From a virus (lineage: Duplodnaviria > Heunggongvirae > Uroviricota > Caudoviricetes), in IMG/VR virus record IMGVR_UViG_3300046522_000748: a stretch of DNA of 64,000 nucleotides. The stretch is one strand, 5' to 3'. Within the stretch, counting starts at the first letter, position 1; the number at the start of each line of letters is the position of its first letter. Under the pieces are notes generated by a model. That model did not search any database, was not told the DNA's origin, and saw only the letters and a program-made list of their open reading frames with translations. A program made the position numbers and the translations under genes. This document shows positions 1-64,000 of this stretch, one piece after another.

Positions 1-83
1 AGTAATGTACTGTCGCCCCAGGCTTTTCCTGACCCTTGTGTCCATAATGGCAACCCTTGAATTAAATAATTAGTCGTTTGTAA

Positions 84-1409
84 TTACAACAAGTCCCAGT
101 TTTTCAACTTGTTGGTCAACTGTCCCAAGGCAATGCCAGGGTGATTAAATGTCGAGTTTGGCAGCCCATCCTGAAAAAGCAGGTCAGGCAGTGCGCTCAA
201 TTGCTTGGCAGCAGCTCGAAGCTCCACGAGGGCGAATTCAGGATCAATAAAATGGCTGAGAGACTGGCATGCCAGCTTCCAGTCCATCGCTCCACCCACT
301 TCGATGGGTCTTTTCCACTTCGTGGAGCGAGAAACGCCTTCGTCATCCATCGCCATCGGTGCCACGTCATAAAGCGGCGCCAGACGGATGCTGTTTTGTC
401 CGCGAATAATCGCAATGTTTCGACCGTGGTTATCGGTATCACCCAATAGGCGTTTAATCAGATCCCGTCGCAGGTACTCGGCAATCAGCTCGGGGATTTG
501 ATCTTGTTGTCCGGCCTGCCGCCACAATCCGGTGAGCAATTCGATGACCTGCCCATGTTCCATGTAGCTGCCTGGGACTATCACTTGCGCCAGCGAGTAG
601 ATCGACTCGACAGCATGACGCTGAACAGAGCCCGAGACGATATCCCGATCAAACCGTGGCAGCCACAGGCTCGGACGCTCGCCCTCCTCCAATCGCATCT
701 CAGGCGCCCTGATGGTATCGACGCCAAGCGAATGGAGGGCTTTGTAGTACAGGTATTCGCTGCGCAGAATAACTTGGTCTCTGGCCGTGCCGTTGTTTCT
801 CGCAAATTTCACCAACCAATGCTTGGAGGCCTGCGCGTCGTCCAGGTCGCTATCGGGATAGAGCAGCCCCTGTGTCGTCTCAGTGAGCAGCACTTTTGGG
901 GCCTCGCCACAGGCACCGAGTGCGGCCCGTATGTTTGCACCTTTAGATTGGGCAAAGTCGATAAACGAAGCGCTGTGGTCAGTGATGTCTTTGAGGCTAA
1001 AACCGATTGGCTCTCGACAGTCTGGGTCATCGACAGACTCCAGAATTCGCAGATGTCCTATCGGCGCCGGGGTGCAAGTCTCAAGTAGCAGGCCGTCACG
1101 ACTTCGCCCCTGTTGCTTGCTGATGTTCATATGCCGCAGCAATGCACGCTTGGCAGCGCCAGCAGGCGCGATGTCGAAGAGGAAAGCCGGTGATGTCGGG
1201 TATTGAAGACTGTCCCAGCTTAGTGGCGCCATGGCACTCACAGAGCGCGAGAAAACGCTGTGCAGATGTTCGATATTGTCGAGAACATAAGCCGGTTGGT
1301 AATTAACGCTGAAGCGCCCCGCCAGACCTTTCTCTGGTTCGTGCAGAATGAGTGCGGCAGTGTCATGCCATTGGTCATCCCAGTACGTCTGAAGGGTAAG
1401 ATTCTGCAT
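84..1409 (-). CDS. hipA: HipA-family serine/threonine kinase toxin (no adjacent HipB seen)
   Basis: Motifs GACGEAPK, WLVKF, RFDR, DTDNHGRN, LAPLYDVAP; 441 aa. Confidence 0.9.
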   Translation of the reverse strand: MQNLTLQTYWDDQWHDTAALILHEPEKGLAGRFSVNYQPAYVLDNIEHLHSVFSRSVSAMAPLSWDSLQYPTSPAFLFDIAPAGAAKRALLRHMNISKQQGRSRDGLLLETCTPAPIGHLRILESVDDPDCREPIGFSLKDITDHSASFIDFAQSKGANIRAALGACGEAPKVLLTETTQGLLYPDSDLDDAQASKHWLVKFARNNGTARDQVILRSEYLYYKALHSLGVDTIRAPEMRLEEGERPSLWLPRFDRDIVSGSVQRHAVESIYSLAQVIVPGSYMEHGQVIELLTGLWRQAGQQDQIPELIAEYLRRDLIKRLLGDTDNHGRNIAIIRGQNSIRLAPLYDVAPMAMDDEGVSRSTKWKRPIEVGGAMDWKLACQSLSHFIDPEFALVELRAAAKQLSALPDLLFQDGLPNSTFNHPGIALGQLTNKLKNWDLL

Positions 1410-1783
1410 AAAAGCGCCAATTCACCGTGTGAAAAAACAAATCACCTAATGGAGCGACCCATTAGGTGATTACTCGGAGATTTTACGAGTGGCCTACCGA
1501 ATATCCACCTCAGGGGAGCTGATTCTCGCCTTGTCCCCAATCGCATGTGCGACACCTGATCGCTCAGGTCACTAGGGTTAATCCGCAGTCACTCTTGTTA
1601 GGATCATAACTCAAGAGAAGAATGGTACGCTGGAATACACACTCATGCTCCCTCTGCAATTCACCGACATATATGCCGTGGGTGTCTCGCAGGCGACCAG
1701 CGCCGCCAATCAGCTTAATTAGCGTAGAGATGGTTACATAATATTCATTTATCTTGAATCTGTCAATCGTTTTCAGCCGCTGC

Positions 1784-2101
1784 TTAATGCGCACTCGCCT
1801 GAATCCAAACCTCTTCGCGACCATTGGCTTCGCATTCAAGAACGTCACCATCAGTAAACTCAATGGTCAATGACCGGCGTTCAGTAGAGCCGTCATAGTC
1901 AATCGAAGCGATGGTTTTACCGACACACTCGATGGGTGTACCTGATCCATTAAGCGACGTGTTCAACCACAGTTCGCCATGACCGGCAACGCTGATGGAA
2001 AGGACGCTGCTTCCGGTGAGGTTGAAATCGAAGCCAAACGAATTGTCCTGGACGAAATCCGTGCTTTCGATGGTCTCGCCGACAAGATCTTGAACGTCCA
2101 T
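1784..2101 (-). CDS. hypothetical protein
   Basis: 105 aa acidic ORF downstream of box promoter at 2166. Confidence 0.7.
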   Translation of the reverse strand: MDVQDLVGETIESTDFVQDNSFGFDFNLTGSSVLSISVAGHGELWLNTSLNGSGTPIECVGKTIASIDYDGSTERRSLTIEFTDGDVLECEANGREEVWIQASAH

Positions 2102-2165
2102 TCTTAGCTCCTGGGAATATCATTAACTGTGCAATCGGGCCATTATGACGACCCCCATGCACAAT

Positions 2166-2182
2166 TGTCAATACCAGTGACA
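2166..2182 (-). promoter_or_regulatory. TGTCA-N7-TGACA box overlapping -35
   Basis: tgtca ataccag tgaca (perfect). Confidence 0.75.
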
Positions 2183-2185
2183 TTT

Positions 2186-2899
2186 TCAGTGGCTTTCGAG
2201 GGTCACCCACCAGCCACGAAAATCACTGTAATGTACGTAGAGTGCGCCATTGTCGCCAATGACCGGGCTGTGCATTGTGCAAAAAATCGTATCCTGCGTG
2301 CTTTCCTGATCGCTTTGGATACCCCAGGCATAGCCACCGAAATACGGTGCATCGCGTGGCACCAACTTGTTCGCATACTCCCAGTATTCATCCATCAAGG
2401 ACATGTCCTTCATGCTTTCGAATACGTCCACTGTTTCCGAAGGAACTGGCACCAGCCTCATGATGGAGTACTGATAAACAACCCCAGCCGGACGTGGCTT
2501 CCACTGAATCTCCTTCGCAGGACGCGAATCGAAATAGGTGATGCCTTTCCAATCGCCTCTCAGGTCGAGAAATACCCACAGTACACCCACGGAGGGTAGA
2601 TCAGGACAGTTCCTTGCCTGCCATGGAATTTCTTCAAGGTTTACTTGCAGCCAAAATGTTGGCCCATCCAATGGTGAGCCCGGCGAGCAGTATTGAATGG
2701 GGAAATCCGGGTTTTCAGGAATATCAGGAAGACCCAGCCAGTGGGTATAACCCATGGCTGGAAGGTCACCAACGGGCGGTGTCTTCAGTGACCCTTTGGT
2801 TGGCTTGAATACCGCTGCTTGCCGCGCCGCTCGTTCGATGGCGTGCGCATACACATTCAGGTCGCCGGGAATGGTTTGGTGATCAATCGGTGCAGGCAT
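2186..2899 (-). CDS. DUF1963/YwqG-like protein
   Basis: FWLQVNLEEIP, LPSVGVLWVF, FGGYAWGIQ, GDNGALYV match the family pattern. Confidence 0.7.
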   Translation of the reverse strand: MPAPIDHQTIPGDLNVYAHAIERAARQAAVFKPTKGSLKTPPVGDLPAMGYTHWLGLPDIPENPDFPIQYCSPGSPLDGPTFWLQVNLEEIPWQARNCPDLPSVGVLWVFLDLRGDWKGITYFDSRPAKEIQWKPRPAGVVYQYSIMRLVPVPSETVDVFESMKDMSLMDEYWEYANKLVPRDAPYFGGYAWGIQSDQESTQDTIFCTMHSPVIGDNGALYVHYSDFRGWWVTLESH

Positions 2900-2920
2900 G
2901 ATTTTTCTCGATGTGAGGTT

Positions 2921-3130
2921 TTAACGTGATGCGTCGTGATGGGCAGCCAACCAAAGCTCGGCCATTTCCTGGCGAATCCGGCGCAGGTCACGTGTGGCCC
3001 ACACCTTCATGATTTGTGCGTCACTCAATATGTCGAAGCAGCCGGTTTTGGTTTCCATTCGGACATACCAATGCTCGACGCCTTCAATTTCCCGTGAGGC
3101 GAGATGAGGCACAAACGCAACGTGGGCCAT
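2921..3130 (-). CDS. hypothetical protein
   Basis: Start moved to MAHVAF to avoid overlap with upstream gene. Confidence 0.5.
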   Translation of the reverse strand: MAHVAFVPHLASREIEGVEHWYVRMETKTGCFDILSDAQIMKVWATRDLRRIRQEMAELWLAAHHDASR

Positions 3131-3179
3131 TTTTTTTCCTATCAGTTCTGGGGAGCACCGTTTGGGTGCGCACGTTGGT

Positions 3180-3425
3180 TCACCATTTGCGAGAATCTTC
3201 TGGATGGCCTGCCTTGAAGCCATCCCAGGCATAGAAGTAAGGGCCATTTCCTGCCTCAACAAGCTCAGTAACCCATATTTTCACCACGTCGTAGTCGTCG
3301 TGGGACTCATAATCGAGCAAGGCGAGACTGGCAATTGCAGCGAGACCGTATTGGCCGGTTTTCACCTCAAGAGTTTGCTCTGGGCCACCATTGATTTGGA
3401 CGCAAAACATCGTTTTATCTGACAT
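3180..3425 (-). CDS. hypothetical protein
   Basis: 81 aa ORF, AAGGA RBS. Confidence 0.65.
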   Translation of the reverse strand: MSDKTMFCVQINGGPEQTLEVKTGQYGLAAIASLALLDYESHDDYDVVKIWVTELVEAGNGPYFYAWDGFKAGHPEDSRKW

Positions 3426-3476
3426 ATATTTTCCTTCAGAAACTGCTACGGCGCAAACGGCACCTCTTCTACTGAC

Positions 3477-3499
3477 AAAGCCCCGAGAAACGGGGCTTT
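3477..3499. terminator. intrinsic terminator
   Basis: aaagccccg-agaaa-cggggcttt. Confidence 0.65.
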
Positions 3500-3520
3500 G
3501 TGTATGGCTTGATCAATAAC

Positions 3521-3706
3521 TCAATCGACTTTGTAGAGTGTGCCGATTTCCTTGACCTCGTACAGGTCAAAGTCATTATCATGAGGGATGCCAAGCTCAT
3601 TGCAGGCAGCAGAAACATCGCCACCAGTGATGCGATCCGGGAGCATCTGCCGTTCCTGGCACCATTCAGCGATGTCGTAAAGTTGCTTGGTGGTAAACCG
3701 CGTCAT
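3521..3706 (-). CDS. hypothetical protein
   Basis: 61 aa, ATGA coupling with upstream gene. Confidence 0.65.
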   Translation of the reverse strand: MTRFTTKQLYDIAEWCQERQMLPDRITGGDVSAACNELGIPHDNDFDLYEVKEIGTLYKVD

Positions 3707-3891
3707 TGCTGCGCCTCCCCGGCTGGTTTTTTCTGATCCAAACTGTCATACCCGGCGATGAAGTCGTGCCACTGCTGGCAGCCTGGAAGCAGGTTTTTCA
3801 GCGCGGATTCTTTGATATCTATACCGTCCTGACGAGCCGATACACCAGCGTTATAGGCAATGGACGTTTCCTGTTCAGCGGTTGTACTCAT
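3703..3891 (-). CDS. hypothetical protein
   Basis: Start MSTTAEQ after AGGAG. Confidence 0.65.
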   Translation of the reverse strand: MSTTAEQETSIAYNAGVSARQDGIDIKESALKNLLPGCQQWHDFIAGYDSLDQKKPAGEAQQ

Positions 3892-3931
3892 TGAAAACTC
3901 CTGTGGTGATCGGTCGTGTCGGAATCCCGGA

Positions 3932-4351
3932 TTAAACGAAGGCAACTACTTTCTTCAGCGTCCGGATCACAGGTGTTTTTTCAAAGGGAACGAGGCAGTC
4001 AAAGCAGCCGGACTGGTAGAAATCGATGGTTTCACCGTCTGGATCATAGCCGCCCTCTTTGCTCAGGCGCTGCGCAATGACACGGTGGCCGTCAGGGTAG
4101 GTATCGTTGCCCGCATTGCCGCCGCCATCAAAGCGAGTGTCAATAACGATGTACTCACCACGGAAGGTGTCTGTCTTCAGCTTCTTCCTGGCGCCATTGT
4201 CGAGGATGTCGCCGACGCTGATGGTTTTTTTGGTGAGTTCTGTGTTTTTTGGCATGCCGGTGTAGACGAACATTTGGGGAATGCTCGCCCGAATCTTCAT
4301 CCCTTGGGTCACCGCGAACACATCGCCAACGTTCAAATATTGTTGAGTCAT
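3932..4351 (-). CDS. hypothetical protein
   Basis: 139 aa, first gene after box promoter 4416. Confidence 0.75.
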   Translation of the reverse strand: MTQQYLNVGDVFAVTQGMKIRASIPQMFVYTGMPKNTELTKKTISVGDILDNGARKKLKTDTFRGEYIVIDTRFDGGGNAGNDTYPDGHRVIAQRLSKEGGYDPDGETIDFYQSGCFDCLVPFEKTPVIRTLKKVVAFV

Positions 4352-4415
4352 GAGTCTGTCCTTGTTCGCCTGCGCATGATTTATTGATGAGAAGTATAGC
4401 TTAAATCCAGGCCAT

Positions 4416-4432
4416 TGTCAATCATAATGACA
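4416..4432 (-). promoter_or_regulatory. TGTCA-N7-TGACA box / sigma70 promoter
   Basis: perfect box; TTGACA-17-TATACT on minus strand. Confidence 0.85.
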
Positions 4433-4485
4433 CTGATGCGGCGTGCTTAATTTGTCTGCATGCCGCATCAGGCTCGGTTTTTCGC

Positions 4486-5226
4486 TTAGCCCTTGAGCTG
4501 TTCTGTCACCTTGGCCAGCTCAGCTTCAAGCTCTTTTTGCTTGGCCGTGAGGTGGCGTTTCATCAGGAATTTTTCAATACCGGTCTTCATCGACATCAGC
4601 AGCTTGCGCGAGATTTCCTGGTTGGTTGCTCGTGCCACCGCGCCGTACATTCTGAGGTTCAGCACACCATCGGCATCGTGACTGAAGGAAAAGCTCGATT
4701 TTGCGTCGGTCAGAAAACCTGACTGCCGGTATTTGTGCTTGAACTTCTCCAGCTGTGTTTGCATGTGATCGATCATCGACTCAACCGCCTTGCAGCCTTC
4801 GGCAAAACCATCGCCTTCATCGGTACTGAAGGTGAATTGATCGATGTCGCACAGTTCCTGTTCGATACGGGTTTCACCTTGCAGGTTGATTTTGTCCAGA
4901 TTGACCAGCCAGATTTCCTGGAGGTCATCCACGACCCAATCGATGACGCCACGATCTTGGCGTGTGGAAAGGATGAACTTGAATTGGGTGAAATCGACCG
5001 AGTTTAGATTGAGGCGATTGCCGGTGAAGGTCAGATCGCCGAGGGTCAGTTCTTCTTCGCCGGAAATCTTCAGGGCGCGCTTGACCGAAAATGGCGTGAG
5101 GTTGCCGCAACGAGCACCGTAACGATCATTAGGGATTTCGTAATGGCAGTTCATTGCCTTGTCCACAGTGAGAAAGGTAAACGGCCCTGCCGTTTTAGAA
5201 ACCAGAATGGCAATGAAGTCGCTCAT
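4486..5226 (-). CDS. hypothetical protein, C-terminal coiled coil
   Basis: 246 aa; GAGG RBS; box promoter at 5279. Confidence 0.8.
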   Translation of the reverse strand: MSDFIAILVSKTAGPFTFLTVDKAMNCHYEIPNDRYGARCGNLTPFSVKRALKISGEEELTLGDLTFTGNRLNLNSVDFTQFKFILSTRQDRGVIDWVVDDLQEIWLVNLDKINLQGETRIEQELCDIDQFTFSTDEGDGFAEGCKAVESMIDHMQTQLEKFKHKYRQSGFLTDAKSSFSFSHDADGVLNLRMYGAVARATNQEISRKLLMSMKTGIEKFLMKRHLTAKQKELEAELAKVTEQLKG

Positions 5227-5278
5227 GGGACACCTCGATCATTAATATGGTATGAATTATACCCAGCAACAATCTCGA

Positions 5279-5295
5279 TGTCAACATGATTGACT
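5279..5295 (-). promoter_or_regulatory. box variant / sigma70 promoter
   Basis: tgtca acatgat tgact; TTGACA-17-TATAAT. Confidence 0.8.
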
Positions 5296-5308
5296 GTATT
5301 TTGTTTCG

Positions 5309-5725
5309 CTATTGCTTGGCGAGGAATGCTGCATGCACCTTGTCCAGGGTTTCCCGAAAAGCCAGAAGCCCTTCTGGGGTATCGATGTGGTAGCTGCCAA
5401 TGGCAAACCCTTTGAAGTCTTCGGGTGCTTGGCCACCGGCACAGCCGCTCACACGCGCCTCCCCGCCAAATTGATTATCCAGCTCTTTGGCGAACTCATA
5501 GGGAATGCCTGGGCCTTGGGCGATCCAGTAATACCACGAACGTTCAAAGCTCCAGCCCAAGTGGGAGCCAATGACGATGGTGTCCACCTCACGTGTGCCC
5601 ATTTTTTTGCGCATGAACTCTGGCGCTTTTTCAAAGCTGATCCCCGCAGCTTCCAGTTCAGACTGGTTTACATCGTCGGTCATTGGAACCCCGGCGAGAT
5701 TGGGAAACGTGTTGTGTTTTGGCAT
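5309..5725 (-). CDS. hypothetical protein
   Basis: 138 aa ORF with RBS. Confidence 0.75.
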   Translation of the reverse strand: MPKHNTFPNLAGVPMTDDVNQSELEAAGISFEKAPEFMRKKMGTREVDTIVIGSHLGWSFERSWYYWIAQGPGIPYEFAKELDNQFGGEARVSGCAGGQAPEDFKGFAIGSYHIDTPEGLLAFRETLDKVHAAFLAKQ

Positions 5726-5740
5726 AACGACTCTCCTGAG

Positions 5741-6550
5741 TTAGATTGCGGGCGCACCCATGATTTTCCATTTGTTGTCCACCGGCACCAATGAGAGCAT
5801 GTCCAGGCGCTCCAGTTCTTCGTACAGCGGTTTAGCCATGTCGCTCAGCGTATAGAGGGACAGGTTGGCCAGCCAGAACATTTCGCTGATGCACACCTGA
5901 TTGTCTGCATTGGGGCGTTTGAGCATCCCGTTGATCATGGGCACGGCTTCAGCACTCAACGAAAACAGTTGTTCCTTCGGATTGAAGGCCGGTGCAGGCT
6001 TCTCGGTCTTGAGGCGATAGACGTTACCGCCTTCGTCGTAGTCCTTGGTTTCGCGGGTGGGCGAAACGAACAAATAAGGCTGCGCACATTCAAACACCCA
6101 ACGGGTCGGATCGACGATCTTGCCGTCTGGCGTTTCGATCCAGCCATGGTGAACCAGCGGCTTGCCGTAGAAAATGCTGCCGGGGGCGCTGGTGCCCAGA
6201 AAATGCCCGTAAACGGCGCGACCTTCAACCAGACCCGCTTTGAGAATCGCGCAGGCAATGCCGTAGCAGTTGCCCGGCCACTCGGAAAGTGGAATGTCGA
6301 TGGCGTCGGCCACATCTTCAGCCTTCAAGGAGTGAACGTTTTTGGTCGGCTTCTCCAGTACTTCTGGATAGTCCTCGGCCAGTGCTTTCAACGGCGTCAT
6401 ACCTTGATCAAACGCTTCGCGCCATGCATCACGGTCAGAGACGTTGATGTCAAACTTGCGCGCCAGCAGCTCCAGATCGTCGTACCAGTTCATGAACAGC
6501 AGGCTGTCACGATCATCATCGAAGTCATCGTCGCAAAAGTCGTCATTCAT
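5741..6550 (-). CDS. hypothetical protein, possible papain/transglutaminase-like Cys-His-Asp triad
   Basis: GNCY...HHGW...IVDPT pattern; function inferred only. Confidence 0.6.
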   Translation of the reverse strand: MNDDFCDDDFDDDRDSLLFMNWYDDLELLARKFDINVSDRDAWREAFDQGMTPLKALAEDYPEVLEKPTKNVHSLKAEDVADAIDIPLSEWPGNCYGIACAILKAGLVEGRAVYGHFLGTSAPGSIFYGKPLVHHGWIETPDGKIVDPTRWVFECAQPYLFVSPTRETKDYDEGGNVYRLKTEKPAPAFNPKEQLFSLSAEAVPMINGMLKRPNADNQVCISEMFWLANLSLYTLSDMAKPLYEELERLDMLSLVPVDNKWKIMGAPAI

Positions 6551-6606
6551 TGTGCGTCTACTCTGCTCTTTCAGTGGTTTAACGGCGTCATCGACGCCTT
6601 GTGGGG

Positions 6607-6852
6607 TCAGTCAGCTTTGGATTCGAGTGCAGCTTGTTCTGCGCGTTTGGCAATACGAGGATCAATGACACCGAAACGCGAGTTGTTGCACGCCAGACCT
6701 GCGCCGATCATCAAGACACCGCTGGGGTCATCGCCAATAAAGGCGCGTTGTTCTTCTGCGTACAGGCGAATGCTTTCTTCACTCCAACCGGCTTTGCGTT
6801 GAATCTCAGCCACGGAGATCAATTGTTTTTCAAATTCTTCTTTGGTCATCAC
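6607..6852 (-). CDS. hypothetical protein
   Basis: 81 aa ORF in minus-strand run. Confidence 0.6.
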   Translation of the reverse strand: MMTKEEFEKQLISVAEIQRKAGWSEESIRLYAEEQRAFIGDDPSGVLMIGAGLACNNSRFGVIDPRIAKRAEQAALESKAD

Positions 6853-6907
6853 GTGCTTCCTGTTGTTGTATTCGGAGATTTGATTAAATTGGGCAGCAGG
6901 CTGCTGC

Positions 6908-7033
6908 CTAATTAGCCGAGCCGCTTACCACCATAAAAGCGCCGGTCAGGAGCAGGCCAACAACGATGACGCACCCCATGGAAATCAGGGCGTAGCGAAA
7001 CTCATCAGGCAATTCATTAACAAGTGCTTTCAT
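6908..7033 (-). CDS. small single-pass membrane peptide
   Basis: Read by eye: MKALVNELPDEFRYALISMGCVIVVGLLLTGAFMVVSGSAN (41 aa). Confidence 0.5.
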   Translation of the reverse strand: MKALVNELPDEFRYALISMGCVIVVGLLLTGAFMVVSGSAN

Positions 7034-7155
7034 ATTTTTTACCGGGTCTGCGACCCAAAGTGACCAGCGGGGTGGCTCTCAACTCATAATTAGGTGGATC
7101 ATGCGCAGTGACATGATCCGGTGCGGCCAGTTGCTAGATTAGCTGGTGGAGCGGT

Positions 7156-7392
7156 TTAGCTGACGCGAGTGACGACGGAGCACGGAATCGGAATTTCGCC
7201 TTCCATGACCAGGAGTGCTTTGCACTGCGTGAAGTCAGTTGATTTGGCACCATTGGGCAGGCTGACCAGTGCGGTGGCGACGGCGGACTGCACTTGTTGA
7301 AGAGTACTGGTGCCCACGACGACGGTGCTGTCGCCAATGCTCAGGGCGTTGAGCTGCGCCTTGCGTGAGATGCCGGTTTTAATTTCTCGCAT
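7156..7392 (-). CDS. hypothetical protein
   Basis: 78 aa, AGGA RBS. Confidence 0.65.
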   Translation of the reverse strand: MREIKTGISRKAQLNALSIGDSTVVVGTSTLQQVQSAVATALVSLPNGAKSTDFTQCKALLVMEGEIPIPCSVVTRVS

Positions 7393-7404
7393 GTTGATGT
7401 CCTG

Positions 7405-7680
7405 TTACAGAGTGAGAGAGCGCACAAGGCGGCTAAAGGCGGATTCGATAACGGAATCCAGGATAATGGCGCGAACATCCTGAGGGCGCACGCTGGCGCC
7501 GTTCTGCAAGAACCAAACAGCCACTTCTTCGTCCGTTACAAAGCCCTTTTCGGCCAGCTTGGCGCGTTTGAGGGCGTAGGCGGCTTGAACATCCGCATCG
7601 TCCCAGGCCCATTCGCGCTGTGGGCGGTAATAGGGGGTGCTGGTGTGTTCGGGTATGGGTTGCGGCCATTCTTCTGCCAT
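7405..7680 (-). CDS. hypothetical protein
   Basis: Start moved to MAEEWP because the box promoter (7746) lies in the longer ORF. Confidence 0.65.
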   Translation of the reverse strand: MAEEWPQPIPEHTSTPYYRPQREWAWDDADVQAAYALKRAKLAEKGFVTDEEVAVWFLQNGASVRPQDVRAIILDSVIESAFSRLVRSLTL

Positions 7681-7745
7681 GTCGCTTTCCGTCCTGAATG
7701 CATAATTGCTTGATTGGTAGTGATTATACTCAGGCTTAGTGAGTT

Positions 7746-7762
7746 TGTCAATGCTGCTGACC
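7746..7762 (-). promoter_or_regulatory. box variant / sigma70 promoter
   Basis: tgtca atgctgc tgacc; TTGACA-17-TATAAT. Confidence 0.75.
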
Positions 7763-7811
7763 ACGCTTTGATCGTCAACCGTGTTATAATATAGAAATAA
7801 GGGGGGTAGCC

Positions 7812-8126
7812 ATGAGTGATAATACGCAAATGAATCCGATGTGTACCACGGAGCGCTCCGAGCTTGCGCCGGTTTTGCCTGATGATCTGGCTGACTTGCC
7901 GGTGGTGGGCGTTAAAGACTTCATAGAGCGCTTTGCGACGGCACGTGGCGTTGTGTATCGGCGAACATACCTGGATGATTTGGCTGAAACCATCACTCGG
8001 CTGTCAGGCGATGATATACAGCTTGATCCTACTGAAAAACTACTGGTGACCCTGAAAAGACAAGGCCACCTCAGCGGGCCTCAAATCATGCGCCTGCTGG
8101 CGAACTATCTAAAGGAGAGAAGATGA
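7812..8126 (+). CDS. small helical protein resembling genes found upstream of Fic-family genes
   Basis: LDDLAETITRLSGDD...TEKLLVTLKR...LLANYL; resemblance from memory only. Confidence 0.55.
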   Translation: MSDNTQMNPMCTTERSELAPVLPDDLADLPVVGVKDFIERFATARGVVYRRTYLDDLAETITRLSGDDIQLDPTEKLLVTLKRQGHLSGPQIMRLLANYLKERR

Positions 8127-9193
8127 ATTACGACACACTGGAGCGTCAGTTGGCGGATGCGATCAAAACGAATACGATCAAAGGGGCCAATTTTAGGTCG
8201 CTCGACCCTAATATATTTTCCACGGTGGCTTTGAATCTCACCAGTGGGGCTGCCGATTATCGGGCTTTTGTTTATGCAAAGCCGTTGTTCGACACCCACC
8301 CTGCTCAGGATGTGCTGGCTGCGCTCAGCGCTCATTTCTATCGCAATTATCATGCGCATCGCCCCTTGATGGAGTTTCTCCACAAAGCACAGCGTGAATT
8401 GCCAGCGAGTATTTCGCCCGTCGCACAAGCCGCCATTGAATCCGCTCAAAAGAAGCTGGCGCTGTCGGGTGGGCCTTGTGCCGCAGAGGGACTGGCTTGG
8501 CTCAGTACGATCAAGAGTTCCAATCTAAAGGCTGAGCATGCGGCTGAGGTAGAGGCCGTAAGGGAGTATGGGATTAGCGCAACTTATTCGGATGATTACA
8601 CTGTTCGTTCGCGAGAAGGTCTTGAAGCCCGTATGCGTGACGACGCACTGGAATTGGTCAAACCGATTTTTGAATCGATTGGATTTGATTACTTTCCCAA
8701 GCAGGCGCCGCGCATGGAGATCGGTATGGTTAATTTCTCACTGTTGGGAATGCCTGGGCTTGCTGATGCCGACTCGACGCCCAAAAACTCGCTCGATAAA
8801 TTATCGCAAACACTGCTCAAATTTGGTGGCGAGTTGCAGGCCGAGCACAACAAGTTCGCGGATAAAGTCGCCAAAGTGGTTGATCATGACACGCCAACTT
8901 ATGGGTGGGGGCCACGGGGCAATATCTTTTACGCACAGGCGAAAGAGTTGTTTCTGTCCATCGATAGGCAGGATTTGAGATCTCTCAAGGTTGAGCTAAT
9001 GGAAATCAAAAACAACACATTGGAGTCAATACGCGATTATTCAGTGACACCGGGTGTCAGCCGCAGCATTCAGACTCAAGAGGTCATGGCGTCCTACCAG
9101 CAGTTCCTGAAAGTGTTTGATCGTGCGCACCCCGATTATCACGCTGGAGTCCAGAAGCCCGCTCCAACATCGTCATTGGCGGCAGGGATGTAA
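8123..9193 (+). CDS. hypothetical protein with disordered C-terminal tail
   Basis: 356 aa, ATGA-coupled to upstream gene; ends KPAPTSSLAAGM. Confidence 0.8.
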   Translation: MNYDTLERQLADAIKTNTIKGANFRSLDPNIFSTVALNLTSGAADYRAFVYAKPLFDTHPAQDVLAALSAHFYRNYHAHRPLMEFLHKAQRELPASISPVAQAAIESAQKKLALSGGPCAAEGLAWLSTIKSSNLKAEHAAEVEAVREYGISATYSDDYTVRSREGLEARMRDDALELVKPIFESIGFDYFPKQAPRMEIGMVNFSLLGMPGLADADSTPKNSLDKLSQTLLKFGGELQAEHNKFADKVAKVVDHDTPTYGWGPRGNIFYAQAKELFLSIDRQDLRSLKVELMEIKNNTLESIRDYSVTPGVSRSIQTQEVMASYQQFLKVFDRAHPDYHAGVQKPAPTSSLAAGM

Positions 9194-9195
9194 CG

Positions 9196-9223
9196 AAAAG
9201 GCCAAGCGATTGCTTGGCCTTTT
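9196..9223. terminator. bidirectional intrinsic terminator
   Basis: aaaaggccaagc-gatt-gcttggcctttt between convergent genes. Confidence 0.85.
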
Positions 9224-9236
9224 CAATCTGAGTTAA

Positions 9237-9437
9237 TCAGTAACCCAGGTCTTGAACCAGCGTAAACACCATCGGCTCATTGCTGCCAGGAGCAACGTAG
9301 TCCGGCGCCACCTCTTTCAGAAAAGCTACCAGCGTTCCGGCTCGCTCTTGTTCGGCCAGTTTCGCCAGCGAGGCTTCTTTGCCGAGGCTGGTGAAGTACG
9401 AGTGATCACGCGGTTTTTCTTCGTAAAAGTCTGGCAT
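9237..9437 (-). CDS. hypothetical protein
   Basis: 66 aa ORF. Confidence 0.6.
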   Translation of the reverse strand: MPDFYEEKPRDHSYFTSLGKEASLAKLAEQERAGTLVAFLKEVAPDYVAPGSNEPMVFTLVQDLGY

Positions 9438-9462
9438 ATGACATCTTCTCTTTGGCTGATTA

Positions 9463-9747
9463 TTAAGTCGCGCTCGACGCGGCGGCGCGCACTGTCGTTT
9501 CGTTTTCTCTTACAAACTTATGAACTGCACCACGCACTTCTGTGTCGGAAAAGCCCCAGCAAATGCCTTGCCCCAAAGTGTTTTCTGGAATCAGCATAAA
9601 CAGCGACTTTTGCTGTGCTGGCGTAGGCTCATCAAATCCGATATCGGCCAGTGCGTCATGAAAGACGTAGATATCATCATCATCCTCACTGGTGTTGTTC
9701 CAAAAAGCGTCACGTACGGCTTGTAAGCGTTTATCGTAATCTGTCAT
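9463..9747 (-). CDS. hypothetical protein
   Basis: 94 aa acidic ORF. Confidence 0.7.
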   Translation of the reverse strand: MTDYDKRLQAVRDAFWNNTSEDDDDIYVFHDALADIGFDEPTPAQQKSLFMLIPENTLGQGICWGFSDTEVRGAVHKFVRENETTVRAAASSAT

Positions 9748-9817
9748 GGTGTTTACTCTGTTAAGGTTTGCTTATTACTAGGGGTTGGCTGCCCGGTGTA
9801 CCGGGCAGCCTGAAATT

Positions 9818-10051
9818 TCAGCGGGCGCGGAGTTCGTTGATTTTCGCTTCGTCAGCACGGTGTTGAGCCAGGGCGTCGATGTGGCGCTGGCTACCTTCGG
9901 CGGCACGGGCTTCGACATAGGCCAATGCCGAGGCATCGTCTGCGAAGATATTGGCTTCATCGTCGCGTTCAATCTCCATCAGGCCTGCGCCATTGTAATC
10001 AAACAGATCCCAGCCTTCAGCGGCGTTGGCATTGCGTGCAGATTGTTCCAT
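9818..10051 (-). CDS. hypothetical protein
   Basis: Start MEQSARN after GGAG. Confidence 0.6.
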   Translation of the reverse strand: MEQSARNANAAEGWDLFDYNGAGLMEIERDDEANIFADDASALAYVEARAAEGSQRHIDALAQHRADEAKINELRAR

Positions 10052-10115
10052 TGGTGTAGCTCCAAGTGACAAGAGGGTTGATTGAGAGGCGATTAGGAAA
10101 TGAGGGCCTGACAGA

Positions 10116-10238
10116 TCACTCTGTCAGGGGCTTCTTGTGCTTCTTGTAGCCTGCCCGCTCGGCCTTGCGGCGATCCACCTGCACCGAGGCGCGGCAGAAC
10201 TTGTGAGCGTGCTTGGCAACGAAGTTTTGAGCTTTCAT
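10116..10238 (-). CDS. small basic peptide
   Basis: Read by eye: MKAQNFVAKHAHKFCRASVQVDRRKAERAGYKKHKKPLTE; AAGGA RBS; directly behind box promoter 10297. Confidence 0.65.
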   Translation of the reverse strand: MKAQNFVAKHAHKFCRASVQVDRRKAERAGYKKHKKPLTE

Positions 10239-10296
10239 TTTCACGTCCTTCATTGAGCTTGGGTATGTCGATCATTCTACACAAAACTCGCATGAT

Positions 10297-10355
10297 TGTC
10301 AATCAGAATGACACAAAATATCTTGCAGGCATGCCCCTTGAAAATCACATTGACA
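10297..10355. promoter_or_regulatory. divergent pair of box promoters
   Basis: Perfect box 10297-10313 (leftward, TTGACA-17-TAGAAT); variant 10339-10355 (rightward, TTGACA-17-TATAGT). Confidence 0.8.
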
Positions 10356-10405
10356 TACACCCTTATTATGCATATAGTATCGTAAATTATCAAGGATTCT
10401 CCATC

Positions 10406-10876
10406 ATGGGCACACGTGTTAGCTACCGAATCGGCGAGTCGGTTGTTCTGTATTCCAACAACAGTCATGCTGACGAAGACCCGGAGGCCCTGTTCAGGGA
10501 GTACGTTGAGCGTTATTCAGACCGGCCTCAAAAACTGGTGGAAGAACTGCTCGAACTCACCTACGAGGACTCCTCTGGCCTCAACAAAGCCGGTGATCCG
10601 ATGTTCCGGATTGACTTTGCGCCCGGTGACTTTGAAAAACTCATTGTGGCCAAGCTCACTCGCAACGATGTGCTGGAGGTCGAGCAGTACGATTCCACTG
10701 ACGCCACCAGCCTGGATCTGCGCAAAAAGCTCCGGCATGCCTTCAGCATGGAGTTCAACGGCGGCGAGTTCATTTCGACTGGCGATCCGGTCATGCATCA
10801 GGAAATGACCAGCGCACGCGCTTGGGCGGAATGGGGCTACGATCAGGCCATTCTCCAGGGCTTGCTGAAACGCTGA
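10406..10876 (+). CDS. hypothetical protein
   Basis: Start MGTRVS after AAGGA and promoter. Confidence 0.75.
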   Translation: MGTRVSYRIGESVVLYSNNSHADEDPEALFREYVERYSDRPQKLVEELLELTYEDSSGLNKAGDPMFRIDFAPGDFEKLIVAKLTRNDVLEVEQYDSTDATSLDLRKKLRHAFSMEFNGGEFISTGDPVMHQEMTSARAWAEWGYDQAILQGLLKR

Positions 10877-10935
10877 TTGGCGCTCTTTCTTTTTTACTGC
10901 CCATCAGGGTGGCCACAACTTCTTACGGAGCTTCC

Positions 10936-11556
10936 ATGCTGACTCAAACTCGCCAAATCCCGCTTGAATTGCTTGAGCGTCTCCTCAATGAACCCATGTC
11001 GGTCGGTATGGAGCGCGAGCTAAAGGCGCTGGCCAGCGATGAGCCGACCTATCTCGTGCCCATCAGTGCTGATGGAAAGTCTGTGCTGATCGATGGTTTC
11101 GGCCTCGTGCCGCTTGATTATGAGAGCGTCACTGGCCCTTCCATCATCCCGTCCGAGATGGGGTTGATGCCTGCTCGATTGTCCGCTGAAAATGGCGCCA
11201 AGTTCATCCTGTCGGGTGAGTTTTATGAGACCATTCGCTGTGCTTGCCCGCAGTGCTGGGGCGAGGATGAACCCGATCCTGAGTGCGAGTTCTGCGCAGG
11301 TCAGGGTGAATTCGACACTCGCGTCCAGGTGACATGGGACACCATCAAAGACATCTATGCCAAGGCGTTTGATCGCATGGCGGCGCGTCCACAAAAGCTC
11401 GACATCAACGTTGAGCGCGAACGTTTCGAAACGTGGTTCCGCAAACAGTACCGGATGCCGGAAAGCGTCGAATTTTCCTGGGAGGCCGATGGCATCCAGA
11501 AAATGCTCGAAGGCTGGATTGCCCATGGCAAAGTGACCGGCGCAACTGTGCAGTAA
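10936..11556 (+). CDS. phage-like protein with Cys4 zinc finger
   Basis: CPQCWG...CEFCAGQG; GGAG RBS. Confidence 0.7.
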   Translation: MLTQTRQIPLELLERLLNEPMSVGMERELKALASDEPTYLVPISADGKSVLIDGFGLVPLDYESVTGPSIIPSEMGLMPARLSAENGAKFILSGEFYETIRCACPQCWGEDEPDPECEFCAGQGEFDTRVQVTWDTIKDIYAKAFDRMAARPQKLDINVERERFETWFRKQYRMPESVEFSWEADGIQKMLEGWIAHGKVTGATVQ

Positions 11557-11614
11557 AACTTGACAGTTGGGCTGGATCATCAGTTGCCAGCCCCCTGAAT
11601 TCGGAGTGTGTTAA

Positions 11615-11938
11615 ATGGCTTGGCGTTTTGTAAAGCAGCCAAATGGCTTGCTGGCTCGTTTTTCTGAAGTCGTTGATCAGTTCACTGATGGAAACCTGAG
11701 TGTGGCTGAAGCTGTGACGCTGTGCATCACTGACTATGGTATGGATGAGGCTTCGGCAAGTCGCAAAGTCCAAGCAGCAGTAGAGGATCGTGACAGTTTG
11801 TTGCCAAGCACTCCAGGCAATGGTCATGACCGCTGGGACGAAGCTCTGGAGGCCATACGTTTTCAGCATGGCGAAGAGGCCTTGGCTACGGTGATGGCGG
11901 AAATGGGATTTGCCGCAGACGGGGCACTCAAAGCATGA
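11615..11938 (+). CDS. hypothetical protein
   Basis: 107 aa, GGAG RBS. Confidence 0.7.
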   Translation: MAWRFVKQPNGLLARFSEVVDQFTDGNLSVAEAVTLCITDYGMDEASASRKVQAAVEDRDSLLPSTPGNGHDRWDEALEAIRFQHGEEALATVMAEMGFAADGALKA

Positions 11939-12047
11939 GTGTTTTCCCTAGATGACTGGTTCCGCAGTTGGAGCAACTGGCATGCAATATGATCGGTGTC
12001 GGTTTCCGAAATAAATGCGAAATACTGGAAATACCCTGAAGGTTAAG

Positions 12048-12281
12048 ATGATGAACAGGACAACCGAAAAAGTTAGCATCGGCCATTATTTGGTCAGTAC
12101 TGTCGAGTGCGGCCAGTTCAGCGTCTCCAAGCACGAAGGGGCGTGGATACTGCGCAATGAAGGTCATTTTATCGACCGCTTCCCTACCAAAAAGGAAGCC
12201 ATGTACGAGATTTCCGAGCGACAGCGAATAGTGCGCCACGGCAACTGGAAAAACAGCAATGGATCAGATCCAGGCAGCTAA
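12048..12281 (+). CDS. hypothetical protein
   Basis: Start MMNRTT. Confidence 0.55.
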   Translation: MMNRTTEKVSIGHYLVSTVECGQFSVSKHEGAWILRNEGHFIDRFPTKKEAMYEISERQRIVRHGNWKNSNGSDPGS

Positions 12282-12428
12282 GATGTTGTAAGCGCACAGT
12301 TGCTCCCGTTGTTTCCATAGCTGGGGCCGTCTTTGACTCTGCTTCTTTTTTCGCAGCCCTTCCCGTCTTTACTGGCATCACCTATCCTTCGCGGATTGTT
12401 CCTACTATCAGCGAATCGGGGTGGCTTA

Positions 12429-13283
12429 GTGGAAGACAGGGAGTTGCTGTACCAATTGTTGGCGAAACAGGATTGGGACGAGATCGCCAAGATCTTGTAC
12501 CGCAACGCCCAAAATCCTGGCACTCGGATTGACCCGATTGTGCAGCAAGCAGTCACCTATTTTGAGGCTGATTTTTTTGCCTTCACGGCGTCGCTGCCCG
12601 CTGAAATGCGAGTCAAGAAATTCGAATACACCAGCCTGATCATCGAGCTTAGTCGTCACGGATTCAGCAATAATTTTGTCGCTCAATTTATCGATGAGCG
12701 CCTGAAGCTCATGAAAGAAATGAATAGCTCGGCCTTGCTGAGCTATGCCATGAGCCACCAGGAAAGGCCGCTGGCCAAGGAAATCATCCGGGAAATTCAG
12801 GCCGCAAAACCAGAAGCGGTGGCTGCCGGTCGGCGTGAGAACATGTCGATTCGTGCCACGGAGGTGGCTCCAGGCAAGGCTCAGACCATCCGGTTGTTCA
12901 AGTCCAAGCAAGAGCAGAACTTCTACGAGGCCGTTCGCCGTGTCTTCCCCACTTACCACCCCTACCCCAACGTGGCACTCAGTTGCGTGCTGGATTATGC
13001 CGCGATCAAAGATCGGCTGACAGAGGCTCAGCGCGGCTACTTCTTCAGGGCGATCATCGACAGCGTGGTGTTTGATGCCATGAGTGGCTATGAGCCAAAA
13101 TACTTTATCGAACTGGACAGTTCTTTCCATGACTCCCCGCAGGCCAGTGCCAACGATGCGTTAAAAGACGCCATTTTCAACGCAGCCAACACCAAGTTGA
13201 TCCGCATCCGTCCTCTGAATGCAAAAGCCTCATCGGTGGAGGAATTTGAGCGATTGGTATCGGAGGTCATGCGCCACGGCTGA
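12429..13283 (+). CDS. DUF2726-domain (restriction-endonuclease-like fold) protein
   Basis: EQNFYEAV...YPNVAL...DSVVFD...FIELDSSFH...DALKD..F..A...LIRI; GTG start assumed. Confidence 0.75.
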   Translation: MEDRELLYQLLAKQDWDEIAKILYRNAQNPGTRIDPIVQQAVTYFEADFFAFTASLPAEMRVKKFEYTSLIIELSRHGFSNNFVAQFIDERLKLMKEMNSSALLSYAMSHQERPLAKEIIREIQAAKPEAVAAGRRENMSIRATEVAPGKAQTIRLFKSKQEQNFYEAVRRVFPTYHPYPNVALSCVLDYAAIKDRLTEAQRGYFFRAIIDSVVFDAMSGYEPKYFIELDSSFHDSPQASANDALKDAIFNAANTKLIRIRPLNAKASSVEEFERLVSEVMRHG

Positions 13284-13339
13284 ACAAAATCCGTCCATTA
13301 AAAATGTTAAACTGTCCCTATACACGGGGACAGTACAAC

Positions 13340-13891
13340 ATGATGGACATGGCTAAATTTATTCAGGAAACACTGTTTCGAGACTCGAAGGTTCGGGGCG
13401 CGGACGGCGCGCTGCTGGTGCTTTACCATGGCACAACCAGCACGTTTACAGACTTTGATGTCGTTAAAAACCCTTCAGGGTATGGCAATTTGCGCGGCTT
13501 TTATTTTACCTCCGACCGTTCGGCGGCTGAAGACTACGGGCCGGTGGTGATGGCGGTGCATCTGGATTTTAAAAACCCTTTTATCGGCAATCCATTTACC
13601 CATTATGCCCAGGTGCATGGCATCGAGAAGCCTGGGTTTGGTTCTCGCCCCGAGGTCTTTGCCAAGTACAAAGCCGTGACTCACACCGTGGTAAAGGACT
13701 ATCTGATTGCACAAGGATTTGACGCGGTGATCATCGAGGCTCAGGACAACTATTTGGCCCACGACGAATACATTGCCTTCAATCGAGAGCAAATCAAGGT
13801 GATTTCATCTGAACGCATGGTTGAGGTGGAGTTGGAGGCCAAGGCTCCGGCGAGACATGTTGCAACAGCGGGGATAGGGATGGAGATGTAG
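13340..13891 (+). CDS. ADP-ribosyltransferase-fold protein (ART-PolyVal-like)
   Basis: SKV...G..LVLYHGT...F..F...GFYFT...A..YG...EYIAFNREQIK. Confidence 0.7.
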   Translation: MMDMAKFIQETLFRDSKVRGADGALLVLYHGTTSTFTDFDVVKNPSGYGNLRGFYFTSDRSAAEDYGPVVMAVHLDFKNPFIGNPFTHYAQVHGIEKPGFGSRPEVFAKYKAVTHTVVKDYLIAQGFDAVIIEAQDNYLAHDEYIAFNREQIKVISSERMVEVELEAKAPARHVATAGIGMEM

Positions 13892-13936
13892 CACCAGCCG
13901 GGCAGATCCTGCCCGACTGGTTAGTACAACGGCTGA

Positions 13937-14956
13937 TCAGAAGCCGCGATACGTCGTAGCACGCGTCCACAGTCGAACGATGACCGTTTCCAGCACTGAC
14001 GCAGCAGCGAAGCCCAAGCGCGCTTTCAGACCGCGCTTCTTTGGCAATTCGAACTGCACTTGTATCAGATTGTTATCCATCGCTTTTTTTGCCAGATACT
14101 CATCGCTGGTCATCAGCATATCGACAAGTTTCTTTTCTGCGGCCTCGGAGCCGAACCACGATTCGCCCGTGGCAATTTCATCCATCGCCAGCCCAGGTCG
14201 ATATTTGCTGACAAAAGTTTTGAACAGTCCGTGGACAGCATCCACTTCATCCTGAAATTTCTGGCGACCGGCTTCGGTGTTTTCACCCATGGTGGTCAGG
14301 GTGCGCTTGAACTCACCGGCAGTGATCAATTCATAATCGATGCCATGCTTTTTCAGCAGCTTGTTGAAATTGGGCATGGAGGCCACGACGCCGATGGAGC
14401 CCAGGATTGCAAACGGTGCGCTGATCACCTTGTTAGCGATACAGGCCATCATGTAACCACCGCTGGCGGCAACCTTGTCCACACAAATGGTCAGAGGTAC
14501 ACCAGCTTCGCGAATCCGCGCCAGTTGGGAGGCGGCAAGGCCATACCCATGCACTGCGCCACCGGGTGATTCGAGACGGACAACCACTTCATCCTGGTGC
14601 GCTGCATCACTCAAAATGGCGGTGACTTCATTGCGTAGAGACTCCACTGCCGAAGCTTCAATATCGCCATTGAAATCCAAGACATAGACCTTGTGTCTTT
14701 TTTCGTTGAAATCGGCATCCTTGATGGCTTTTTTAGCTGCTTTGCGTCTCGCCTTGCTCATGCAGGCGTGTTGAAGGGTTGTATTCAGCTTGCTGTAGAA
14801 TTCATTGAGGCTGGTGACTTTCAGCTCGCCTTCTTTGCGGCGGCTTTTGCCACGAGACATGGCAAAAATGCCCACCATGGCAGCAAATACCAGCAGGACT
14901 GTGAGGGATTTGGCAAGAAAACCGGCGTAATCGAGGAGTAGCGGCATGGGTTCCAT
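13937..14956 (-). CDS. sohB: S49-family protease SohB
   Basis: N-terminal TM, LESPGG.VHGYGLAASQL, DKVAASGGYMMAC, GSIGVV, AGEFKRTLT. Confidence 0.93.
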   Translation of the reverse strand: MEPMPLLLDYAGFLAKSLTVLLVFAAMVGIFAMSRGKSRRKEGELKVTSLNEFYSKLNTTLQHACMSKARRKAAKKAIKDADFNEKRHKVYVLDFNGDIEASAVESLRNEVTAILSDAAHQDEVVVRLESPGGAVHGYGLAASQLARIREAGVPLTICVDKVAASGGYMMACIANKVISAPFAILGSIGVVASMPNFNKLLKKHGIDYELITAGEFKRTLTTMGENTEAGRQKFQDEVDAVHGLFKTFVSKYRPGLAMDEIATGESWFGSEAAEKKLVDMLMTSDEYLAKKAMDNNLIQVQFELPKKRGLKARLGFAAASVLETVIVRLWTRATTYRGF

Positions 14957-15095
14957 CTTCAAAATTATGGCGCACGACAGGTGTGCCAAGCTTGGTGATT
15001 ATTATGACGGTTGCTGCGCAAATGTCAATATGAATTACCAATTTCTACGGATGAAACCCGCCTAAACAAACAATTATAGTGGAGTAACTGGCTTA

Positions 15096-15983
15096 TTAAC
15101 CTTTGAGGTACAGGTTCGACCAGTTCTCAACGATCACGCCCGGCATGTCGTACAGGCCTTCGCCGCTTTGCCATGGCAACACACGCAATTCAGCTTCACG
15201 CGAACGGGCGCTGTAGCCAGCCTTCAGTACGAAGTCGAAAGAGAAGCCAAGGTGCAGGCGACCGACTTCATCGCTGTGGTCATTGATAATGCCGTTGAAT
15301 TTCAATTCACCGGCAGACATGACCGGTACATCTTGGTCTTCTGGTTTGTCGGAGTCTTTGACGAACACTACCAGTTCTTCCTCCAGTTCACGCTGGATGT
15401 TCAATTTCACGGTGGCGATGAAGTCGATTACGCTGTTGACTTGAACCACATCCACCATGTCCACATGGCCACCGAACGCCACGCTTACCTTGCCTTCCAA
15501 GCGACCTTCGCTGACGCCTTTGCCGCGCAGGTAAGGCAGCAACAGCAGGTCATTATCACGAACAGTCACGTATGGCAGCACCTGACGGTAAGCGTCATCA
15601 CCAATTTTGGTGGTGTGAACGAGATCGGTATCGGCTGGCCCGATAAAAGAGACGCTCAATCCGCCTGGATGAGCTGACTGGGCGAGAAGAGCGGACATGA
15701 TCGAGTCACGAAAGGTCTCATCGCCACTTTTGTCACTACGAATGGTGATTTGAACGTGTTCGGCGCCCTCCTCAACGGCGGTGAGATTAAATCCACCACG
15801 CTCGGCGTTGTTTGAAAAATCCAACCATTGACGCTGGCGGATAACGAGGCCTTCTTGCAGCTTACTGAAGTCATCGACGGTGACAGTGCGGTCAAACCCC
15901 TCTTGGAATAACTTCTCTGCGTGTTCACGGGCAATGGCAAGAATGAATTCTGGATAATGTTTAACTTTTGCTGCTTGGGTCAT
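15096..15983 (-). CDS. NUDIX-like predicted phosphoesterase
   Basis: YRQVLPY, E.RL.GK.S..FGGHVD, RELEEEL, D..DEVGRLHLG. Confidence 0.75.
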   Translation of the reverse strand: MTQAAKVKHYPEFILAIAREHAEKLFQEGFDRTVTVDDFSKLQEGLVIRQRQWLDFSNNAERGGFNLTAVEEGAEHVQITIRSDKSGDETFRDSIMSALLAQSAHPGGLSVSFIGPADTDLVHTTKIGDDAYRQVLPYVTVRDNDLLLLPYLRGKGVSEGRLEGKVSVAFGGHVDMVDVVQVNSVIDFIATVKLNIQRELEEELVVFVKDSDKPEDQDVPVMSAGELKFNGIINDHSDEVGRLHLGFSFDFVLKAGYSARSREAELRVLPWQSGEGLYDMPGVIVENWSNLYLKG

Positions 15984-16165
15984 TAGGAGGTCTCATTGTG
16001 ACAGTATGGAGTTTATAGACAAAATCAGGCCCACCCCGGCGAATTTTTGCTGGGCGACCCGACATGCTTTCATGTTTATTATCTATGAAAACCATCTGAC
16101 AAGTAAAGACCAACGAAAAAACCTCCAGTTAAGGAGGCTTTTTGCGAACGTTGAAACTGAGGTGA

Positions 16166-16654
16166 TTATTCGGCCAGCAGCTTCAAGGCCAATTCGGTCT
16201 GATCGACCACATTGAGGTAACCGGTGAGAATTGCTTCCAGTTCTTCAGCCTTGGCGAAATAGTTCTGGCCGTGATTGCTCAGCACCAGCTTGCGGCCTTC
16301 ATCGGTGTTGACCAAAGAGCCTTCGGCGTCACTTTCCCAGCCGCAATGCATCACTGGGAATTTCATGATGGCGTCATAGGCAACGCCGTTGACGACCACT
16401 GCATCCTTCAGATGCTTGGCCTTGAGCAACGCACCACGCTTCGCTAGAAACTGAACGTCAAAGTCCTCGCCAAACACATCTTTGAGCAGTTGAGCTTCAT
16501 GGTTATCAGCGAAGTGCAATTCAAACTGAACCCAGAATTCAATCTCCCAATCCTGCATTTGTTCTACGGACGTGCAGGCTTCGATATCAAAATCACGAGC
16601 TGGTTTACCCATGACGATCATGTTTTTGATGGCTTCGATTTCATTTACGTTCAT
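16166..16654 (-). CDS. hypothetical protein
   Basis: 162 aa ORF. Confidence 0.75.
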   Translation of the reverse strand: MNVNEIEAIKNMIVMGKPARDFDIEACTSVEQMQDWEIEFWVQFELHFADNHEAQLLKDVFGEDFDVQFLAKRGALLKAKHLKDAVVVNGVAYDAIMKFPVMHCGWESDAEGSLVNTDEGRKLVLSNHGQNYFAKAEELEAILTGYLNVVDQTELALKLLAE

Positions 16655-16703
16655 GGCTTCATTACACCTTTTTAAATATTTTAGCTATTTGCACTGAGGC
16701 TAC

Positions 16704-16731
16704 TTGACATCGTTGTTTCTGATAGTAAGAT
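16704..16731 (+). promoter_or_regulatory. sigma70 promoter of tRNA
   Basis: TTGACA-16-TAAGAT. Confidence 0.65.
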
Positions 16732-16743
16732 TACATTCATTGA

Positions 16744-16820
16744 CGCGGGGTGGAGCAGTCTGGTAGCTCGACGGGCTCATAACCCGTAGGTCGTAGGTTC
16801 AAATCCTGCCCCCGCAACCA
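16744..16820 (+). tRNA. initiator tRNA-fMet (CAT)
   Basis: 77 nt, C1:A72 mismatch, three G:C pairs closing the anticodon stem, GTTCAAATC T-loop, encoded CCA. Confidence 0.97.
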
Positions 16821-16828
16821 ATCAAATG

Positions 16829-16854
16829 AAAAGCCGCTCTCTGAGCGGCTTTTT
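16829..16854. terminator. intrinsic terminator after tRNA
   Basis: aaaagccgctc-tct-gagcggctttt. Confidence 0.85.
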
Positions 16855-16926
16855 GCTTTGTCTGCTTAGTGTAGCCAGACCTCGGGCATTTGTCAATGAT
16901 GCAAACGTCTGAGGTTGGCTAAAGCA

Positions 16927-17952
16927 TCAGGGAACTTTGGTAATTTTCACCCTGAAATAAGCATTGGAAAGATAACCAGCGCCGTTCCAGACGTTGGTGA
17001 CGGAAGGGTTTCCCTCCACACTCATTGAGGCGTCAATTTTCATTGTACATGCTGTGTCTCCGTCACAGGAATCTTGGCTAATCACAGGGGTGCCCACCGT
17101 AACACTGGAGTCATGACCAGCATTGAATCCAATAATTTCATATGTCAATCGAGCGTAATACGGCTGTGGTGTGAACTCAAAAACACCATTTCCTTTTATC
17201 CAAGTTCCGAACCCAGGTATCGGTGGCGTGGATTGACCGACCAAAATGTCAGTAATAATGGATACTGATTTGGTTCCTGTTGCACTTTTCGTTTGAGTTT
17301 GATTGGTGACGCTTCTTGAATCTGATAGCTCCGTTTTAATTGGCCCAGCAACTCCTATTATCCTGTAGCGTACGGAGTAATTTTCGGTGTACGAGCAATC
17401 TTCTGCTGTTTGCGTAAACGGAGTGCCTACATCAATAGATGTGACTAATGGAGTCCATGCTGTACATACCGGCGTTCCCACTGTTATCCAACCAGCAGAC
17501 ACAATGGTCAGATCTCTGGAGGATGTACCGTCGTTGAATGTTTGAATTTCAGTGATCGGATCTCCAGCATTTCTAAACTCATGCGTCGTCGTTTCTTGCT
17601 CGCGGTTTTGTTTAACTCGTGACTTCTGAACAGAACAATCATTGGAGGTTTGCTGAGCGGCGCCAACAGCCAGGGTTTTCAAACTTGGAGACCATGTAGT
17701 GCATGCGCCGACTGCGCCGCTCACTGTCCACTCCGTGTATGAGGGCGTTGCAGTCAACCATTGCGGAGTGACCGGTGGTTTCTCTGGCTCTTGTGGTGTT
17801 GAGCTGCCGCTATCATGCTTAACGGCAGTCATCCCTTGCAGCGCGCCCTGATAACGATAACTTGTGTCGGCAGATGATAAGCCCGAGTAGGTAATCAATA
17901 ATGATGAGAGCAGTACTACTTTTAACGAATTCATTTTCATTTCCCTAAGCAT
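16927..17952 (-). CDS. secreted Thr-rich protein with Cys/Trp repeats
   Basis: Signal peptide; CTTWSP...QTSNDC and CTAWTP...QTAEDC; exact start uncertain. Confidence 0.75.
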   Translation of the reverse strand: MLREMKMNSLKVVLLSSLLITYSGLSSADTSYRYQGALQGMTAVKHDSGSSTPQEPEKPPVTPQWLTATPSYTEWTVSGAVGACTTWSPSLKTLAVGAAQQTSNDCSVQKSRVKQNREQETTTHEFRNAGDPITEIQTFNDGTSSRDLTIVSAGWITVGTPVCTAWTPLVTSIDVGTPFTQTAEDCSYTENYSVRYRIIGVAGPIKTELSDSRSVTNQTQTKSATGTKSVSIITDILVGQSTPPIPGFGTWIKGNGVFEFTPQPYYARLTYEIIGFNAGHDSSVTVGTPVISQDSCDGDTACTMKIDASMSVEGNPSVTNVWNGAGYLSNAYFRVKITKVP

Positions 17953-18175
17953 ACTTTTTTGTTATTGCCATCATTTGCCAATAAAGAAATTGATTGTTTT
18001 TTACTTTTAGCACTTTCAATTGGATTATTGTCGATTTGTCAATAATAGTAGTTATTAATTATTTTAAATATTACACACTTTTGGTGAGTTTTTAACGTCA
18101 GGTTAGAAAATGTTGAAAATATTTATAAGAAAAAAGCCCTGATAAAATCAGGGCTTTTTTTGTTAATTAGTTGCT

Positions 18176-19009
18176 TTAAGCAAGCAACATAGTTTTTGAT
18201 TCTGTTGTTCTTTTTCTTGCATAGCGACCACGACCAGTGCGTTGAGTGCGAATCTGACAGATCTTGCGCACTTGCTCTTTCCAATTGGGGTTACCGGTCG
18301 GTCGTCGATCCGCCACGTATTCGTAAATTGCTGGCAAATCCGCCTCGCCCCCATAACTGTCGAGCGCTTCCAGTACCAGTTCCGCCCAACTTGAACGGCC
18401 ATTGATCAGTGCTTCCTGAACATCCTCCGGAAGCTGGCCGACAAAAGCCTGCTCATGAAACAGACTGAAGCCGACCAACAAACGTTTTTCGTCCTTGGTG
18501 AAGATCGCAAAACACAAAGGCTTCTCCAGTCCAGGGTAAATATTCCGGGGAATCATCTCCTGGTACAGACTCCATTGCTCGTTGTAGCGCGCTACTCGAC
18601 TGGCCGTTTGAAAGAAGTACGTTGGCAGGATCATGCCGATCTGACCTTCGGCGGCAAGCCAGTTAATCGCCTTCTCCAGAAAGGTGTCGAAGAGTGCTGT
18701 CTTGAAGGGCGGGTTGCCAATAAAAAGGGTTGGTCGCTCGGGCAGTACCGCATCGCGGATATCCGAGGTAATGATGAGTCGTCCAGTATTCTTTCTCGCC
18801 CGTTCAGCCTCTACTGGGTCGATTTCTATCCCCATAGCCGGTACGTGAGATGGAATCGCCTCAAGAAAGCGTCCAGGGCCACACATGGGCTCAACCACAA
18901 AGTCATTGCTGCCGAGGTGGCTGAAATGCCTTCTGACCAATGCTTCAGCGACCCATGCCGGGGTGAAATATTGATCCAATTGTCTGACTTTGGCGGTGAG
19001 AATTGTCAT
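18176..19009 (-). CDS. orphan DNA amino-methyltransferase with C-terminal winged-helix-like domain
   Basis: DQYFTP, VEPMCGPGRF (motif I), GIEID, IGNPPF (motif IV). Confidence 0.8.
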   Translation of the reverse strand: MTILTAKVRQLDQYFTPAWVAEALVRRHFSHLGSNDFVVEPMCGPGRFLEAIPSHVPAMGIEIDPVEAERARKNTGRLIITSDIRDAVLPERPTLFIGNPPFKTALFDTFLEKAINWLAAEGQIGMILPTYFFQTASRVARYNEQWSLYQEMIPRNIYPGLEKPLCFAIFTKDEKRLLVGFSLFHEQAFVGQLPEDVQEALINGRSSWAELVLEALDSYGGEADLPAIYEYVADRRPTGNPNWKEQVRKICQIRTQRTGRGRYARKRTTESKTMLLA

Positions 19010-19127
19010 GGTGTGGATTCCGCGATTCCCAAAAATAACAAAAGCGCCTTTAGCGCTCGATTGAGGTTAGTTTAACGAAACTTCGAGATTATGTCAATAT
19101 CAAAAACATGGTGATTATTAGTGCCAA

Positions 19128-19310
19128 TCAGTCTCCTCCATCTCCACCACCATCGCTGTCGCTGTCGCTGTCGGAATCATAAAAGCTGCTGGAGCCCGAT
19201 TGTTTATTGCTCGATGGGTCTGGTGCAACAGCAAAGAGAGCAAGGACCAATGAGACTAGTATTGCGAATATAATTATAGTGCTTATGAGATTTAAGTTGA
19301 TCATATTCAT
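19128..19310 (-). CDS. membrane-anchored Ser/Asp/Gly-rich peptide
   Basis: N-terminal TM, tail DSDSDSDGGGDGGD. Confidence 0.65.
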   Translation of the reverse strand: MNMINLNLISTIIIFAILVSLVLALFAVAPDPSSNKQSGSSSFYDSDSDSDSDGGGDGGD

Positions 19311-19334
19311 GTGGATTTACCTGAGTTGCATTGG

Positions 19335-19613
19335 TTAATCACCACCACCGCCTCCTCCACCATCACCGCCACAACTACCTCCGCTATCACCGCCACAGCT
19401 ATGACCACCAGAGTCACCGAAACCGAACCATCCGCTGCTATTGTCCGTGTCTCTTGATCTGCCGCTGCCCGAGGAGCTTCTAAAGCCACTTGAGCCATGA
19501 CTACTGCTTCTGGATGCACCTTTCTTCCGCGAGTTGCTAGCTCCTTTTGCGAGCATCACAATTAAACTCAGCGGTAATACGACTGCTGCTGTTAAAATCA
19601 ATACCTCTATCAT
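19335..19613 (-). CDS. membrane-anchored Gly/Ser-rich peptide
   Basis: N-terminal TM, tail SCGGDSGGSCGGDGGGGGGGD. Confidence 0.7.
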   Translation of the reverse strand: MIEVLILTAAVVLPLSLIVMLAKGASNSRKKGASRSSSHGSSGFRSSSGSGRSRDTDNSSGWFGFGDSGGHSCGGDSGGSCGGDGGGGGGGD

Positions 19614-19747
19614 TTTCGATCCTCAGTTTGATTATTATTGTGCTTTGAACCGCACCTATAATATCAACCAAATAATCGAATAGATCAACATTTATTTAAT
19701 GCAAAAAGCCAGTAGCCGTTAAGCTACTGGCTTTTTTATGAGGGAAT

Positions 19748-20005
19748 TTACTTAACGTCGGCGACCTTAAGTTGCGCTTGGTGGAATGCGCCCTGCGCTT
19801 CTGAAAAGCTCCCGCCTTCGTAAATGGTGTCGTAGCCCAGGGTTACCTTGTAGCCGCCACCGATAAAGACACCAAAAATGAGTCGAGATGTCACGCCTTT
19901 TTGTTTTGCGTGCGGAATTGAGATGGAGGCGTATTCAACCAGCTTGTTTTTGCTCCATTCTTCAAAATCGCCTTTCACAATTTCGTTCATCGTCGATATC
20001 TCCAT
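19748..20005 (-). CDS. hypothetical protein
   Basis: Between box promoter 20041 and terminator ~19704-19737; start may be downstream Met. Confidence 0.65.
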   Translation of the reverse strand: MEISTMNEIVKGDFEEWSKNKLVEYASISIPHAKQKGVTSRLIFGVFIGGGYKVTLGYDTIYEGGSFSEAQGAFHQAQLKVADVK

Positions 20006-20040
20006 GGGAATGGCGCTATTCTACTGCCACCACACCAAAT

Positions 20041-20057
20041 TGTCAACATCAATGACA
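20041..20057 (-). promoter_or_regulatory. TGTCA-N7-TGACA box / promoter
   Basis: perfect box; TTGACA-17-TAGAAT. Confidence 0.85.
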
Positions 20058-20058
20058 A

Positions 20059-20679
20059 TTAATTCTTCGCATGCATGTTTTGATGGGCATTCCAGATTAA
20101 TTGTTTGAGCAATTCGACAATGCCGTGAGCGACAGCAGGGGAAAAGCCAATTTTGGCTTCAGGATCAGTCAGCGCGGCATCAGCCTTGGCGTCTGACTCA
20201 ATCAGACTGAGTGGGATCTCAAGTGCTTCCGTTGCGGACTCGTGAGCAATAATCTTCAAGCCATCTGTGGTGCCATAGGCTTGTTTCACTGCCTCAGTAA
20301 GGCCCAATATCATTTCAGACAAGAAGCCATTTCGCTCACTGACAGGTTTCAGCATTTCTGAATTAACGTCCGCCTCCATCTCACTCAGCGCGAAGCTGTA
20401 TTGCCTTCCTTGATGAACCACATTGATCTCAATGAAACGAGCAATGGCCCATTCAGGAAGCTGCTCGCTGTACTCTACCGCCGTTTGAGAGGCCTCATTG
20501 CCAAGCACAAAGGCTTCTACTTCGACGACCAACTCCTCGGCCAGTGTATGATAGAGGCCATTATTTAATGCCTGAGCATAAAGAATCATGTGTTCTTCTG
20601 TGCTGAAGACATATCGAACAGTCACAGGGGGTTCGTGGTGAGGGAATTTAACTTGGGTGGTGCCGACTATATAGGTCAT
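20059..20679 (-). CDS. hypothetical protein
   Basis: 206 aa ORF. Confidence 0.75.
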   Translation of the reverse strand: MTYIVGTTQVKFPHHEPPVTVRYVFSTEEHMILYAQALNNGLYHTLAEELVVEVEAFVLGNEASQTAVEYSEQLPEWAIARFIEINVVHQGRQYSFALSEMEADVNSEMLKPVSERNGFLSEMILGLTEAVKQAYGTTDGLKIIAHESATEALEIPLSLIESDAKADAALTDPEAKIGFSPAVAHGIVELLKQLIWNAHQNMHAKN

Positions 20680-20831
20680 ATCAATACATTTCTCTTATTG
20701 TTGGTTTCACGTATTTTACATTAAAAGCTAGCAAAAACATATAATTACGGATTAACGATAATTTGATTTTCTTTCGCCCAACAAAAAAAGAGGCCGAAGC
20801 CTCTTTTATCTGTTTGACGCCTATAATCAGG

Positions 20832-21401
20832 TCAAGCCGTGCAAACCGCCCAGCCCGGCAGCTCCGACACCACCTCCAGGCCAAAGTCGGCGGGGTTGGT
20901 AAACAGCTCACCGTTGGCGTTAATCAGTGAATCTTCCAGATCGGCGTGTTCGTCTTCTGTGGCTGGGGTAAAGCTGTCTTCGATAGCTCGATTTCGCTGA
21001 ACCAACGCCGCTACCAGCGTCTCCGTGGAGGCATCCAGCACGACCATCGCGATGCGTTCCGATTTGTCATCATCGAATAGATGGCCCCATCCCCCAACAA
21101 TGAATTTTTTCTCACTGGCTTCCGTAACCCAGTACGGCAGGCTGGTGACATCTTGAAGGCCGTAATCAGCAGGCCTTCCAAAAAGCTCGCTGTTTGCATT
21201 GATCAGAGAATCCTGCAATTCTCGATGTTCTTCCTTGGTCGCTGGAGTCAGGTGTTTTTCATCCTCACCTTTTCGGCGGTATATCATGGCTGCCACCAGA
21301 TGCCGCGTTGCAGTATCGATCACAATCAGGGTCGCACTTTCTTCTGGCTTGCCTTCAAAATGGTGCGCCCATAGGCCGGTGAGGTATGCTTTTTCGCTCA
21401 T
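20832..21401 (-). CDS. hypothetical protein made of two ~90 aa repeats
   Basis: TPAT.EH..L.DSLINAN.ELF..PAD.GL.....LP.W occurs twice. Confidence 0.8.
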   Translation of the reverse strand: MSEKAYLTGLWAHHFEGKPEESATLIVIDTATRHLVAAMIYRRKGEDEKHLTPATKEEHRELQDSLINANSELFGRPADYGLQDVTSLPYWVTEASEKKFIVGGWGHLFDDDKSERIAMVVLDASTETLVAALVQRNRAIEDSFTPATEDEHADLEDSLINANGELFTNPADFGLEVVSELPGWAVCTA

Positions 21402-21540
21402 TGCTGTACTCCGTCAGGTCAGTAATTTGACCATGATTCAAAGATTGGTAGAAAACATCTGGGTACGATGCCCGAAATTCCTGAATTTACTTCGATGCCT
21501 GATGCCAGCTTACGCTGAAGTGGCCAGCCGGTTGTTCTCC

Positions 21541-21900
21541 CTACCCGAAGACTTCCCTGAGATGCTCGGCGGCGCTGAGCAGGCCGAAGACCTCGCAGGT
21601 CGTCGCCAGATCCAGTGCCTGCGCCATAGTGGAATCCTGGCGTTGCGGTAGCTGGCCGATGTACGGGTGGCAGGCATCCAGGTCGAGCCGATGTTCAGCG
21701 CTTCGCACAATCATTACACGCAGATCGCGAATGTAATCGGCGGCGTCATACAGCCCCAGCCAGTTGGCCAGCACGTGGGCGTCCACAAGCTGCCCTTCCT
21801 TCACGTCCAGGCTCACTGCAAAGAGCGGGATGCGCTCAAGCACCTCGGCCAAACTGAATTGTTCTGCGCGAATCGGCAGGGTTACCTTGGAAGAGAGCAT
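21541..21900 (-). CDS. hypothetical protein
   Basis: 119 aa, GAGG RBS. Confidence 0.6.
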   Translation of the reverse strand: MLSSKVTLPIRAEQFSLAEVLERIPLFAVSLDVKEGQLVDAHVLANWLGLYDAADYIRDLRVMIVRSAEHRLDLDACHPYIGQLPQRQDSTMAQALDLATTCEVFGLLSAAEHLREVFG

Positions 21901-21966
21901 GGGGGACTACCTCGACCATCGCTGGGCCACTTAAGGGGCGAGTATCGCCCCTTGTATAGGGTTGGA

Positions 21967-22308
21967 TCAGATGTCTTGACGCGAGCGTTCGCTGTCGTTG
22001 GCCAAGGCGCGGAAATCTTCCCACTTCATGGCAACGATGCGCTCAAAGAGTTCGACTTGTTCTTGGCTCGGGCCGAAATAACCTGAGTCCTGTTTGCCGA
22101 GGTTGTCAGTGACCACAAAGCCCCTGCGGTCGCCCTCGGGTTCTTTCAGGATGGCGACGCCGTTCATTTCAGACCCAATCAGACCCATCGCATTGTAGGC
22201 ACCGTACACCAGTACGCGGAATTTGCCATTTGGGCCGAAGTCCACAATCTTGTCAGAGGTGACCCCAACGAACTGGGCTACGGTAGGGTGGGTGCTGATA
22301 ACGGTCAT
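21967..22308 (-). CDS. hypothetical protein
   Basis: Start MTVIST after AGGA; box promoter 22363. Confidence 0.7.
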   Translation of the reverse strand: MTVISTHPTVAQFVGVTSDKIVDFGPNGKFRVLVYGAYNAMGLIGSEMNGVAILKEPEGDRRGFVVTDNLGKQDSGYFGPSQEQVELFERIVAMKWEDFRALANDSERSRQDI

Positions 22309-22362
22309 CGTGGCATTCCTGACTGGTTTTGATGTGCCCATTATACAGCGCATGGGCACTTA

Positions 22363-22379
22363 TGTCAATACAATTGACA
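22363..22379 (-). promoter_or_regulatory. TGTCA-N7-TGACA box / promoter
   Basis: perfect box; TTGACA-17-TATAAT. Confidence 0.85.
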
Positions 22380-22380
22380 A

Positions 22381-23169
22381 TTAAGCGGCGTTTAGTGCCA
22401 AACCTCGCGCCACCACCTGTGCTTCAAAGCTTTCGAGCAGTTCAGTGGTCGAGGCAAGCTTGGTTTCAGGCCCGAAACCTACCAGGGTATTAGCTGCCAG
22501 TTCCAAAATCTTGGCGCGATGCTCGTGGTATGCGACGGTTTTGGCATCGTTCCAGTCTTCAAGAAATTGAATTTGCCCCATCACGCAGAGCACTGCTTGG
22601 CGAATGGGCTCGCCCAGCTCCATTGCTTCTTTGTCGGCAACTTTTCGGTGTTGATCCATTTCTGGATACAGGTACTGGCCTGCTTCAATGGCATCCAGAA
22701 CTTCGTCATCACACAGCATTTCGAAAAGATTTTTTTGTAGAGTCGAATGGGTCTCGCGCAATTGCAGAATCCACTCGGCGGTAGGGGTCAATGTCTCAAG
22801 ACGTTGACCGTAGAAGACTGCTGCATCACGCTTCTCATCAAACGTGGTGAAGGAGATGTGGAAGCCTCGGGCCTGAATCACTGCGCAGGCGGAATAGTCG
22901 CAGCATTCCGGGTAGGCGCGTTTGCTCGGTAGCATGGCCTGGATTTCAACCGACGTGCCTTGCAGGTGGTTGATCACCAGTTGATCATGGTTGTACGTCA
23001 GAACATGGATGACGCCATCTTCCAGGTAGGTGTGGATAGTGCCTGCGCCGTCGCAGTGATAGCCATAGATCAAGGTGCGAGAAATATGCGGATCGCGAAT
23101 GTCGGAAATCGAGAGGCAGGTCGGCTGGGCTTCCACGTGGCAAAGGTTTTCGTAGGCTTCTTTGTTCAT
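22381..23169 (-). CDS. hypothetical protein, paralog family A
   Basis: RTLIYG...HTYL...YPECCD. Confidence 0.8.
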   Translation of the reverse strand: MNKEAYENLCHVEAQPTCLSISDIRDPHISRTLIYGYHCDGAGTIHTYLEDGVIHVLTYNHDQLVINHLQGTSVEIQAMLPSKRAYPECCDYSACAVIQARGFHISFTTFDEKRDAAVFYGQRLETLTPTAEWILQLRETHSTLQKNLFEMLCDDEVLDAIEAGQYLYPEMDQHRKVADKEAMELGEPIRQAVLCVMGQIQFLEDWNDAKTVAYHEHRAKILELAANTLVGFGPETKLASTTELLESFEAQVVARGLALNAA

Positions 23170-23219
23170 GAGAGGTACTCAATTGGGAATGGTGTCAGTA
23201 TAGTCATTGTCGCCGCAAT

Positions 23220-23236
23220 TGTCAATCACATTGACA
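23220..23236 (-). promoter_or_regulatory. TGTCA-N7-TGACA box / promoter
   Basis: perfect box containing the stop of the upstream gene; TTGACA-17-TATACT. Confidence 0.85.
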
Positions 23237-24044
23237 CTTTGGCGTTGAAATCGCTCAACCCCAACTTATCAGCGGCTTCGCGGATATCCATAAAGAGTTT
23301 GATGATCTTAAATGCATAATCCTCAGGCGGCTCAACGGGCTCTGTTTGTGCCTTGATTTTTTCTTCGAGAAGATCATCATGAAATTTCACAATGGTCTGC
23401 AACAACAGTTCAAAATCCAGGTGATCCTGAGTGGTCAGCTTTGTCAGGCTGTCGAGGTTTTCTGCGACCCGCTGAAGATGACGGATGGGCCGACTCAGAT
23501 CATGCTCTTCGGCAAAAATGCGTTGTTCGCGATTGTTTTCGCCTAGTGTGGCTGGAAAGTTATTCTGGATAGTCGCAGTCGCGAGCTGACGCGTTTCGGC
23601 GCGCACACGTTGGCAGAGTGCTACCAGATCCAGTCGTTCTTTTGGCGGTGCGGCCAATTGCCCCCAGGTTTTGCCATGCAGAGCCTGTTGCACCCACTGC
23701 GCATCAGACACTTCAAACTTGATGTTGGCTCCGCGTTCCACCAAAAGGCGGCACAGTTCGGCATCACAAGCGTTCGCAAAAGCGTGAATATTGGGGACAA
23801 ACGTTTCCAGTGCCAGCGACTCGCCCCTCCAACACTGGGTCATCCGCCCCTTGTCATTGTAATTGAAGGCGATAAAACGCCCTTCGCAGATATACACATG
23901 ATGGTGAAACAGCTCGGAATTCAGCATGGAGGCGCCGAAAATAACCGTGCGGTTGCTCTGATCAGACAACTCGGTCACGTGGATTCGAACTTTGTTTGGT
24001 TGTCGTTGCAGTACCAACAGGGCTTCATATTGCGCTGGTTTCAT
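23226..24044 (-). CDS. hypothetical protein, paralog family A
   Basis: RTVIFG...HVYI...FANACD..C. Confidence 0.8.
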   Translation of the reverse strand: MKPAQYEALLVLQRQPNKVRIHVTELSDQSNRTVIFGASMLNSELFHHHVYICEGRFIAFNYNDKGRMTQCWRGESLALETFVPNIHAFANACDAELCRLLVERGANIKFEVSDAQWVQQALHGKTWGQLAAPPKERLDLVALCQRVRAETRQLATATIQNNFPATLGENNREQRIFAEEHDLSRPIRHLQRVAENLDSLTKLTTQDHLDFELLLQTIVKFHDDLLEEKIKAQTEPVEPPEDYAFKIIKLFMDIREAADKLGLSDFNAKVSM

Positions 24045-24091
24045 CTCGTTCTTCCGTAATCAAGGGCTGGAAAGCAGCGCAATGCAGCCGC

Positions 24092-24403
24092 CTAGTTGGC
24101 TGGGTTCGGGTAGTGACGCACAATGCTGGTCGGAATTGCATGCGCGATTCCGGAACTGGTTTGCATCCAGTGCTGAACGTCATAGCCCAGCTTGATGGCC
24201 TTGTTCACGGCATCTGGAAGCGAGTAGCAATCCTCGATGTTGACGAAATCAACATCGTTGTTCTCTTTCCTCAGGTGGATGTAGAACCCTTTGCCAGGAT
24301 TGCGTTTATTGAAGTCTGGATCATCGTCCATCACCAGCAGCATCTTTGGCAGATTCGCTGGCGGCGTTGCGTCGATGACTTTAAAATCGCTGGGCTTGGT
24401 CAT
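24092..24403 (-). CDS. hypothetical protein
   Basis: Start MTKPSD behind box promoter 24464. Confidence 0.7.
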   Translation of the reverse strand: MTKPSDFKVIDATPPANLPKMLLVMDDDPDFNKRNPGKGFYIHLRKENNDVDFVNIEDCYSLPDAVNKAIKLGYDVQHWMQTSSGIAHAIPTSIVRHYPNPAN

Positions 24404-24463
24404 GGGAATACCTGTAAGCGCATTTGTTTGTGTGATGGCCAGTATAGCTGGCATACGCACAAC

Positions 24464-24563
24464 TGTCAATGCAAATGACATTTTTCCGAGTATTATCTGT
24501 ACCTATAATGGAGGGTGTTTTTGTGTTTATGATATTGACATGATGACCTGATATCGCTATACT
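24464..24563. promoter_or_regulatory. divergent pair of box promoters
   Basis: Perfect box 24464-24480 (leftward) and variant 24524-24540 (rightward), both TTGACA-17-TATACT. Confidence 0.8.
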
Positions 24564-24587
24564 GGGCACATTCCAAAGGAGATCGTC

Positions 24588-25367
24588 ATGTCGTTCAAAC
24601 ACCTGACCCCTGCACACACAATCAAGATGCGCCAAGCGGTCGCTGAAATGAGCGGCATCATCGCTGTGGCTCAGACGATTAAAGATCCAGTGCTGTCGGC
24701 AAGCATCGTCAGTAAGACCCAGTACGCCATTGACGAGCTGAAGGCGCGTTACGCTGAAATCGAAAATGAAGACGGCACCGTGTTGGTCAAACACCCTGCC
24801 ATCGGTTACGTGACTGTCGATGAGGCCTTGTGCGAAGAGCCTGTGCGCCTGTTTGCCTCCAAAGTGCAGTCGCTGAGCACCAACCGGATTCGCCTGTACG
24901 GCGCCGACGCACTGGTTGGCGTTGACGGCAACGTCACCTACGTCAACCGCAAGTTGATCATTGATGTTGAAATGACTCAAATGGCGTTTGCGTCCCTGTT
25001 GGCCAATCCTGGCCGTGGCGAGTATGCCGCGACCATCCGTGAGTTGAATGGCGTGCCTGTCAGCTATGACGGCGACCTGAACAGCAAGCGCGGCAAACTG
25101 ATGTTCAATGAATCCCTGAATTCCACCGAAGGCATGGCTCAATGGGCTGTGAAGCTGGTCGAGCAAGCTCAAGAGGCTGCCAACAAGGGTGGTACTCTGA
25201 GCAAAGGGGCTCGCGCTGAGATGGACAAAAATGCGGAAGTCCTGAGTAGCTGGACAGAAAGCAACCCGGCGTTCTACGCCCAGCTTCTGGCTGACTTCAC
25301 CGCTTCGACGACCACTGACATGAAGATGGAAATCATGTCCGCCACCAAATTCATGGGGAAAAAATAA
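24588..25367 (+). CDS. hypothetical protein, distant paralog of next gene
   Basis: 259 aa, AAGGAG RBS, biased codon usage. Confidence 0.85.
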   Translation: MSFKHLTPAHTIKMRQAVAEMSGIIAVAQTIKDPVLSASIVSKTQYAIDELKARYAEIENEDGTVLVKHPAIGYVTVDEALCEEPVRLFASKVQSLSTNRIRLYGADALVGVDGNVTYVNRKLIIDVEMTQMAFASLLANPGRGEYAATIRELNGVPVSYDGDLNSKRGKLMFNESLNSTEGMAQWAVKLVEQAQEAANKGGTLSKGARAEMDKNAEVLSSWTESNPAFYAQLLADFTASTTTDMKMEIMSATKFMGKK

Positions 25368-26284
25368 TGAGCCACTATTTCTCGATTCGTGATTTGGGTT
25401 TGACTCTTGAAGAGGCTCAAGCCCTGCGTGACTGCGCCATCGAGCGCCAGCCTGAGCTGGTCAAGGTGGTTGGCGAATACGCGCTCAAAGAGGAAGAGCG
25501 CACGCTGAAGGATTTGCGTAGTGCAGCGGAAGCCAACAAGATTCCCCATGAAAAGGTGGGTGAACTGCTGGCCATTCGCAACTTTTCTCGTGACAAGCTG
25601 ACGGCTGAACATATGACTCCGCTGATTTTCGAAGCGAAGTTCAATTCGGAGCACGGCGTGTTCACTGAACATGAAAGCTTTGGTTGCATGTCCAACCATT
25701 CGAGCACCAGCACGCACCCGACTTTCGTGGGCACCCCGACGCTGGACAGCAGCATGGTCAACTTGCGCTTTCACCGCGCTCAGTTGAGCTGCGACCGTTT
25801 TTCCAGTGAAGAACCTTCCATGGATTCGACTCGGGCGCTGGGTGAATTTGATTTGTCCGCTGATCAGTTCGCCGGTCTGATGCGTGAGCGCAACTCGGGC
25901 AGCCCTTGTGCCATCGGTCGTGACGGCTCGAAATTGCTGGACGCACCGCCGCGCATGATTTCCAGCGTGACCATCGCTGCCGAAACAAAGCTGAAGGCCA
26001 AGGCGATTGTTGCGCCATTGATGCAAGCGTGCAAAACCATGCGTGAACATTTGGCTGGCGCCGCGAAGATCAGTACCAAGGCCGATTATGCTTTGCTGAT
26101 TCAGCATGCGCTGAATGTTCAGGAGGCGATGGACTTGGTGCGCCCTCCCCTGCGCGCCCTGTTGGCTGAAACAGCAGGCCTGCTGGCGGAGTCTTCGACC
26201 AAGCAACTGATGTCGGAGATTGCCGAACCGCTCAAGGCCTTGGGGATGGACGCTGCTGAAGTGCTGCGCTTGATGAACCACTAA
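25367..26284 (+). CDS. hypothetical protein, distant paralog of previous gene
   Basis: 305 aa, TAATG coupling. Confidence 0.85.
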   Translation: MSHYFSIRDLGLTLEEAQALRDCAIERQPELVKVVGEYALKEEERTLKDLRSAAEANKIPHEKVGELLAIRNFSRDKLTAEHMTPLIFEAKFNSEHGVFTEHESFGCMSNHSSTSTHPTFVGTPTLDSSMVNLRFHRAQLSCDRFSSEEPSMDSTRALGEFDLSADQFAGLMRERNSGSPCAIGRDGSKLLDAPPRMISSVTIAAETKLKAKAIVAPLMQACKTMREHLAGAAKISTKADYALLIQHALNVQEAMDLVRPPLRALLAETAGLLAESSTKQLMSEIAEPLKALGMDAAEVLRLMNH

Positions 26285-26374
26285 GTCTCAGTAACGCGGG
26301 TCAAAGGAGGGGGCGATGAGAATCGCCCTTTTCTTTGGTTGCCAGCAAAACCACTGATAATTAAAGGAGTCTTT

Positions 26375-26566
26375 ATGGAATCGTGGGTAAACGAAAAAGA
26401 ACATCACGTTGCGTTTTTTGAACGCAAAGTCCAGGCACTCGGATTGCCTATCGAGAAAACAAAGGCGGAAGGTTGCTATCAAGATCCTACTGTTGAGCAA
26501 CTGTGGGCGTTCTACCGACTGGGTGTAGAACAAGAGAACCAAGAGTGGCAGAAGGACTACTGCTGA
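26375..26566 (+). CDS. hypothetical protein
   Basis: AAGGAG RBS, MESWVN start. Confidence 0.65.
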   Translation: MESWVNEKEHHVAFFERKVQALGLPIEKTKAEGCYQDPTVEQLWAFYRLGVEQENQEWQKDYC

Positions 26567-26620
26567 CTTTGACTGCGCAGAGCGCTATAATATTCAACTA
26601 TTGAACACGGACATTTACCC

Positions 26621-27091
26621 ATGATTGCCACCTCGCTGAATACCGCACATGCCTTTTTGCTCCTCGCATCCACTGAGGGCATGAGGCTGACGAACCTGCG
26701 ATTGCAGCGTTTGGTGATCATTGCGCATGGCGCTCATCTCGCGGCGTACAATGAGCCGCTATTCAGGGAGCCGGTACTTGCCTGGGATTTTGGTCCTGTC
26801 GTTTCAGATCTCTATGATTCTTTGAGGCATTACGGATCTGGGTATGTCGATTGCGAGGGGCCAGGAGTGCATCAGTCCCTTCTGGCTCTGAATCATGGCG
26901 CAAGTCAGGCCATACGAGCCGCTTGGGAGGCCTACAAGGCTTACGATGAGTCGCGGCTTGGTCAGTGCCTAAAGGGTATCAAAAGTCCTTGGTACGGCGT
27001 CTGGAATGGTCGTGGCACACGCTATACGGTCATTTCGAACGAGCTGTTCAAAGAATACTACGCCAACAAGATCAGAAGGCTGGCCGCTTAA
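26621..27091 (+). CDS. Panacea/DUF4065 (SocA/GepA-like) antitoxin-domain protein
   Basis: TNLRLQRLV..AHG..L.....LF.E...AW.FGPVV..LY. Confidence 0.85.
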   Translation: MIATSLNTAHAFLLLASTEGMRLTNLRLQRLVIIAHGAHLAAYNEPLFREPVLAWDFGPVVSDLYDSLRHYGSGYVDCEGPGVHQSLLALNHGASQAIRAAWEAYKAYDESRLGQCLKGIKSPWYGVWNGRGTRYTVISNELFKEYYANKIRRLAA

Positions 27092-27128
27092 AATGCCCAT
27101 CTGATCTTGGGCTCACTTATGAATATTT

Positions 27129-27500
27129 TTAATCAACCAGCGCTGGTGAAATCGGCTGTACTTTGATTTCGCCCTCTGTAAAATTCAGAGGAACACCACG
27201 CTTCAAAATCTCAAGACAAAATCCGTGATCCGATGTTACTGGATAGACAAAATCCGGAACCATGAAATCCGTATCCATTTCATTGCCTGCTTGGAAATCA
27301 AGCATCCTGCGAGATGGGGTGTAATGCATGCAGCACAGGCGATTATTTTCCAGGTAAGTGTGAATATAACGGCCATCTTTCCTATGACCCAAGAGTATCG
27401 TGCGGTCTACATCATTGTCCGGTACATCGTCCCATGAAATTTCAACATTCGGGGTTGGGGTTTTGAATTGTTTGAGTGCTTCAAGCTGTTCTGGAGTCAT
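27129..27500 (-). CDS. hypothetical protein, paralog family A (domain only)
   Basis: RTILLG...HTYL...YPVTSD..FC. Confidence 0.75.
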   Translation of the reverse strand: MTPEQLEALKQFKTPTPNVEISWDDVPDNDVDRTILLGHRKDGRYIHTYLENNRLCCMHYTPSRRMLDFQAGNEMDTDFMVPDFVYPVTSDHGFCLEILKRGVPLNFTEGEIKVQPISPALVD

Positions 27501-27549
27501 GGAATAAATCCTTCGGTATGCCCACCAAAAAAATGATGGGAGTGTTTAA

Positions 27550-28083
27550 TTAAAAGTAAATCGATTTATCTTGATTATGATGTTTGCACTCCAGCACTTC
27601 GCCCGTCAGCGCATCAACCAGTCGTGATTCGATAACCCATGAATCAGCATCCAGGTGCATCTCGGGAAGTTCTTTTTCAAAAAGATCTCTCGCGTGATTT
27701 TCATGGAAAATGGTCATCCATTCAGGATCTTTGTGATATGGCTTGCGAGAAGGCCCATCCATGGAGGCGTAATATACTGCGCCACACGCTGATGCATATT
27801 CAATCCTGCAATTGCGCTGTGAACTTTTAAAATAGTCTTCACCAAGATCTCGAATGGATTGCTGAACCTCCTCAAGAGTACAGTTTCGGTCTACTGCCCA
27901 ATCATTTTTTCTATGCCAATTGGGTAGGCCAAACAGTCGCCACTCGAAGACATTTTGATCGCTAAGGCCATTCGAAAAAACACCAACAGGCACATCATTG
28001 TAAAGCACTTGAATATAAACATCTCGAAGTGGATAGTTATCAACTGCTTTTTCTTCGGGTGCAAGTTGCTTGAAGGTAAACAT
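27550..28083 (-). CDS. hypothetical protein, paralog family B
   Basis: MFTF.QL...PVGVFS...W.LF...SACG. Confidence 0.75.
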   Translation of the reverse strand: MFTFKQLAPEEKAVDNYPLRDVYIQVLYNDVPVGVFSNGLSDQNVFEWRLFGLPNWHRKNDWAVDRNCTLEEVQQSIRDLGEDYFKSSQRNCRIEYASACGAVYYASMDGPSRKPYHKDPEWMTIFHENHARDLFEKELPEMHLDADSWVIESRLVDALTGEVLECKHHNQDKSIYF

Positions 28084-28086
28084 GAC

Positions 28087-28344
28087 CTACTCCTGCTCTT
28101 GAGTTTTTGGCTTTTCGCTCTTTGCAGTCACTTGATCAATGAGCCTGTCAGCATTGCATGCCTTTGCGAATGGGCCAGGAATTGCAAAACACTCAAAAAA
28201 ACTGCCTTCATTCGGTTGCATCGCTTTCTCGCTCACCGGTTCCGGTGAGTTTGGCTGCATATACAAAATAATCACAGCGCCGCCACCCATTCCCAGCAGG
28301 AAGACCATTTGGACTGCAATCCATATCAGCACCCGATTGTTCAT
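28087..28344 (-). CDS. small membrane protein
   Basis: N-terminal hydrophobic helix. Confidence 0.6.
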   Translation of the reverse strand: MNNRVLIWIAVQMVFLLGMGGGAVIILYMQPNSPEPVSEKAMQPNEGSFFECFAIPGPFAKACNADRLIDQVTAKSEKPKTQEQE

Positions 28345-28929
28345 TCAGATGTCCACCCGTTGTTCATAAAGCATGGGGGCGTCCACGTAGTTTATCAGCA
28401 GTTCTTCACCGGTCATATCATCCATGATCATGCTTTTTGTAATAAAGTCGCCAGTCACATCCAGGATTGGATTATCGTTGGTGAGCGATTTAAGGGCGTT
28501 TTCAGCATCAACATAAGTGAAAGGATGAGCCTCCATCCGTCCATTGACGATTGGGTAACAGGCTTTGCCATCCTTGCCGATTGCATGGCTTCGGAAATAG
28601 CAAAATCCATAGGCAGAGATGTGCATGATGATCGATGACCGCTCAGGAACTGTGAGCGACTCGAATCGCATCAATCGCACTTTGGAGAGTGCTTCTCGTA
28701 GCGTCAGCTCTGGCATCTCGAAAACACGTCGATCTGCCGTGCGAATGAGCTTCCAATTACAAACGGGATCACGCACATCGTTGCCTTCGCTTTTCGGATC
28801 ATCCTGATGGGTCAGCACCGCAAGTTGCTTTCTCGTGGCTACATCCAATACGGCGACATTCAAAACGCTCGGTGTTGAGCCATGCAGCGTATAAAACTCT
28901 ATGCTTGAATTGGGGGTATGTTGAGGCAT
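28345..28929 (-). CDS. hypothetical protein, paralog family B
   Basis: IEF..L...LAVLT...W.LIR..D...SAYG. Confidence 0.75.
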   Translation of the reverse strand: MPQHTPNSSIEFYTLHGSTPSVLNVAVLDVATRKQLAVLTHQDDPKSEGNDVRDPVCNWKLIRTADRRVFEMPELTLREALSKVRLMRFESLTVPERSSIIMHISAYGFCYFRSHAIGKDGKACYPIVNGRMEAHPFTYVDAENALKSLTNDNPILDVTGDFITKSMIMDDMTGEELLINYVDAPMLYEQRVDI

Positions 28930-28972
28930 GACTCATTATCCGGACATTTGATGGTTTTTGATTGCGGCGCGT

Positions 28973-29515
28973 TTAGCTTGTAGCCTTGTCGTACAGCGTT
29001 GCCGATTGTTTGTTCTCAATTGCTTTCGATTTGATGACGATACCGTCAGAAATATTGGCAACAGTGACTTCCACAAACCAATCACCAGGAATCGAAACTC
29101 CCAATGGTCGATAATGATCTTCTGCCTGTTCAAACATCGCCAAACATTGATCTCGGCTCATCGCCAGTGCTCGGGTTTCATCTTGTATCAAGCCATAACG
29201 TGAGTCACTATAGTGCAGACTCAGGCCATATGCGGTTTTGAAGGTCAGTCGGTATTTCGGCTGGAGGTCTTGAATAACAACTGTCTGAACGTAATCCAGC
29301 GCATCCTTCGTCGAAGGAAAAGTTCGGTTGTCGAACAGTGCCATGTGATCACTCAGGCGATAAAGTACCCACCGCTGCTGTTTTTTGTCAGCATCCGAAT
29401 GCGATTGTCCTGATCCACGGTGATTGCTCAAAATGGCTACTGGTGCTCCATCTTTCAATACGTGGTAGCTACTGACAAAAGTTTTTTGAGAGTTGAGTTT
29501 AGCGAATTCGTACAT
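28973..29515 (-). CDS. hypothetical protein, paralog family B
   Basis: MYEF..L...HVL..G.PVAILS...W.LYRL.D...TAYG...GDW.V. Confidence 0.8.
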   Translation of the reverse strand: MYEFAKLNSQKTFVSSYHVLKDGAPVAILSNHRGSGQSHSDADKKQQRWVLYRLSDHMALFDNRTFPSTKDALDYVQTVVIQDLQPKYRLTFKTAYGLSLHYSDSRYGLIQDETRALAMSRDQCLAMFEQAEDHYRPLGVSIPGDWFVEVTVANISDGIVIKSKAIENKQSATLYDKATS

Positions 29516-29571
29516 GTGGATCTCCTTTGCCCGTTCCAGCTCCGCTGTCCCGGAATAATGACCAGCGGTGG

Positions 29572-30105
29572 TTAGCCCTGGTGCTCGTAGCGGATTTCAC
29601 TTTGCCCGAGACGTTCGGTAGCGATGGTTTGGCCGTTCTCAAAAGCGACTAGTTCGGCTTTCACTAGCCAATCGCCTGAAATCAATGGCCGCAACTTCAA
29701 AAGTCGATTTTCATTCTTCAAGAGTGAAATGCCTTCTTCAAGAGACATCGTTGTGCATTCGTCAGGATCGGTAACGAGTTCATCGTCTTTATTGAAGGCG
29801 ACACTGAAAAACAACGTAAATCCGTAAGCAGTATCGACCATGAGGTAGCAAGTGCTATAAGCGACCTCTGGCTCGATGTTGATAGCGCAAGTCAACCGTT
29901 TGGCTTGCTCCAAGGTCATCGCCTTGTCGAATCCCGGTACTTCAGAACCATCTGCAAGTCGGAACAGTGCCCACGAATGAATGTCGGACACGCGACTCGG
30001 TGTGCCCAGGCAGTCACTCAAGATAGCCACTGGCTTTCCGTTTTGAAGCACGTGGAAGCTGGTCGTGATGGCTCTGTCTGACTTGAGTTGAATAAATTCG
30101 TACAT
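29572..30105 (-). CDS. hypothetical protein, paralog family B
   Basis: MYEF..L...HVL..G.PVAILS...W.LFRL.D...TAYG...GDW.V. Confidence 0.8.
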   Translation of the reverse strand: MYEFIQLKSDRAITTSFHVLQNGKPVAILSDCLGTPSRVSDIHSWALFRLADGSEVPGFDKAMTLEQAKRLTCAINIEPEVAYSTCYLMVDTAYGFTLFFSVAFNKDDELVTDPDECTTMSLEEGISLLKNENRLLKLRPLISGDWLVKAELVAFENGQTIATERLGQSEIRYEHQG

Positions 30106-30154
30106 GCGCGGTTCCTTTGGTCTTTTCGAGCCATTACTGGCTATGACGGTGCCG

Positions 30155-30334
30155 TCAGCGAGTGTTGGTCGGCTTGGTCAGCGCGATAATGTCGCCAAGC
30201 TTGGGCAGTGCGGTTGCGACGGCCATGATCGTCAATACGAACTTCCAGAACACGGCGGGCTCTTGTAGGTAGGAACCGGCGAGCGTCAGGAAGGCCCACT
30301 CAAGGAAAAAGCCGATACCGTCTAGAAAATTCAT
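30155..30334 (-). CDS. small membrane peptide
   Basis: Read by eye: MNFLDGIGFFLEWAFLTL... 59 aa, first ORF after box 30390. Confidence 0.55.
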   Translation of the reverse strand: MNFLDGIGFFLEWAFLTLAGSYLQEPAVFWKFVLTIMAVATALPKLGDIIALTKPTNTR

Positions 30335-30389
30335 TGTGCGCCCTGTGCCGTGCTGTAAATGAGAAAATCATACCCGCGACCACCTCCGC

Positions 30390-30406
30390 TGTCAATATTA
30401 TTGACA
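30390..30406 (-). promoter_or_regulatory. TGTCA-N7-TGACA box / promoter
   Basis: tgtcaatattattgaca; TTGACA-17-TATGAT. Confidence 0.85.
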
Positions 30407-30430
30407 AAAGCAAGGCGAGTAGATTTTGTG

Positions 30431-30724
30431 CTATTCGACAGGGATTTCTAGCAGCTCGGAGCCGAAGTCTACTAGGGTGTTGATGTGGTAGTCGATATTG
30501 AGCACCAGATCTGCCAAGCCGTAATTGAGGTCGGCTCCACAAAGATTCAATTGAAGCTCGTTGTCATGGCAGGTGCCTTGAGGATCGTCCTTTGCAGCTT
30601 GACGCAGAAGGGTCATTTGCTCCCGTGCTACTTGTACTGCTGTTTCTGCTGGATGAAGTCCAACAAAAAACATTTTGGTGAGAACGGTATCGGTCGCTTG
30701 GTCAATCAGTCGCTGACGGTTCAT
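30431..30724 (-). CDS. hypothetical protein
   Basis: 97 aa behind box 30779. Confidence 0.7.
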   Translation of the reverse strand: MNRQRLIDQATDTVLTKMFFVGLHPAETAVQVAREQMTLLRQAAKDDPQGTCHDNELQLNLCGADLNYGLADLVLNIDYHINTLVDFGSELLEIPVE

Positions 30725-30778
30725 GCTCGGTAGCCTTTGCTTAAATAATGCTTAAAGTATAACAACAGCCTGAGCAAT

Positions 30779-30795
30779 TGTCAATTGCAGTGACA
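30779..30795 (-). promoter_or_regulatory. TGTCA-N7-TGACA box / promoter
   Basis: perfect box, identical to 62831-62847; TTGACA-17-TATACT. Confidence 0.85.
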
Positions 30796-30796
30796 T

Positions 30797-31456
30797 TTAT
30801 CCGGCTTTTTTGTCAACTTCCTCAAGGACGGCTGGAAAAATGACTTCCCAGAAATGCTCCCAACCGGGGTTTACTTTTTGTACCATGGGAAGCGGTTCCT
30901 GATTTTTACCGGCGTGGTCTCGATAGGTGATCAGGTATTGCATGATCGAGGATGGTGCGGGCTCCCCTTCTGGGTTACTCATTTGAACCTTGCCTTCTGG
31001 TGTTACCGGGCTGGCCAAAAGAAACAGAAATTCTTCCTCAGTGAAATCGGTTGGAAATTCGTTTTCCAGTGCCTGGGTGATTCTGACGTGGGCTTCATCG
31101 GCATTCTCATCCAGTGCTGATGGATTTTCTTGAAAGAAGATGTAGGCCTGCGTCGTTTCCAGCCTGACGGCGTTAATACTGGAAACAAAGTCCAGGATTT
31201 CAAATTCACACTCCTCTTCAGCTTTTTCACGGAGGATGCTGTGAATTTTTTCATTAAATGAAAGTTGATGCTCGGTGGCCGTCCGCGCCCTGAAGTAGAA
31301 ATTCAACTTCAGAGATGGGGCACGTACATCCAGCGTCACGCAGTCAGTGTTTTCGGAGATATCGATATACGCGGCAACCGAATCTTTTTGGTATTTAATC
31401 GAAAGACGAGCGTATTTAGATACTTCAATGGTGGCGCTGGTGGTCATCACATTCAC
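30797..31456 (-). CDS. hypothetical protein
   Basis: 219 aa acidic ORF. Confidence 0.75.
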   Translation of the reverse strand: MNVMTTSATIEVSKYARLSIKYQKDSVAAYIDISENTDCVTLDVRAPSLKLNFYFRARTATEHQLSFNEKIHSILREKAEEECEFEILDFVSSINAVRLETTQAYIFFQENPSALDENADEAHVRITQALENEFPTDFTEEEFLFLLASPVTPEGKVQMSNPEGEPAPSSIMQYLITYRDHAGKNQEPLPMVQKVNPGWEHFWEVIFPAVLEEVDKKAG

Positions 31457-31641
31457 TCTGATTATTAGTAGGTGGTGTTTTTTCTATTTGGCCGGGCTAA
31501 TACACGTGTTTTCCAGGCGAGCAAAAGCGGCATCCACTGAAGATTGCATCAGAGCACTGAGGTCGATGATGGGCAAACCGTTTCCAGACATGGCTTTTAC
31601 TCGATATTTAATGATGGAAGTATAATGATCTCAATCCTTTT

Positions 31642-31658
31642 TGTCAACCACAATGACT
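31642..31658 (-). promoter_or_regulatory. box variant / promoter
   Basis: tgtca accacaa tgact; TTGACA-17-TATACT. Confidence 0.75.
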
Positions 31659-31779
31659 AAGCGTGACGCTCTGTTCTTGCCGCTGATGTAAAAGGTCGGC
31701 AGGTAATCTCGATTGGCTTTACAGGCATTCAGGACTGAGGTAAAACAGATGGAACGGGCTTCACATCTGATGCAAGGAA

Positions 31780-32223
31780 ATGGACATGCCAGCGAGAACA
31801 CTCCCCTTTTTATGTGCTCAACGTGACATTGAAAATGCGTGTGAATGCCTGGATGATCTATTTAAGGAATTCGGTCACAAGCATTCTTTGCACCCTGATC
31901 AGGCGCTTGATCTTGCTCAGGGATATTTTAACAAGGCGATTGGTTCGCTTGAGCGCTATTCGACCGCAAGCCCTCCGCCGACTGACCGTGGCTTTGCAAT
32001 CAAGCCGACGTGCGTGCGCGATGCTGAAATGGCGGCTCAGGGCTTATTGCGATTGATCGGTGGGCTACAGACGGCAGAAACGCCGCCTCTTAATCTGACT
32101 TCCCATGTGATTCAGGTTATACGCACATTTTTATTATGCAGCTTTCCGGACGTGATTCGCAGTGAGAGACTGGTGGAAGAGCTGCTGTTGGAAAGCAGCC
32201 CGAGTCTACTCAGCAAGGCGTAA
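31780..32223 (+). CDS. hypothetical protein
   Basis: 147 aa, AAGGA RBS. Confidence 0.6.
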   Translation: MDMPARTLPFLCAQRDIENACECLDDLFKEFGHKHSLHPDQALDLAQGYFNKAIGSLERYSTASPPPTDRGFAIKPTCVRDAEMAAQGLLRLIGGLQTAETPPLNLTSHVIQVIRTFLLCSFPDVIRSERLVEELLLESSPSLLSKA

Positions 32224-33151
32224 TGATCGTCCAGTACTGGCCATCGAACACTGCGGCTTGTTTGTGCGTGACGAACAGCAATAGGCCATCGGCATAATCA
32301 AGCGAGCCGCCTCCTTGTGAGCCTTCGAAAGGCAGCTCAACGGCCTTCAGGGCGTCGTGGGTGAGCTTGAAGAGGTTTCCCTGATCGGTACACAGAAAGT
32401 TCGCGCCAAAGGCTGTGGCGATGCCAGTGAAGGTCTCGCGGGTCAGGTTTTGATGAAAGCGACTCACATCGAAGACGTTCGTTAGAATAATTGTGCCTTT
32501 TTCACCGACCACAATGAATTTTTCTTTGTCGATGTTTTTCACTGCATGCAGCCCAACAGTTGTCAGATCATGATCAACGCGACACCAGTTACCATTTCTT
32601 GTGATGGTGGAGCCTATCCACATGGAACCATGCCGACCCGCTGCCAAGAGAAAGCTTTCGGAGCCATCGATATCATTGAATGCGCTGGCGTGTTCGATTT
32701 CGACGGGAAGTCGGCAACGGTTATCGGCCTGTATCCAGGTATCCTCCTCTAGGGCACGCTGGTACACCTGACGACAGGCACCTGTGACGAAGGCCTTGCC
32801 TGCAATAATCTTCAATGCGTTTAGGGGTCTGGTGATGTTCGGCAGACGAATGGAGGTTTCGTGCCGGTCTATCTGCACCTCTTCGCCGCTACTGGTTTCA
32901 AGCACGCCGTTGGTGCCGACAGTAATGAGATATGGCTTGGAATCAAGCTCATAGCTTGCCATTGCGGCCAGTTGGTAATCGGGAAGCCAATGACCCCAAA
33001 GTCGATTGTTGCCTTCTTGACCAAGCGCTTCGAAAACAACTGTTTTGTGAGGCTCGCGATTGGTGCCATCTTCATTTGCGAGGACGCCAGCTATGAAGAT
33101 CTTATCCCTACTGAGTATTGCGCCGTGTGTAAGGCGATACGCGTGGCTCAT
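32210..33151 (-). CDS. beta-propeller repeat protein
   Basis: Repeated hydrophobic-VG..G blades (ITVGTNG, LAAGRHG, IVVGEKG). Confidence 0.7.
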   Translation of the reverse strand: MSHAYRLTHGAILSRDKIFIAGVLANEDGTNREPHKTVVFEALGQEGNNRLWGHWLPDYQLAAMASYELDSKPYLITVGTNGVLETSSGEEVQIDRHETSIRLPNITRPLNALKIIAGKAFVTGACRQVYQRALEEDTWIQADNRCRLPVEIEHASAFNDIDGSESFLLAAGRHGSMWIGSTITRNGNWCRVDHDLTTVGLHAVKNIDKEKFIVVGEKGTIILTNVFDVSRFHQNLTRETFTGIATAFGANFLCTDQGNLFKLTHDALKAVELPFEGSQGGGSLDYADGLLLFVTHKQAAVFDGQYWTIITPC

Positions 33152-33483
33152 GGTTGTTTGATCTCTTTTTCAGAATCCATTGATGCCTCCAGTTTGTCCT
33201 GTTTGGCGCTGTTGTAGACAATCAACGAGATGAAAACCGCATACAACAGAGCCAGCGAACCGCTCAGCACCGTTGACAGGTTGATGGCCTGGAGAAAATC
33301 TGTAACTGCATTGGGGTCAATAAACGTGCATGTTTTATTGTTGATGCATTCCACGACATTTGCCGAAACGATCATTAGGGCAATTAAGAAGCCAATTAAT
33401 CCTGAGATTATCGAGGATATTATCGTTATTGTGATGCTGTAGCTGAGCATGGATTGTTTGGTCTTTAATTCTGCGTACTTCAT
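33148..33483 (-). CDS. two-TM membrane protein
   Basis: Two hydrophobic helices; ATGA-coupled to the propeller gene. Confidence 0.65.
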   Translation of the reverse strand: MKYAELKTKQSMLSYSITITIISSIISGLIGFLIALMIVSANVVECINNKTCTFIDPNAVTDFLQAINLSTVLSGSLALLYAVFISLIVYNSAKQDKLEASMDSEKEIKQP

Positions 33484-33607
33484 GAGTGTCTTACCCTTAT
33501 AAATACAGGCATTGTATAGACTTTATGCTTTATCTTCAATTATACGTAATTGTACACTTTTACATAATCAATGCCGTTGAAAAGCAAGCCGAACACGGCC
33601 TGCCTTC

Positions 33608-34102
33608 TTATTGTTTTTCCGACCAAGCCTTTGTGTCGATCACCGAATTAACGGAACTGATGATTTGATCTTTGTATTTTTCTGGTGTTTCTCGAATTTT
33701 CCCACTGGAGAAGGAGTACAACTCACCATTGATGGTTCGAAAGGCGAATCCATCTCCCGGCTCATTGTCGGTTTTTATGATGAATGTGCCGCCTTTGTAG
33801 GCGCAGATTGAGTTGTCTTTTTCACAGCCAATCACTTCTGTAATGCGCAGTCGATCAGGTTGTGCTCCATTAATTTCATAGGCACTGCTACCAGATTGAT
33901 AGTTGTAATCGATTTCAACCGGAGTGATTTTCTTCAATGATTCCACTTGATCGGTGCTCAAGAGCGATATAATCGAGGAATCACGGAATTTACCATACAT
34001 GTAGTATTCACGATCAATACCAGACGCTTTCACCCAAACCAACCCGGCTGTCATCAGCACTGACAGTGCGCAGGCGCCCCATGCAACATGTTTTATCTTC
34101 AT
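33608..34102 (-). CDS. membrane-anchored or exported protein
   Basis: N-terminal hydrophobic segment. Confidence 0.7.
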   Translation of the reverse strand: MKIKHVAWGACALSVLMTAGLVWVKASGIDREYYMYGKFRDSSIISLLSTDQVESLKKITPVEIDYNYQSGSSAYEINGAQPDRLRITEVIGCEKDNSICAYKGGTFIIKTDNEPGDGFAFRTINGELYSFSSGKIRETPEKYKDQIISSVNSVIDTKAWSEKQ

Positions 34103-34173
34103 AGTCCTTCACTTATATTGTGTTTCTAAAAATTGTATCACACCTGTTTTGAGCCTATTCAAAACTTGTTATA

Positions 34174-34548
34174 TCAATTGTCGAGTTTGTAAGAAACCAT
34201 GGGAAGGTTATTCAGTCTGTTCGTCATGTATTTTGTAAAAGCAATTGCTTGTTCGGCGTCTATGCCTGAAATGTCTCCTTTGAGAACTTCGGCAGACCAC
34301 TGAGCTTCTGCTGTTGCAACAAATTCTTTAAGTGCTTCAGAAAATTTATCGTTCGCAGTTTCAACCGTATCAGCGACTGCAAGGTCGATCAGTACTTGTT
34401 CGCTTGAAAATTTAAATAGACATGCACTGGCACTTGCCCCAATTTCTTTAATATACGCGATTGCATCCATTAACGCGTCGGATAGCCTTGATTCCGGTTT
34501 TCTTGAGAAATAAAATACTCCATCAACCATTTTTACTGTTATGTTCAT
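34174..34548 (-). CDS. hypothetical protein
   Basis: 124 aa, AAGGA RBS, AT-rich. Confidence 0.7.
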   Translation of the reverse strand: MNITVKMVDGVFYFSRKPESRLSDALMDAIAYIKEIGASASACLFKFSSEQVLIDLAVADTVETANDKFSEALKEFVATAEAQWSAEVLKGDISGIDAEQAIAFTKYMTNRLNNLPMVSYKLDN

Positions 34549-34633
34549 TCATATTTTCCTTTAGTGGTTTGCGCTTAAATAAAAAAGCCTGAACAATGAG
34601 AATGTTCAGGCATTATTGATCAGTTTTGGTGAA

Positions 34634-35347
34634 TTAATGACTTTCAACCAATTCGATCCCAGGGATCTCAAATCGATTAACGAATAGCGGATTATTTCTC
34701 GGCCAGTTCACCGACAAGGTGTAACTGGTATTCCCGATTACCTTCATGTATTCGGAATTGACCCGCTCATTAATATCTTCCATATCCAGATATAGGATTG
34801 CAAGGTATCCTGTGTGATTGCCGAAGAATGCTTGTAGCTGGGAGCCACCACCACACAATATCCAGATATCGCCCACATCCAAGTTGACACAGTAGTCGTA
34901 CACCTGCTTGATCTTGTCATGGTGACGTTCAATGATCAGTTCTCGATGCTTAATGCCATGCAACAGGCTGTCTATACGACCCTCTTCCTCAAAGCTGTGA
35001 TCGTGCTCATCAACGCAATAAGGAACACCGTCATGCTCTGCACACATTAGTGATCTCGAAAAGCTGCAACGGCCTTCTGGGACGCTCACCGCCAATCCAT
35101 GCTGAGCGTAGAGTGCGATTCGCTGATCATCAGAGATTTTCGCTTTCTTGTCTTTGAACAGCTGGAGGCCGACAATGATGTCCATTGCGCGCATTTGTTC
35201 ATCGAAAGTCAGGGCTTGAATTTTGTCTCGGTTACCACTGATGAACTCACCAAACAGTCGCCAATCTTCTTGTGTCAGAGAAGTAGCGAATGCCAGGGCC
35301 TCAGGAGAGATATCTTTGTTAATCAGCGACTCTTGTTGACTACCCAT
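34634..35347 (-). CDS. hypothetical protein
   Basis: 237 aa ORF. Confidence 0.75.
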   Translation of the reverse strand: MGSQQESLINKDISPEALAFATSLTQEDWRLFGEFISGNRDKIQALTFDEQMRAMDIIVGLQLFKDKKAKISDDQRIALYAQHGLAVSVPEGRCSFSRSLMCAEHDGVPYCVDEHDHSFEEEGRIDSLLHGIKHRELIIERHHDKIKQVYDYCVNLDVGDIWILCGGGSQLQAFFGNHTGYLAILYLDMEDINERVNSEYMKVIGNTSYTLSVNWPRNNPLFVNRFEIPGIELVESH

Positions 35348-35389
35348 CTGTGTTCTTCCCTTCTTAATGCATTGACCGGCTTTGCCGAA

Positions 35390-35438
35390 GTGGCCAGCGG
35401 GTGGCCAGCGGGTGGCCAGCGGGTGGCCAGCGGGTGGC
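35390..35438. repeat. 11-bp tandem repeat (GTGGCCAGCGG) x4.5
   Basis: Four exact intergenic copies plus GTGGC. Confidence 0.95.
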
Positions 35439-35445
35439 TTGGTGC

Positions 35446-35619
35446 TCAGCCTTCTGCCGGGAGCCCTATGCTGAACTTCAAAATTGATGCCTCCAGATCC
35501 AGCGCCTCTGTTGTTAGCTTAAGCGCATGCTGTCGATCCATCGCTTTTCTTGCTTCTATGCTGATTTCCGTAGATTCCAGTAATTCTGCATCGGTAAACA
35601 TGGCATCACACGGCATCAT
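35446..35619 (-). CDS. hypothetical protein
   Basis: Read by eye, 57 aa, ATGA-coupled to 35616-35846. Confidence 0.5.
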   Translation of the reverse strand: MMPCDAMFTDAELLESTEISIEARKAMDRQHALKLTTEALDLEASILKFSIGLPAEG

Positions 35620-35846
35620 GCGTCGAGGCTACGCAAATAGGGGTGACAGGAAACCATCTCCCTCACTGCCTTTTGCACCACGACGTTATCACGATGGATA
35701 ACCGCTTCGGTATTGTCGGCATAGTCGTTATCACAATTGCTCTGAGTGATTTCTGCAACCGCCTTGATGACTTGATACACCCCGCTGCCTCGCAATAGAT
35801 CGGTAAGCAAGGCAATTTTTTCTGGACTCAGGTTTGATGGCGTCAT
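35616..35846 (-). CDS. hypothetical protein
   Basis: Behind box variant 35898-35914. Confidence 0.65.
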   Translation of the reverse strand: MTPSNLSPEKIALLTDLLRGSGVYQVIKAVAEITQSNCDNDYADNTEAVIHRDNVVVQKAVREMVSCHPYLRSLDA

Positions 35847-35897
35847 GATGAACCTCTAATTAACTTATCTATTAATTATATAGGAGTCATGCCTAAC

Positions 35898-35914
35898 TGT
35901 CAATATCGCTGACT
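35898..35914 (-). promoter_or_regulatory. box variant / promoter
   Basis: tgtca atatcgc tgact; TTGACA-17-TATAAT. Confidence 0.75.
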
Positions 35915-36030
35915 GCAAGAATAGACAACAATCAATTTCTTCGATAATTACTATAGGAAATCATCGCTTAACAATAAGTTAATCACGATAGATAATTATC
36001 ATGAAAACAATAAATCACATAGGATAAAAG

Positions 36031-36147
36031 ATGAAAAAGCTTGTTGTTGTATTGATGTTTGGTTTGTTTGCCACCTCTGCTATGGCTGAGGGCGGCGGTG
36101 ATCGGGTGATTGAGCGCAGTCAGGCGCATTCTGCACAGGTGAAATAA
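36031..36147 (+). CDS. PtrA-N-terminal-type small exported peptide
   Basis: Read by eye: MKKLVVVLMFGLFATSAMAEGGGDRVIERSQAHSAQVK; AMAEGGGDR motif. Confidence 0.7.
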   Translation: MKKLVVVLMFGLFATSAMAEGGGDRVIERSQAHSAQVK

Positions 36148-36184
36148 CCCAGGCGCTGGATTTTGATCGATTATTTGAGATAAC

Positions 36185-36211
36185 AAAAAACCCAGCCGAA
36201 GCTGGGTTTTT
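36185..36211. terminator. bidirectional terminator
   Basis: aaaaaacccagc-cgaa-gctgggttttt. Confidence 0.85.
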
Positions 36212-36272
36212 ATTGACATCTTCTTGAGAGGCTTGCACTATCACTTAACTTAAATGATAATGCTTCTCATCC

Positions 36273-36758
36273 TCAAAAAGGAATGTCGTCGTCGAAACTG
36301 TCAAAATCAGGTGCCGGTTGCGGTGCAGATTGTTGCGGCGCCGACTGCTGCTGTGGTGCGGATTGTTGTGGGCGAGGCGCGGATTGACGCGGGGCGGAAT
36401 TGTCACCTTCAGGGCGACCGCCCAGCAGTTGCAGGGTGCCGTTGATGCTGTCCACCACAATTTCAGTGGTGTAGCGTTTCACGCCGTCTTTTTCCCATTC
36501 GCGGGTTTGCAGCTTGCCTTCCACGTAGATCTGGGAGCCCTTGCGGACGTACTCGCCAGCGATTTCAGCAACTTTGCCGAAAAACGATACGCGGTGCCAT
36601 TCGGTCTTCTCGACCTTCTGGCCACTTTGTTTGTCCGTCCAGGTTTCGCTGGTGGCCAGGGTCAGATTGCAAACGGCATTGCCGTTTGGCATGAAGCGGG
36701 ATTCAGGATCGCCGCCGACGTTACCGACCAGAATTACTTTGTTTACACCGCGTGCCAT
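36273..36758 (-). CDS. ssb: single-stranded DNA-binding protein
   Basis: [13 protein letters not shown]...TEWHRV...FDDDIPF. Confidence 0.97.
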
Positions 36759-36873
36759 GATGTGATTCCTTTGAGTGCTGTATGTGTGGTTTTGGGTGAT
36801 TCGTTGAATATGATTTATTATATATCCACGCCTGTGTTGCGTCAATATAATTTCGAACTATATTTTATGATTG

Positions 36874-37386
36874 TCAAAATTTCCGTGGAATCCACACGTA
36901 TCGGGAGCTTGGCTTTTCAACGACGGTCACGGAAACCAATTTGTCGCCGTAACCCACTGGCCCCTTTTCGCCTGAAGCATTCATGACGAAATTATTGGCG
37001 TCCTCTCGGGTGAATGTTTTTGCGTAACGCGGATCAGACGTGTAGCCATGCTCTGTCACAAAATGCTCAAAACCAAAAGCCGTTGTGTATTTGATGCGAG
37101 CCACCAGCCCTTTTTTCTCATCCTCTAGCTGTCTGTTGGCATAAATCTCAAGCCGTTCAATGGCTTGGGGAAATGACATCTGCTTTGGGGTGTAGGAAGT
37201 CTCCCAGTCTTTGGGAATGAGGCCGGTTGGCGCCAAGGAGAGATACCAGATCATTGGTGTCTCGGGGTCATCCTGGTCGAGTTTTGACCCCAAGAGGACA
37301 CCGTAGGGCACTGAGAGGTGCTGAATGGCGTATTCAGGCTTGTGGCCGGGGGCGCTATAGCGCTTAGCGGTAAGGGTGGTGTCCAT
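36874..37386 (-). CDS. hypothetical protein, distant member of family B
   Basis: PYGVL...W.L...QA..L...IKYTTAFG. Confidence 0.7.
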   Translation of the reverse strand: MDTTLTAKRYSAPGHKPEYAIQHLSVPYGVLLGSKLDQDDPETPMIWYLSLAPTGLIPKDWETSYTPKQMSFPQAIERLEIYANRQLEDEKKGLVARIKYTTAFGFEHFVTEHGYTSDPRYAKTFTREDANNFVMNASGEKGPVGYGDKLVSVTVVEKPSSRYVWIPRKF

Positions 37387-37453
37387 AAGGCTTCTCTAAT
37401 TCCAATATTATTGGATAATATCACTCCCTTTTCATTGCAACAAGATTATGCCT

Positions 37454-37762
37454 TTATTCTCCTGCCCAGCTCTTTGCTGCTTTTAGCTCTTTTTGGAGGT
37501 GATCGATTTCTTTTTGAAGATCGAGCTGTTCAAGATGGTGCTGGCGTTTTTTCTCCTCCGCAGGAAGGAACATCAGCGTATCCAGGTGAAGGTCGGGCGG
37601 CATCCGGCACAGTGCCTGAATGCAGATTTCCACATGGATAAAGTCTTTGTCTTCTTGAAGCTCTGCGGCTTCGCTTTCAAGCTTCTCGGCCATTTCGCGT
37701 AGCACTTTAGCGGTGCGCCGAATCGCCTCAACAGTGGGGCGGACAATGATTTCTCGGGACAT
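37454..37762 (-). CDS. coiled-coil hypothetical protein
   Basis: Start MSREII. Confidence 0.65.
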   Translation of the reverse strand: MSREIIVRPTVEAIRRTAKVLREMAEKLESEAAELQEDKDFIHVEICIQALCRMPPDLHLDTLMFLPAEEKKRQHHLEQLDLQKEIDHLQKELKAAKSWAGE

Positions 37763-37833
37763 GATCGATCTCTTAAATGGGGTCATAAAGACGCTTACAG
37801 GCCAGTCAATGCTGGCCTGTTGGCGGTGTTAAA

Positions 37834-37998
37834 TTATTCTTCGACGGAGACTTCTTCATCCGCTTCGAATTCGTCGTTCTTCCCCTTCCCTGCCAGCTCG
37901 CCTGAGATCATGATGGCCTCAAAGGCGTTGACTTTTCGAAAGGTTTCTTGGGAGATTACGTCGAAAAACTCCCCGTTGATCGGTACTTCACCAAACAT
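37834..37998 (-). CDS. small acidic protein
   Basis: Read by eye: MFGEVPINGEFFDVISQETF...EEVSVEE. Confidence 0.5.
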   Translation of the reverse strand: MFGEVPINGEFFDVISQETFRKVNAFEAIMISGELAGKGKNDEFEADEEVSVEE

Positions 37999-38211
37999 TA
38001 CTTTTTTCACGATTGCTCCGCCGTTGTGATTAATTGATTTGTGAGATTTTGCTGGTTGATTACGCCGTTTTCTTCACTTGATGGCTTGATTTGGTGTTTC
38101 TAGGAAATTGCTTATTTCCCTAGAGACGCCACTTTGAAAAATGTCCTAATCTGCTGAATATCATAGCAAAAGTCTGGAGGTTTTTGTTGACGATCGTCAT
38201 TGGATTTTGGA

Positions 38212-38238
38212 TGGTGGCCTGTCAGTGACAGGCCACCA
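38212..38238. repeat. perfect 13-bp inverted repeat
   Basis: tggtggcctgtca-g-tgacaggccacca just past a stop codon; possible terminator. Confidence 0.7.
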
Positions 38239-38250
38239 GTGGCCTAGCGC

Positions 38251-38856
38251 TTATTCGCTGTCGCCCACAATCGGCTGGCCGCAGTGGTGGTACATCGCCC
38301 ACCAGTAAATGTTCTCAGCGGTGTCACATTCGCGTTCAGCAAAACTGGCACGCGGATAGAGTGCTCCCAGCTCCTGTTTGGCCACTTCCAGGCTCTTCCA
38401 CAGTTGGCCAGCGGCTGCTACGGTAGAGTCGCCGATGTTCACCAGGGTAATGATTGCCTGATCGTCACGCGGCGTCCTCAGCGTTTCCTGATCCATGCCG
38501 AGCTGCAACATTTCGGTCATCAGATCTTTGAAAGTCGTGCTTTCACTCACGCGGACTTTCGCCAGCTCGACCAGCTCGATTGCGTCTGCGTAAGCCGCAT
38601 GGAACGCCTTGGCTGACTCCAGTTGATCTGAGCCCTTTTCGCGGCCACCACTGCTGTGGGTGATATCGTATTCAAAGAAGCGACCATCGACCTGCGGGCT
38701 TTCAGGGTCATGCGAACTGTATTCCGACTTGAATTCGATGCGCACGGTAATCGCATCATCAGACCAAAAACCGTCTGGACGATATTTGATGTAGATGTTG
38801 CTGTTGTGTTCCGAAGGCTGAGCGGTGATCACACGTTTGAATGGTGCTTGGGCCAT
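38251..38856 (-). CDS. hypothetical protein
   Basis: 201 aa. Confidence 0.75.
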   Translation of the reverse strand: MAQAPFKRVITAQPSEHNSNIYIKYRPDGFWSDDAITVRIEFKSEYSSHDPESPQVDGRFFEYDITHSSGGREKGSDQLESAKAFHAAYADAIELVELAKVRVSESTTFKDLMTEMLQLGMDQETLRTPRDDQAIITLVNIGDSTVAAAGQLWKSLEVAKQELGALYPRASFAERECDTAENIYWWAMYHHCGQPIVGDSE

Positions 38857-38926
38857 GATCTTGATCCTGTTTGATTCGAAAAGTTTGAACTGACGTTAAT
38901 CAGTCCGTTATCGGAATTTTGGATGT

Positions 38927-39511
38927 TTAGAAACCGAAAACATCACCGGAGAGTTTGATTGTCCAGTCACGGCTGCCCTCTTCACCGATGCGTACAGCCT
39001 CGATTTTTTTGAGAGCAATTTCGTCCAGTTGGCTGTCGTAAGTCACACGAGCCAGACTCTGGAATTCAGGTCGCAGGTTTGGCTTCATTCGTTCGACCAA
39101 CTGTTGAGCTTGTGTGCGCAACAGGCTGTCCAGTTCGCCGAAGTTGCTGTCCCAGCAACTGTCGTGATAGGTCTTTTCGAGGTACTGGCCATTGCCGCTG
39201 TGCAGATTTCTCGCCTGATCGTCGCTCCCGATCTGCATCAGGGTGCGAGTGTAGTTCATTGGTCGAACCAGCAAGAGGTTAACCCGCAGCGTGGTGAAGC
39301 CTTCGGTGATCGCTTCATAGATCCCGTCACCTTCTTCACTGTTGTCGCATTTATTGCGGCAAAGGTCAGTCAGATCAGCGTAATCCAGGTGCAGGCTGGC
39401 TCGCGCTTTGAACTTGATCAGCAGGCCGCGATCTTCACCGGAGCCACGGGGCAACATGCAATCCATTGTGGCGCGGGCAATCTGGCGAAGATCAAAATTA
39501 ATAATGCTCAT
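38927..39511 (-). CDS. hypothetical protein
   Basis: 194 aa, ATGA-coupled. Confidence 0.75.
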   Translation of the reverse strand: MSIINFDLRQIARATMDCMLPRGSGEDRGLLIKFKARASLHLDYADLTDLCRNKCDNSEEGDGIYEAITEGFTTLRVNLLLVRPMNYTRTLMQIGSDDQARNLHSGNGQYLEKTYHDSCWDSNFGELDSLLRTQAQQLVERMKPNLRPEFQSLARVTYDSQLDEIALKKIEAVRIGEEGSRDWTIKLSGDVFGF

Positions 39512-39804
39512 GCGTTGCTGGCCTCGACTGCTGTGGTTTTTTCCATGTCGATTTCAGTGTACCCGTATTCGCAGACCCAGTTTTTGCAATAGTTTTTATA
39601 CCACCGCAGGGCTCTGAATTTGTTGGGCACCGTCTTTTCGTAGGAGCGTTGATAGTCACTGCGCACTTTCTCGTGCAGCAATGCCACGGAGTAATTTTCA
39701 CGACCGAACCAGAAATCACGACCACTGATGCAGGAGAAGCTTACGTCATAGATCTCAATGCCGTCTTCAACTTCCACAAACAGAATAATGTTATCAGCGC
39801 TCAT
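39508..39804 (-). CDS. hypothetical protein
   Basis: GGAGG RBS; box 39852. Confidence 0.7.
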   Translation of the reverse strand: MSADNIILFVEVEDGIEIYDVSFSCISGRDFWFGRENYSVALLHEKVRSDYQRSYEKTVPNKFRALRWYKNYCKNWVCEYGYTEIDMEKTTAVEASNA

Positions 39805-39851
39805 CGTGTGCCTCCATGTGATGTGGCCATAGTAGCAATCCTTGCTACAAT

Positions 39852-39973
39852 TGTCAATACCAATGACATTTATGTTTCCTTCTATACGTGCTCCGGTTTC
39901 TTATTGTTAACCGAACAAAAAGGCCATTATTTTTGATAATGATATTGACACATGCAATTCTTTGCCATATTAT
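39852..39973. promoter_or_regulatory. divergent pair of box promoters
   Basis: Perfect box 39852-39868 (leftward); variant 39934-39950 (rightward, TTGACA-17-TATTAT). Confidence 0.8.
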
Positions 39974-40003
39974 ATGCCACATACCGAATATGAGAGAGAA
40001 GAG

Positions 40004-40591
40004 ATGAGCCAGACCAAAGAATTCAGCTTCACCCTGTCCCGCGCCCACAAAATTGCTGAGCGCTTGCAGCGCCATGTCACTGTGTTGGGCGGTCAGGTGG
40101 GCGAACTTTCGCGGCCAGTGACTCTGTTCTCGGCTGATCAAAATGCTGAAGTTGATGCTCGCCTGACAAAAATTGTCGGTATTCGTGAAAAAATCGAGTT
40201 GGTGAATTCACTGCGCACCACCGTGCGTATCAAGATTGCCGAGAAAAACGCTCAGATCGGTCAGCATGCGCTGCTGACTGAGCAGAAGGATGTTATTGCG
40301 CACATGGCGCGTGTGAGCCGTCTGCGCATGGACATCATTTCCAGCAACAGTTACGGCAAGCCAGTAGAGCAGCTGGCAACCCAGTTGGATCGACTGGCTC
40401 AGTCGAAATCCACCGATGGCGTCTCGACCAGAGTTATTGCCGACTCGTTCATTGCGGATCTGGATGCGCAGATCACTCAACTGACTGCGAAGCTTGATAA
40501 GCTGAACGATCAGGTGGCCGACAACAACGCGTCGAACAAGATCAGCGTGGAAATTCCGCAGGATCTGGCCGCAGAACTGGGTCTGGTATAA
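40004..40591 (+). CDS. long coiled-coil protein (DIP1984/DUF6847-like architecture)
   Basis: TLSRAHK...I...NA...I..L...LD.L.D.V...NA...I.V; family call tentative. Confidence 0.75.
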   Translation: MSQTKEFSFTLSRAHKIAERLQRHVTVLGGQVGELSRPVTLFSADQNAEVDARLTKIVGIREKIELVNSLRTTVRIKIAEKNAQIGQHALLTEQKDVIAHMARVSRLRMDIISSNSYGKPVEQLATQLDRLAQSKSTDGVSTRVIADSFIADLDAQITQLTAKLDKLNDQVADNNASNKISVEIPQDLAAELGLV

Positions 40592-40596
40592 ATTCT

Positions 40597-40845
40597 CAGT
40601 GGGTTCGCTTGAAAACAGCGATAGGGCGAACCCTGCTGGCGCAAGCCAGTGACTGGACTACGAAACGCTGATAGGGGCAACCAAAATCGGAAGTGGCCTT
40701 GAGCCACTTAAGCAGTCTTAGGCTATTAAAACCCATTGCTCTTACCAGGAGCTGTGACTTGTTAGAACGCCAGACGCATCCTTTCTGTATTTAGTGAAAA
40801 GTGACTTGTCATTTTTGCCCCTGGCCACCCAATGGGTGGCCTTTT
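40597..40845 (+). ncRNA. putative structured RNA directly downstream of the coiled-coil gene
   Basis: Stems 40601-08/40626-33, GCAA hairpin 40635-50, 40691-709, long-range 40673-80/40815-22, possible pseudoknot 40616-20/40666-70, terminator 40823-45. Confidence 0.6.
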
Positions 40846-40974
40846 CGTTTCTGGTGTTTGTGATTTTTTGCACGTCAGGCGTCAAGTGACCTGCATAAGC
40901 AAATCACCTGAAAATTACTCGATGAGGTGGTAGTGATGAGAGAGCTAATTGCTGGGTGATGCGGTGGGGGGGGG

Positions 40975-41394
40975 TTATTGAGCCTTGGTGTTCAGTCTCT
41001 GCCATTCGGCATACGCCTCATCGCCCTGTCTCCAGGCATCCAATTCCTCCTTGCGCTCCATCATGTCGGCGAACGAGTTTTCGTCGAGCAGAAAGTCCAA
41101 ATGATCTGGGAGCATGCGCTCAGGCGTAATCGTTTCGTATCCTCCGCCCTTATAAACCCACGAGTAGTCCTCTTTCGGGTAGCGCTCATCCCAAAGGCGA
41201 TTCATAATTGAAAATATTCTTTTTGATCGCTTGCTTTCTGGTCGAGCTATCAGCATCAATGCGTGTCTGGCTATTCGCATTTGACCAATTTTAGAGTTTG
41301 GATTGATTTTGATAAAGCACATCTCATTTAGTGCTTGTATGAACATCTCAACTTGTTTTTTTTCGTCTTCTTTATGCTGATTAGGATTTTGCAT
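40975..41394 (-). CDS. hypothetical protein
   Basis: 139 aa. Confidence 0.7.
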   Translation of the reverse strand: MQNPNQHKEDEKKQVEMFIQALNEMCFIKINPNSKIGQMRIARHALMLIARPESKRSKRIFSIMNRLWDERYPKEDYSWVYKGGGYETITPERMLPDHLDFLLDENSFADMMERKEELDAWRQGDEAYAEWQRLNTKAQ

Positions 41395-41420
41395 TTTGAT
41401 CTCGATTTGATGCGTGGATA

Positions 41421-41603
41421 TTATGCGCTGTGGTCGATGCTTTTATCTTGGGATTCGGTTGAAGTAACTTGGGGCGCTTCTTGAGCTACTGCTGCTTGAG
41501 ATGAATCCGATTCTCCAATATCGCCAACTGCAAATAGGAGTTGCGCGCCTAAATCCAAAGCACCCATCACTATTCCACCAATGACATCAATCATATTGCT
41601 CAC
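41421..41603 (-). CDS. small hypothetical protein
   Basis: 60 aa, GTG start. Confidence 0.5.
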   Translation of the reverse strand: MSNMIDVIGGIVMGALDLGAQLLFAVGDIGESDSSQAAVAQEAPQVTSTESQDKSIDHSA

Positions 41604-41702
41604 CTCTAATTATTGTGATTGCAATATCGTATCATTGTTTGAAGGGTGATGTAATTAAGTCGGATGTTATCTGTACTGTAGTCAATAATTCCTGCTAACG
41701 AA

Positions 41703-42353
41703 TTAACCGACTTTGACCGACTGCGCTTTCCGATTGATAAGCACAAACACCATGCAGTTATCGATGGAGAAACTGGTGCTGCCTTCTGTCTCACCAATGA
41801 TGTCGAGTTTACGAGCATTGGCGGGTGTTGGCAGGATGGGATAGGCACCGTGGAATTCTTGATCCTCCAAGAGAAACACGTCTCCAGGCTTAGCTTCGGT
41901 CAGCACCTCGCCGTTGCTCAAAAGCTTGCAGCCTTTAGGGGCATGCAACAGGATCACAATCGACTGTTCGCAGTGTACCGAGGAATTTCGATCATGATGG
42001 TAGCCGACATAATCGCTGATCAAGTAGCTGGCATAGAGCTTCACCAACCCGGAGGGATTGGGCATCATGCTCTTCAGTTGCTCAATCAGCTCCCTGTCTT
42101 TAACCAACTCCGAACAGTCAGTCCATTTGGCCAACATGTCGCGTACGTTATCGCCGTCAGGATGAAATCGGACATCCTCAGTGGCGCCTGACCAGCCATC
42201 AGTAAATCGGGCACTGGCCGACCCTGTGGCGAAATAATTGGTCAGCAGCTTGCTGACCAATTGATCGTCGAGGCTTCCAAGATGAGCAATGCCCTGAGCC
42301 TCGTTCATTGGAACGCCCAGGGCATCTTGAAGGCGGAGCATTTGATACTGCAT
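41703..42353 (-). CDS. putative Fe(II)/2-oxoglutarate-type dioxygenase (DSBH), paralog 1
   Basis: DYVGYHHD...ILL.AP.G...GDVFLLED..FHGAYP. Confidence 0.7.
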   Translation of the reverse strand: MQYQMLRLQDALGVPMNEAQGIAHLGSLDDQLVSKLLTNYFATGSASARFTDGWSGATEDVRFHPDGDNVRDMLAKWTDCSELVKDRELIEQLKSMMPNPSGLVKLYASYLISDYVGYHHDRNSSVHCEQSIVILLHAPKGCKLLSNGEVLTEAKPGDVFLLEDQEFHGAYPILPTPANARKLDIIGETEGSTSFSIDNCMVFVLINRKAQSVKVG

Positions 42354-42354
42354 C

Positions 42355-43008
42355 TCAAGCCTCGTGATAATCGCGACTGATCACAATACAGGACGCGCAA
42401 TTATCACCCACGAAACGATGAAAATCTTCGTCCACGGAATTGCGCAACTTCATGACATCAATGGTTTCGGTCACTTGCATTGGATAGGCTCCGTGTACCT
42501 TGCTGTCATCCAGCAGGTAGGCGCCGCCGACGCTGAGTTGCGTCAGGTGCTGCTCAGTACCGTTGGTCATCATCGTCAGGCCTTTGGGCGCCTCCAGCAG
42601 GATCACAACTGAGCCAGCGAACTTCTCAAAACCCGTATCAGTATGGGCACCGATGTAATCGAGCATCAGAAAGTCATAGGTCAGATGATCAAGCTCTTCA
42701 GCTCGCGGTATGATCGCTTTGAGGCTTTCCTGAATGTCGGGGTCATTCATGTGAGCATCGCCTGGAGCCCACCGATACAGCATGAATCGGCCTAGATTGC
42801 GGCCATTGGGGTGCAGGCCAATATCCAGTTCAGAGGGCTCTGAACCCTGTGAAAAACGCAGCATGGGCATCACTTGCGCCTTGCACAAGGCCAGCAATTT
42901 CTCACGAGCCGCTGGCTCAATGTCGCCCAGTCTGGTGGTGCCTGTTCTGTCGTTGAGTTTAGCCCCGATGATGTCGGGCAGCCCGTTCACAGCGTTGTGA
43001 TCAAACAT
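42355..43008 (-). CDS. putative Fe(II)/2OG-type dioxygenase, paralog 2
   Basis: DYIGAHTD...ILL.APKG...GGAYLLDD...HGAYP; start moved to MFDHN. Confidence 0.7.
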   Translation of the reverse strand: MFDHNAVNGLPDIIGAKLNDRTGTTRLGDIEPAAREKLLALCKAQVMPMLRFSQGSEPSELDIGLHPNGRNLGRFMLYRWAPGDAHMNDPDIQESLKAIIPRAEELDHLTYDFLMLDYIGAHTDTGFEKFAGSVVILLEAPKGLTMMTNGTEQHLTQLSVGGAYLLDDSKVHGAYPMQVTETIDVMKLRNSVDEDFHRFVGDNCASCIVISRDYHEA

Positions 43009-43010
43009 AC

Positions 43011-43460
43011 TCAAGCGGCCTGAATGGTGATGATGTGTGGAGTAAGATCCTGCGCCAAATCTGCTTTGAACAAAATGCTCGACGCTGGCAACATCGCAAG
43101 GCACAGCGCACTGTTAACCACTTGCAGAGACGTTGCAAAATCTTCATCGTTTTCCGGGTAAGGGAGTTTGCCGTCAATAAAGGCGCTATTCCACTCGGCG
43201 TCAGAGCTGTAGCCCCTCTTGCGCTTTGTGAAAGACAGTGGCTCACAGAAAGAAGCATCGTCAGGCCTCAGCAGGTAGCCGTGAACCTCAACCAACAGAA
43301 CAACGGGATCGCTGCCATCTTCTTCAGACGCGCACTCCGCGTAATAGTCGGCGGACTCATTGCAGTCAGTCAAAAACAGGCGCTTGTTAAAAGCCCTGTC
43401 GTGCATGATGCCTTCCAGGCATTTGATGCTGGTGCCATGCATGAGCCGCAGAATGGTCAT
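43011..43460 (-). CDS. small ADP-ribosyltransferase-fold protein
   Basis: LMHGTS....I.......LFLT.....A.YYA......G..PVVL.VEV. Confidence 0.55.
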   Translation of the reverse strand: MTILRLMHGTSIKCLEGIMHDRAFNKRLFLTDCNESADYYAECASEEDGSDPVVLLVEVHGYLLRPDDASFCEPLSFTKRKRGYSSDAEWNSAFIDGKLPYPENDEDFATSLQVVNSALCLAMLPASSILFKADLAQDLTPHIITIQAA

Positions 43461-43513
43461 GAAGAAAAATCCTTATGAAGACTGAGGCTCATGATAACAA
43501 AATACACTGCAAA

Positions 43514-43530
43514 TGTCAATTACAATGACA
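43514..43530 (-). promoter_or_regulatory. TGTCA-N7-TGACA box / promoter of ART-oxygenase operon
   Basis: perfect box; TTGACA-17-TATCAT. Confidence 0.85.
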
Positions 43531-43866
43531 TTATTTGGAATCTTCGGCTTTCTCCTGGGCTTGCAGCCAAACCTGCCATTCGTCATGAGAAAAACCAAGG
43601 GCAGCCACTCGACCTGAGCAGTTTGCCGCGCCCATACACCCGCACATTCCGCCACCGCACCAGCGGGTGCGCCAGTACTCCGGCATTTGTTGCATGACGA
43701 AATCCAGTTGCTCTTGTCGGCTACCGGCAATTTCCAAGTAGCGCATAGGGAGTTTGACTCCCATTGTGACATGGTGCTCTTGAATCATCGCCTCCAGGGC
43801 TTCTCGGCTCTCCATCAAAAACAGCTTCTGATCGCCTTCGGCGCTGGTGGCTTGAAAAATTGGCAT
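43531..43866 (-). CDS. Cys-cluster protein, paralog family C
   Basis: MPIFQ...RWCGGGMCGCMGAAN...LGF...EW..W. Confidence 0.75.
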   Translation of the reverse strand: MPIFQATSAEGDQKLFLMESREALEAMIQEHHVTMGVKLPMRYLEIAGSRQEQLDFVMQQMPEYWRTRWCGGGMCGCMGAANCSGRVAALGFSHDEWQVWLQAQEKAEDSK

Positions 43867-43972
43867 TGCGTCTTCCTTATGACTGGTGGTTCGTTGGGTA
43901 ATAATTAATCTGATATAGCTGTTGAGCCGAAATTACTCTTAGGCTTACAGGAGTAAGCCCAAGGGGTTGAAG

Positions 43973-45388
43973 TCAGCACATGGACAGCGATTCTTCCACC
44001 CGAGGTCGCTTGGCAGCTTCCATCTCGTTGAGAAGATCTTGAGCTTTCACACTTCGTGAGGTGGCATATTGAATATCAAACACTCGACCTTGCAATGAGG
44101 CGCCGAGCAATTGATGGAAGCAGGCAGCATCACCTGTTTTCAGATTTTCAGCGAACGCAACAGGCTTGGCGCGTCGGCCTTCCACCATCTCAATCACCGC
44201 GTTTTCATCGCTGATCATTTTGAACAGCGATTCACTGTTGAGAATAACATTGGACAATGTGCGCGTCATGGCGCCCTCTGCGTGCTTCACCACGACGGTA
44301 TAGCTTCTTTCTGTGCCAATGGTCACACGTATGGCTTTGCTGTCGCGTAGCGTCTCTTCAGATGGGCTGCCGGGGCCTGTGTGCAGACGTTTACCGCTGT
44401 TGTTGTCACGGTAGGTGTCTACCAGATCGTAGGAAATCAACAACTGGTAATCGTCGCCTGGAGTCTGAAATTTCAGGAATTTTCCTGGACTCAAGTCATT
44501 GATGCCTGCGCGTAGCTCAGCATGGTCGGCGGGCTCGAAAATCTCGGAGTTCCTGAAATTGTGCAGCAGGCCTTTTTCGTCTTTGAAGGCGTGTTCCTCA
44601 ATAAAGCCCTTGAGCTTCCACGGATTGTCTCTCAGCTCGAAAAGACCATTAATGCTGGATTCGCCAGCCGCCACACAACGTCCGTGCTGATCCATCAGGT
44701 GTACATCGCAGTGCTGGACGCGGAAATTATCGGTCACTACGGACTTGAGTTGCACTTCGGCATACATGCCGCGATACCCCATTGTTTCGCCTTGTGGAAT
44801 GTTCACGAAACTGGCGCATTCATAACCGAGCCACGGCAGCGGTGCTTGAGCCCTGAGTTTTTTCTGAATGTCGCCCTTGAGGACATATTCCTCGGCATGG
44901 GCAAACGACTCGCACGGATAAGCGATGCCATAATCCTCCTCTTCCGCATCCCATACCACGACGTTAAACACGTCATCGCCAGTACCAGGGTTTTGCTCAT
45001 TCATCTGAGCGTTGCCGACATAGGACTGGATGCCAATCTCAGGATCTTTGCTAAGAAGCATCAGGGTGCCGACTTTGGCTGCCCGCTCGTTCCAGTCAAA
45101 CTGAGGGTCTGCGAACTTGACTGGGTGACTCCATCGGCCCCCGAGGGTGCGGTCAGGTATCAGGAACGAATGGCCATCGGGTGCCATCGGTGCCTCTTCG
45201 ATATTACGAACACGCGATGACATGCGTGCCACAACATCGGGATTGGCGCCAGGGGCGGCTTCAGCGCCCTCCAGCAACCGCTTCATGTCAACAGAAAGGC
45301 CGAAGTGCTGACCGGTCTGCAATGATTTGACGTATTGATCGTCCTGTTCCCAGCGATCACCGAGACCCGTAATGTAAGTCTTGCCCAT
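43973..45388 (-). CDS. multi-domain hypothetical protein with C-terminal tail
   Basis: Start MGKTYI after GAGGA; ends KRPRVEESLSMC. Confidence 0.8.
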   Translation of the reverse strand: MGKTYITGLGDRWEQDDQYVKSLQTGQHFGLSVDMKRLLEGAEAAPGANPDVVARMSSRVRNIEEAPMAPDGHSFLIPDRTLGGRWSHPVKFADPQFDWNERAAKVGTLMLLSKDPEIGIQSYVGNAQMNEQNPGTGDDVFNVVVWDAEEEDYGIAYPCESFAHAEEYVLKGDIQKKLRAQAPLPWLGYECASFVNIPQGETMGYRGMYAEVQLKSVVTDNFRVQHCDVHLMDQHGRCVAAGESSINGLFELRDNPWKLKGFIEEHAFKDEKGLLHNFRNSEIFEPADHAELRAGINDLSPGKFLKFQTPGDDYQLLISYDLVDTYRDNNSGKRLHTGPGSPSEETLRDSKAIRVTIGTERSYTVVVKHAEGAMTRTLSNVILNSESLFKMISDENAVIEMVEGRRAKPVAFAENLKTGDAACFHQLLGASLQGRVFDIQYATSRSVKAQDLLNEMEAAKRPRVEESLSMC

Positions 45389-45461
45389 AGCTAATCCTCT
45401 TTTCATCCATTATAGCAAATTAATAGCCAGCAAATAATAAGGCTATAAGCATGAGCAAATG

Positions 45462-45824
45462 CTATTGATCTTCAGGGTGATCGGTGACCCAGTTTTGCCA
45501 TTGTTTCTTCGTGTAGCCGAGAGCGGTTAGGCCCGCTGTGCTGCGCGCTTTGTCATCCAGGAGACGGCCAGCCTTGTTGGCGGAGCCGGAACAACTGCAC
45601 CGTTTGGACACGCACCAGTGGTTGCGATGCTCTTCTTGCATGTGTTCCATCACCCACTCAAAAATCTGAGCACGGGTGCCTATGAATTCAGCGAAAAAGA
45701 CAATGGGGAATTTTGCGCGAACCTCACCATCAGTTTGTGCAAGGCGCTTATCTAGTACGTCCCTGCTTGCTGCACGATGCAGGAATTTCGTTTTGTTACC
45801 ATAGGAGACTTGAAAAACCGGCAT
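45462..45824 (-). CDS. Cys-cluster protein, paralog family C
   Basis: MPVFQ...HWCVSKRCSCSGSAN...LGY...W..W. Confidence 0.75.
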   Translation of the reverse strand: MPVFQVSYGNKTKFLHRAASRDVLDKRLAQTDGEVRAKFPIVFFAEFIGTRAQIFEWVMEHMQEEHRNHWCVSKRCSCSGSANKAGRLLDDKARSTAGLTALGYTKKQWQNWVTDHPEDQ

Positions 45825-45847
45825 GAGGATTCCTAATGAGAAATGAG

Positions 45848-46174
45848 TTACTGCTGCGCTTGGTTTGCAGAGACCCAGACTTCCCACTCACTTTTTTCAA
45901 AGCCCAGGCGAGCCAGAGCACCAGGGCCATTGGCGCAGCCCATACAGCCGCAGCGCGCAGACTCGCACCAGCGCCCTCTGTAGTTCTCTTGCATGTTCTG
46001 CATGATCCAATCCAGTTGCTCTGCACGAGTACCGCAGACCTCATGAACGACCAAAGGCAGCTTAATCCGTTCATTCCACGCATTATCGGTCAAATACGCC
46101 TCTAGCTCGGCTTGAGAGTCACTCAGAAACAGTCGTTTGACACCGCCAAAGGGTTTTACTTGGAAGATAGGCAT
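45848..46174 (-). CDS. Cys-cluster protein, paralog family C
   Basis: MPIFQ...RWCESARCGCMGCAN...LGF...EW..W. Confidence 0.75.
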   Translation of the reverse strand: MPIFQVKPFGGVKRLFLSDSQAELEAYLTDNAWNERIKLPLVVHEVCGTRAEQLDWIMQNMQENYRGRWCESARCGCMGCANGPGALARLGFEKSEWEVWVSANQAQQ

Positions 46175-46187
46175 GAGGCGCTCGGGA

Positions 46188-46385
46188 TCAGTAGGATTGA
46201 AATTTAAATACAAACAGGCCGTAGTGAAAAATCACCAACAGGAGCCCGCTGATACCTGCTTGTTTCAAGCTTTTCGATTTCGATAGCAGGCTGTGCAGGA
46301 ATACCGCTATGAGCGACAACCAGATCACGGCCAAAATGATGCTTGGCCAGTGATCAAGAAGGTTCGGAATCAACGCATTCGACAT
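46188..46385 (-). CDS. small two-TM protein
   Basis: Two hydrophobic helices. Confidence 0.6.
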   Translation of the reverse strand: MSNALIPNLLDHWPSIILAVIWLSLIAVFLHSLLSKSKSLKQAGISGLLLVIFHYGLFVFKFQSY

Positions 46386-46483
46386 CAAGGGTTTCCATTT
46401 TGACCGAATTAGGATAGCTATTTATTTGGCTATTATAGCAATACCTTACGTTTTTGGCAATCTTAGTGCAACCGAGCCACGCG

Positions 46484-47359
46484 TCACAGATCACTCAAAA
46501 ACAGATCGACTGGGATTCTTTTTTTGTGATTTTTGGCGATGTCATCCAGCAGGTCATCGATTTTTTCGGCATAATTTTCGAATGTTTCGCTGTTCGGAAA
46601 CTGGTGCCGCCGCAAGTCTACAACTTTGCAGCCATTAATCTGAACAGAAAAAACAGGGTCGCCATTTTTCTGACCAAAAAACGTGAACCTTATGCTGTTG
46701 ATCACCAGTGTTTTAAACATGCCTGTGTAGATGTAGGTCTCTACTGGATATTGTGAGACTTCCATCATGAAGTCTCTAAGCTGAGCCCATTCTTCAACAG
46801 AAAACTTGTGATATGGCAGCGTCAATGACTCAATCTGAAAAAATAGATCACTCATTGGCTCGCAATCGGCATTCAGGCGCTCAAGGCTTGCAAGTGCAGC
46901 CAGGGACTCCAATTCTGCCGCTAGACCAAATGGATTTCCGGCCATGAAGTTGTTAACGATGAGTGATGAGAACTCCAGTCGAACTATATCTTTTGAGCAG
47001 CACAATAGGGTTTTGAGTACGGGTAGCCACTGCCCCGAGGTCAACTCAGGGTCTTTTTCATGCAACTTCTCTACCAAATAGTTATGCAGAAGCAAAACAT
47101 GTCCTTGCTCTAGAACTTCGTACTCATCGGCAAGACTCCACTCATATTCATTTCTTTCCGCATCGAGGTTTCGGCAAATAAACTCAATGATGGCATCGTC
47201 TTTGGTATTAGGTTGTTGATTGCCATGCCGATGATTGTGATCAAGCATCAGGATGCATTCGAAATAAACCTCATCGAGTTTTTTGCTGTTAAAGTCCTTC
47301 AGATAACCATATTTATAGTGATCGATGAGGATGCGGATTGGATCTGAAAAGTCACTCAT
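46484..47359 (-). CDS. hypothetical protein (AT-rich)
   Basis: Start MSDFSD after AAGG. Confidence 0.75.
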   Translation of the reverse strand: MSDFSDPIRILIDHYKYGYLKDFNSKKLDEVYFECILMLDHNHRHGNQQPNTKDDAIIEFICRNLDAERNEYEWSLADEYEVLEQGHVLLLHNYLVEKLHEKDPELTSGQWLPVLKTLLCCSKDIVRLEFSSLIVNNFMAGNPFGLAAELESLAALASLERLNADCEPMSDLFFQIESLTLPYHKFSVEEWAQLRDFMMEVSQYPVETYIYTGMFKTLVINSIRFTFFGQKNGDPVFSVQINGCKVVDLRRHQFPNSETFENYAEKIDDLLDDIAKNHKKRIPVDLFLSDL

Positions 47360-47447
47360 GAAAATTACCTTTTTTATTTTTCTAGAAGTATACAAAAAAA
47401 GCGCCATCGGCGCTTTTCTAATAAAACTATTTTAGACTATTCGACTA

Positions 47448-47912
47448 TTAAGCGCCGGTCTTAATGGTTTCAGAGCGCTGGTCTTTCGCCAGCCATTCCG
47501 CCAGTGCCTTTTTGATGTTCTGTACAAGCACGCTGTCAGTTTTGGTGCGTTCATCGGCCAGGGTATTGATCACGTAGCCTGGGATGGGAAACTTTTTGTT
47601 ACCCTCTTGAACCAGATAAACTTTTTGCAGCGATGGGCCACCATAAGTCTGGGAGTACCACAAAACATGATCGAGAACGGCATCCGCTGTGATCGTTGAT
47701 TCCATCGGAACGCTGATGTTTACGGAGGCAACGCCAAGTTCTGTTTGGCCACCAACTACTTTGGCGCTGACTGAAGCAACACTAACGGTCGTTGAAAGCC
47801 CGCTATTGGCTTTATCGGGTGCCTCTTTGATGTCCAGTGGCTTGATTTCAGCACCAATGGCGATGGCTGACAGACTCATGCACAGCGCGACAGCCATAAC
47901 TCGTTTAAACAT
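47448..47912 (-). CDS. exported protein
   Basis: Signal peptide MFKRVMAVALCMSLSAIAIGA. Confidence 0.75.
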   Translation of the reverse strand: MFKRVMAVALCMSLSAIAIGAEIKPLDIKEAPDKANSGLSTTVSVASVSAKVVGGQTELGVASVNISVPMESTITADAVLDHVLWYSQTYGGPSLQKVYLVQEGNKKFPIPGYVINTLADERTKTDSVLVQNIKKALAEWLAKDQRSETIKTGA

Positions 47913-47942
47913 GTTTCATCTTCCTTTTTTCAATTATTAATT

Positions 47943-48647
47943 TCAGTAGTAATAGGTGTACAGTGCAAAACTCATAGCGGTTTCATTGGCATACTGCTCG
48001 ACGCGTTCAACGTCACCAGTAAGGCCATTGATCTCTGACTCTGGCATTGCTCGTGTTGGAAACACCGCATGTTCAGACAAGTCATCCATCAAATACACAC
48101 CGCCGACTTCTGCTTGAGTGATGTGGGTGCCGTTGGTAACAATCTGGCAGCCATAAGGCGCATTCAGGAGAATCGCCAGAACGCCGCGATTTTTTTCTTC
48201 CGCGAGTTTGACGTCATCGTGAAAGCCGACAAAATCACAGATCAGGTAGGTAAGGTCGAGCGATTCGATAGCGTCGCGATTTGGCACCAGATCTTTCAAA
48301 AAGTCTTTGTCAACAAGAGTGCCCATCGAGTCCCATTGCGAGATGCATTGGGTAACCGCATTACCGTTCGGGTGCATCACCTTATCTCTGGCTTCCGCTG
48401 GCCAACCGGCATCGCCGGAGCCTTTTGCAAACCAGCACAACGGAGGCACCATTCTGTTCATGCAGCCATAAAAAAGTCTCAGGCGAATAAGCTCATCGAC
48501 CGAGCCAACATGGCTAATATGGGTATTTGGATCAACCTTCAGATCCAGGAGTGTTCCCAGAAAAAACTCATCGTCATTGGGAAACGGAAGCGCAGCTTCG
48601 TCATAGCTCGGTACGACTTCCTCAACAGCGAATGCAGGCGTGGCCAT
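47943..48647 (-). CDS. putative Fe(II)/2OG-type dioxygenase, paralog 3
   Basis: DFVGFHDD...ILL.APYG...GGVYLMDD...HAVFP. Confidence 0.7.
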   Translation of the reverse strand: MATPAFAVEEVVPSYDEAALPFPNDDEFFLGTLLDLKVDPNTHISHVGSVDELIRLRLFYGCMNRMVPPLCWFAKGSGDAGWPAEARDKVMHPNGNAVTQCISQWDSMGTLVDKDFLKDLVPNRDAIESLDLTYLICDFVGFHDDVKLAEEKNRGVLAILLNAPYGCQIVTNGTHITQAEVGGVYLMDDLSEHAVFPTRAMPESEINGLTGDVERVEQYANETAMSFALYTYYY

Positions 48648-48724
48648 ATATCTCGATCCGGCTTGTCTTTAATTTGGTTATTATATACATAGCATGATTT
48701 TCTGTCAAATTAAGGCAGCTAAAA

Positions 48725-49366
48725 TCAGCATTTTTCCTGCGGGTTAAGCTCGCGAGTTATCAGGAGAAATTTCATGCAATTGGCCCGGCCAAACTTGATG
48801 GCTTTTTCCTCATTCTGCGCAAAAGCATCACGATTATATCGCGTGGTTTTTCGCTCGGGGTACACAGCATGAAACAATGAGTCATCCACCACAAACACAT
48901 CGCCTCGGCGCAACTTTGTCAGGTGCTTTCCATTTGATAGCACCCTACAGCCTTTTGGGGCGTCAAGCAGAATGCACAGTGCGCCAACCTCATACGTGTC
49001 ATGCATATGGGTATCGCGATGCAAACCAACGTAATCACAGATCATTTGACCTGCGCTCAGATTGTCGATGGAGCTGATGCCTGGGATTAGCGGCTCAAGA
49101 AATTCCAGGCTAATTGGCAAGTCGTTGCGGTGCCAACTGACCGCGCACTCATTGCCCAACCCCAGTTTTTCATTGGGATGATGCTCATAATCGGTCGCCT
49201 CTGGCTTCCATCCTTCTGAGCTGGTGAGATGGCAGCCGTCTTGGTCGATGTTCAGGCATATCGCCAGATCCCGCACCACCGCCAAAGGCAGCCGCCCTAC
49301 GTGCGAAAGGCCCAGGGCTTGGTCTGCGGCTAGCCCCAGGCTTTCGCGAAGGTATTGGGTGGTCAT
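48725..49366 (-). CDS. putative Fe(II)/2OG-type dioxygenase, paralog 4
   Basis: DYVGLHRD...ILL.APKG...GDVFVVDD..FHAVYP; start MTTQYL. Confidence 0.7.
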   Translation of the reverse strand: MTTQYLRESLGLAADQALGLSHVGRLPLAVVRDLAICLNIDQDGCHLTSSEGWKPEATDYEHHPNEKLGLGNECAVSWHRNDLPISLEFLEPLIPGISSIDNLSAGQMICDYVGLHRDTHMHDTYEVGALCILLDAPKGCRVLSNGKHLTKLRRGDVFVVDDSLFHAVYPERKTTRYNRDAFAQNEEKAIKFGRANCMKFLLITRELNPQEKC

Positions 49367-49371
49367 ACGTG

Positions 49372-49641
49372 TTAGCGACTCACGAGCCAACCTTCAGTCC
49401 TGTTTTCGTGAAGCCACAGCCAGCCATTAGGAGAAGCTTTGACCTTTGCATAGCATTCAGGGGTCACCGTTACCAGTCTCACGGTCTCGGTACGAGAGAA
49501 CTCGTGCCCTTGGTGACCATTGATTTCAGCGGACTTGGCATCCATCGCCGCTTGGTCGATGGCAAGCAGGTAACCATCGGGCCGATTGCCCCACCGGGCT
49601 TCGTATTCGGTCACTGCGCATGCGTAAACTGTGTTATCCAT
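49372..49641 (-). CDS. hypothetical protein
   Basis: Start MDNTVY after AGGAG. Confidence 0.7.
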   Translation of the reverse strand: MDNTVYACAVTEYEARWGNRPDGYLLAIDQAAMDAKSAEINGHQGHEFSRTETVRLVTVTPECYAKVKASPNGWLWLHENRTEGWLVSR

Positions 49642-50428
49642 TGGCTTTCTCCTGTTGAGTGGTTTTCGCCTTTCGAGTGCGAACGATGGGTTGATCCTCA
49701 TAGCCGAAACCGGCCATGAATTCCCGAAAAAACAGCTTTTGCAGGAACTCCGAGTCTTCGTGACTCAGGCCTTGCGGCTGTTTGCCTTCCTCAAACAATT
49801 GGCGCAGCCGCTGCTGCTCTTCTTCATCGCATTGCAGCTCGAAACTTGGAATGGCCGCAGCCTTGAACCACCAGCGGTCTGCCAACACCAGGGCGCTTTG
49901 ATTCTCGCCCAGAGTGCCCAGCAGCTCGATGCCGCGCCCAAAGGTGCGTGAGCGCACTTCGGTGGTCAGGCAGTAGTGTGCAATGTCTTCCATCGCATGC
50001 GGGTTCTTCTGGAACGAAGAAAAGGTGTCCAGACTCAGGCCAAACAGGCTAACGGGGTCGCCCTTCTGCTCGGGACGCGACAGCCCTTCCATCGCATGCA
50101 GTTTGGTCTTGCGAATCTTCAGTGCGCTGTTGATGTCAGGCACCAGTGAGCCGACCGAGCCATCACCCAGGCTGTGGCACAACACCATTGCAGAAGGGCG
50201 CAGCATAAAGTCCTTGGTTACGACCAGCACGGCCTGACCGGTGCTCTCGTAGTATTGAGAGATCACGACATTCGGGTTTGGCGAGTTGGGATTCATCGAG
50301 GAGCCAACATCAAAATACTTGGGCGAGTAATCGTTGATGTTGTAGCAGAGATCGAGCGAATTGCTGTCAATCCTGGCGACTTGATCGAGGTCGCGGTGAC
50401 GTACCGCCATTAGAATAATGCAACCCAT
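49634..50428 (-). CDS. hypothetical protein
   Basis: Start MGCIIL behind box variant 50485-50501. Confidence 0.75.
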   Translation of the reverse strand: MGCIILMAVRHRDLDQVARIDSNSLDLCYNINDYSPKYFDVGSSMNPNSPNPNVVISQYYESTGQAVLVVTKDFMLRPSAMVLCHSLGDGSVGSLVPDINSALKIRKTKLHAMEGLSRPEQKGDPVSLFGLSLDTFSSFQKNPHAMEDIAHYCLTTEVRSRTFGRGIELLGTLGENQSALVLADRWWFKAAAIPSFELQCDEEEQQRLRQLFEEGKQPQGLSHEDSEFLQKLFFREFMAGFGYEDQPIVRTRKAKTTQQEKANG

Positions 50429-50570
50429 TTGAAGACCCCTGATCAGTTGGTATATACAGGCTATTATACTCGGATCAAGGTGTTTGTCAATCACATTTAC
50501 TCGTGGTGCCGTAGACTGGAAATGTTTGTGCCCTCGGGTTGTCGAGGGCACAGAACAACACGTGGGGGGA

Positions 50571-51125
50571 TTAGTCGAATTCGTAACCCAGCAACTTGAG
50601 TTGCTCATCGCACCATTCACGAGACGGCGCGTATTGGCCGCATTCGTGACCGCACCCCTTCTCGCCTTCGTGCCAACCTTTCCAGTCTTCAAAAGGGTCA
50701 ACGGCGCGAGCAACACGCACTCGCGGGGTTTTTTCGATAAAGGCCACCCGGTTGGCGATAACCTCTGGATCTGAACCTTCGATGCAGCGCATCGAGCAAT
50801 GATCTTCGTTAATCCAAGGCCCCAGGCGTATGCCATCGCCAATAACGGAAGCGCCAGCAACAGCGGTACTTTCACGCACAAACACGCGATAGCTTCGACG
50901 TTCATCGCGAAGCTCGCGCTTGAGCCTTTTGACGATAAGATCATCTTCCAGGTCTTTGAGGTACTGCGCCAATGCCTCGGTAGTACCGGCGTCGATAGCC
51001 TTTTGTCCGGCAGGATCAAGCTTGGCAACTGCGTACCAGTTTCGCTGCACGTTACTGCTGAGCAGGCAACGGCAAGAAAATGATTTGCATACCTTGCAGT
51101 CAAATCCACGTACTTCAAACATCAT
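50571..51125 (-). CDS. hypothetical protein, N-terminal Cys cluster
   Basis: CKVCKSFSCRC; start MMFEV. Confidence 0.7.
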   Translation of the reverse strand: MMFEVRGFDCKVCKSFSCRCLLSSNVQRNWYAVAKLDPAGQKAIDAGTTEALAQYLKDLEDDLIVKRLKRELRDERRSYRVFVRESTAVAGASVIGDGIRLGPWINEDHCSMRCIEGSDPEVIANRVAFIEKTPRVRVARAVDPFEDWKGWHEGEKGCGHECGQYAPSREWCDEQLKLLGYEFD

Positions 51126-51153
51126 GGCGGAATTCTCGCTGGGCAAAAGTGAT

Positions 51154-51336
51154 TTATGCAGCGCTGGCGTCATTCTCAGCAGGTGCCGAGCTGGTCACGC
51201 GCACCGTCTGGGTGATCTTGACGAGGGTTTCCTTGGCCTTCTGCTCGCACTGACGCAGGCTGGTGCCTGTGGCGGTGATTTGGGCTTTAGAGCCGTCTTT
51301 GCGCAGGCCGGTGAAGGAAAAGCTCATGGTGCTCAT
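51154..51336 (-). CDS. small hypothetical protein
   Basis: Behind box variant 51393-51409. Confidence 0.65.
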   Translation of the reverse strand: MSTMSFSFTGLRKDGSKAQITATGTSLRQCEQKAKETLVKITQTVRVTSSAPAENDASAA

Positions 51337-51430
51337 TTAGGTATTGCCTCTTTGGTTTGTATTGTCGATATTATAGTGACCCGACAAGCTTTCGTCAATG
51401 TCACTGACCAAAATAAATGATTAATTACGA

Positions 51431-51661
51431 TCAGTGCCCGTAATTGCAGCCGATCATATAGGTGATGCCATTGATTACCGTGGTGGTGTCAAAACGACCG
51501 CAGCAGCCTCTTTTCGCGAGTGCGTAATAGGCATCCTCGCTCTCATGATTGCCCCTGATCGCGGCCCGGCAATTATCGGCGCAATCCAGGTTATGGCGGG
51601 CGATTTCGTAATTGAGGTCTTCGCGAAGTTGCGGAATTTGTTCGAACAAGCTTGGCGACAT
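51431..51661 (-). CDS. hypothetical protein
   Basis: DCADN.R...GCCG.FD...IGCNYGH. Confidence 0.7.
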   Translation of the reverse strand: MSPSLFEQIPQLREDLNYEIARHNLDCADNCRAAIRGNHESEDAYYALAKRGCCGRFDTTTVINGITYMIGCNYGH

Positions 51662-51735
51662 TATGAAATCTCTTTTGTTGGGCTGACGGCAGGGAGCGGT
51701 GCCCTGCCCTGGGCAGTGATTTCGACGAACTAACG

Positions 51736-52077
51736 TTACGATTGAATCTTCAGAATCTGGATATCCTTTCGTACATGGGAGGAGCTATACATCAGCTTAT
51801 CAAAGGCCTGATCGTCGATCAGCAGGATGTCATTTCCATTGCACATGACTTGATAGGTGTGCTCTTCGACGCCATCGTTCTCAACCATGACTTTTACATA
51901 TTCGAATGTGTCCATGTCATCCAGTTCGAACATCAGCGAACCGCTATGATCCCTGTTGGCGCGCAGGATGTGCGTGAACTGGCGACCAATTTCAGACAGT
52001 TTTTTACCGGTCATCAGCATGGAAAATTGCTGATCCGCATTGATGATTTTGATGCGACCGATGTTTTTGCTGCTCAT
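51736..52077 (-). CDS. hypothetical protein
   Basis: 113 aa. Confidence 0.7.
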   Translation of the reverse strand: MSSKNIGRIKIINADQQFSMLMTGKKLSEIGRQFTHILRANRDHSGSLMFELDDMDTFEYVKVMVENDGVEEHTYQVMCNGNDILLIDDQAFDKLMYSSSHVRKDIQILKIQS

Positions 52078-52209
52078 TGTTCAAACCCTTTGTGGAGTAG
52101 CGACATGCTCAAGGCAGGCTTGCCCGACAGATGTTTATTGTACTGACATTTGTCGGAAATTGCAAGCTTACTTTGTTGGCCGGTCGTTATACCCCTTGGG
52201 TTTTACCTG

Positions 52210-52806
52210 TCATTCTTGGCGCTTTTTTATCGGCATGGTAATGACATTATTGGTGATCGGTGGCTTCTCGACCACAGCCTCTGGCTGGACGACAACCTGC
52301 TCCAGGCGAAACGTCAATATCAGTACGGGGTCAAGTACATGCTCAAGGTAAAAGCGTGCGGTACAATCTTGACCAACGATTTCGATGCTGCCCAGGCACA
52401 ACTTCAACTTCAATGTTTCTTGACTGCTTTTCAAATATTTTTTCAGGTGTTTGACTTCGCTGTCCAGCATCTCCAGATACATGGCTTTGCCTTCTGCTTC
52501 GTCGAGATCATCGGGATTGTCCAGTGGTTGGACAGCGACGGCATCCAGCGTCTCCTTGTGCTCCATCATCAGATCATAGATACACTGATGAATCAGATTC
52601 TGCGGGACTGTTTCAACTTGAGCGTAAAGAAATTGAGTAAGATTTTGATGAAGTAGAGTGAATTCTTCAGCAATTTTTAGGCATTTGCTAAAATCTGCGG
52701 CAGGATTTTCAGTAGGAATAACGTAAGATACGAAGTTGTCTATTTTATAATCATCTTCAAGTTCTATGGAGAAATCTCTGTCTTCTGAGTTGTAAATAAG
52801 TTCCAA
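52210..52806 (-). CDS. acidic hypothetical protein
   Basis: TTG start after AGGAG. Confidence 0.7.
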   Translation of the reverse strand: MELIYNSEDRDFSIELEDDYKIDNFVSYVIPTENPAADFSKCLKIAEEFTLLHQNLTQFLYAQVETVPQNLIHQCIYDLMMEHKETLDAVAVQPLDNPDDLDEAEGKAMYLEMLDSEVKHLKKYLKSSQETLKLKLCLGSIEIVGQDCTARFYLEHVLDPVLILTFRLEQVVVQPEAVVEKPPITNNVITMPIKKRQE

Positions 52807-52963
52807 TTGGCATCTCCTGCTTATAATTATTTGTAATCAAAATCATGATGCCATAATTAATGATTAAGTCAAATAAGCAGGAACTAATATCGTTGAATTA
52901 ATTGATGTTTTTTAGTTTATTTACCGCTGGCGCACAAGTAGCGCCAGCAGTATTGGGGAGGGT

Positions 52964-53290
52964 TTATGGCTGGCTGTCTCGACGACGCGCTTCTGCTACA
53001 GTGACGCATCCGTAATCAGGGTGCATCGTCCAAGGGCTTACGTCCAGAAGGCGACAGACCTCGTTATGCAGTTCATCGAAGCCTTGAATGCAATCGCAGC
53101 CTCTGGCCACATCCATATCAAGACTCTCTGCCAGATGCTGGAGTCCAAGATAGGTATCCTTGAGCATCGTGTCTGGCGTCAACAGATCAAAACACAGGTT
53201 GTGAAAATGGGGGTGGTGCGTCGGCGACTGACCGAATTTCAGCTCCAGTGGCAGGAGTTGATGCGCGACTTTGGCGATAATCGGTTCCAT
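52964..53290 (-). CDS. hypothetical protein
   Basis: Behind box variant 53347-53363. Confidence 0.65.
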   Translation of the reverse strand: MEPIIAKVAHQLLPLELKFGQSPTHHPHFHNLCFDLLTPDTMLKDTYLGLQHLAESLDMDVARGCDCIQGFDELHNEVCRLLDVSPWTMHPDYGCVTVAEARRRDSQP

Positions 53291-53346
53291 GCTTGCTTCC
53301 TGTGAGCAGTCCGTGAAGGTTTCATTCTAGCGTCACCCTTGTGCGC

Positions 53347-53444
53347 AGTCAATCATGCTGACCTTAATCCGACAAAAATACTGGCGAGATCAGTGCTTTT
53401 CGGCTGTCATTTATATTGACATTTTATGGATTTTTGAGTAGAGT
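53347..53444. promoter_or_regulatory. divergent pair of box promoters
   Basis: Variant 53347-53363 (leftward); perfect 53405-53421 (rightward, TTGACA-17-TAGAGT). Confidence 0.8.
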
Positions 53445-53483
53445 TTCCTCACTGCGGGTTTCTCACCAACTTAAGGCGCCAAC

Positions 53484-53726
53484 ATGAAAGAACACGACAT
53501 TGTATCGGATGTGGATCTTGACACGGCCCACGCATTCGCCAATTTCGGCATGGAAAAACGGGAAGTTATTCGCTTGGCCGTGCTGAAATGCGCCAGCGGG
53601 TTGGCTCAAGGTCATACCTCGCGGGTCATTTGCGAGGAATTGGGCTTGATCGATGAGGATTACAGGATTACGTGTAAAGGTCAGGCTTATCTGTGGGCAG
53701 CGTTCAGCAACGGCAGCAATTTTTGA
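53484..53726 (+). CDS. hypothetical protein
   Basis: 80 aa. Confidence 0.7.
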   Translation: MKEHDIVSDVDLDTAHAFANFGMEKREVIRLAVLKCASGLAQGHTSRVICEELGLIDEDYRITCKGQAYLWAAFSNGSNF

Positions 53727-53757
53727 TATTTTGATCGGGCGTATATCGGGATTCCTG

Positions 53758-53797
53758 TGTCAACACCATTGACACCGATGTGCATTCCGAGTACAAT
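53758..53797 (+). promoter_or_regulatory. TGTCA-N7-TGACA box / promoter
   Basis: perfect box; TTGACA-17-TACAAT. Confidence 0.85.
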
Positions 53798-53823
53798 GGA
53801 GTCATCGAAACGGGAATCCAGAC

Positions 53824-54060
53824 ATGACCCAAATTATTGAAAAGCAGGCCAATCAGTACGACAAGGGCGAACGCGTAACTTGCCCTCATTGCGGTGCTGT
53901 TCAGCCAGACGAGGTGGAAGCCTACGTCGTTCAGGGCACGCTTGAAATTGTCACAGATAGCTGCGAGACCTGTCACAAGCGCTTTTCCATTCTGGAGCTG
54001 ACCTGTGGCCTGTATCAGCTGCGCAAACTGAACACTCCGCCACAAAAACCAAAGGTGTAA
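53824..54060 (+). CDS. zinc-ribbon protein
   Basis: CPHC...CETC. Confidence 0.7.
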   Translation: MTQIIEKQANQYDKGERVTCPHCGAVQPDEVEAYVVQGTLEIVTDSCETCHKRFSILELTCGLYQLRKLNTPPQKPKV

Positions 54061-54063
54061 TCC

Positions 54064-54597
54064 ATGAGCTTTAGCCATTTCTCGAAATCCGCCAAAGCAG
54101 CCTACATTTTGGCGGTCAGCAGCCATCGGGCGATCATTGAATATGGTCAATCCGTCAGGTTGCTCAAAGACGGCGATGACGAACAGTGGGATCAATCGTT
54201 CAAGGGTTTTTCCGAAGGCGTTCTGATTCATGGTGCAGAAGGCGTGATCCGCGTCACTGTCGGCCACCATCGTTCGCACATGGACGATGACACCACGCAG
54301 GCATGGGGCGATGACGGTGATCCTATTGATTGCCAATGCCTGTACCAGCCTCCGCAACAAGCGCACTGCCCAGTGCCAGCGCTGGAACTGTGGGCGAGCA
54401 ACGAACTCGGAGAAATGATCTGTATCGAGCGCCTCAACTGGGTTGAGGATTGCCTTCAGTTTGTCGGTTCAAAATCCGCTCTTGGTTATTTCGGCGACAT
54501 TACGATTGAATTGATCAAGCCTTTTGTCGCCCCTCAGCTCCCTGACAACGAAAGCGTCGAAACCGTCGAAGTCGATGAGTGGTACGGTTATCCCTGA
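54064..54597 (+). CDS. hypothetical protein
   Basis: 177 aa. Confidence 0.7.
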   Translation: MSFSHFSKSAKAAYILAVSSHRAIIEYGQSVRLLKDGDDEQWDQSFKGFSEGVLIHGAEGVIRVTVGHHRSHMDDDTTQAWGDDGDPIDCQCLYQPPQQAHCPVPALELWASNELGEMICIERLNWVEDCLQFVGSKSALGYFGDITIELIKPFVAPQLPDNESVETVEVDEWYGYP

Positions 54598-54650
54598 AAT
54601 TGGGCGATTCTGTGTTCCACTCTCAATCATTCAATCGTCTGGATTAAATC

Positions 54651-55022
54651 ATGCACCAGCCTCATGCCATCCCTTTGTTCACCCTGGTCGAAATTCTCGG
54701 CAACCCTGAAGATCCAAGGATTAACGATGGCTTGCGCCTGTATGTTCAATTCCACGAATACGACTGCGATGGCACACCACTGTACGCGCTAACATCCAAC
54801 TTCAAAACCATCGGGCGGCATTTGCAAAGCCGCCTCGGTATGACTGATGAGGATCGTGCATATTACCTGCGCCACGGCAGGGCTGTCATGCATGGTTACT
54901 CGGAAAAATCATTGGTTGTAATTCACTCTGCTGAAATCACTCTGGCCGGTCTGGCAGAAGCAGGGTATCGCTTCGATGGCAAATCGGTCGAATGGATAGA
55001 GCGCGACCAGTCTGCCATGTAA
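54651..55022 (+). CDS. hypothetical protein
   Basis: 123 aa. Confidence 0.7.
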   Translation: MHQPHAIPLFTLVEILGNPEDPRINDGLRLYVQFHEYDCDGTPLYALTSNFKTIGRHLQSRLGMTDEDRAYYLRHGRAVMHGYSEKSLVVIHSAEITLAGLAEAGYRFDGKSVEWIERDQSAM

Positions 55023-55084
55023 ATCACATTGACAATATTTCGAGGGTTGTGTATACTCACCCCATTCTCTTGAGGAGTCACCCT

Positions 55085-55516
55085 ATGCATCCCTCGCTGT
55101 TTGTCGAAAAGTACCTGACCAATGTCTCTTTGCTGATCAAGGACATGGTTCGAACAAATGAGCGTTATGATGACATGATGTTCAATATGCGCTCTCGCAC
55201 CTCCTACGACGAACCTGCTCAGGCAGAAGGCTGGGTGCAGTGCTTTGATGATCAGGGGAATTACCACAACAAGCAGACGGGAGAGTTCTCTCTTGCTGGC
55301 AGTTGGGAAGAACTCTGTGATGAGCAACACTACGCGGCTTACCAGTCCGATGTAATGGGCTACTACATCATTGACCCTTCCATGGTTGAGCGCTTCAAAG
55401 AGGAAGGTGAGTTGGTGATGGAAGATTTTTTCGGCCTGTGCCTCTGGGGTCGCTGCACCACTGGTCAATCGGTTCATGATGATGGTGTAATACAGCGGAT
55501 CGCTGAGGTCATCTAA
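55085..55516 (+). CDS. hypothetical protein
   Basis: GAGGAG RBS; box variant 55018-55034. Confidence 0.75.
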   Translation: MHPSLFVEKYLTNVSLLIKDMVRTNERYDDMMFNMRSRTSYDEPAQAEGWVQCFDDQGNYHNKQTGEFSLAGSWEELCDEQHYAAYQSDVMGYYIIDPSMVERFKEEGELVMEDFFGLCLWGRCTTGQSVHDDGVIQRIAEVI

Positions 55517-55575
55517 TCGACAGGCGCCCAACATACCGGGCGCCCTGCCCCGCACCTGCTGTACAAGGTTTTCTG

Positions 55576-55797
55576 ATGAGTAACATTTACGCCCTGATCG
55601 TCACCAAGGACAACATTCCCCTGACTGTGGATATGCTCCAGGGTGACCAATACGCCTTCCGCCGTTTTCGAGAGGCCATTAACGGCGAAACCCAGGACAT
55701 GGATGATGAAGACGACATCAACGCCATTATCGACGCAGGCAGTCTCTTGACGGATGACGGTTCCATAGCGCTGGTGTTGATAGAGCAAGGGTGCTGA
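55576..55797 (+). CDS. small acidic protein
   Basis: 73 aa. Confidence 0.6.
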   Translation: MSNIYALIVTKDNIPLTVDMLQGDQYAFRRFREAINGETQDMDDEDDINAIIDAGSLLTDDGSIALVLIEQGC

Positions 55798-55885
55798 ACA
55801 AACAACCCGGCTGGCCACTTTCCCACGCAGTGGGGCAATTGCATGATCCGCCAACCAGTACTATTTCTTAAGGCATGAGGCTTTT

Positions 55886-56596
55886 ATGAATACTCCACCA
55901 GTTGTGAATGTAGGACTCATTTTTGGTACTGAGTACGCTCATGCTTATGACCGTCATGGCATGTCGGCACGGAACGTCGAGAACGTTCATGTTTTTGATT
56001 TTGCCAACAAAGCTGAGTCTGAAGCCTTCTTGCAGGGTGTTGATGACGCCTCGGGCTGGTTGGACTACGATGCCGCCGATGATCAAAAACTGGTTGCAAT
56101 GGGGCTGAACCCTGAACTAACGGTGGTTGCCGCTTTCGGTAAAGGCGCCTCTATCGACGATGAGTTGGGTGATGATGACGATGAAGGCGGCGAGCATACC
56201 GAAAGTAATGGCGATGACAAACCTGAGCCGGTGACGTTTACCTTCGGTACAGCCGCAGAACGCAAGGCGTTCCAGAAAGGTCTGGAAGAAGGCATTGGCT
56301 GGATGGAGTATTCACAGCTCAGTGAGGAGTCTCTGGCAGCTTATCAGCAGGCCTCGGCCAAGCTGGGTGGCGAAACTCCAGTCATTCACGGCTTCAGAAT
56401 TGATCTAAAAAATGGCGAGCAACTGACTGTGGCCACCTACATGGATGCTCAGGAAGTTAATGCGGCACTAGTGAATGCCAGGGCCTACATCGAGACAATG
56501 CGCTCTTACGATGTCGATGGCTTTGATGAGCTTGATCACAAGCCTTGTGACGATCTTGAGCCTGGGCTTGAGCAATGTCTTTTGGATGCGGTGTAA
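55886..56596 (+). CDS. acidic protein with duplicated motif
   Basis: F.F...AE..AF..G.....GW..Y twice. Confidence 0.75.
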   Translation: MNTPPVVNVGLIFGTEYAHAYDRHGMSARNVENVHVFDFANKAESEAFLQGVDDASGWLDYDAADDQKLVAMGLNPELTVVAAFGKGASIDDELGDDDDEGGEHTESNGDDKPEPVTFTFGTAAERKAFQKGLEEGIGWMEYSQLSEESLAAYQQASAKLGGETPVIHGFRIDLKNGEQLTVATYMDAQEVNAALVNARAYIETMRSYDVDGFDELDHKPCDDLEPGLEQCLLDAV

Positions 56597-56708
56597 GTAA
56601 GATAACCAACCATGTGGTTGTCAGGGTAAAACGGCCAGACGAGCGGATGATTATGTCATTGACATTTCATCCGTAAATCTGTATGATTACTCTCAAATCA
56701 AGTCAGTC

Positions 56709-57008
56709 ATGAGAGCAGTCAGCATGCAGGCAGTCAGTTTCGCTAATTCGTTGCCAAAGCCTACCGCTGGGGCGGATGGTCTCTTTACCGGGGTTGTTGA
56801 AAACCGTTACGACCCCAAGGAATACAATCAGGTCGATCAGTTTGGTCGGTCGTATACGCTTGATCAACTCAGCCGTGAGGATCTGATGCAGCTCGCCTGT
56901 TATGGGATTGATGCCATGGAGCGAATGGATGTGCTGATCGACAAGCAACTCCAGCTTGCCGACAGTTGGCGTAAAGACATGCAGTTGCCAGTTGAATCAG
57001 TCGATTGA
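56709..57008 (+). CDS. hypothetical protein
   Basis: Box variant 56648-56664; terminator 57023-57053. Confidence 0.7.
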   Translation: MRAVSMQAVSFANSLPKPTAGADGLFTGVVENRYDPKEYNQVDQFGRSYTLDQLSREDLMQLACYGIDAMERMDVLIDKQLQLADSWRKDMQLPVESVD

Positions 57009-57156
57009 TACTTCATGTGATTAAAAAGCTCGGGCGTTACGTCCGAGCTTTTTATTTTGCCTGGATTAATGATTGTAGATTTTCAGGCAAACTCTTCTTG
57101 TTCAGATAATCGCTTATTGATGAAAATCGGGGCCATGATATATTATCGACTTAACT

Positions 57157-57429
57157 ATGGAGATAATCATGAGTACCGTAAAGATTTCTGTTTATTTAGA
57201 GAACGGGCTGGTCTACAGCTATACAGTTAATTCCCCCTCCTCTGCTCGTGAACACGCTTACGAAATCGTGCAAACCGGCTACCGACACACCACCCCCACC
57301 GGCCTGACTCATTACCCTCCACATAAAATCAAGAAGGTGAAGTGCGAGATTGATCCGGCCACTATCCAAGAGGGTGAGCCAGATGATGTCTTCACCACGG
57401 GCTACTCCGACACCGTTCGTGGGACTTGA
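57157..57429 (+). CDS. hypothetical protein
   Basis: 90 aa; true start probably MSTVKI. Confidence 0.7.
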   Translation: MEIIMSTVKISVYLENGLVYSYTVNSPSSAREHAYEIVQTGYRHTTPTGLTHYPPHKIKKVKCEIDPATIQEGEPDDVFTTGYSDTVRGT

Positions 57430-57583
57430 TCGAAGTCTATGGGTGCAATCTATGGTGATGTGAGGCGGCTTAGGCTTAATTGATGTGATCGGTAGATCGT
57501 GAGTACAGCAAAGGCCCTGCCCGCTATTCGCGACCAGAAGGGTTCCAGCGGGGGTCGGTTCTTTGTCCTGAAACCCTCTCAAA

Positions 57584-57685
57584 ATGTCCGCTGATGTCCG
57601 GTTATGTCCGATGAGGGCGGCAAAGCCAAGCGGGCCGGGCTTCAGGTCAGGCGCAATGATGTCCGGCCATGTCCGCTCATGTCCG
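57584..57685. repeat. two triads of ATGTCCG at 10-bp period
   Basis: Copies at 57584, 57594, 57604 and 57659, 57669, 57679. Confidence 0.9.
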
Positions 57686-57699
57686 ATTGATCGACGGGA

Positions 57700-58053
57700 T
57701 TACTTGCTTGGCTGGGGAATTTTCACTTTTCGGCTTGTGTGCTTGATGGCCATTTCGACACGCAGTGCCAGGAACTCAGGGGAGTCTTCCAGCAGGTTGT
57801 TACGCCGCTGATTGCAGCGTTGGTGTGAGATCGAAAGGTTATCCATGTCATCGGTGCCGCCGTGAGACAGCGGCAGGACATGCTCTAGGGTGGCATGCTG
57901 TTCTTCGACGTGACACTCGCACACAAAGCATGGCACCCTGCCGTGCTTTTTGTTGAGCATGCGATAAATCGTTTCGCGTCGCCCCTTCCTGACGCTGCCT
58001 GCAAGGCGTGCTTTCATGGCCGAGGACAAGTACAGTTTTTTGGCTTTGGCCAT
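57700..58053 (-). CDS. HNH endonuclease
   Basis: CFVC...TLEHVLPLSHGGTDDMDNL..SHQRCN. Confidence 0.85.
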   Translation of the reverse strand: MAKAKKLYLSSAMKARLAGSVRKGRRETIYRMLNKKHGRVPCFVCECHVEEQHATLEHVLPLSHGGTDDMDNLSISHQRCNQRRNNLLEDSPEFLALRVEMAIKHTSRKVKIPQPSK

Positions 58054-58074
58054 TCAGGGCGGCTCCTGGCGGCG

Positions 58075-58428
58075 TTAGTGCGGTAGATTCAGATCGACTT
58101 TGTACACCTTGCCGACCAGCTTGGTGCTGCCGTTCTTGAGTCGTTGGTAGAAGCCGGTGAAATGGTACACACCCACTTCACTGCAAGGCCCTTCATCCTT
58201 GGTCAAATCGATGAGGTATTCCTGGCGATCTTCAAAGTAGGCTGGGCCTTCGTCGAAGGTCGGAAATTCACTGCTGACCACCACCACGTCACCATGTTGG
58301 CCGTTGATGAACACGAAACGGCCTTCATGTTTGGAGCCCGGCTCAGCGTCCATATGACCCCATGTTTGCGCCACGATTTGAGCGGCAGTGTGCGCTTCGG
58401 CGATTTCAATGGCGGAGGCGAAAGACAT
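58075..58428 (-). CDS. hypothetical protein
   Basis: Box variant 58490-58506. Confidence 0.7.
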   Translation of the reverse strand: MSFASAIEIAEAHTAAQIVAQTWGHMDAEPGSKHEGRFVFINGQHGDVVVVSSEFPTFDEGPAYFEDRQEYLIDLTKDEGPCSEVGVYHFTGFYQRLKNGSTKLVGKVYKVDLNLPH

Positions 58429-58623
58429 GATGAAGTCCTGTGGTTAATTGTGTTTTGGTAAAGGGTATTATACTCACATACAACCACATGGTCAACCTTA
58501 TTGACATTGCAGCCCAGCTTCTTAAACGGATATTATTTAGTTGACGTATATCGCATGATTTGTATAATCGAATCTTACGAGACGAAATACCAAGATTGGA
58601 TAATCTCTTTCTTTGATGCACGC

Positions 58624-58654
58624 AAAACCCACATGGTTCTCCATGTGGGTTTTT
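58624..58654. terminator. bidirectional terminator
   Basis: aaaacccacatgg-ttct-ccatgtgggttttt. Confidence 0.85.
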
Positions 58655-58682
58655 AGTTTCTGGTGCTGGCTGGTCGGTAAGC

Positions 58683-59057
58683 TTACGCGGCGACTGGTTC
58701 CGGCTGTTTGGCCAGTTCGCAGGCGGCTTCATACAGTCCCTCAAAATCGCCGTATTCCTGCACCATTGACGCAGGCAGCTCTTGGCCGGTAGCGAGGAGG
58801 TAGGTGTCGAGCATCGATTTGGCGCCGCCAATCTTGAACGCCATTTGATGCATAGCGCGAATGCTGGAGGCATCTTTGTGCGTTTCGAAGTTGATGATCC
58901 AGCTCAAGGTGGAGCCCAGGATGCCACGGTAACCGGCCACCAGCTTGTTGGTGGTGGTATCCATGTTCCGCATGTCGGACATGATGCGCTCGCGCAGCTC
59001 TGGAAGCGTATTGCGAATGTATTCGGCGGTCGGTGTCAGGGCTTGGCTCACGGTCAT
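58683..59057 (-). CDS. hypothetical protein
   Basis: GGAG RBS; perfect box 59102. Confidence 0.75.
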   Translation of the reverse strand: MTVSQALTPTAEYIRNTLPELRERIMSDMRNMDTTTNKLVAGYRGILGSTLSWIINFETHKDASSIRAMHQMAFKIGGAKSMLDTYLLATGQELPASMVQEYGDFEGLYEAACELAKQPEPVAA

Positions 59058-59101
59058 TCTCCATCAGGAAGTACGCAAATTATATCGGCAGTTGGCCACC
59101 A

Positions 59102-59118
59102 TGTCAATACAGATGACA
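59102..59118 (-). promoter_or_regulatory. TGTCA-N7-TGACA box / promoter
   Basis: perfect box; TTGACA-17-TATAAT. Confidence 0.85.
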
Positions 59119-59216
59119 ATTTATTATTGCCAGTTTGGTCATCTCTGTTGCTTGACCTGCCCAAGCAAAAACCCCCTGGACGAGTCCAAGGGGTTTCATG
59201 TCAACTGCGCGCGTCC

Positions 59217-59621
59217 TTACAGTTTGCTTTTCAGCTCCTGAAGCTCTTCAACCGACAGGTTGGCGAGTTTTTCGCCTTGCTTCGCCTCGATCAGTTGGTC
59301 GATCTTCTGGATCTGGGAGTTGCGTTGCACTTCAGCCGTTTTGGCTTCTTTTTCTTGCACACGGGTGTCGATGATGTGCTTCACGATGTCAAACTTCAGC
59401 TGAAGCACGGCATCCTTTTTCGGGCTGCTGACGAAGCTTTCTTCGGTGCCTTTCAGCGCCCGGTTCAGCTCGATTGCGATTTCGTCGAGGCTCAGTTTGT
59501 TCCGGTCGCTCGACAGCGGCAGTTCCCACAGATTTTCCGCAGACAGCTGGCCGATGCGCGTATCAAAACGCAGCTTACTGCGGGTGGCTTGTTCGAAGAT
59601 GTTTTTGGTTTCAGTGGTCAT
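59217..59621 (-). CDS. phage-type helical protein, partner of the 666-aa protein
   Basis: NIFEQATR.KLRF...G.LS.E.LW.LPL; GAGG RBS. Confidence 0.8.
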   Translation of the reverse strand: MTTETKNIFEQATRSKLRFDTRIGQLSAENLWELPLSSDRNKLSLDEIAIELNRALKGTEESFVSSPKKDAVLQLKFDIVKHIIDTRVQEKEAKTAEVQRNSQIQKIDQLIEAKQGEKLANLSVEELQELKSKL

Positions 59622-59661
59622 GTTGCACCTCGTTGATTTTCAGAAATTTGAGAATTTTGGT

Positions 59662-61662
59662 TTAGAACTTTACGTTCAGAACACGGTTGATCGAACCTTT
59701 CACACGCAACAGGATTTCATTACGCTTCACGACAGAGAAGCCCAGGCCGCTCAATTGGTTGTCGTTGGCCGCAACTTTCATCTGCGCCGATACCACTTCG
59801 AACACTTTGCGGTGTGGTGTCAGTTCCTCACGCAGGTATTCGTTGTAGAAACCACGAGTGCCTTCTTCGTTTGCGCAGCCCTTGAGCATAAAGAACACAT
59901 GCTCATGACCGTTGGCTTGATCATTCCAGAAGTTTGGCGAACGGGTGATCAAATCAACCGGTGTCCAGTCTTCGGTTTTGATGCCCCACTGCTCGTTAGA
60001 TGCACCACCAGCAGTCATACCTTCGACGGTGATGACTCCCGCCGCGTCAACATTGATGTAGCCAACGGTGACACGTTTGTCATTACCCAGCGCTGTCGGA
60101 TGCGCGAAGCTGTAGATTTTGCCCAACACCTCAACTTCAATATCGAAGCCGACGTTATTGGTGGAGCGCTGACACCAGTTGTGAACCTGAATTTCGTAGC
60201 GGCCTTTTTTGATGTCGCGCTGGCGAGTCCAGAAAATGTTTTCAACCGGGTCAGTCGTGTTGTGCGCGTGACCGGCGTTCATGTCCACATCGAGTTGCGC
60301 ACCGAAATTGCTGCGCTCGCGGAACCAGCAGCGGTTGCGACCATCGCTTACGCTCAGGTCGAGGTCGTCACCGTTACGCCACGACAGGGACACTCGAACA
60401 TCACCGTCAACCTTGCCGCCTGCACGCTTCACCCGCTCACGGATCGAATCGGTAACTTCACCCACATACGACCACGAAAATGCGTTATCCCATTTGAACA
60501 ACGGTTTTGCATCGGTGTGAACCGGGGCTACCAGACTCACGAAGTTGGTGCGGTGTTCGTTCTTCACAAACGCTTCAACCGTGTCCGCTTTCGGCAGCAC
60601 TTTCTGGAGGAAATCTTTGATCGAGATTTCTTCAACGTCGTTCAGAACCGGAACGGCTTTCTTGGTTGGCTTCACCGCGTCGAACGCGCCGCCCAGCAAT
60701 TTCTTTTTCACAGTGCCATCAACGAAAAGCACGTTGTTAACCGAGATGTCTTCGCGCACGGCGTAACGACGTGCCAGCGAATCTTCCAGGCCCAGTTTCT
60801 CGACCAGCTTTTGGGCTTCGTCGATCATCTTCTGGGTGACCAGTGCTTTCGAACGCTTGTAGTTGGTGCCCGAAGTTTTGTCTTCGAATTTCTTCACGGC
60901 AACTTCAAGATCAGTGCCTTCGGTAATATCCGAGAGCAGAGTGCCGATGACGGTGCCGAGAATACGGGTATTTTTCTTGCCGTTTTCCCACAGGAAGGCT
61001 TCACGCTCCTGGTCGGTTGTCAGTTTGGCGTACTGGCGCTTCAGTTTGCGCAGCAGGTCAATCGCCCACTTGTATTCTGGGCCTTTGTACAGCGAGTCCT
61101 GGTCGATCAGTTCGGCAACGATTTCGATTGCGTCGTCGCTGATTTCTGTGATCGAGCGCATCAGGCCTTGAACGTCGTTTTTACGTTCGCCGATGTAGTT
61201 GGTTTCGTTGTTTTTCCACTGGAAAATCACAGGCACTTTGGCGTGGAAGTGATTCCAGATTTCGCCTTTGGTGTTGGTTTGTTCAGCGCCGTAAGCTGGT
61301 TCGCTGACGATGAAGTGCTGTTCGATTGGCAGTGCCTTCACAAACGCCGCCATGGAATCGGCAATCGTCTGGAACAGCGCATCTGCAACAGTCACGTCCC
61401 ACACGGACAGCATTTCGCCGTTTTTCATGTACACGACGGCGCCAATGTTTTTCACGAAATTGCGGCAGCACGAGCAGTCGTATTCGGTACGGGTGCGGAA
61501 AATTGGGTTGGTGCCTTCAGGGAACGACGCAAGGTAATGCGCCCACAGTTCGTCACCGGTTGCACTCACAACGAACACGTTGTCTTTTTTGCCATCGTCT
61601 TTCTGGATGATGGAGTTGAATGCGTTGTGTACCGCTTTACCAAAAACAGAAAAATCGCTCAT
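59662..61662 (-). CDS. large phage-type protein with YfaP/DUF2135-like C-terminal domain
   Basis: N-terminal YDCSCC; RVSLSW...DLDL...LDVDMN...PVENIFW. Confidence 0.8.
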   Translation of the reverse strand: MSDFSVFGKAVHNAFNSIIQKDDGKKDNVFVVSATGDELWAHYLASFPEGTNPIFRTRTEYDCSCCRNFVKNIGAVVYMKNGEMLSVWDVTVADALFQTIADSMAAFVKALPIEQHFIVSEPAYGAEQTNTKGEIWNHFHAKVPVIFQWKNNETNYIGERKNDVQGLMRSITEISDDAIEIVAELIDQDSLYKGPEYKWAIDLLRKLKRQYAKLTTDQEREAFLWENGKKNTRILGTVIGTLLSDITEGTDLEVAVKKFEDKTSGTNYKRSKALVTQKMIDEAQKLVEKLGLEDSLARRYAVREDISVNNVLFVDGTVKKKLLGGAFDAVKPTKKAVPVLNDVEEISIKDFLQKVLPKADTVEAFVKNEHRTNFVSLVAPVHTDAKPLFKWDNAFSWSYVGEVTDSIRERVKRAGGKVDGDVRVSLSWRNGDDLDLSVSDGRNRCWFRERSNFGAQLDVDMNAGHAHNTTDPVENIFWTRQRDIKKGRYEIQVHNWCQRSTNNVGFDIEVEVLGKIYSFAHPTALGNDKRVTVGYINVDAAGVITVEGMTAGGASNEQWGIKTEDWTPVDLITRSPNFWNDQANGHEHVFFMLKGCANEEGTRGFYNEYLREELTPHRKVFEVVSAQMKVAANDNQLSGLGFSVVKRNEILLRVKGSINRVLNVKF

Positions 61663-61749
61663 TGCTTTCTCTCACTTCCGTGATAATGGAAATAACTTTA
61701 ATGGGGCTTGTTCGTATTTATGGCCATATTATACATAAGGCCAGGCGTT

Positions 61750-61766
61750 TGTCAATATAATTTACA
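61750..61766 (-). promoter_or_regulatory. box variant / promoter
   Basis: tgtca atataat ttaca; TTGACA-17-TATAAT. Confidence 0.75.
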
Positions 61767-61818
61767 GATAATCATAGTGATGTCGGGGGCTGTTTTGCCC
61801 CCTTCACCATCGAGCGGC

Positions 61819-62412
61819 TTACCAATAGGCCAGCGGGTTACGCCAGTCGGGTTTGTTTTCTTCCAGCCAAGCATCTGCTCGTGCATCGAGTACATCTGCC
61901 TGTTCGTAGTCAGTGCGCTCGCGCTTACCGATTACAATCACGCAGCTTTTATCGTGATCGACGATTTCGCACAGCACAAACTCTGGGAGATTATCGCCAG
62001 CGACAATCCGATGGCCATCCACGTCACAGGCTTGATAACGGCTGATGCCGAAACGTCGATCTATCGACACATGGGCGCTTTTATCGTAAAACGCGGCTTT
62101 GTAGAACACGCTGGCGCGGCAACGTCCCTGCTCATCATGCACGTACGACCACATCGAATGGCTAGATGGGCGCAGCGTCCAGCCTTGCGGGGGCTCAACG
62201 GATACGAACAGGTCATCCAGGTTTTCGCCGAATACGAAGCCCAACTGTTCCAGCATGTGGCGACCTGAAGGCTCATCTATCTGACGGGGAAGGCGGTCGA
62301 AGGTAAGAGTCAGTTGGCTTTGGCCCATTTTTTCTTGCTCTTCAATGCCCCCTGGAGTAATTGCCACCAGTAGGTTGTTCATCAGTAGGTTGGCCAGCGG
62401 CGTTTTATTCAT
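61819..62412 (-). CDS. phage-like hypothetical protein
   Basis: 197 aa; box variant 62478-62494. Confidence 0.75.
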   Translation of the reverse strand: MNKTPLANLLMNNLLVAITPGGIEEQEKMGQSQLTLTFDRLPRQIDEPSGRHMLEQLGFVFGENLDDLFVSVEPPQGWTLRPSSHSMWSYVHDEQGRCRASVFYKAAFYDKSAHVSIDRRFGISRYQACDVDGHRIVAGDNLPEFVLCEIVDHDKSCVIVIGKRERTDYEQADVLDARADAWLEENKPDWRNPLAYW

Positions 62413-62543
62413 TCTGATTCGGCCTCATGTCTATCAATGATTTGGATTGGGGTCATTATAGTCAATCACGAATCAAATGTCAATGTCATTTACAGGTATC
62501 CTAAAAACAAAGGAGCCTTCCTGGCTCCTTCTTTATTGGAAGA

Positions 62544-62780
62544 TTATGGGTAGGGCTTCCCTGTCACCAGGGGTCTTAGCACATTGCCCCGCTCTTCACG
62601 CAATTCTCGTGCTGGCGGCGAAGCGAGATCCTGGGGTTCGAGGTGCCCACCAAAAGGAATATTGAATGACGGCTTCGGCTGATTCTTTCGCTCAATGACC
62701 ATCACTTTTCCGTCTTTTACATAACAGATTTGGGACAGCGTTTTCAGGTCGTCAAATGCGTTAGGCAGAGTAGGTCGCAT
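62544..62780 (-). CDS. hypothetical protein
   Basis: Behind perfect box 62831. Confidence 0.55.
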   Translation of the reverse strand: MRPTLPNAFDDLKTLSQICYVKDGKVMVIERKNQPKPSFNIPFGGHLEPQDLASPPARELREERGNVLRPLVTGKPYP

Positions 62781-62830
62781 ACGGAATTCCTTTCAAGAGA
62801 TTGGTCTATTTTAACCAATCACAATCAATT

Positions 62831-62847
62831 TGTCAATTGCAGTGACA
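62831..62847 (-). promoter_or_regulatory. TGTCA-N7-TGACA box
   Basis: perfect box. Confidence 0.8.
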
Positions 62848-62848
62848 T

Positions 62849-63256
62849 TCACGACCGTGGCTTTTCGGTGATTGGGGCAACTGTTGAAATGGATCGGAAG
62901 ATCTGTGCCAAAAAGAAATCTTTGTGAGATTCAAGAATTTCCTGGCCACTCTCTCGACTGATGATTTTGAAGTAGTCGCGAGATTCCTCGGCCAGCGCAA
63001 AAGCCAGTGTGACAGACAGCTGGCCCCAGGCCAGTTCACTCAGCAATACGTGTTCAGCAAAGGGCTGGCTGTCATCAATGTCAGGGAAATTCGCAATGAT
63101 TCGCTCATCAATCCAAGCGCAAAAATCCTGAACCTCCTTGGAGTCGTGTCGATGAGCAACAAAATAGTCGTTTGTGACAAACTGGTGGAGCTGCGTTCCG
63201 AGATCTGTTTTCACTTTTTTCCATTCATTTTCGGTAAACACAATCGCTCGAAACAT
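62849..63256 (-). CDS. hypothetical protein
   Basis: 135 aa. Confidence 0.7.
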   Translation of the reverse strand: MFRAIVFTENEWKKVKTDLGTQLHQFVTNDYFVAHRHDSKEVQDFCAWIDERIIANFPDIDDSQPFAEHVLLSELAWGQLSVTLAFALAEESRDYFKIISRESGQEILESHKDFFLAQIFRSISTVAPITEKPRS

Positions 63257-63474
63257 ACAATTCGCCTTAATACAGGTGTGGTCGCCAACAATGGCTATTA
63301 ATTAATAATTATAGAAATGCAATTTAAATTGTCAATAGCAAAAACCGCGTCAACCAAAAGAAAAAACGAGACCCAGGGTCTCGTTTAGTGTCAGCTGATG
63401 CCTGACTGAATGATACTTGGTGCTTAAAACCAGACCTCATTCGGCGGTGCTCGCTCAGACCCGTAAGCTTGCGC

Positions 63475-63897
63475 TTACTCCATATTTTGCGACACCGGGG
63501 CATTGGCGGCGTCGTGTTGCTCGCTTAGTGTACCTTGAGCTGTTACAAAGCGATTCTTTTTGTAATCAAACCCAATGTACCTGTAGAAATCGAACGGCGA
63601 TGCATGAGATATGGTGCCCAGTGACTCATGTGGATCAAGTCCAATTGTCCTCCATATCTCAGCCTCTCTATTGTAGCTCTCCATGATTCGAACATCGAAA
63701 TGCATCGGCATGGGCGTGTAATAGCCATGTTTGTCTTGGTAGGCGCCGAACCGCTTCAATGCGCGCTGTTTGAAAGCATTCATGGATTTGTGTTGAATGT
63801 AAAATCCAGATTCTCTGGGTGCAGGGAGATGGACATGATGAAGGGCAAACTCTTTGCCGTTTCGCTCTTCAATCACCATCATGTCAAATCGTCCCAT
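63475..63897 (-). CDS. hypothetical protein
   Basis: 140 aa, GGAG RBS. Confidence 0.7.
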   Translation of the reverse strand: MGRFDMMVIEERNGKEFALHHVHLPAPRESGFYIQHKSMNAFKQRALKRFGAYQDKHGYYTPMPMHFDVRIMESYNREAEIWRTIGLDPHESLGTISHASPFDFYRYIGFDYKKNRFVTAQGTLSEQHDAANAPVSQNME

Positions 63898-64000
63898 GGT
63901 TACTCCGCACTGGCCGCATTTTTTTCGATTACGTCCCTGCCAGCAATTTCAGCCTCCACCGCAGCCACCTTCTCTTTGAGTCGATTGGCGGCAAAATCTC

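Follow-up and report, generated by a model that had tools for sequence, protein, structure and literature searches.

Strong promoters under a global repressor are the rule in broad-host-range plasmids. In IncP-1 plasmids, strong host-independent promoters are held by a few global repressors, KorA and KorB, acting on repeated palindromic operators, with about 7 to 12 KorA sites per plasmid. The C1 repressor of phage-plasmid P1 uses 17-bp operators scattered over the whole element (about 20 sites on 94 kb), many of which overlap promoters of accessory operons; these operators are asymmetric (ATTGCTCTAATAAATTT type) and bound by a monomer. The stoperator of cluster A mycobacteriophages holds the word TGTCAA/TTGACA and overlaps the −35 box at the early promoter. 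Dozens of such repressor sites, of the L5 gp71 type, are distributed genome-wide (PMC9283540, PMC6550527). The KorA operator, a 12-bp palindrome, lies at the −10 region (PMC9723621). ArdK of the IncW plasmid R388 is a helix-turn-helix repressor of the KorA/TrfB family whose recognition helix matches sigma70 region 4. Its operator has TTGACA arms, the −35 box itself being one of them, and ArdK also represses a synthetic inverted repeat (PMC9723621), which we read in that work as TGTCAA-N3/4-TTGACA. The targets of ArdK fire transiently on entry into a new cell (PMC9723621, PMC3937220).

The window (the whole 64-kb stretch of DNA studied here, from a giant soil mobile element) contains exact TGTCA-N7-TGACA boxes at 16 positions, whereas 100 shuffles that preserve dinucleotides predict 0.09. 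The extended dyad TGTCANTNNNANTGACA was found with at most one mismatch at 19 sites, against 0.14 expected. All 15 perfect boxes and 17 variants listed in the original prediction were recovered, each at its position, and a sixteenth exact box was added at 34049; the latter is probably a chance occurrence or an orphan site, because it has no −10 element, no T at position 7 of the motif described below and no TTGACA hexamer. The remaining exact boxes (15/16) lie inside near-consensus sigma70 promoters. Promoters matching at least 11 of the 12 consensus positions number 34 in the window, versus 0.53 expected, and 22 of them carry a distal arm with at most one mismatch, versus none expected. The coordinates of the sites are given in the table, whose catalogue of 36 promoters is a looser and slightly different set from these 34.

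Table. Promoters and TGTCA-N7-TGACA boxes of the window, with the genes that they precede (coordinates in nt; mismatches are those of the distal arm).
Position	Strand	Box and promoter	Gene served	Remarks
2166..2182	-	perfect box; −10 CATAAT	1784-2101	18-bp spacer; 3 nt past stop of 2186-2899
4416..4432	-	perfect box + promoter	3932-4351	
5279..5295	-	AGTCA (1 mismatch); consensus promoter	4486-5226	
7746..7762	-	GGTCA (1 mismatch); promoter	7405-7680	
10297..10313	-	perfect box + promoter	10116-10238	back to back with 10339
10339..10355	+	degenerate TGAAA (2 mismatches); promoter	10406-10876	
15023..15039	-	degenerate GGTAA (2 mismatches); −10 CATAAT	13937-14947	sohB-like S49 peptidase gene
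19092..19108	-	degenerate TGTTT (2 mismatches); promoter	18176-19009	
20041..20057	-	perfect box + promoter	19748-19990	1 nt past stop of 20059-20679
22363..22379	-	perfect box, full 7+7 dyad; 12/12 consensus	21967-22308	1 nt past stop of 22381-23169
23220..23236	-	perfect box + promoter	22381-23169	overlaps stop codon of 23226-24044
24464..24480	-	perfect box + promoter	24092-24403	back to back with 24524
24524..24540	+	degenerate TGTTT (2 mismatches); promoter	24588-25367	
30390..30406	-	perfect box, full 7+7 dyad; promoter	30155-30334	
30779..30795	-	perfect box + promoter	30431-30724	1 nt past stop of 30797-31447
31642..31658	-	AGTCA (1 mismatch); promoter	30797-31447	164-nt leader
34049..34065	.	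exact box, no −10; probably chance or orphan		inside ORF 33608-34102
35898..35914	-	AGTCA (1 mismatch); 12/12 consensus promoter	35616-35846	
36840..36856	-	no distal arm (TCGAA, 3 mismatches); strong promoter	36273-36758	ssb gene
39852..39868	-	perfect box + promoter	39508-39804	back to back with 39934
39934..39950	+	degenerate TGATA (2 mismatches); promoter	39974-40591	
43514..43530	-	perfect box + promoter	43460-41703	three-gene unit; abuts stop of 43531-43866
46455..46471	-	poor TTGCA (2 mismatches), −35 TTGCCA; promoter	46188-46385	
48703		no distal arm; strong promoter	47943-48647	
50485..50501	-	AGTAA (2 mismatches); promoter	49634-50428	
51393..51409	-	GGTCA (1 mismatch), −35 TTGACG; promoter	51154-51336	
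53347..53363	-	GGTCA (1 mismatch), −35 TTGACT; promoter	52964-53290	back to back with 53405
53405..53421	+	perfect box + promoter	53484-53726	80-aa gene
53758..53774	+	perfect box + promoter	53824-54060	zinc-ribbon gene
55018..55034	+	TGTAA (1 mismatch); promoter	55085-55516	overlaps end of 54651-55022
56648..56664	+	poor TGATT (3 mismatches)	56724-57008	−35 in strong hairpin (z −4.4)
58490..58506	-	perfect distal arm, −35 TTGACC; promoter	58075-58428 and 57700-58053	second gene HNH
59102..59118	-	perfect box; 12/12 consensus promoter	58683-59051	
61750..61766	-	TGTAA (1 mismatch); promoter	59662-61662	666-aa phage-type protein
62478..62494	-	TGTAA (1 mismatch); promoter	61819-62412	
62831..62847	-	perfect box + promoter	62544-62780	1 nt past stop of 62849-63256
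63330		no distal arm; strong promoter	62849-63256	

The −35 hexamer is the gene-proximal arm of the box in every promoter-associated case; this arm reads ATTGACA in 30 of the 34 promoters, and the −35 box is at consensus in 30/34. A 17-bp spacer to the −10 box is found in about 30 of the 36 catalogued promoters, while five have 16 bp and the one at 2166 has 18 bp, which bears out the earlier claim that one half of the box is a −35 element usually placed 17 bp from a TAnnnT −10 pointing into the adjoining gene. This −10 is followed by a leader of 17-58 nt (164 nt at 31642) that ends at a start codon on the same strand, and no −10 was present on the other, antisense side of any box. Genes in the window are tightly packed with stacked promoters, and the densest operator cluster is formed by the boxes at 53347, 53405 and 53758, three within 430 bp.

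The distal arm was a perfect pentamer in 16 of the 36 promoters (the 15 full boxes and that at 58490), had one mismatch in nine and two in seven, and was unrecognisable in four; those with two mismatches retain T1, G2, T7 and A11 only partly. With a good distal arm, i.e. at most one mismatch, at 25/36 promoters, the claim that more than 30 promoters carry the operator stood for these 25 but was generous for the rest, seven being degenerate and four without any arm. Distal arms are weak or absent at 9-11 promoters, and therefore the putative regulon is not uniform. The genes for Ssb, the SohB-like peptidase and a HipA-like kinase, which are of recognisable cellular type, have strong promoters without a good distal arm, and the genes behind the perfect boxes are ORFans for which no Pfam family was found. 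The ssb promoter, strong and armless, represents an internal control class.

The refined motif is TGTCAnT-N3-AnTGACA (17 bp). In the logo of the 34 promoters, conservation of the distal arm reached 26/34 for T1, 31/34 for G2, 29/34 for T3, 22/34 for C4 and 29/34 for A5, and that of the inner positions 29/34 for T7 and 30/34 for A11, positions 12-17 being TTGACA. T7 and A11 are mirror partners, and both lie outside the sigma70 hexamer. The arms are complementary in 65-91% of the sites for positions 1-5 against 13-17 and in 74% for position 7 against 11; pairing of position 0 with 18 was 24%, i.e. background, and the symmetry ends at the box edges. Almost no information is present at the dyad centre (positions 8-10), in the promoter spacer or at any flanking position. 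The arm centres are 11 bp apart, about one helical turn, as in the operators of classical dimeric repressors, and the centre of the dyad is near −38. A bidirectional promoter, an UP element, IHF, Fis and CRP sites and a LysR box were considered and discarded due to misfits in spacing or key bases.

These features bear on whether a trans-acting factor is involved at all. The element might be a mobile promoter cassette, such as the T4-type promoter-early stem-loop, or a message-ending hairpin, kept by duplication or gene conversion. Six perfect boxes begin 0-3 nt past the stop codon of the upstream gene, in line with this idea, and a few sites fold well, such as those at 56648 and 62831 (z −2.4 for the latter). 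However, the 34 promoters share no sequence outside functional positions, and the lack of information in spacer, flanks and dyad centre indicates that they are not recent copies. Where the distal arm varies (AGTCA, GGTCA, TGTAA), the other arm never carries a compensating change, complementarity does not extend past the box, the flanks add no general stability (mean z −0.16, with 3/34 sites below −2), and a 5-7 bp stem without a T-run makes no terminator. In T4-type phages, promoter-early stem-loop cassettes are conserved over an extended stretch and have a stable stem-loop next to the promoter; the window shows neither conservation beyond the contact positions nor a general extension of the hairpin. 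We regard an element without trans factor as highly improbable.

Positive control, in which a class-II-type activator or a sigma-appropriation factor would bind the dyad and recruit polymerase, was also weighed. Crp/Fnr-family activators recognise arms of the TGTCA type at sites overlapping the −35 region, but the spacer in the window is N7, not N6 or N4, and the centre is near −38 instead of −41.5, at odds with the Crp/Fnr class II format. Moreover, class II sites are expected to accompany a weak −35, whereas here all three promoter elements (−35, 17-bp spacer and −10) match or nearly match consensus, which leaves nothing to activate, and the base pairs of the proximal arm are precisely those that sigma region 4 has to contact. 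Activation is therefore given little chance. On the other hand, a protein bound to those base pairs must compete with polymerase, and the retention of the distal arm and of T7/A11, though RNA polymerase needs neither, together with the symmetry confined to the box and the lack of an antisense −10, points to a dimeric repressor competing with sigma region 4. The same logic, from a distal half that is dispensable for polymerase and yet conserved to a dimeric binder, had been put forward in the original prediction, and the distal arm, T7/A11 and the exact 17-bp dyad agree with it. Our preferred reading, to which we assign a probability of about 0.6, is that the 17-bp dyad serves as operator for a single symmetric dimeric repressor acting in trans, whose gene would lie outside the window, most likely on the same replicon.

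The repressor had been described beforehand as not obvious in the window, and indeed no regulator gene was found among its approximately 110 ORFs. Pfam searches at 1e-3 on all of these ORFs, and under relaxed settings on 20 small ones, detected no DNA-binding protein, and no TrfB/KorA, MerR or other HTH domain was matched in the window. A phmmer search with ArdK of R388 and KorA against the 1016 open frames of the 64-kb window gave a best E value of 0.6, and no hipB-like gene was found upstream of the hipA-like gene. The 80-aa protein encoded by 53484-53726, which sits between three operators, was considered as a candidate: its sole domain signal was a weak hint of a winged helix (E 0.067), its neighbours in the Atlas are phage proteins without a name, and its single-sequence model was poor (pLDDT 61) with no significant fold match. 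We do not regard it as the repressor. As leads for the family of the repressor, a KorA/ArdK-type helix-turn-helix resembling sigma region 4 or a GlnR/TnrA-like winged helix may be considered.

The lack of a regulator in the window would also suit recognition of the box by a global regulator encoded by the host and recruited by the element, whose genes would then follow a host signal. GlnR/TnrA of Firmicutes have the identical 17-bp TGTNA-N7-TNACA format (PMC9948412), published GlnR sites include TGTCAAT-type arms (PMC9948412, PMC3384305), and GlnR is a repressor (PMC9948412). Among the matches listed from a scan of GTDB genomes for the box plus TATAAT, each genome had a single one, mostly in Firmicutes; these are probably GlnR sites or chance. 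A match of the motif to a known host regulator had been named in advance as an argument against a dedicated repressor, and the format does fit GlnR/TnrA. However, the SSB protein looks gammaproteobacterial by eye, the ssb gene shows 77-81% DNA identity to its counterparts on Pseudomonas plasmids and in a Pseudomonas phage, and a proteobacterial host is indicated by ssb and by the HipA-like and SohB-type genes. In addition, a consensus −35 as one arm would make every site a repression site, which is odd for a physiological regulon. GlnR/TnrA, MerR-type winged-helix proteins of Bacillus and Paenibacillus, govern a Firmicute nitrogen regulon of a few dozen chromosomal targets, whereas the window combines a proteobacterial-looking context with mobile-element ORFan targets and no MerR-type protein. 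GlnR/TnrA are not known from Proteobacteria. Because of the proteobacterial-looking genes (ssb, hipA, sohB) and of targets that are not nitrogen genes, the match was not counted as a refutation, and control by a host regulator appears very unlikely.

Relatives of the window were sought in several collections. When 20 kb of the window were compared with plasmids and phages by megablast, ssb was the sole match, tblastn of three window proteins against plasmids gave no close relative, and the 471-aa protein had no relative in IMG/VR. Scanning IMG/VR for the box plus TATAAT produced 85 scattered single matches and no contig with several, and the exact motif string itself gave no match in a search of the literature. 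For the 666-aa protein, relatives from JGI metagenomes and IMG/VR reached 70% identity at best, and the box was absent upstream in the metagenome contig carrying the 70%-identical relative.

These searches bear as well on whether the boxed promoters act early in infection or entry, in a phage-like programme, and are switched off in time, in the manner of Cro, by a dimeric protein made after entry, instead of being kept silent in a resident element. Matches of window proteins to 43 PHROG families (E ≤ 1e-5) and homologues of the 666-aa protein in 550 phage records speak for it, as do the tight gene packing with stacked promoters and the resemblance to phage early regions of dense near-consensus promoters before small acidic ORFans. 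In contrast, the nearest phage relatives, the jumbo phages Lu11 and a 312-kb IMG/VR genome (57-70% identity in the 666-aa protein), lack both the box and dense sigma70 consensus promoters: these two and two other phage genomes have 0-1 boxes each and consensus promoters at chance numbers. The window also contains no structural or lysis genes. We consider a Cro-like shut-off unlikely.

Under control by a single dimeric repressor, the bound dimer would occupy the major-groove base pairs of sigma70 region 4 and shut off the promoter by exclusion. With operators starting 0-3 nt after the preceding stop codon, the bound protein would also block read-through. Such a design would couple very strong host-independent promoters to one tight repressor; in the resident state about 25 transcription units of small, mostly acidic ORFan proteins would be held silent, and when the repressor is absent or inactivated, e.g. 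on entry into a new cell, all units would fire together. Protein binding to the dyad, repression and the timing of release are what we infer from the sequence; release might be zygotic or SOS-driven, and the timing might be graded by weak distal arms. Most likely, this is the known plasmid and phage strategy of strong promoters with a shared repressor, here on an unusually large scale. More tentatively, and with considerable doubt, one repressor with a head mimicking sigma70 region 4 might control hundreds of consensus promoters on a megabase-sized replicon. If true, no mobile element would be known to have a larger regulon built on a single operator, and the giant element would have in it a general 'silence everything, fire everything' switch by which its gene expression becomes independent of the host.

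To the question of how giant plasmids and giant phage-like elements can bring along hundreds of foreign genes and yet not cripple the host, the window suggests one simple answer, namely near-perfect host-independent promoters, each with a built-in off-switch for a single protein. If found, the repressor would allow the expression of dozens to hundreds of uncharacterised genes, many of them probably with counter-defence or establishment functions, to be handled through one factor. It would also put the 'strong promoter plus global repressor' rule of broad-host-range plasmids to a natural test, on a scale about ten times larger than known so far, and provide a compact operator-in-promoter part for synthetic biology.

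Among the described systems, stoperators share with the proposed model a repressor that also blocks elongation, as the read-through block would here, but they are asymmetric, 13-14 bp long, read by a monomer, mostly outside promoters and found in Actinobacteria hosts, whereas the boxes of the window are symmetric and 15/16 of the exact ones lie in promoters. The P1 C1 network is alike in using one repressor with scattered 17-bp operators and differs in its asymmetric sites, against the symmetric dyad of the window. The IncP-1 Kor system follows the same design principle as proposed here with different operator sequences. In the ArdK regulon of R388 and pKM101, a small dimeric repressor shuts several strong promoters, as would be the case here (PMC9723621, PMC3937220). 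ArdK operators and window boxes have in common a TTGACA-type arm, one arm being or overlapping the −35 box, and the three R388 operators that we located all have the proximal arm ATTGACA, the same 7-bp half-site as in the window. In contrast, at its natural operators ArdK binds as an asymmetric dimer to directly repeated arms, TTGACA-N4-TTGACA, with spacers of 3-6 bp in the ArdK clade, whereas the arms in the window are inverted, TGTCAA-N5-TTGACA, and their 5-bp gap is outside the spacings tried between inverted hexamers in the ArdK paper (PMC9723621). Regarding the ArdK-type establishment targets (ssb, ardC), ssb has the best ArdK target promoter in R388; in the window ssb is present behind a promoter that lacks the distal arm, and the genes with perfect boxes belong to no Pfam family. 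The two systems also differ in scale, with five target promoters on 34 kb in R388 and about 25 on 64 kb here.

A pattern search of the window yielded 16 exact matches to the 17-bp box TGTCA-N7-TGACA, against 0.09 expected from dinucleotide-preserving shuffles. This result confirmed the observation behind the original prediction, whose 15 perfect-box coordinates were all correct and whose 17 variant boxes were all found. With up to one mismatch allowed, the extended dyad TGTCANTNNNANTGACA occurred at 19 sites (0.14 expected). The sixteenth exact box is probably a chance match, because it lies inside an ORF and lacks both a -10 and the inner conserved bases.

Genes were defined by a simple codon-usage heuristic (about 110 ORFs in the window), and promoters were scanned for as a TTGACA-like hexamer with TAnnnT at 16-18 bp. 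The scan returned 34 intergenic promoters, to which those at boxes 15023 (sohB-like gene) and 2166, both with CATAAT as -10, were added. All promoters are directed into a gene on the same strand, with predicted leaders of 17-58 nt, and the spacer measures 17 bp in about 30 of the 36. In a separate count, 34 promoters matched at least 11 of the 12 consensus positions, compared with 0.53 in first-order Markov simulations; in 22 of these, the distal pentamer differed from TGTCA by at most one base, where none was expected. An independent promoter scanner applied to a 20-kb sample gave loose matches at chance level and 11 sites scoring 11-12 out of 12. The distal pentamer, that is, the box half farther from the gene, was perfect at 16 promoters (including 58490, with TTGACC as -35), had one mismatch at nine and two at seven, and was not recognisable at four. 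Four pairs of promoters are arranged back to back (at about 10.3, 24.5, 39.9, and 53.4 kb), with centre-to-centre distances of 42, 60, 82, and 58 bp and no shared helical phase. The leaders of two consensus promoters are unusually long, at 164 nt ahead of 30797-31447 and 206 nt ahead of 16166-16654, and may contain small RNAs or unannotated small ORFs.

Alignment of 34 promoters resulted in the logo T1 G2 T3 C4 A5 n T7 nnn A11 T12 T13 G14 A15 C16 A17, followed by 17 uninformative bases and TAtAAT. Positions T7 (29/34) and A11 (30/34) are mirror partners located outside the sigma70 -35 hexamer, and therefore the real unit is a 7+3+7 dyad, TGTCAnT-N3-AnTGACA. Its two arms are separated, centre to centre, by 11 bp or about one helical turn, and its own centre lies near -38, with the -35 hexamer set at -35 to -30. 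Complementarity between mirror positions was 65-91% for 1-5 with 13-17 and 74% for 7 with 11, dropping to a background level of 24% just outside the box. Information was close to zero in the dyad centre, the spacer, and every flank, so the promoters are not recent copies of one another, which argues against a mobile promoter cassette. Two results disfavour an RNA or DNA hairpin: none of the variant distal arms (three each of AGTCA, GGTCA, and TGTAA) is matched by a compensating change in the proximal arm, and flank shuffling gave a mean hairpin z of -0.16, with z < -2 at 3 of 34 sites and no general hairpin extension. A bidirectional promoter is likewise disfavoured, since every box lacks a far-side -10. 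Symmetry ending at the box edge, uncompensated arms, unconserved flanks, and the missing far-side -10 thus argue for a symmetric dimer that recognises specific bases.

Because sigma region 4 recognises the very base pairs that make up the proximal arm, a bound dimer would have to compete with polymerase. An activator would have nothing to add, as -35, spacer, and -10 are already at consensus. Six perfect boxes start 0-3 nt past, and one overlaps, the stop codon of a co-directional gene upstream; protein bound there could also act as a roadblock against read-through. The best-supported explanation is that one repressor holds dozens of strong promoters silent, a reading based on sequence logic and precedent, to which we assign a probability of roughly 0.6. 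Release may come through zygotic induction or damage, or the protein may act as a Cro-like shut-off factor after entry.

The original prediction held that the repressor was not obvious in the window, and our searches agree with it. Pfam detected no DNA-binding domain in any ORF (1e-3), relaxed Pfam searches of 20 small proteins gave nothing convincing as a regulator, and phmmer with ArdK and KorA of plasmid R388 against all open frames returned only noise. Within the densest operator cluster, the 80-aa product of 53484-53726 showed only a weak winged-helix hint in relaxed Pfam; its Atlas neighbours are unnamed phage proteins, and its low-confidence model had no fold match. This gene would be a place to look rather than a supported repressor candidate.

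Regarding the genes behind these promoters, the few recognisable cellular-type genes, namely ssb, the SohB-type peptidase, and the hipA-like kinase, have promoters with a poor or absent distal arm, and no Pfam family was found for genes directly downstream of perfect boxes. Pfam domains were present in only about 8 of 110 ORFs (HipA_C, Peptidase_S49, SSB, ART-PolyVal, HNH, DUF2726, and DUF7230), 43 PHROG families were matched at E <= 1e-5, almost none of them of known function, and most products are small and acidic. The hipA-like gene has no hipB-like partner. Its ORF-free leader of about 320 nt starts from an operator-less consensus promoter (-35 at 1766-1761) and carries a perfect 13-bp-stem hairpin with a T-run (about 1471-1432) immediately before the start codon; this leader may work as an attenuator or like a riboswitch. 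Also identified was a protein with a stand-alone ART-PolyVal ADP-ribosyltransferase domain (Pfam E 2e-19), a module typically seen in proteins delivered together with the DNA of conjugative elements and phages. The G+C content is 46% in 16000-20000 and 32000-36000 vs about 51% elsewhere, and ORF 16927-17952 scores poorly under the codon model of the window; the low-G+C stretches may be more recent insertions.

Coordinates of features in the window
Feature	Position	Strand	Remark
Sixteenth exact box	34049		Within ORF
Densest operator cluster	53347, 53405, 53758		Surrounds two small genes
ssb	36273-36758		Distal arm poor or absent
SohB-type S49 peptidase	13937-14947		Distal arm poor or absent
hipA-like kinase	84-1409	minus	Distal arm poor or absent
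hipA-like gene with its leader	84-1780	minus	
Long-leader regions	31447-31658 and 16654-16907		
ART-PolyVal protein	13340-13891	plus	
666-aa protein	59662-61662	minus	
CCACCCGCTGG 11-nt unit	about 35390-35437	minus	Four head-to-tail copies, in 98-nt gap upstream of gene 34634-35347
HGAYP-motif paralogues	41703-42353, 42355-43008, 48725-49366		Three related proteins
Cys-rich 'MPIFQ' paralogues	43531-43866, 45462-45824, 45848-46174		Three
'MYEF' paralogues	28973-29515, 29572-30105, perhaps 27550-28083		Two to three

The 666-aa protein has no Pfam match, and its full-length homologues occur in 550 phage records, spanning jumbo Pseudomonas phages, Vi1-like phages, and Caulobacter and Bacillus phages, under conflicting depositor names, RNA polymerase among them. 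The best phage homologues (54-58% identity) were those of Pseudomonas phages pf16, Lu11, and HRDY3, and identity to two 312-kb IMG/VR genomes was about 70%. Four relatives searched as whole records (Lu11, one of the 312-kb genomes, and two more distant phage genomes) contained 0-1 boxes, with TTGACA-N17-TAnnnT at chance numbers only. Therefore, the dense consensus promoters and their operator are particular to this element and were not inherited with the shared genes.

Exactly the same 17-bp format is found in the GlnR/TnrA consensus TGTNA-N7-TNACA (PMC9948412, PMC3384305). GlnR/TnrA form a nitrogen system of Firmicutes, whereas the window has ssb, hipA-like, and sohB-type genes of proteobacterial appearance. 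The resemblance is a lead to the possible fold of the regulator and is no evidence for a host regulon. A genome pattern scan gave mainly Firmicutes among the matches listed, as illustrated by Clostridia MAG JAFTTS010000028.1, where three exact boxes within about 110 bp (5369-5480) are probably a GlnR-type operator cluster. P1 C1 and IncP-1 KorA and KorB have a similar mode of action and differ in site symmetry, sequence, and scale. The same applies to the stoperators of cluster A mycobacteriophages (PMC9283540). These systems have about 5-30 sites per element, compared with about 25 good sites in 64 kb here.

The closest mechanistic precedent is ArdK, a 102-aa KorA-family repressor of R388 that has the same recognition helix as sigma70 region 4 and binds two TTGACA arms, one being the -35, at five promoters (PMC9723621) that fire transiently after conjugative entry (PMC9723621, PMC3937220). 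We located the three strongest ArdK operators in R388, and all three share with the window the 7-bp proximal half-site ATTGACA. Natural ArdK sites consist of directly repeated arms bound by an asymmetric dimer (PMC9723621), whereas the arms in the window are inverted, so membership in the ArdK clade fails on arm orientation. ArdK also represses synthetic inverted repeats with 3-4 bp between arms, which we read as TGTCAA-N3/4-TTGACA because a preserved TGxCA period is remarked on (PMC9723621); the window operator has this architecture with 5 bp between hexamers, outside the spacings tested in that work. Strong promoters under a global repressor are already an established principle in plasmids and temperate phages; the novelty here lies in an inverted 7+3+7 operator that uses the -35 as its base, and in its density.

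Follow-up and report, generated by a model that had tools for sequence, protein, structure and literature searches.

The 64,000-nucleotide window (the whole stretch of DNA that was analysed) carries four paralogous genes, referred to below as c1 to c4, whose products have the DSBH (double-stranded beta-helix) fold and an invariant HxD...H triad, without the standard 2OG clamp. On balance we think it probable that these are soluble, stand-alone, non-haem metal enzymes of about 215 residues within the DSBH (cupin/2OG-oxygenase) superfamily, where they would stand as an orphan branch closest in sequence to the Asp/Asn beta-hydroxylase/LpxO proteins (PF05118), and that they combine an iron triad with a rebuilt cosubstrate pocket and represent old paralogues within an accessory gene block. 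Most likely they would activate O2 and thereby hydroxylate or otherwise oxidise a substrate.

Four paralogous genes in two tandem pairs

All four genes lie on the minus strand in two tandem pairs, as the sequence-only reading had described, with gaps of 1 nt within the c2/c1 pair and 77 nt within the c4/c3 pair. In the first, c2 (positions 42355 to 43008, 217 aa) starts 2 nt past the stop codon of a further gene, o149, and stops 1 nt ahead of the start of c1 (41703 to 42353, 216 aa), which is the last gene of the unit o149-c2-c1 and has a GAGG ribosome-binding site 7 nt upstream. The second consists of c4 (48725 to 49366, 213 aa), the copy used for the structure model, and c3 (47943 to 48647, 234 aa), which has an N-terminal extension. 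The ATG starts that give these lengths are chosen identically by gene callers elsewhere, and the family HMM recognises the DSBH proteins c1, c2 and c3 with E-values of 2e-68, 5e-65 and 2e-66 respectively. This HMM finds exactly four copies in the window, and a fifth (P0013) is encoded elsewhere on the same 1,136,521-bp contig.

Pairwise BLASTP comparison of c1 to c4 gives 29–32% identity over approximately 190–210 aa, with E-values of 1e-22 to 1e-31 that are far beyond chance, and there are 29 invariant columns in the four-way alignment. The four are true paralogues, as had been claimed, with all four open reading frames present at the positions given above, and the motifs by which they had been recognised, HP(N/D), D(Y/F)(V/I)GxHxD, ILLxAPxG, (S/T)NG, G(D/G)x(F/Y)xx(D/E)D and H(G/A)x(Y/F)P, are found in every copy.

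The family is tiny and very rare, with 17 clusters in a set of 1.84 billion proteins. Where members have long or named contigs, these are of 0.45–1.1 Mb or labelled Pseudomonas, often with 2–5 copies each. The nearest relatives of c1, c3 and c4 are P0003 (49% identity), P0002 (51%) and P0004 (52%) respectively, and each of the three is paired with a non-window protein in the family tree with strong support; the c2 protein is identical to P0001, and c2 has no non-window partner in this tree. Because c1, c3 and c4 each have a relative elsewhere of about 50% identity, we consider the paralogues to be old, and the earlier description of a diverged and expanded family is borne out. Ancient lines of this kind, three of them with a relative of their own, suggest that the paralogues have different substrates or roles.

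No family homologue turned up when phages and plasmids were searched with the region (megablast) and with c4 (tblastn), when IMG/VR was scanned with c4, or in PHROGs, NCBIfam and PADLOC scans, and a PDB sequence search with family profiles or with the distant member P0016 gave nothing meaningful. Matches in the ESM Atlas are to unnamed clusters, the nearest named families being PF05118 and PF13640. The family is a new and divergent branch of a known superfamily.

Fold and predicted metal site

The AlphaFold2 model of c4 (pLDDT 93.1, pTM 0.91) has eight core strands arranged as a double-stranded beta-helix. Foldseek returns 214 PDB matches at E<=1e-3, headed by P. putida prolyl hydroxylase, AspH and cupins, and the top 50 matches in a VIA-align search over 48,161 chains are all DSBH or cupin proteins, almost all of them Fe/2OG oxygenases, with Z of 7.8–10.1; a second VIA search reaches Z 10.8. 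The best structural matches in BFVD are viral proteins annotated with PF05118 as 'Asp/Asn/Pro hydroxylase'. The DSBH fold of Fe(II)/2OG oxygenases, which the sequence-only reading had anticipated, is supported. Structural Z-scores fail to separate protein hydroxylases from AlkB-type enzymes.

Residues are numbered below as in c4, and conservation is counted over 20 distinct sequences of 23–52% identity. Invariant throughout are H116, D118, L134, A136, P137, G139, G155, D162, H166 and P170. In the c4 model H116 and D118 are at the end of strand II (113–116) and H166 is at the start of strand VII (166–169), and hhalign pairs HxD with the H-R-D of PF05118 proteins and H166 with their distal His. 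The HxD...H triad of the sequence-only reading is therefore aligned with the PF05118 iron ligands and placed on strands II and VII; by this homology and strand position His116, Asp118 and His166 are predicted to converge and to hold Fe(II).

Cosubstrate pocket, nearest relatives and alternative activities

Profile comparisons point to PF05118 as the nearest sequence family, through a link that is real, if remote. The Pfam model matches c4 at 15.8 bits (E 0.013), under the gathering threshold of 22.6, and does not match c1 to c3; it matches 5 of 21 family members, and only P0016 passes the gathering score (26.7 vs 22.6). Alignment of the family with 17 genuine PF05118 proteins by hhalign gives 85.7% and E 5.5e-6. 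Both groups share the DSBH core and the series HxD ... G ... P-x-G-C ... (D/N)G ... G(D/E)xVxFD(D/E)xxxH, but the window proteins lack a TPR domain and a membrane anchor, they differ by two helices, some 30 residues in all, that the c4 model shows inserted between strands VII and VIII, and they keep a full HxD whereas AspH has only two His ligands. AspH contacts 2OG through Arg688 and His690 on strand III and Arg735 on strand VIII (ligands and contacts from PMC6817910); the equivalents are kept in LpxO-like proteins but all are replaced in the window family, where they fall in hydrophobic or non-conserved columns of the hhalign alignment. With the AspH/LpxO-type grip replaced, any use of 2OG would require another way of holding it.

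A canonical Arg on strand VIII is usual in the 2OG oxygenase superfamily, where the stated rule is that the 2OG pocket contains a basic residue (Lys or Arg) and an alcohol side chain (PMC4543633). In our alignment this 2OG-binding Arg is missing family-wide, and N196-C197-M198 (Asn in 13 of 20 sequences, Cys in 14, Met in 18) stands instead before and at the start of strand VIII. The replacement by NCM, NCA or TAM seen earlier in the four genes does stand where the last DSBH strand begins, and the Arg is replaced throughout the family; so too, the terminal Arg ascribed to three copies is found near the end of that strand in all but c3. An Arg ten residues past the distal His occurs in c4 only. 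No Lys/Arg column rises above 11/20 (55%), the highest counts being at 138, ahead of strand IV, and at 205, where strand VIII ends, and S/T144 is present in 13/20. Both K138 and R205 are found in c1, c2 and c4, whereas c3 has Tyr at both positions. We therefore suggest a rebuilt pocket in which the strand-III Arg/His have become hydrophobic and the strand-VIII Arg has become Asn-Cys-Met, with Lys138, Ser/Thr144 and Arg205 as candidate 2OG holders in c1, c2 and c4 but not in c3. JmjC/FIH-type oxygenases offer a possible parallel to such an arrangement: they too have no strand-VIII Arg, and in them a strand-IV Lys and a Thr/Tyr bind the 2OG C5 carboxylate; Lys138 and Ser/Thr144 are likewise at or on strand IV, although Lys138 is restricted to those 11 sequences and JmjC proteins are not prominent in the fold searches (YcfD 4LIT, Z 8.6).

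Set against the published rule, the lack of a conserved basic residue means that 'oxygenase' could be the wrong term for some or all members. They may instead be metal-dependent cupins that do not use 2OG, either oxidases or oxygenases in which the metal is chelated by the substrate, following IPNS, ACC oxidase and HppE, or non-redox isomerases or decarboxylases with Mn, Ni or Zn. Such a reading would accommodate the loss of all three AspH-type contacts, the hydrophobic (I/L/M) pocket-lining positions, the many cupins among the Foldseek matches and the weak Cupin_2 matches (E 0.056–0.21, in 2/21 members). We nevertheless regard it as rather unlikely, as the classical two-motif signature, in which motif 1 supplies two His and a Glu and motif 2 a His, is absent, the HxD...H ligand pattern and its spacing are those of 2OG oxygenases, and a JmjC-like clamp could be built from K138, S/T144 and R205 in roughly half of the family, c1, c2 and c4 among them. 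The 2OG oxygenase superfamily also includes pseudo-enzymes (PMC4543633), and catalytically dead binding proteins, for example acidic proteins that retain the DSBH scaffold and act as decoys for, or inhibit, host defence or DNA-binding proteins, would be consistent with the lost clamp, the strong acidity described below, and a location among small accessory genes on elements whose relatives carry anti-CRISPR-like genes. However, all 20 sequences keep H116, D118 and H166 despite identities of only 23–52%, and D162, P170 and G155 close to the active site are kept in all of them too, whereas pseudo-enzymes normally lose active-site residues, and we think this explanation very improbable.

The best Foldseek match is the P. 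putida prolyl 4-hydroxylase PPHD (4J25/4IW3; E 1.9e-5, TM 0.44–0.49), an enzyme that acts on the protein EF-Tu; PPHD and other small P4H-type 2OG oxygenases score VIA Z 9.3–9.6 and are of similar size and single-domain, but identity to PPHD is only 14–16% with no sequence-profile signal, and the canonical strand-VIII Arg is absent in the window family. The highest VIA Z, 10.0–10.8 over about 150 residues with the same triad topology, belongs to AlkB/ALKBH proteins (ALKBH5 7WKV, E. coli AlkB 3BKZ), and with ALKBH5, ALKBH6/7, AlkB and ALKBH1 all among the best structural matches (Z 9.6–10.8) the proteins could be nucleic-acid oxidases of AlkB/ALKBH or TET/JBP type that remove or write base marks on plasmid or host DNA or RNA and so evade restriction or other defences, as the sequence-only reading had proposed. 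An SSB gene 5 kb away, the resemblance of the neighbouring ADP-ribosyltransferase (ART)-fold protein to KptA/Tpt1, which acts on nucleic-acid ends, and the distant member P0017, whose unit includes an Ogg-HhH glycosylase-like gene and adjoins a RecA-dependent nuclease, would agree with this. It is the gene neighbourhood that suggests an action against host defence. But these Z-scores are within 1 unit of those of prolyl, aspartyl and small-molecule oxygenases, the Ogg neighbour is found for one distant member only, the profile signal leads to PF05118, with no Pfam or NCBIfam match to AlkB or TET/JBP families, and the AlkB-type strand-VIII Arg pair is absent. Moreover, the window family is acidic rather than basic: 20/21 aligned sequences have a pI of 4.3–5.9 (4.4–5.9 for c1 to c4) and a net charge of -6 to -23, which speaks against direct binding of nucleic acids or their use as substrates. 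Oxidation of nucleic acids is in our judgement improbable, and the acidic surfaces together with the kinship to PF05118 make protein side chains or small molecules the likelier targets.

An all-vs-all comparison of neighbourhoods of about 20 kb at nine loci found no gene family consistently accompanying the DSBH genes. Cys-rich 'MPIFQ' paralogues were considered as peptide substrates and set aside, being present only in the window and its close relative L017, and a 477-aa window gene proved unrelated to the 479-aa gene after P0006.

Host element and neighbouring genes

The sequence-only reading implied a phage setting, which does not hold: the host is a giant, plasmid-like mobile element from soil of 1.14 Mb. 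A head-maturation-protease-like match in the window had suggested a jumbo phage, and a phrog_1735 protein 58% identical to a Pseudomonas phage pf16 protein had also pointed to a phage; both readings were dropped given a contig of 1,136,521 bp. On this conjugative-type element the DSBH genes are part of a run of small accessory genes that all point the same way.

The first gene of the c2/c1 unit, o149 (43011 to 43460, minus strand), encodes a minimal ART-fold protein. Its AlphaFold2 model has a pLDDT of 70.6, its VIA matches are essentially all ART folds (KptA 9ld3 Z 8.7, TreX 7.1, Arr 6.7), and HGTS, YY and EPLSF are invariant among its homologues, which adjoin DSBH family members in L017 and L002; there is no detectable sequence similarity between o149 and the AcrIF11-like protein of L002. 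One could envisage that a clamp-less DSBH lineage working on another cosubstrate, co-transcribed with a minimal ART, serves conjugative elements of a million bases as a module that is expressed early and modifies the host or counters its defence, each paralogue having its own host protein; here the surrender of the Arg/Lys clamp would imply the different cosubstrate. This is a speculative scheme to which we give little credence. Within it, either a hydrophobic 2-oxoacid or the enzyme's own substrate might serve as the other cosubstrate.

Most of the genes on giant Pseudomonas-type plasmids have no assigned function, and one of their recurrent multi-copy families now has a fold, a predicted metal site and a nearest relative, together with a biochemical oddity, in that the iron triad is invariant and the standard 2OG clamp is missing. 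AcrIF11 carries out ADP-ribosylation as a counter-defence of mobile elements, and should the DSBH proteins modify host proteins during plasmid establishment, oxidative protein modification would join that repertoire beside it. Use of another cosubstrate would broaden the range of DSBH chemistry, and if neither applies the family is simply a further uncharacterised branch within a very large enzyme class often expanded on mobile elements.

Each unit would be transcribed from a sigma-70-like promoter of its own, all on the minus strand. Upstream of o149-c2-c1 is a promoter-like site, TTGACA-17-TATCAT (43491 to 43530), that overlaps a perfect TGTCA-N7-TGACA palindrome, of which there are 25 in the window vs 2.8 expected. 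The 77-nt gap between c4 and c3 contains a perfect consensus match, TTGACA-17-TATAAT (48680 to 48708), and another perfect sigma-70-like consensus match (50463 to 50490) is situated upstream of a gene of about 261 aa that precedes o109 and c4. The small gene o109 (49372 to 49701, minus strand) has its stop codon 5 nt before the c4 start and is 54% identical to L017:753-1025, which is there also ahead of a c4-like gene; homologues of the ~261-aa gene are found at L017:1-735 and L014:6120-6905.

The DSBH genes and their family

The genes c1–c4 are real, ancient paralogues belonging to an orphan, plasmid-restricted branch of the double-stranded beta-helix (DSBH) non-haem-iron enzyme superfamily, nearest to PF05118, the Asp/Asn beta-hydroxylase/LpxO family. 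Judged from its sequences, this branch has its putative metal triad intact and appears to have a rebuilt cosubstrate pocket. The sequence-only reading had described four paralogous genes in two tandem pairs, and the ORF listing matches its coordinates exactly for all four, on the minus strand: c1 (41703–42353, 216 aa), c2 (42355–43008, 217 aa), c3 (47943–48647, 234 aa) and c4 (48725–49366, 213 aa). Only 1 nt separates c2 from c1 and 77 nt separate c4 from c3, the latter gap holding a perfect TTGACA-17-TATAAT match. The copies are 29–32% identical in pairwise BLASTP (E 1e-22 to 3e-31), which bears out their paralogy, and they align over their full length with 29 invariant columns. All six motifs originally quoted are found in every copy, and the NCM, NCA or TAM said to replace the usual arginine is likewise seen in this four-copy alignment. 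A family HMM detects no further copy in the 64-kb window.

The family is very small, with only 17 members recovered from 1.84 billion cluster representatives in an exhaustive HMMER search. One group of sources is labelled Pseudomonas (P. luteola, P. syringae pv. actinidiae at 938 kb, P. aeruginosa at 903 kb and P. nitroreducens at 450 kb), and the other consists of unlabelled metagenome contigs, some of 0.8–1.1 Mb and several of them short assemblies of about 1–20 kb; an element commonly carries 2–5 copies. In a maximum-likelihood tree the paralogue branches are deep, and c4, c1 and c3 pair with proteins P0004, P0003 and P0002 respectively (about 50% identity, support 97–100), all from outside the window; c2 has no supported partner in the same tree. 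These outside partners together with the deep branching argue that the paralogues are old, separately maintained lines and not recent duplicates. A 164-aa ORF at L019:14381–14881 (minus strand) matches the family HMM weakly (E 6e-4) and could be an even remoter family relation.

Fold, metal ligands and cosubstrate pocket

The AlphaFold2 model of c4, computed from a 21-sequence alignment, has eight core strands (pLDDT 93.1, pTM 0.91). Its top PDB matches in Foldseek are P. putida prolyl 4-hydroxylase, human AspH and cupins, and in a scan of 48,161 chains that does not rely on Foldseek the top 50 are almost only Fe(II)/2OG oxygenases (Z 7.8–10.1); a repeat scan gives ALKBH5 at Z 10.8 and a Burkholderia 2OG oxygenase at Z 10.7. 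The strands and the structural neighbours together support the DSBH fold of Fe(II)/2OG oxygenases that had been proposed. Because the structural scores are tied among AlkB-like, prolyl, aspartyl and small-molecule enzymes, structure alone cannot choose the subfamily; the sequence evidence points to PF05118. The Pfam profile matches 5 of the 21 members weakly, P0016 scoring 26.7 bits against the curated cut-off of 22.6, and among predicted viral structures the closest matches are proteins annotated as Asp/Asn/Pro hydroxylases. When the family is compared by hhalign with an alignment built from 17 genuine PF05118 proteins of Pseudomonadales genomes, the two align with 85.7% probability (E 5.5e-6), such that H116-x-D118 (c4 numbering) pairs with the PF05118 H-R-D and H166 with the histidine of the FDETxxH motif.

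In human AspH the metal is bound by His679 and His725, on strands II and VII (PMC6817910), and these are the counterparts of the ligand positions in our family. None of the 20 distinct sequences departs from His, Asp and His at positions 116, 118 and 166; in the c4 model H116 and D118 lie at the end of strand 113–116, and H166 at the start of strand 166–169. Of the predicted His/Asp metal site, then, the ligands match by homology and strand topology, and it is on these, not on measured distances, that the case for their convergence rests.

The cosubstrate pocket is different. Binding of 2OG normally requires a basic residue, Lys or Arg, at the C5 carboxylate together with an alcohol side chain (PMC4543633). 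In AspH these roles fall to Arg735 and Ser668, and the C1 side is contacted by His690 and Arg688 (PMC6817910); LpxO-like proteins keep both the strand-III R-x-H and an Arg about 10 residues past the distal His. In our family, by contrast, the 2OG-contact positions are hydrophobic or unconserved and no alignment column exceeds 11 of 20 Lys plus Arg, so that replacement of the usual 2OG-binding arginine, remarked on as unusual in the sequence-only reading, is real and family-wide. Asn196-Cys197-Met198 precedes the last strand, and an insert of about 30 residues with two helices lies between strands VII and VIII.

The best basic columns are 138, just before strand IV, and 205, at the end of strand VIII. 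Ten members, including c1, c2 and c4, have Lys, Arg or His at both, six, including c3 and its relative P0002, at neither, and four are mixed, although kinship among the sequences has possibly inflated this apparent pairing. Together with Ser/Thr144, the two basic residues could make up a clamp of the JmjC kind in some of the members. Three cysteines are semi-conserved in the family alignment (C110 in 12 of 20, C140 in 18 and C197 in 14); they flank three strand termini, the end of I and the starts of IV and VIII, and might provide a second metal site or a redox site close to the active centre.

Neighbouring genes

The gene o149 (43011–43460, minus strand, 149 aa), whose stop abuts c2, is modelled at moderate confidence (pLDDT 70.6) as a minimal ADP-ribosyltransferase (ART) fold. 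KptA/Tpt1 is its best structural match (Z 8.7), with Rhs ART toxins, Arr and PARPs ranking next, and essentially all top matches are ART folds; the invariant residues are HGTS...YY...EPLSF. Its family is tiny, comprising two clusters and a P. luteola homologue, and homologues lie near DSBH family members on L017, a compact soil relative of the region, and on the P. luteola contig. The latter also carries a different ART (Pfam AcrIF11_ADP_ribosyl) directly upstream of the DSBH family member P0009; AcrIF11, which phages and plasmids carry, is an ADP-ribosyltransferase with anti-CRISPR activity (bioRxiv 10.1101/2024.08.26.609590).

L017 is a 6.6-kb contig with the syntenic order o261, o109, c4-like, c3-like, o154-like, a small Cys-rich protein and o149-like. 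Beyond such close relatives, the neighbourhood comparison finds no gene consistently common to DSBH loci; genes near other family members include AcrVA2-like, ParB, Fic, AbiEii, MazE and SSB and, for P0017, an Ogg-type glycosylase and a RecA-dependent nuclease. P0017 is a distant member found on the P. aeruginosa 903-kb contig (L015:8026–11265 and L016) in a tight unit of an Ogg-HhH glycosylase-like gene, a 378-aa unknown, the DSBH gene in third place and a 183-aa unknown, which the nuclease gene adjoins.

Between the two DSBH pairs lie three paralogues of about 110–120 aa (43531–43866, 45462–45824 and 45848–46174, all minus strand) that start MP(I/V)FQ and share the invariant motif W-C-x4-C-x-C-x-G-x-A-N-x2-G. 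They are without a Pfam match; one more copy is present at L017:3179–3595 and none near other DSBH family members. The 494-aa ORF at 49634–51118 (minus strand) is probably not one gene: only its 3' approximately 260 codons have homologues (L017:1–735 and L014:6120–6905), an overlapping 200-aa frame at 50571–51173 is 69% identical to a gene of the P. syringae 938-kb contig, and a perfect minus-strand promoter (50490–50463) falls within its span.

Carrier element and possible role

The window was initially read as a jumbo phage on the basis of a head-maturation-protease-like gene (13937–14989, minus strand, by similarity) and a 666-aa phrog_1735 protein (59662–61662, minus strand) that is 58% identical to a Pseudomonas phage pf16 protein and has matches in 550 phage records. 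This reading was abandoned, as c1, c3 and c4 were traced by exact look-up to a JGI metagenome contig of 1,136,521 bp that also bears a fifth paralogue, P0013. The element appears to be a giant plasmid, phage-type genes aside.

An SSB gene (36273–36845, minus strand, Pfam E 3e-38) lies 5 kb downstream of the DSBH genes in the same orientation. In plasmid leading regions SSB, anti-defence and toxin-antitoxin genes are known to cluster on one strand (PMC11541004), and the window looks similar. Judged by the company these genes keep, they may reasonably be guessed to serve in anti-defence or establishment, but this is guilt by association, nothing more. Twenty of the 21 aligned sequences, c1–c4 included, are acidic (pI 4.3–5.9, net charge -6 to -23), which would fit AlkB- or TET-like nucleic-acid binding poorly. 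As an enzyme class this is nothing unusual; what lends the family moderate interest is the lack of the clamp, its extreme rarity and the ART neighbour.

The window SSB is 84% identical to one situated 3 kb from P0007 on the P. syringae contig, and a tRNA-Met (CAT) is encoded at 16744–16820 on the plus strand. The palindrome TGTCA-N7-TGACA occurs, with at most one mismatch, at 25 sites in the window (for example 2166, 20041, 39852, 43514 and 59102) against 2.8 expected, and often overlaps a -35 box, including that of the promoter of the o149-c2-c1 unit.
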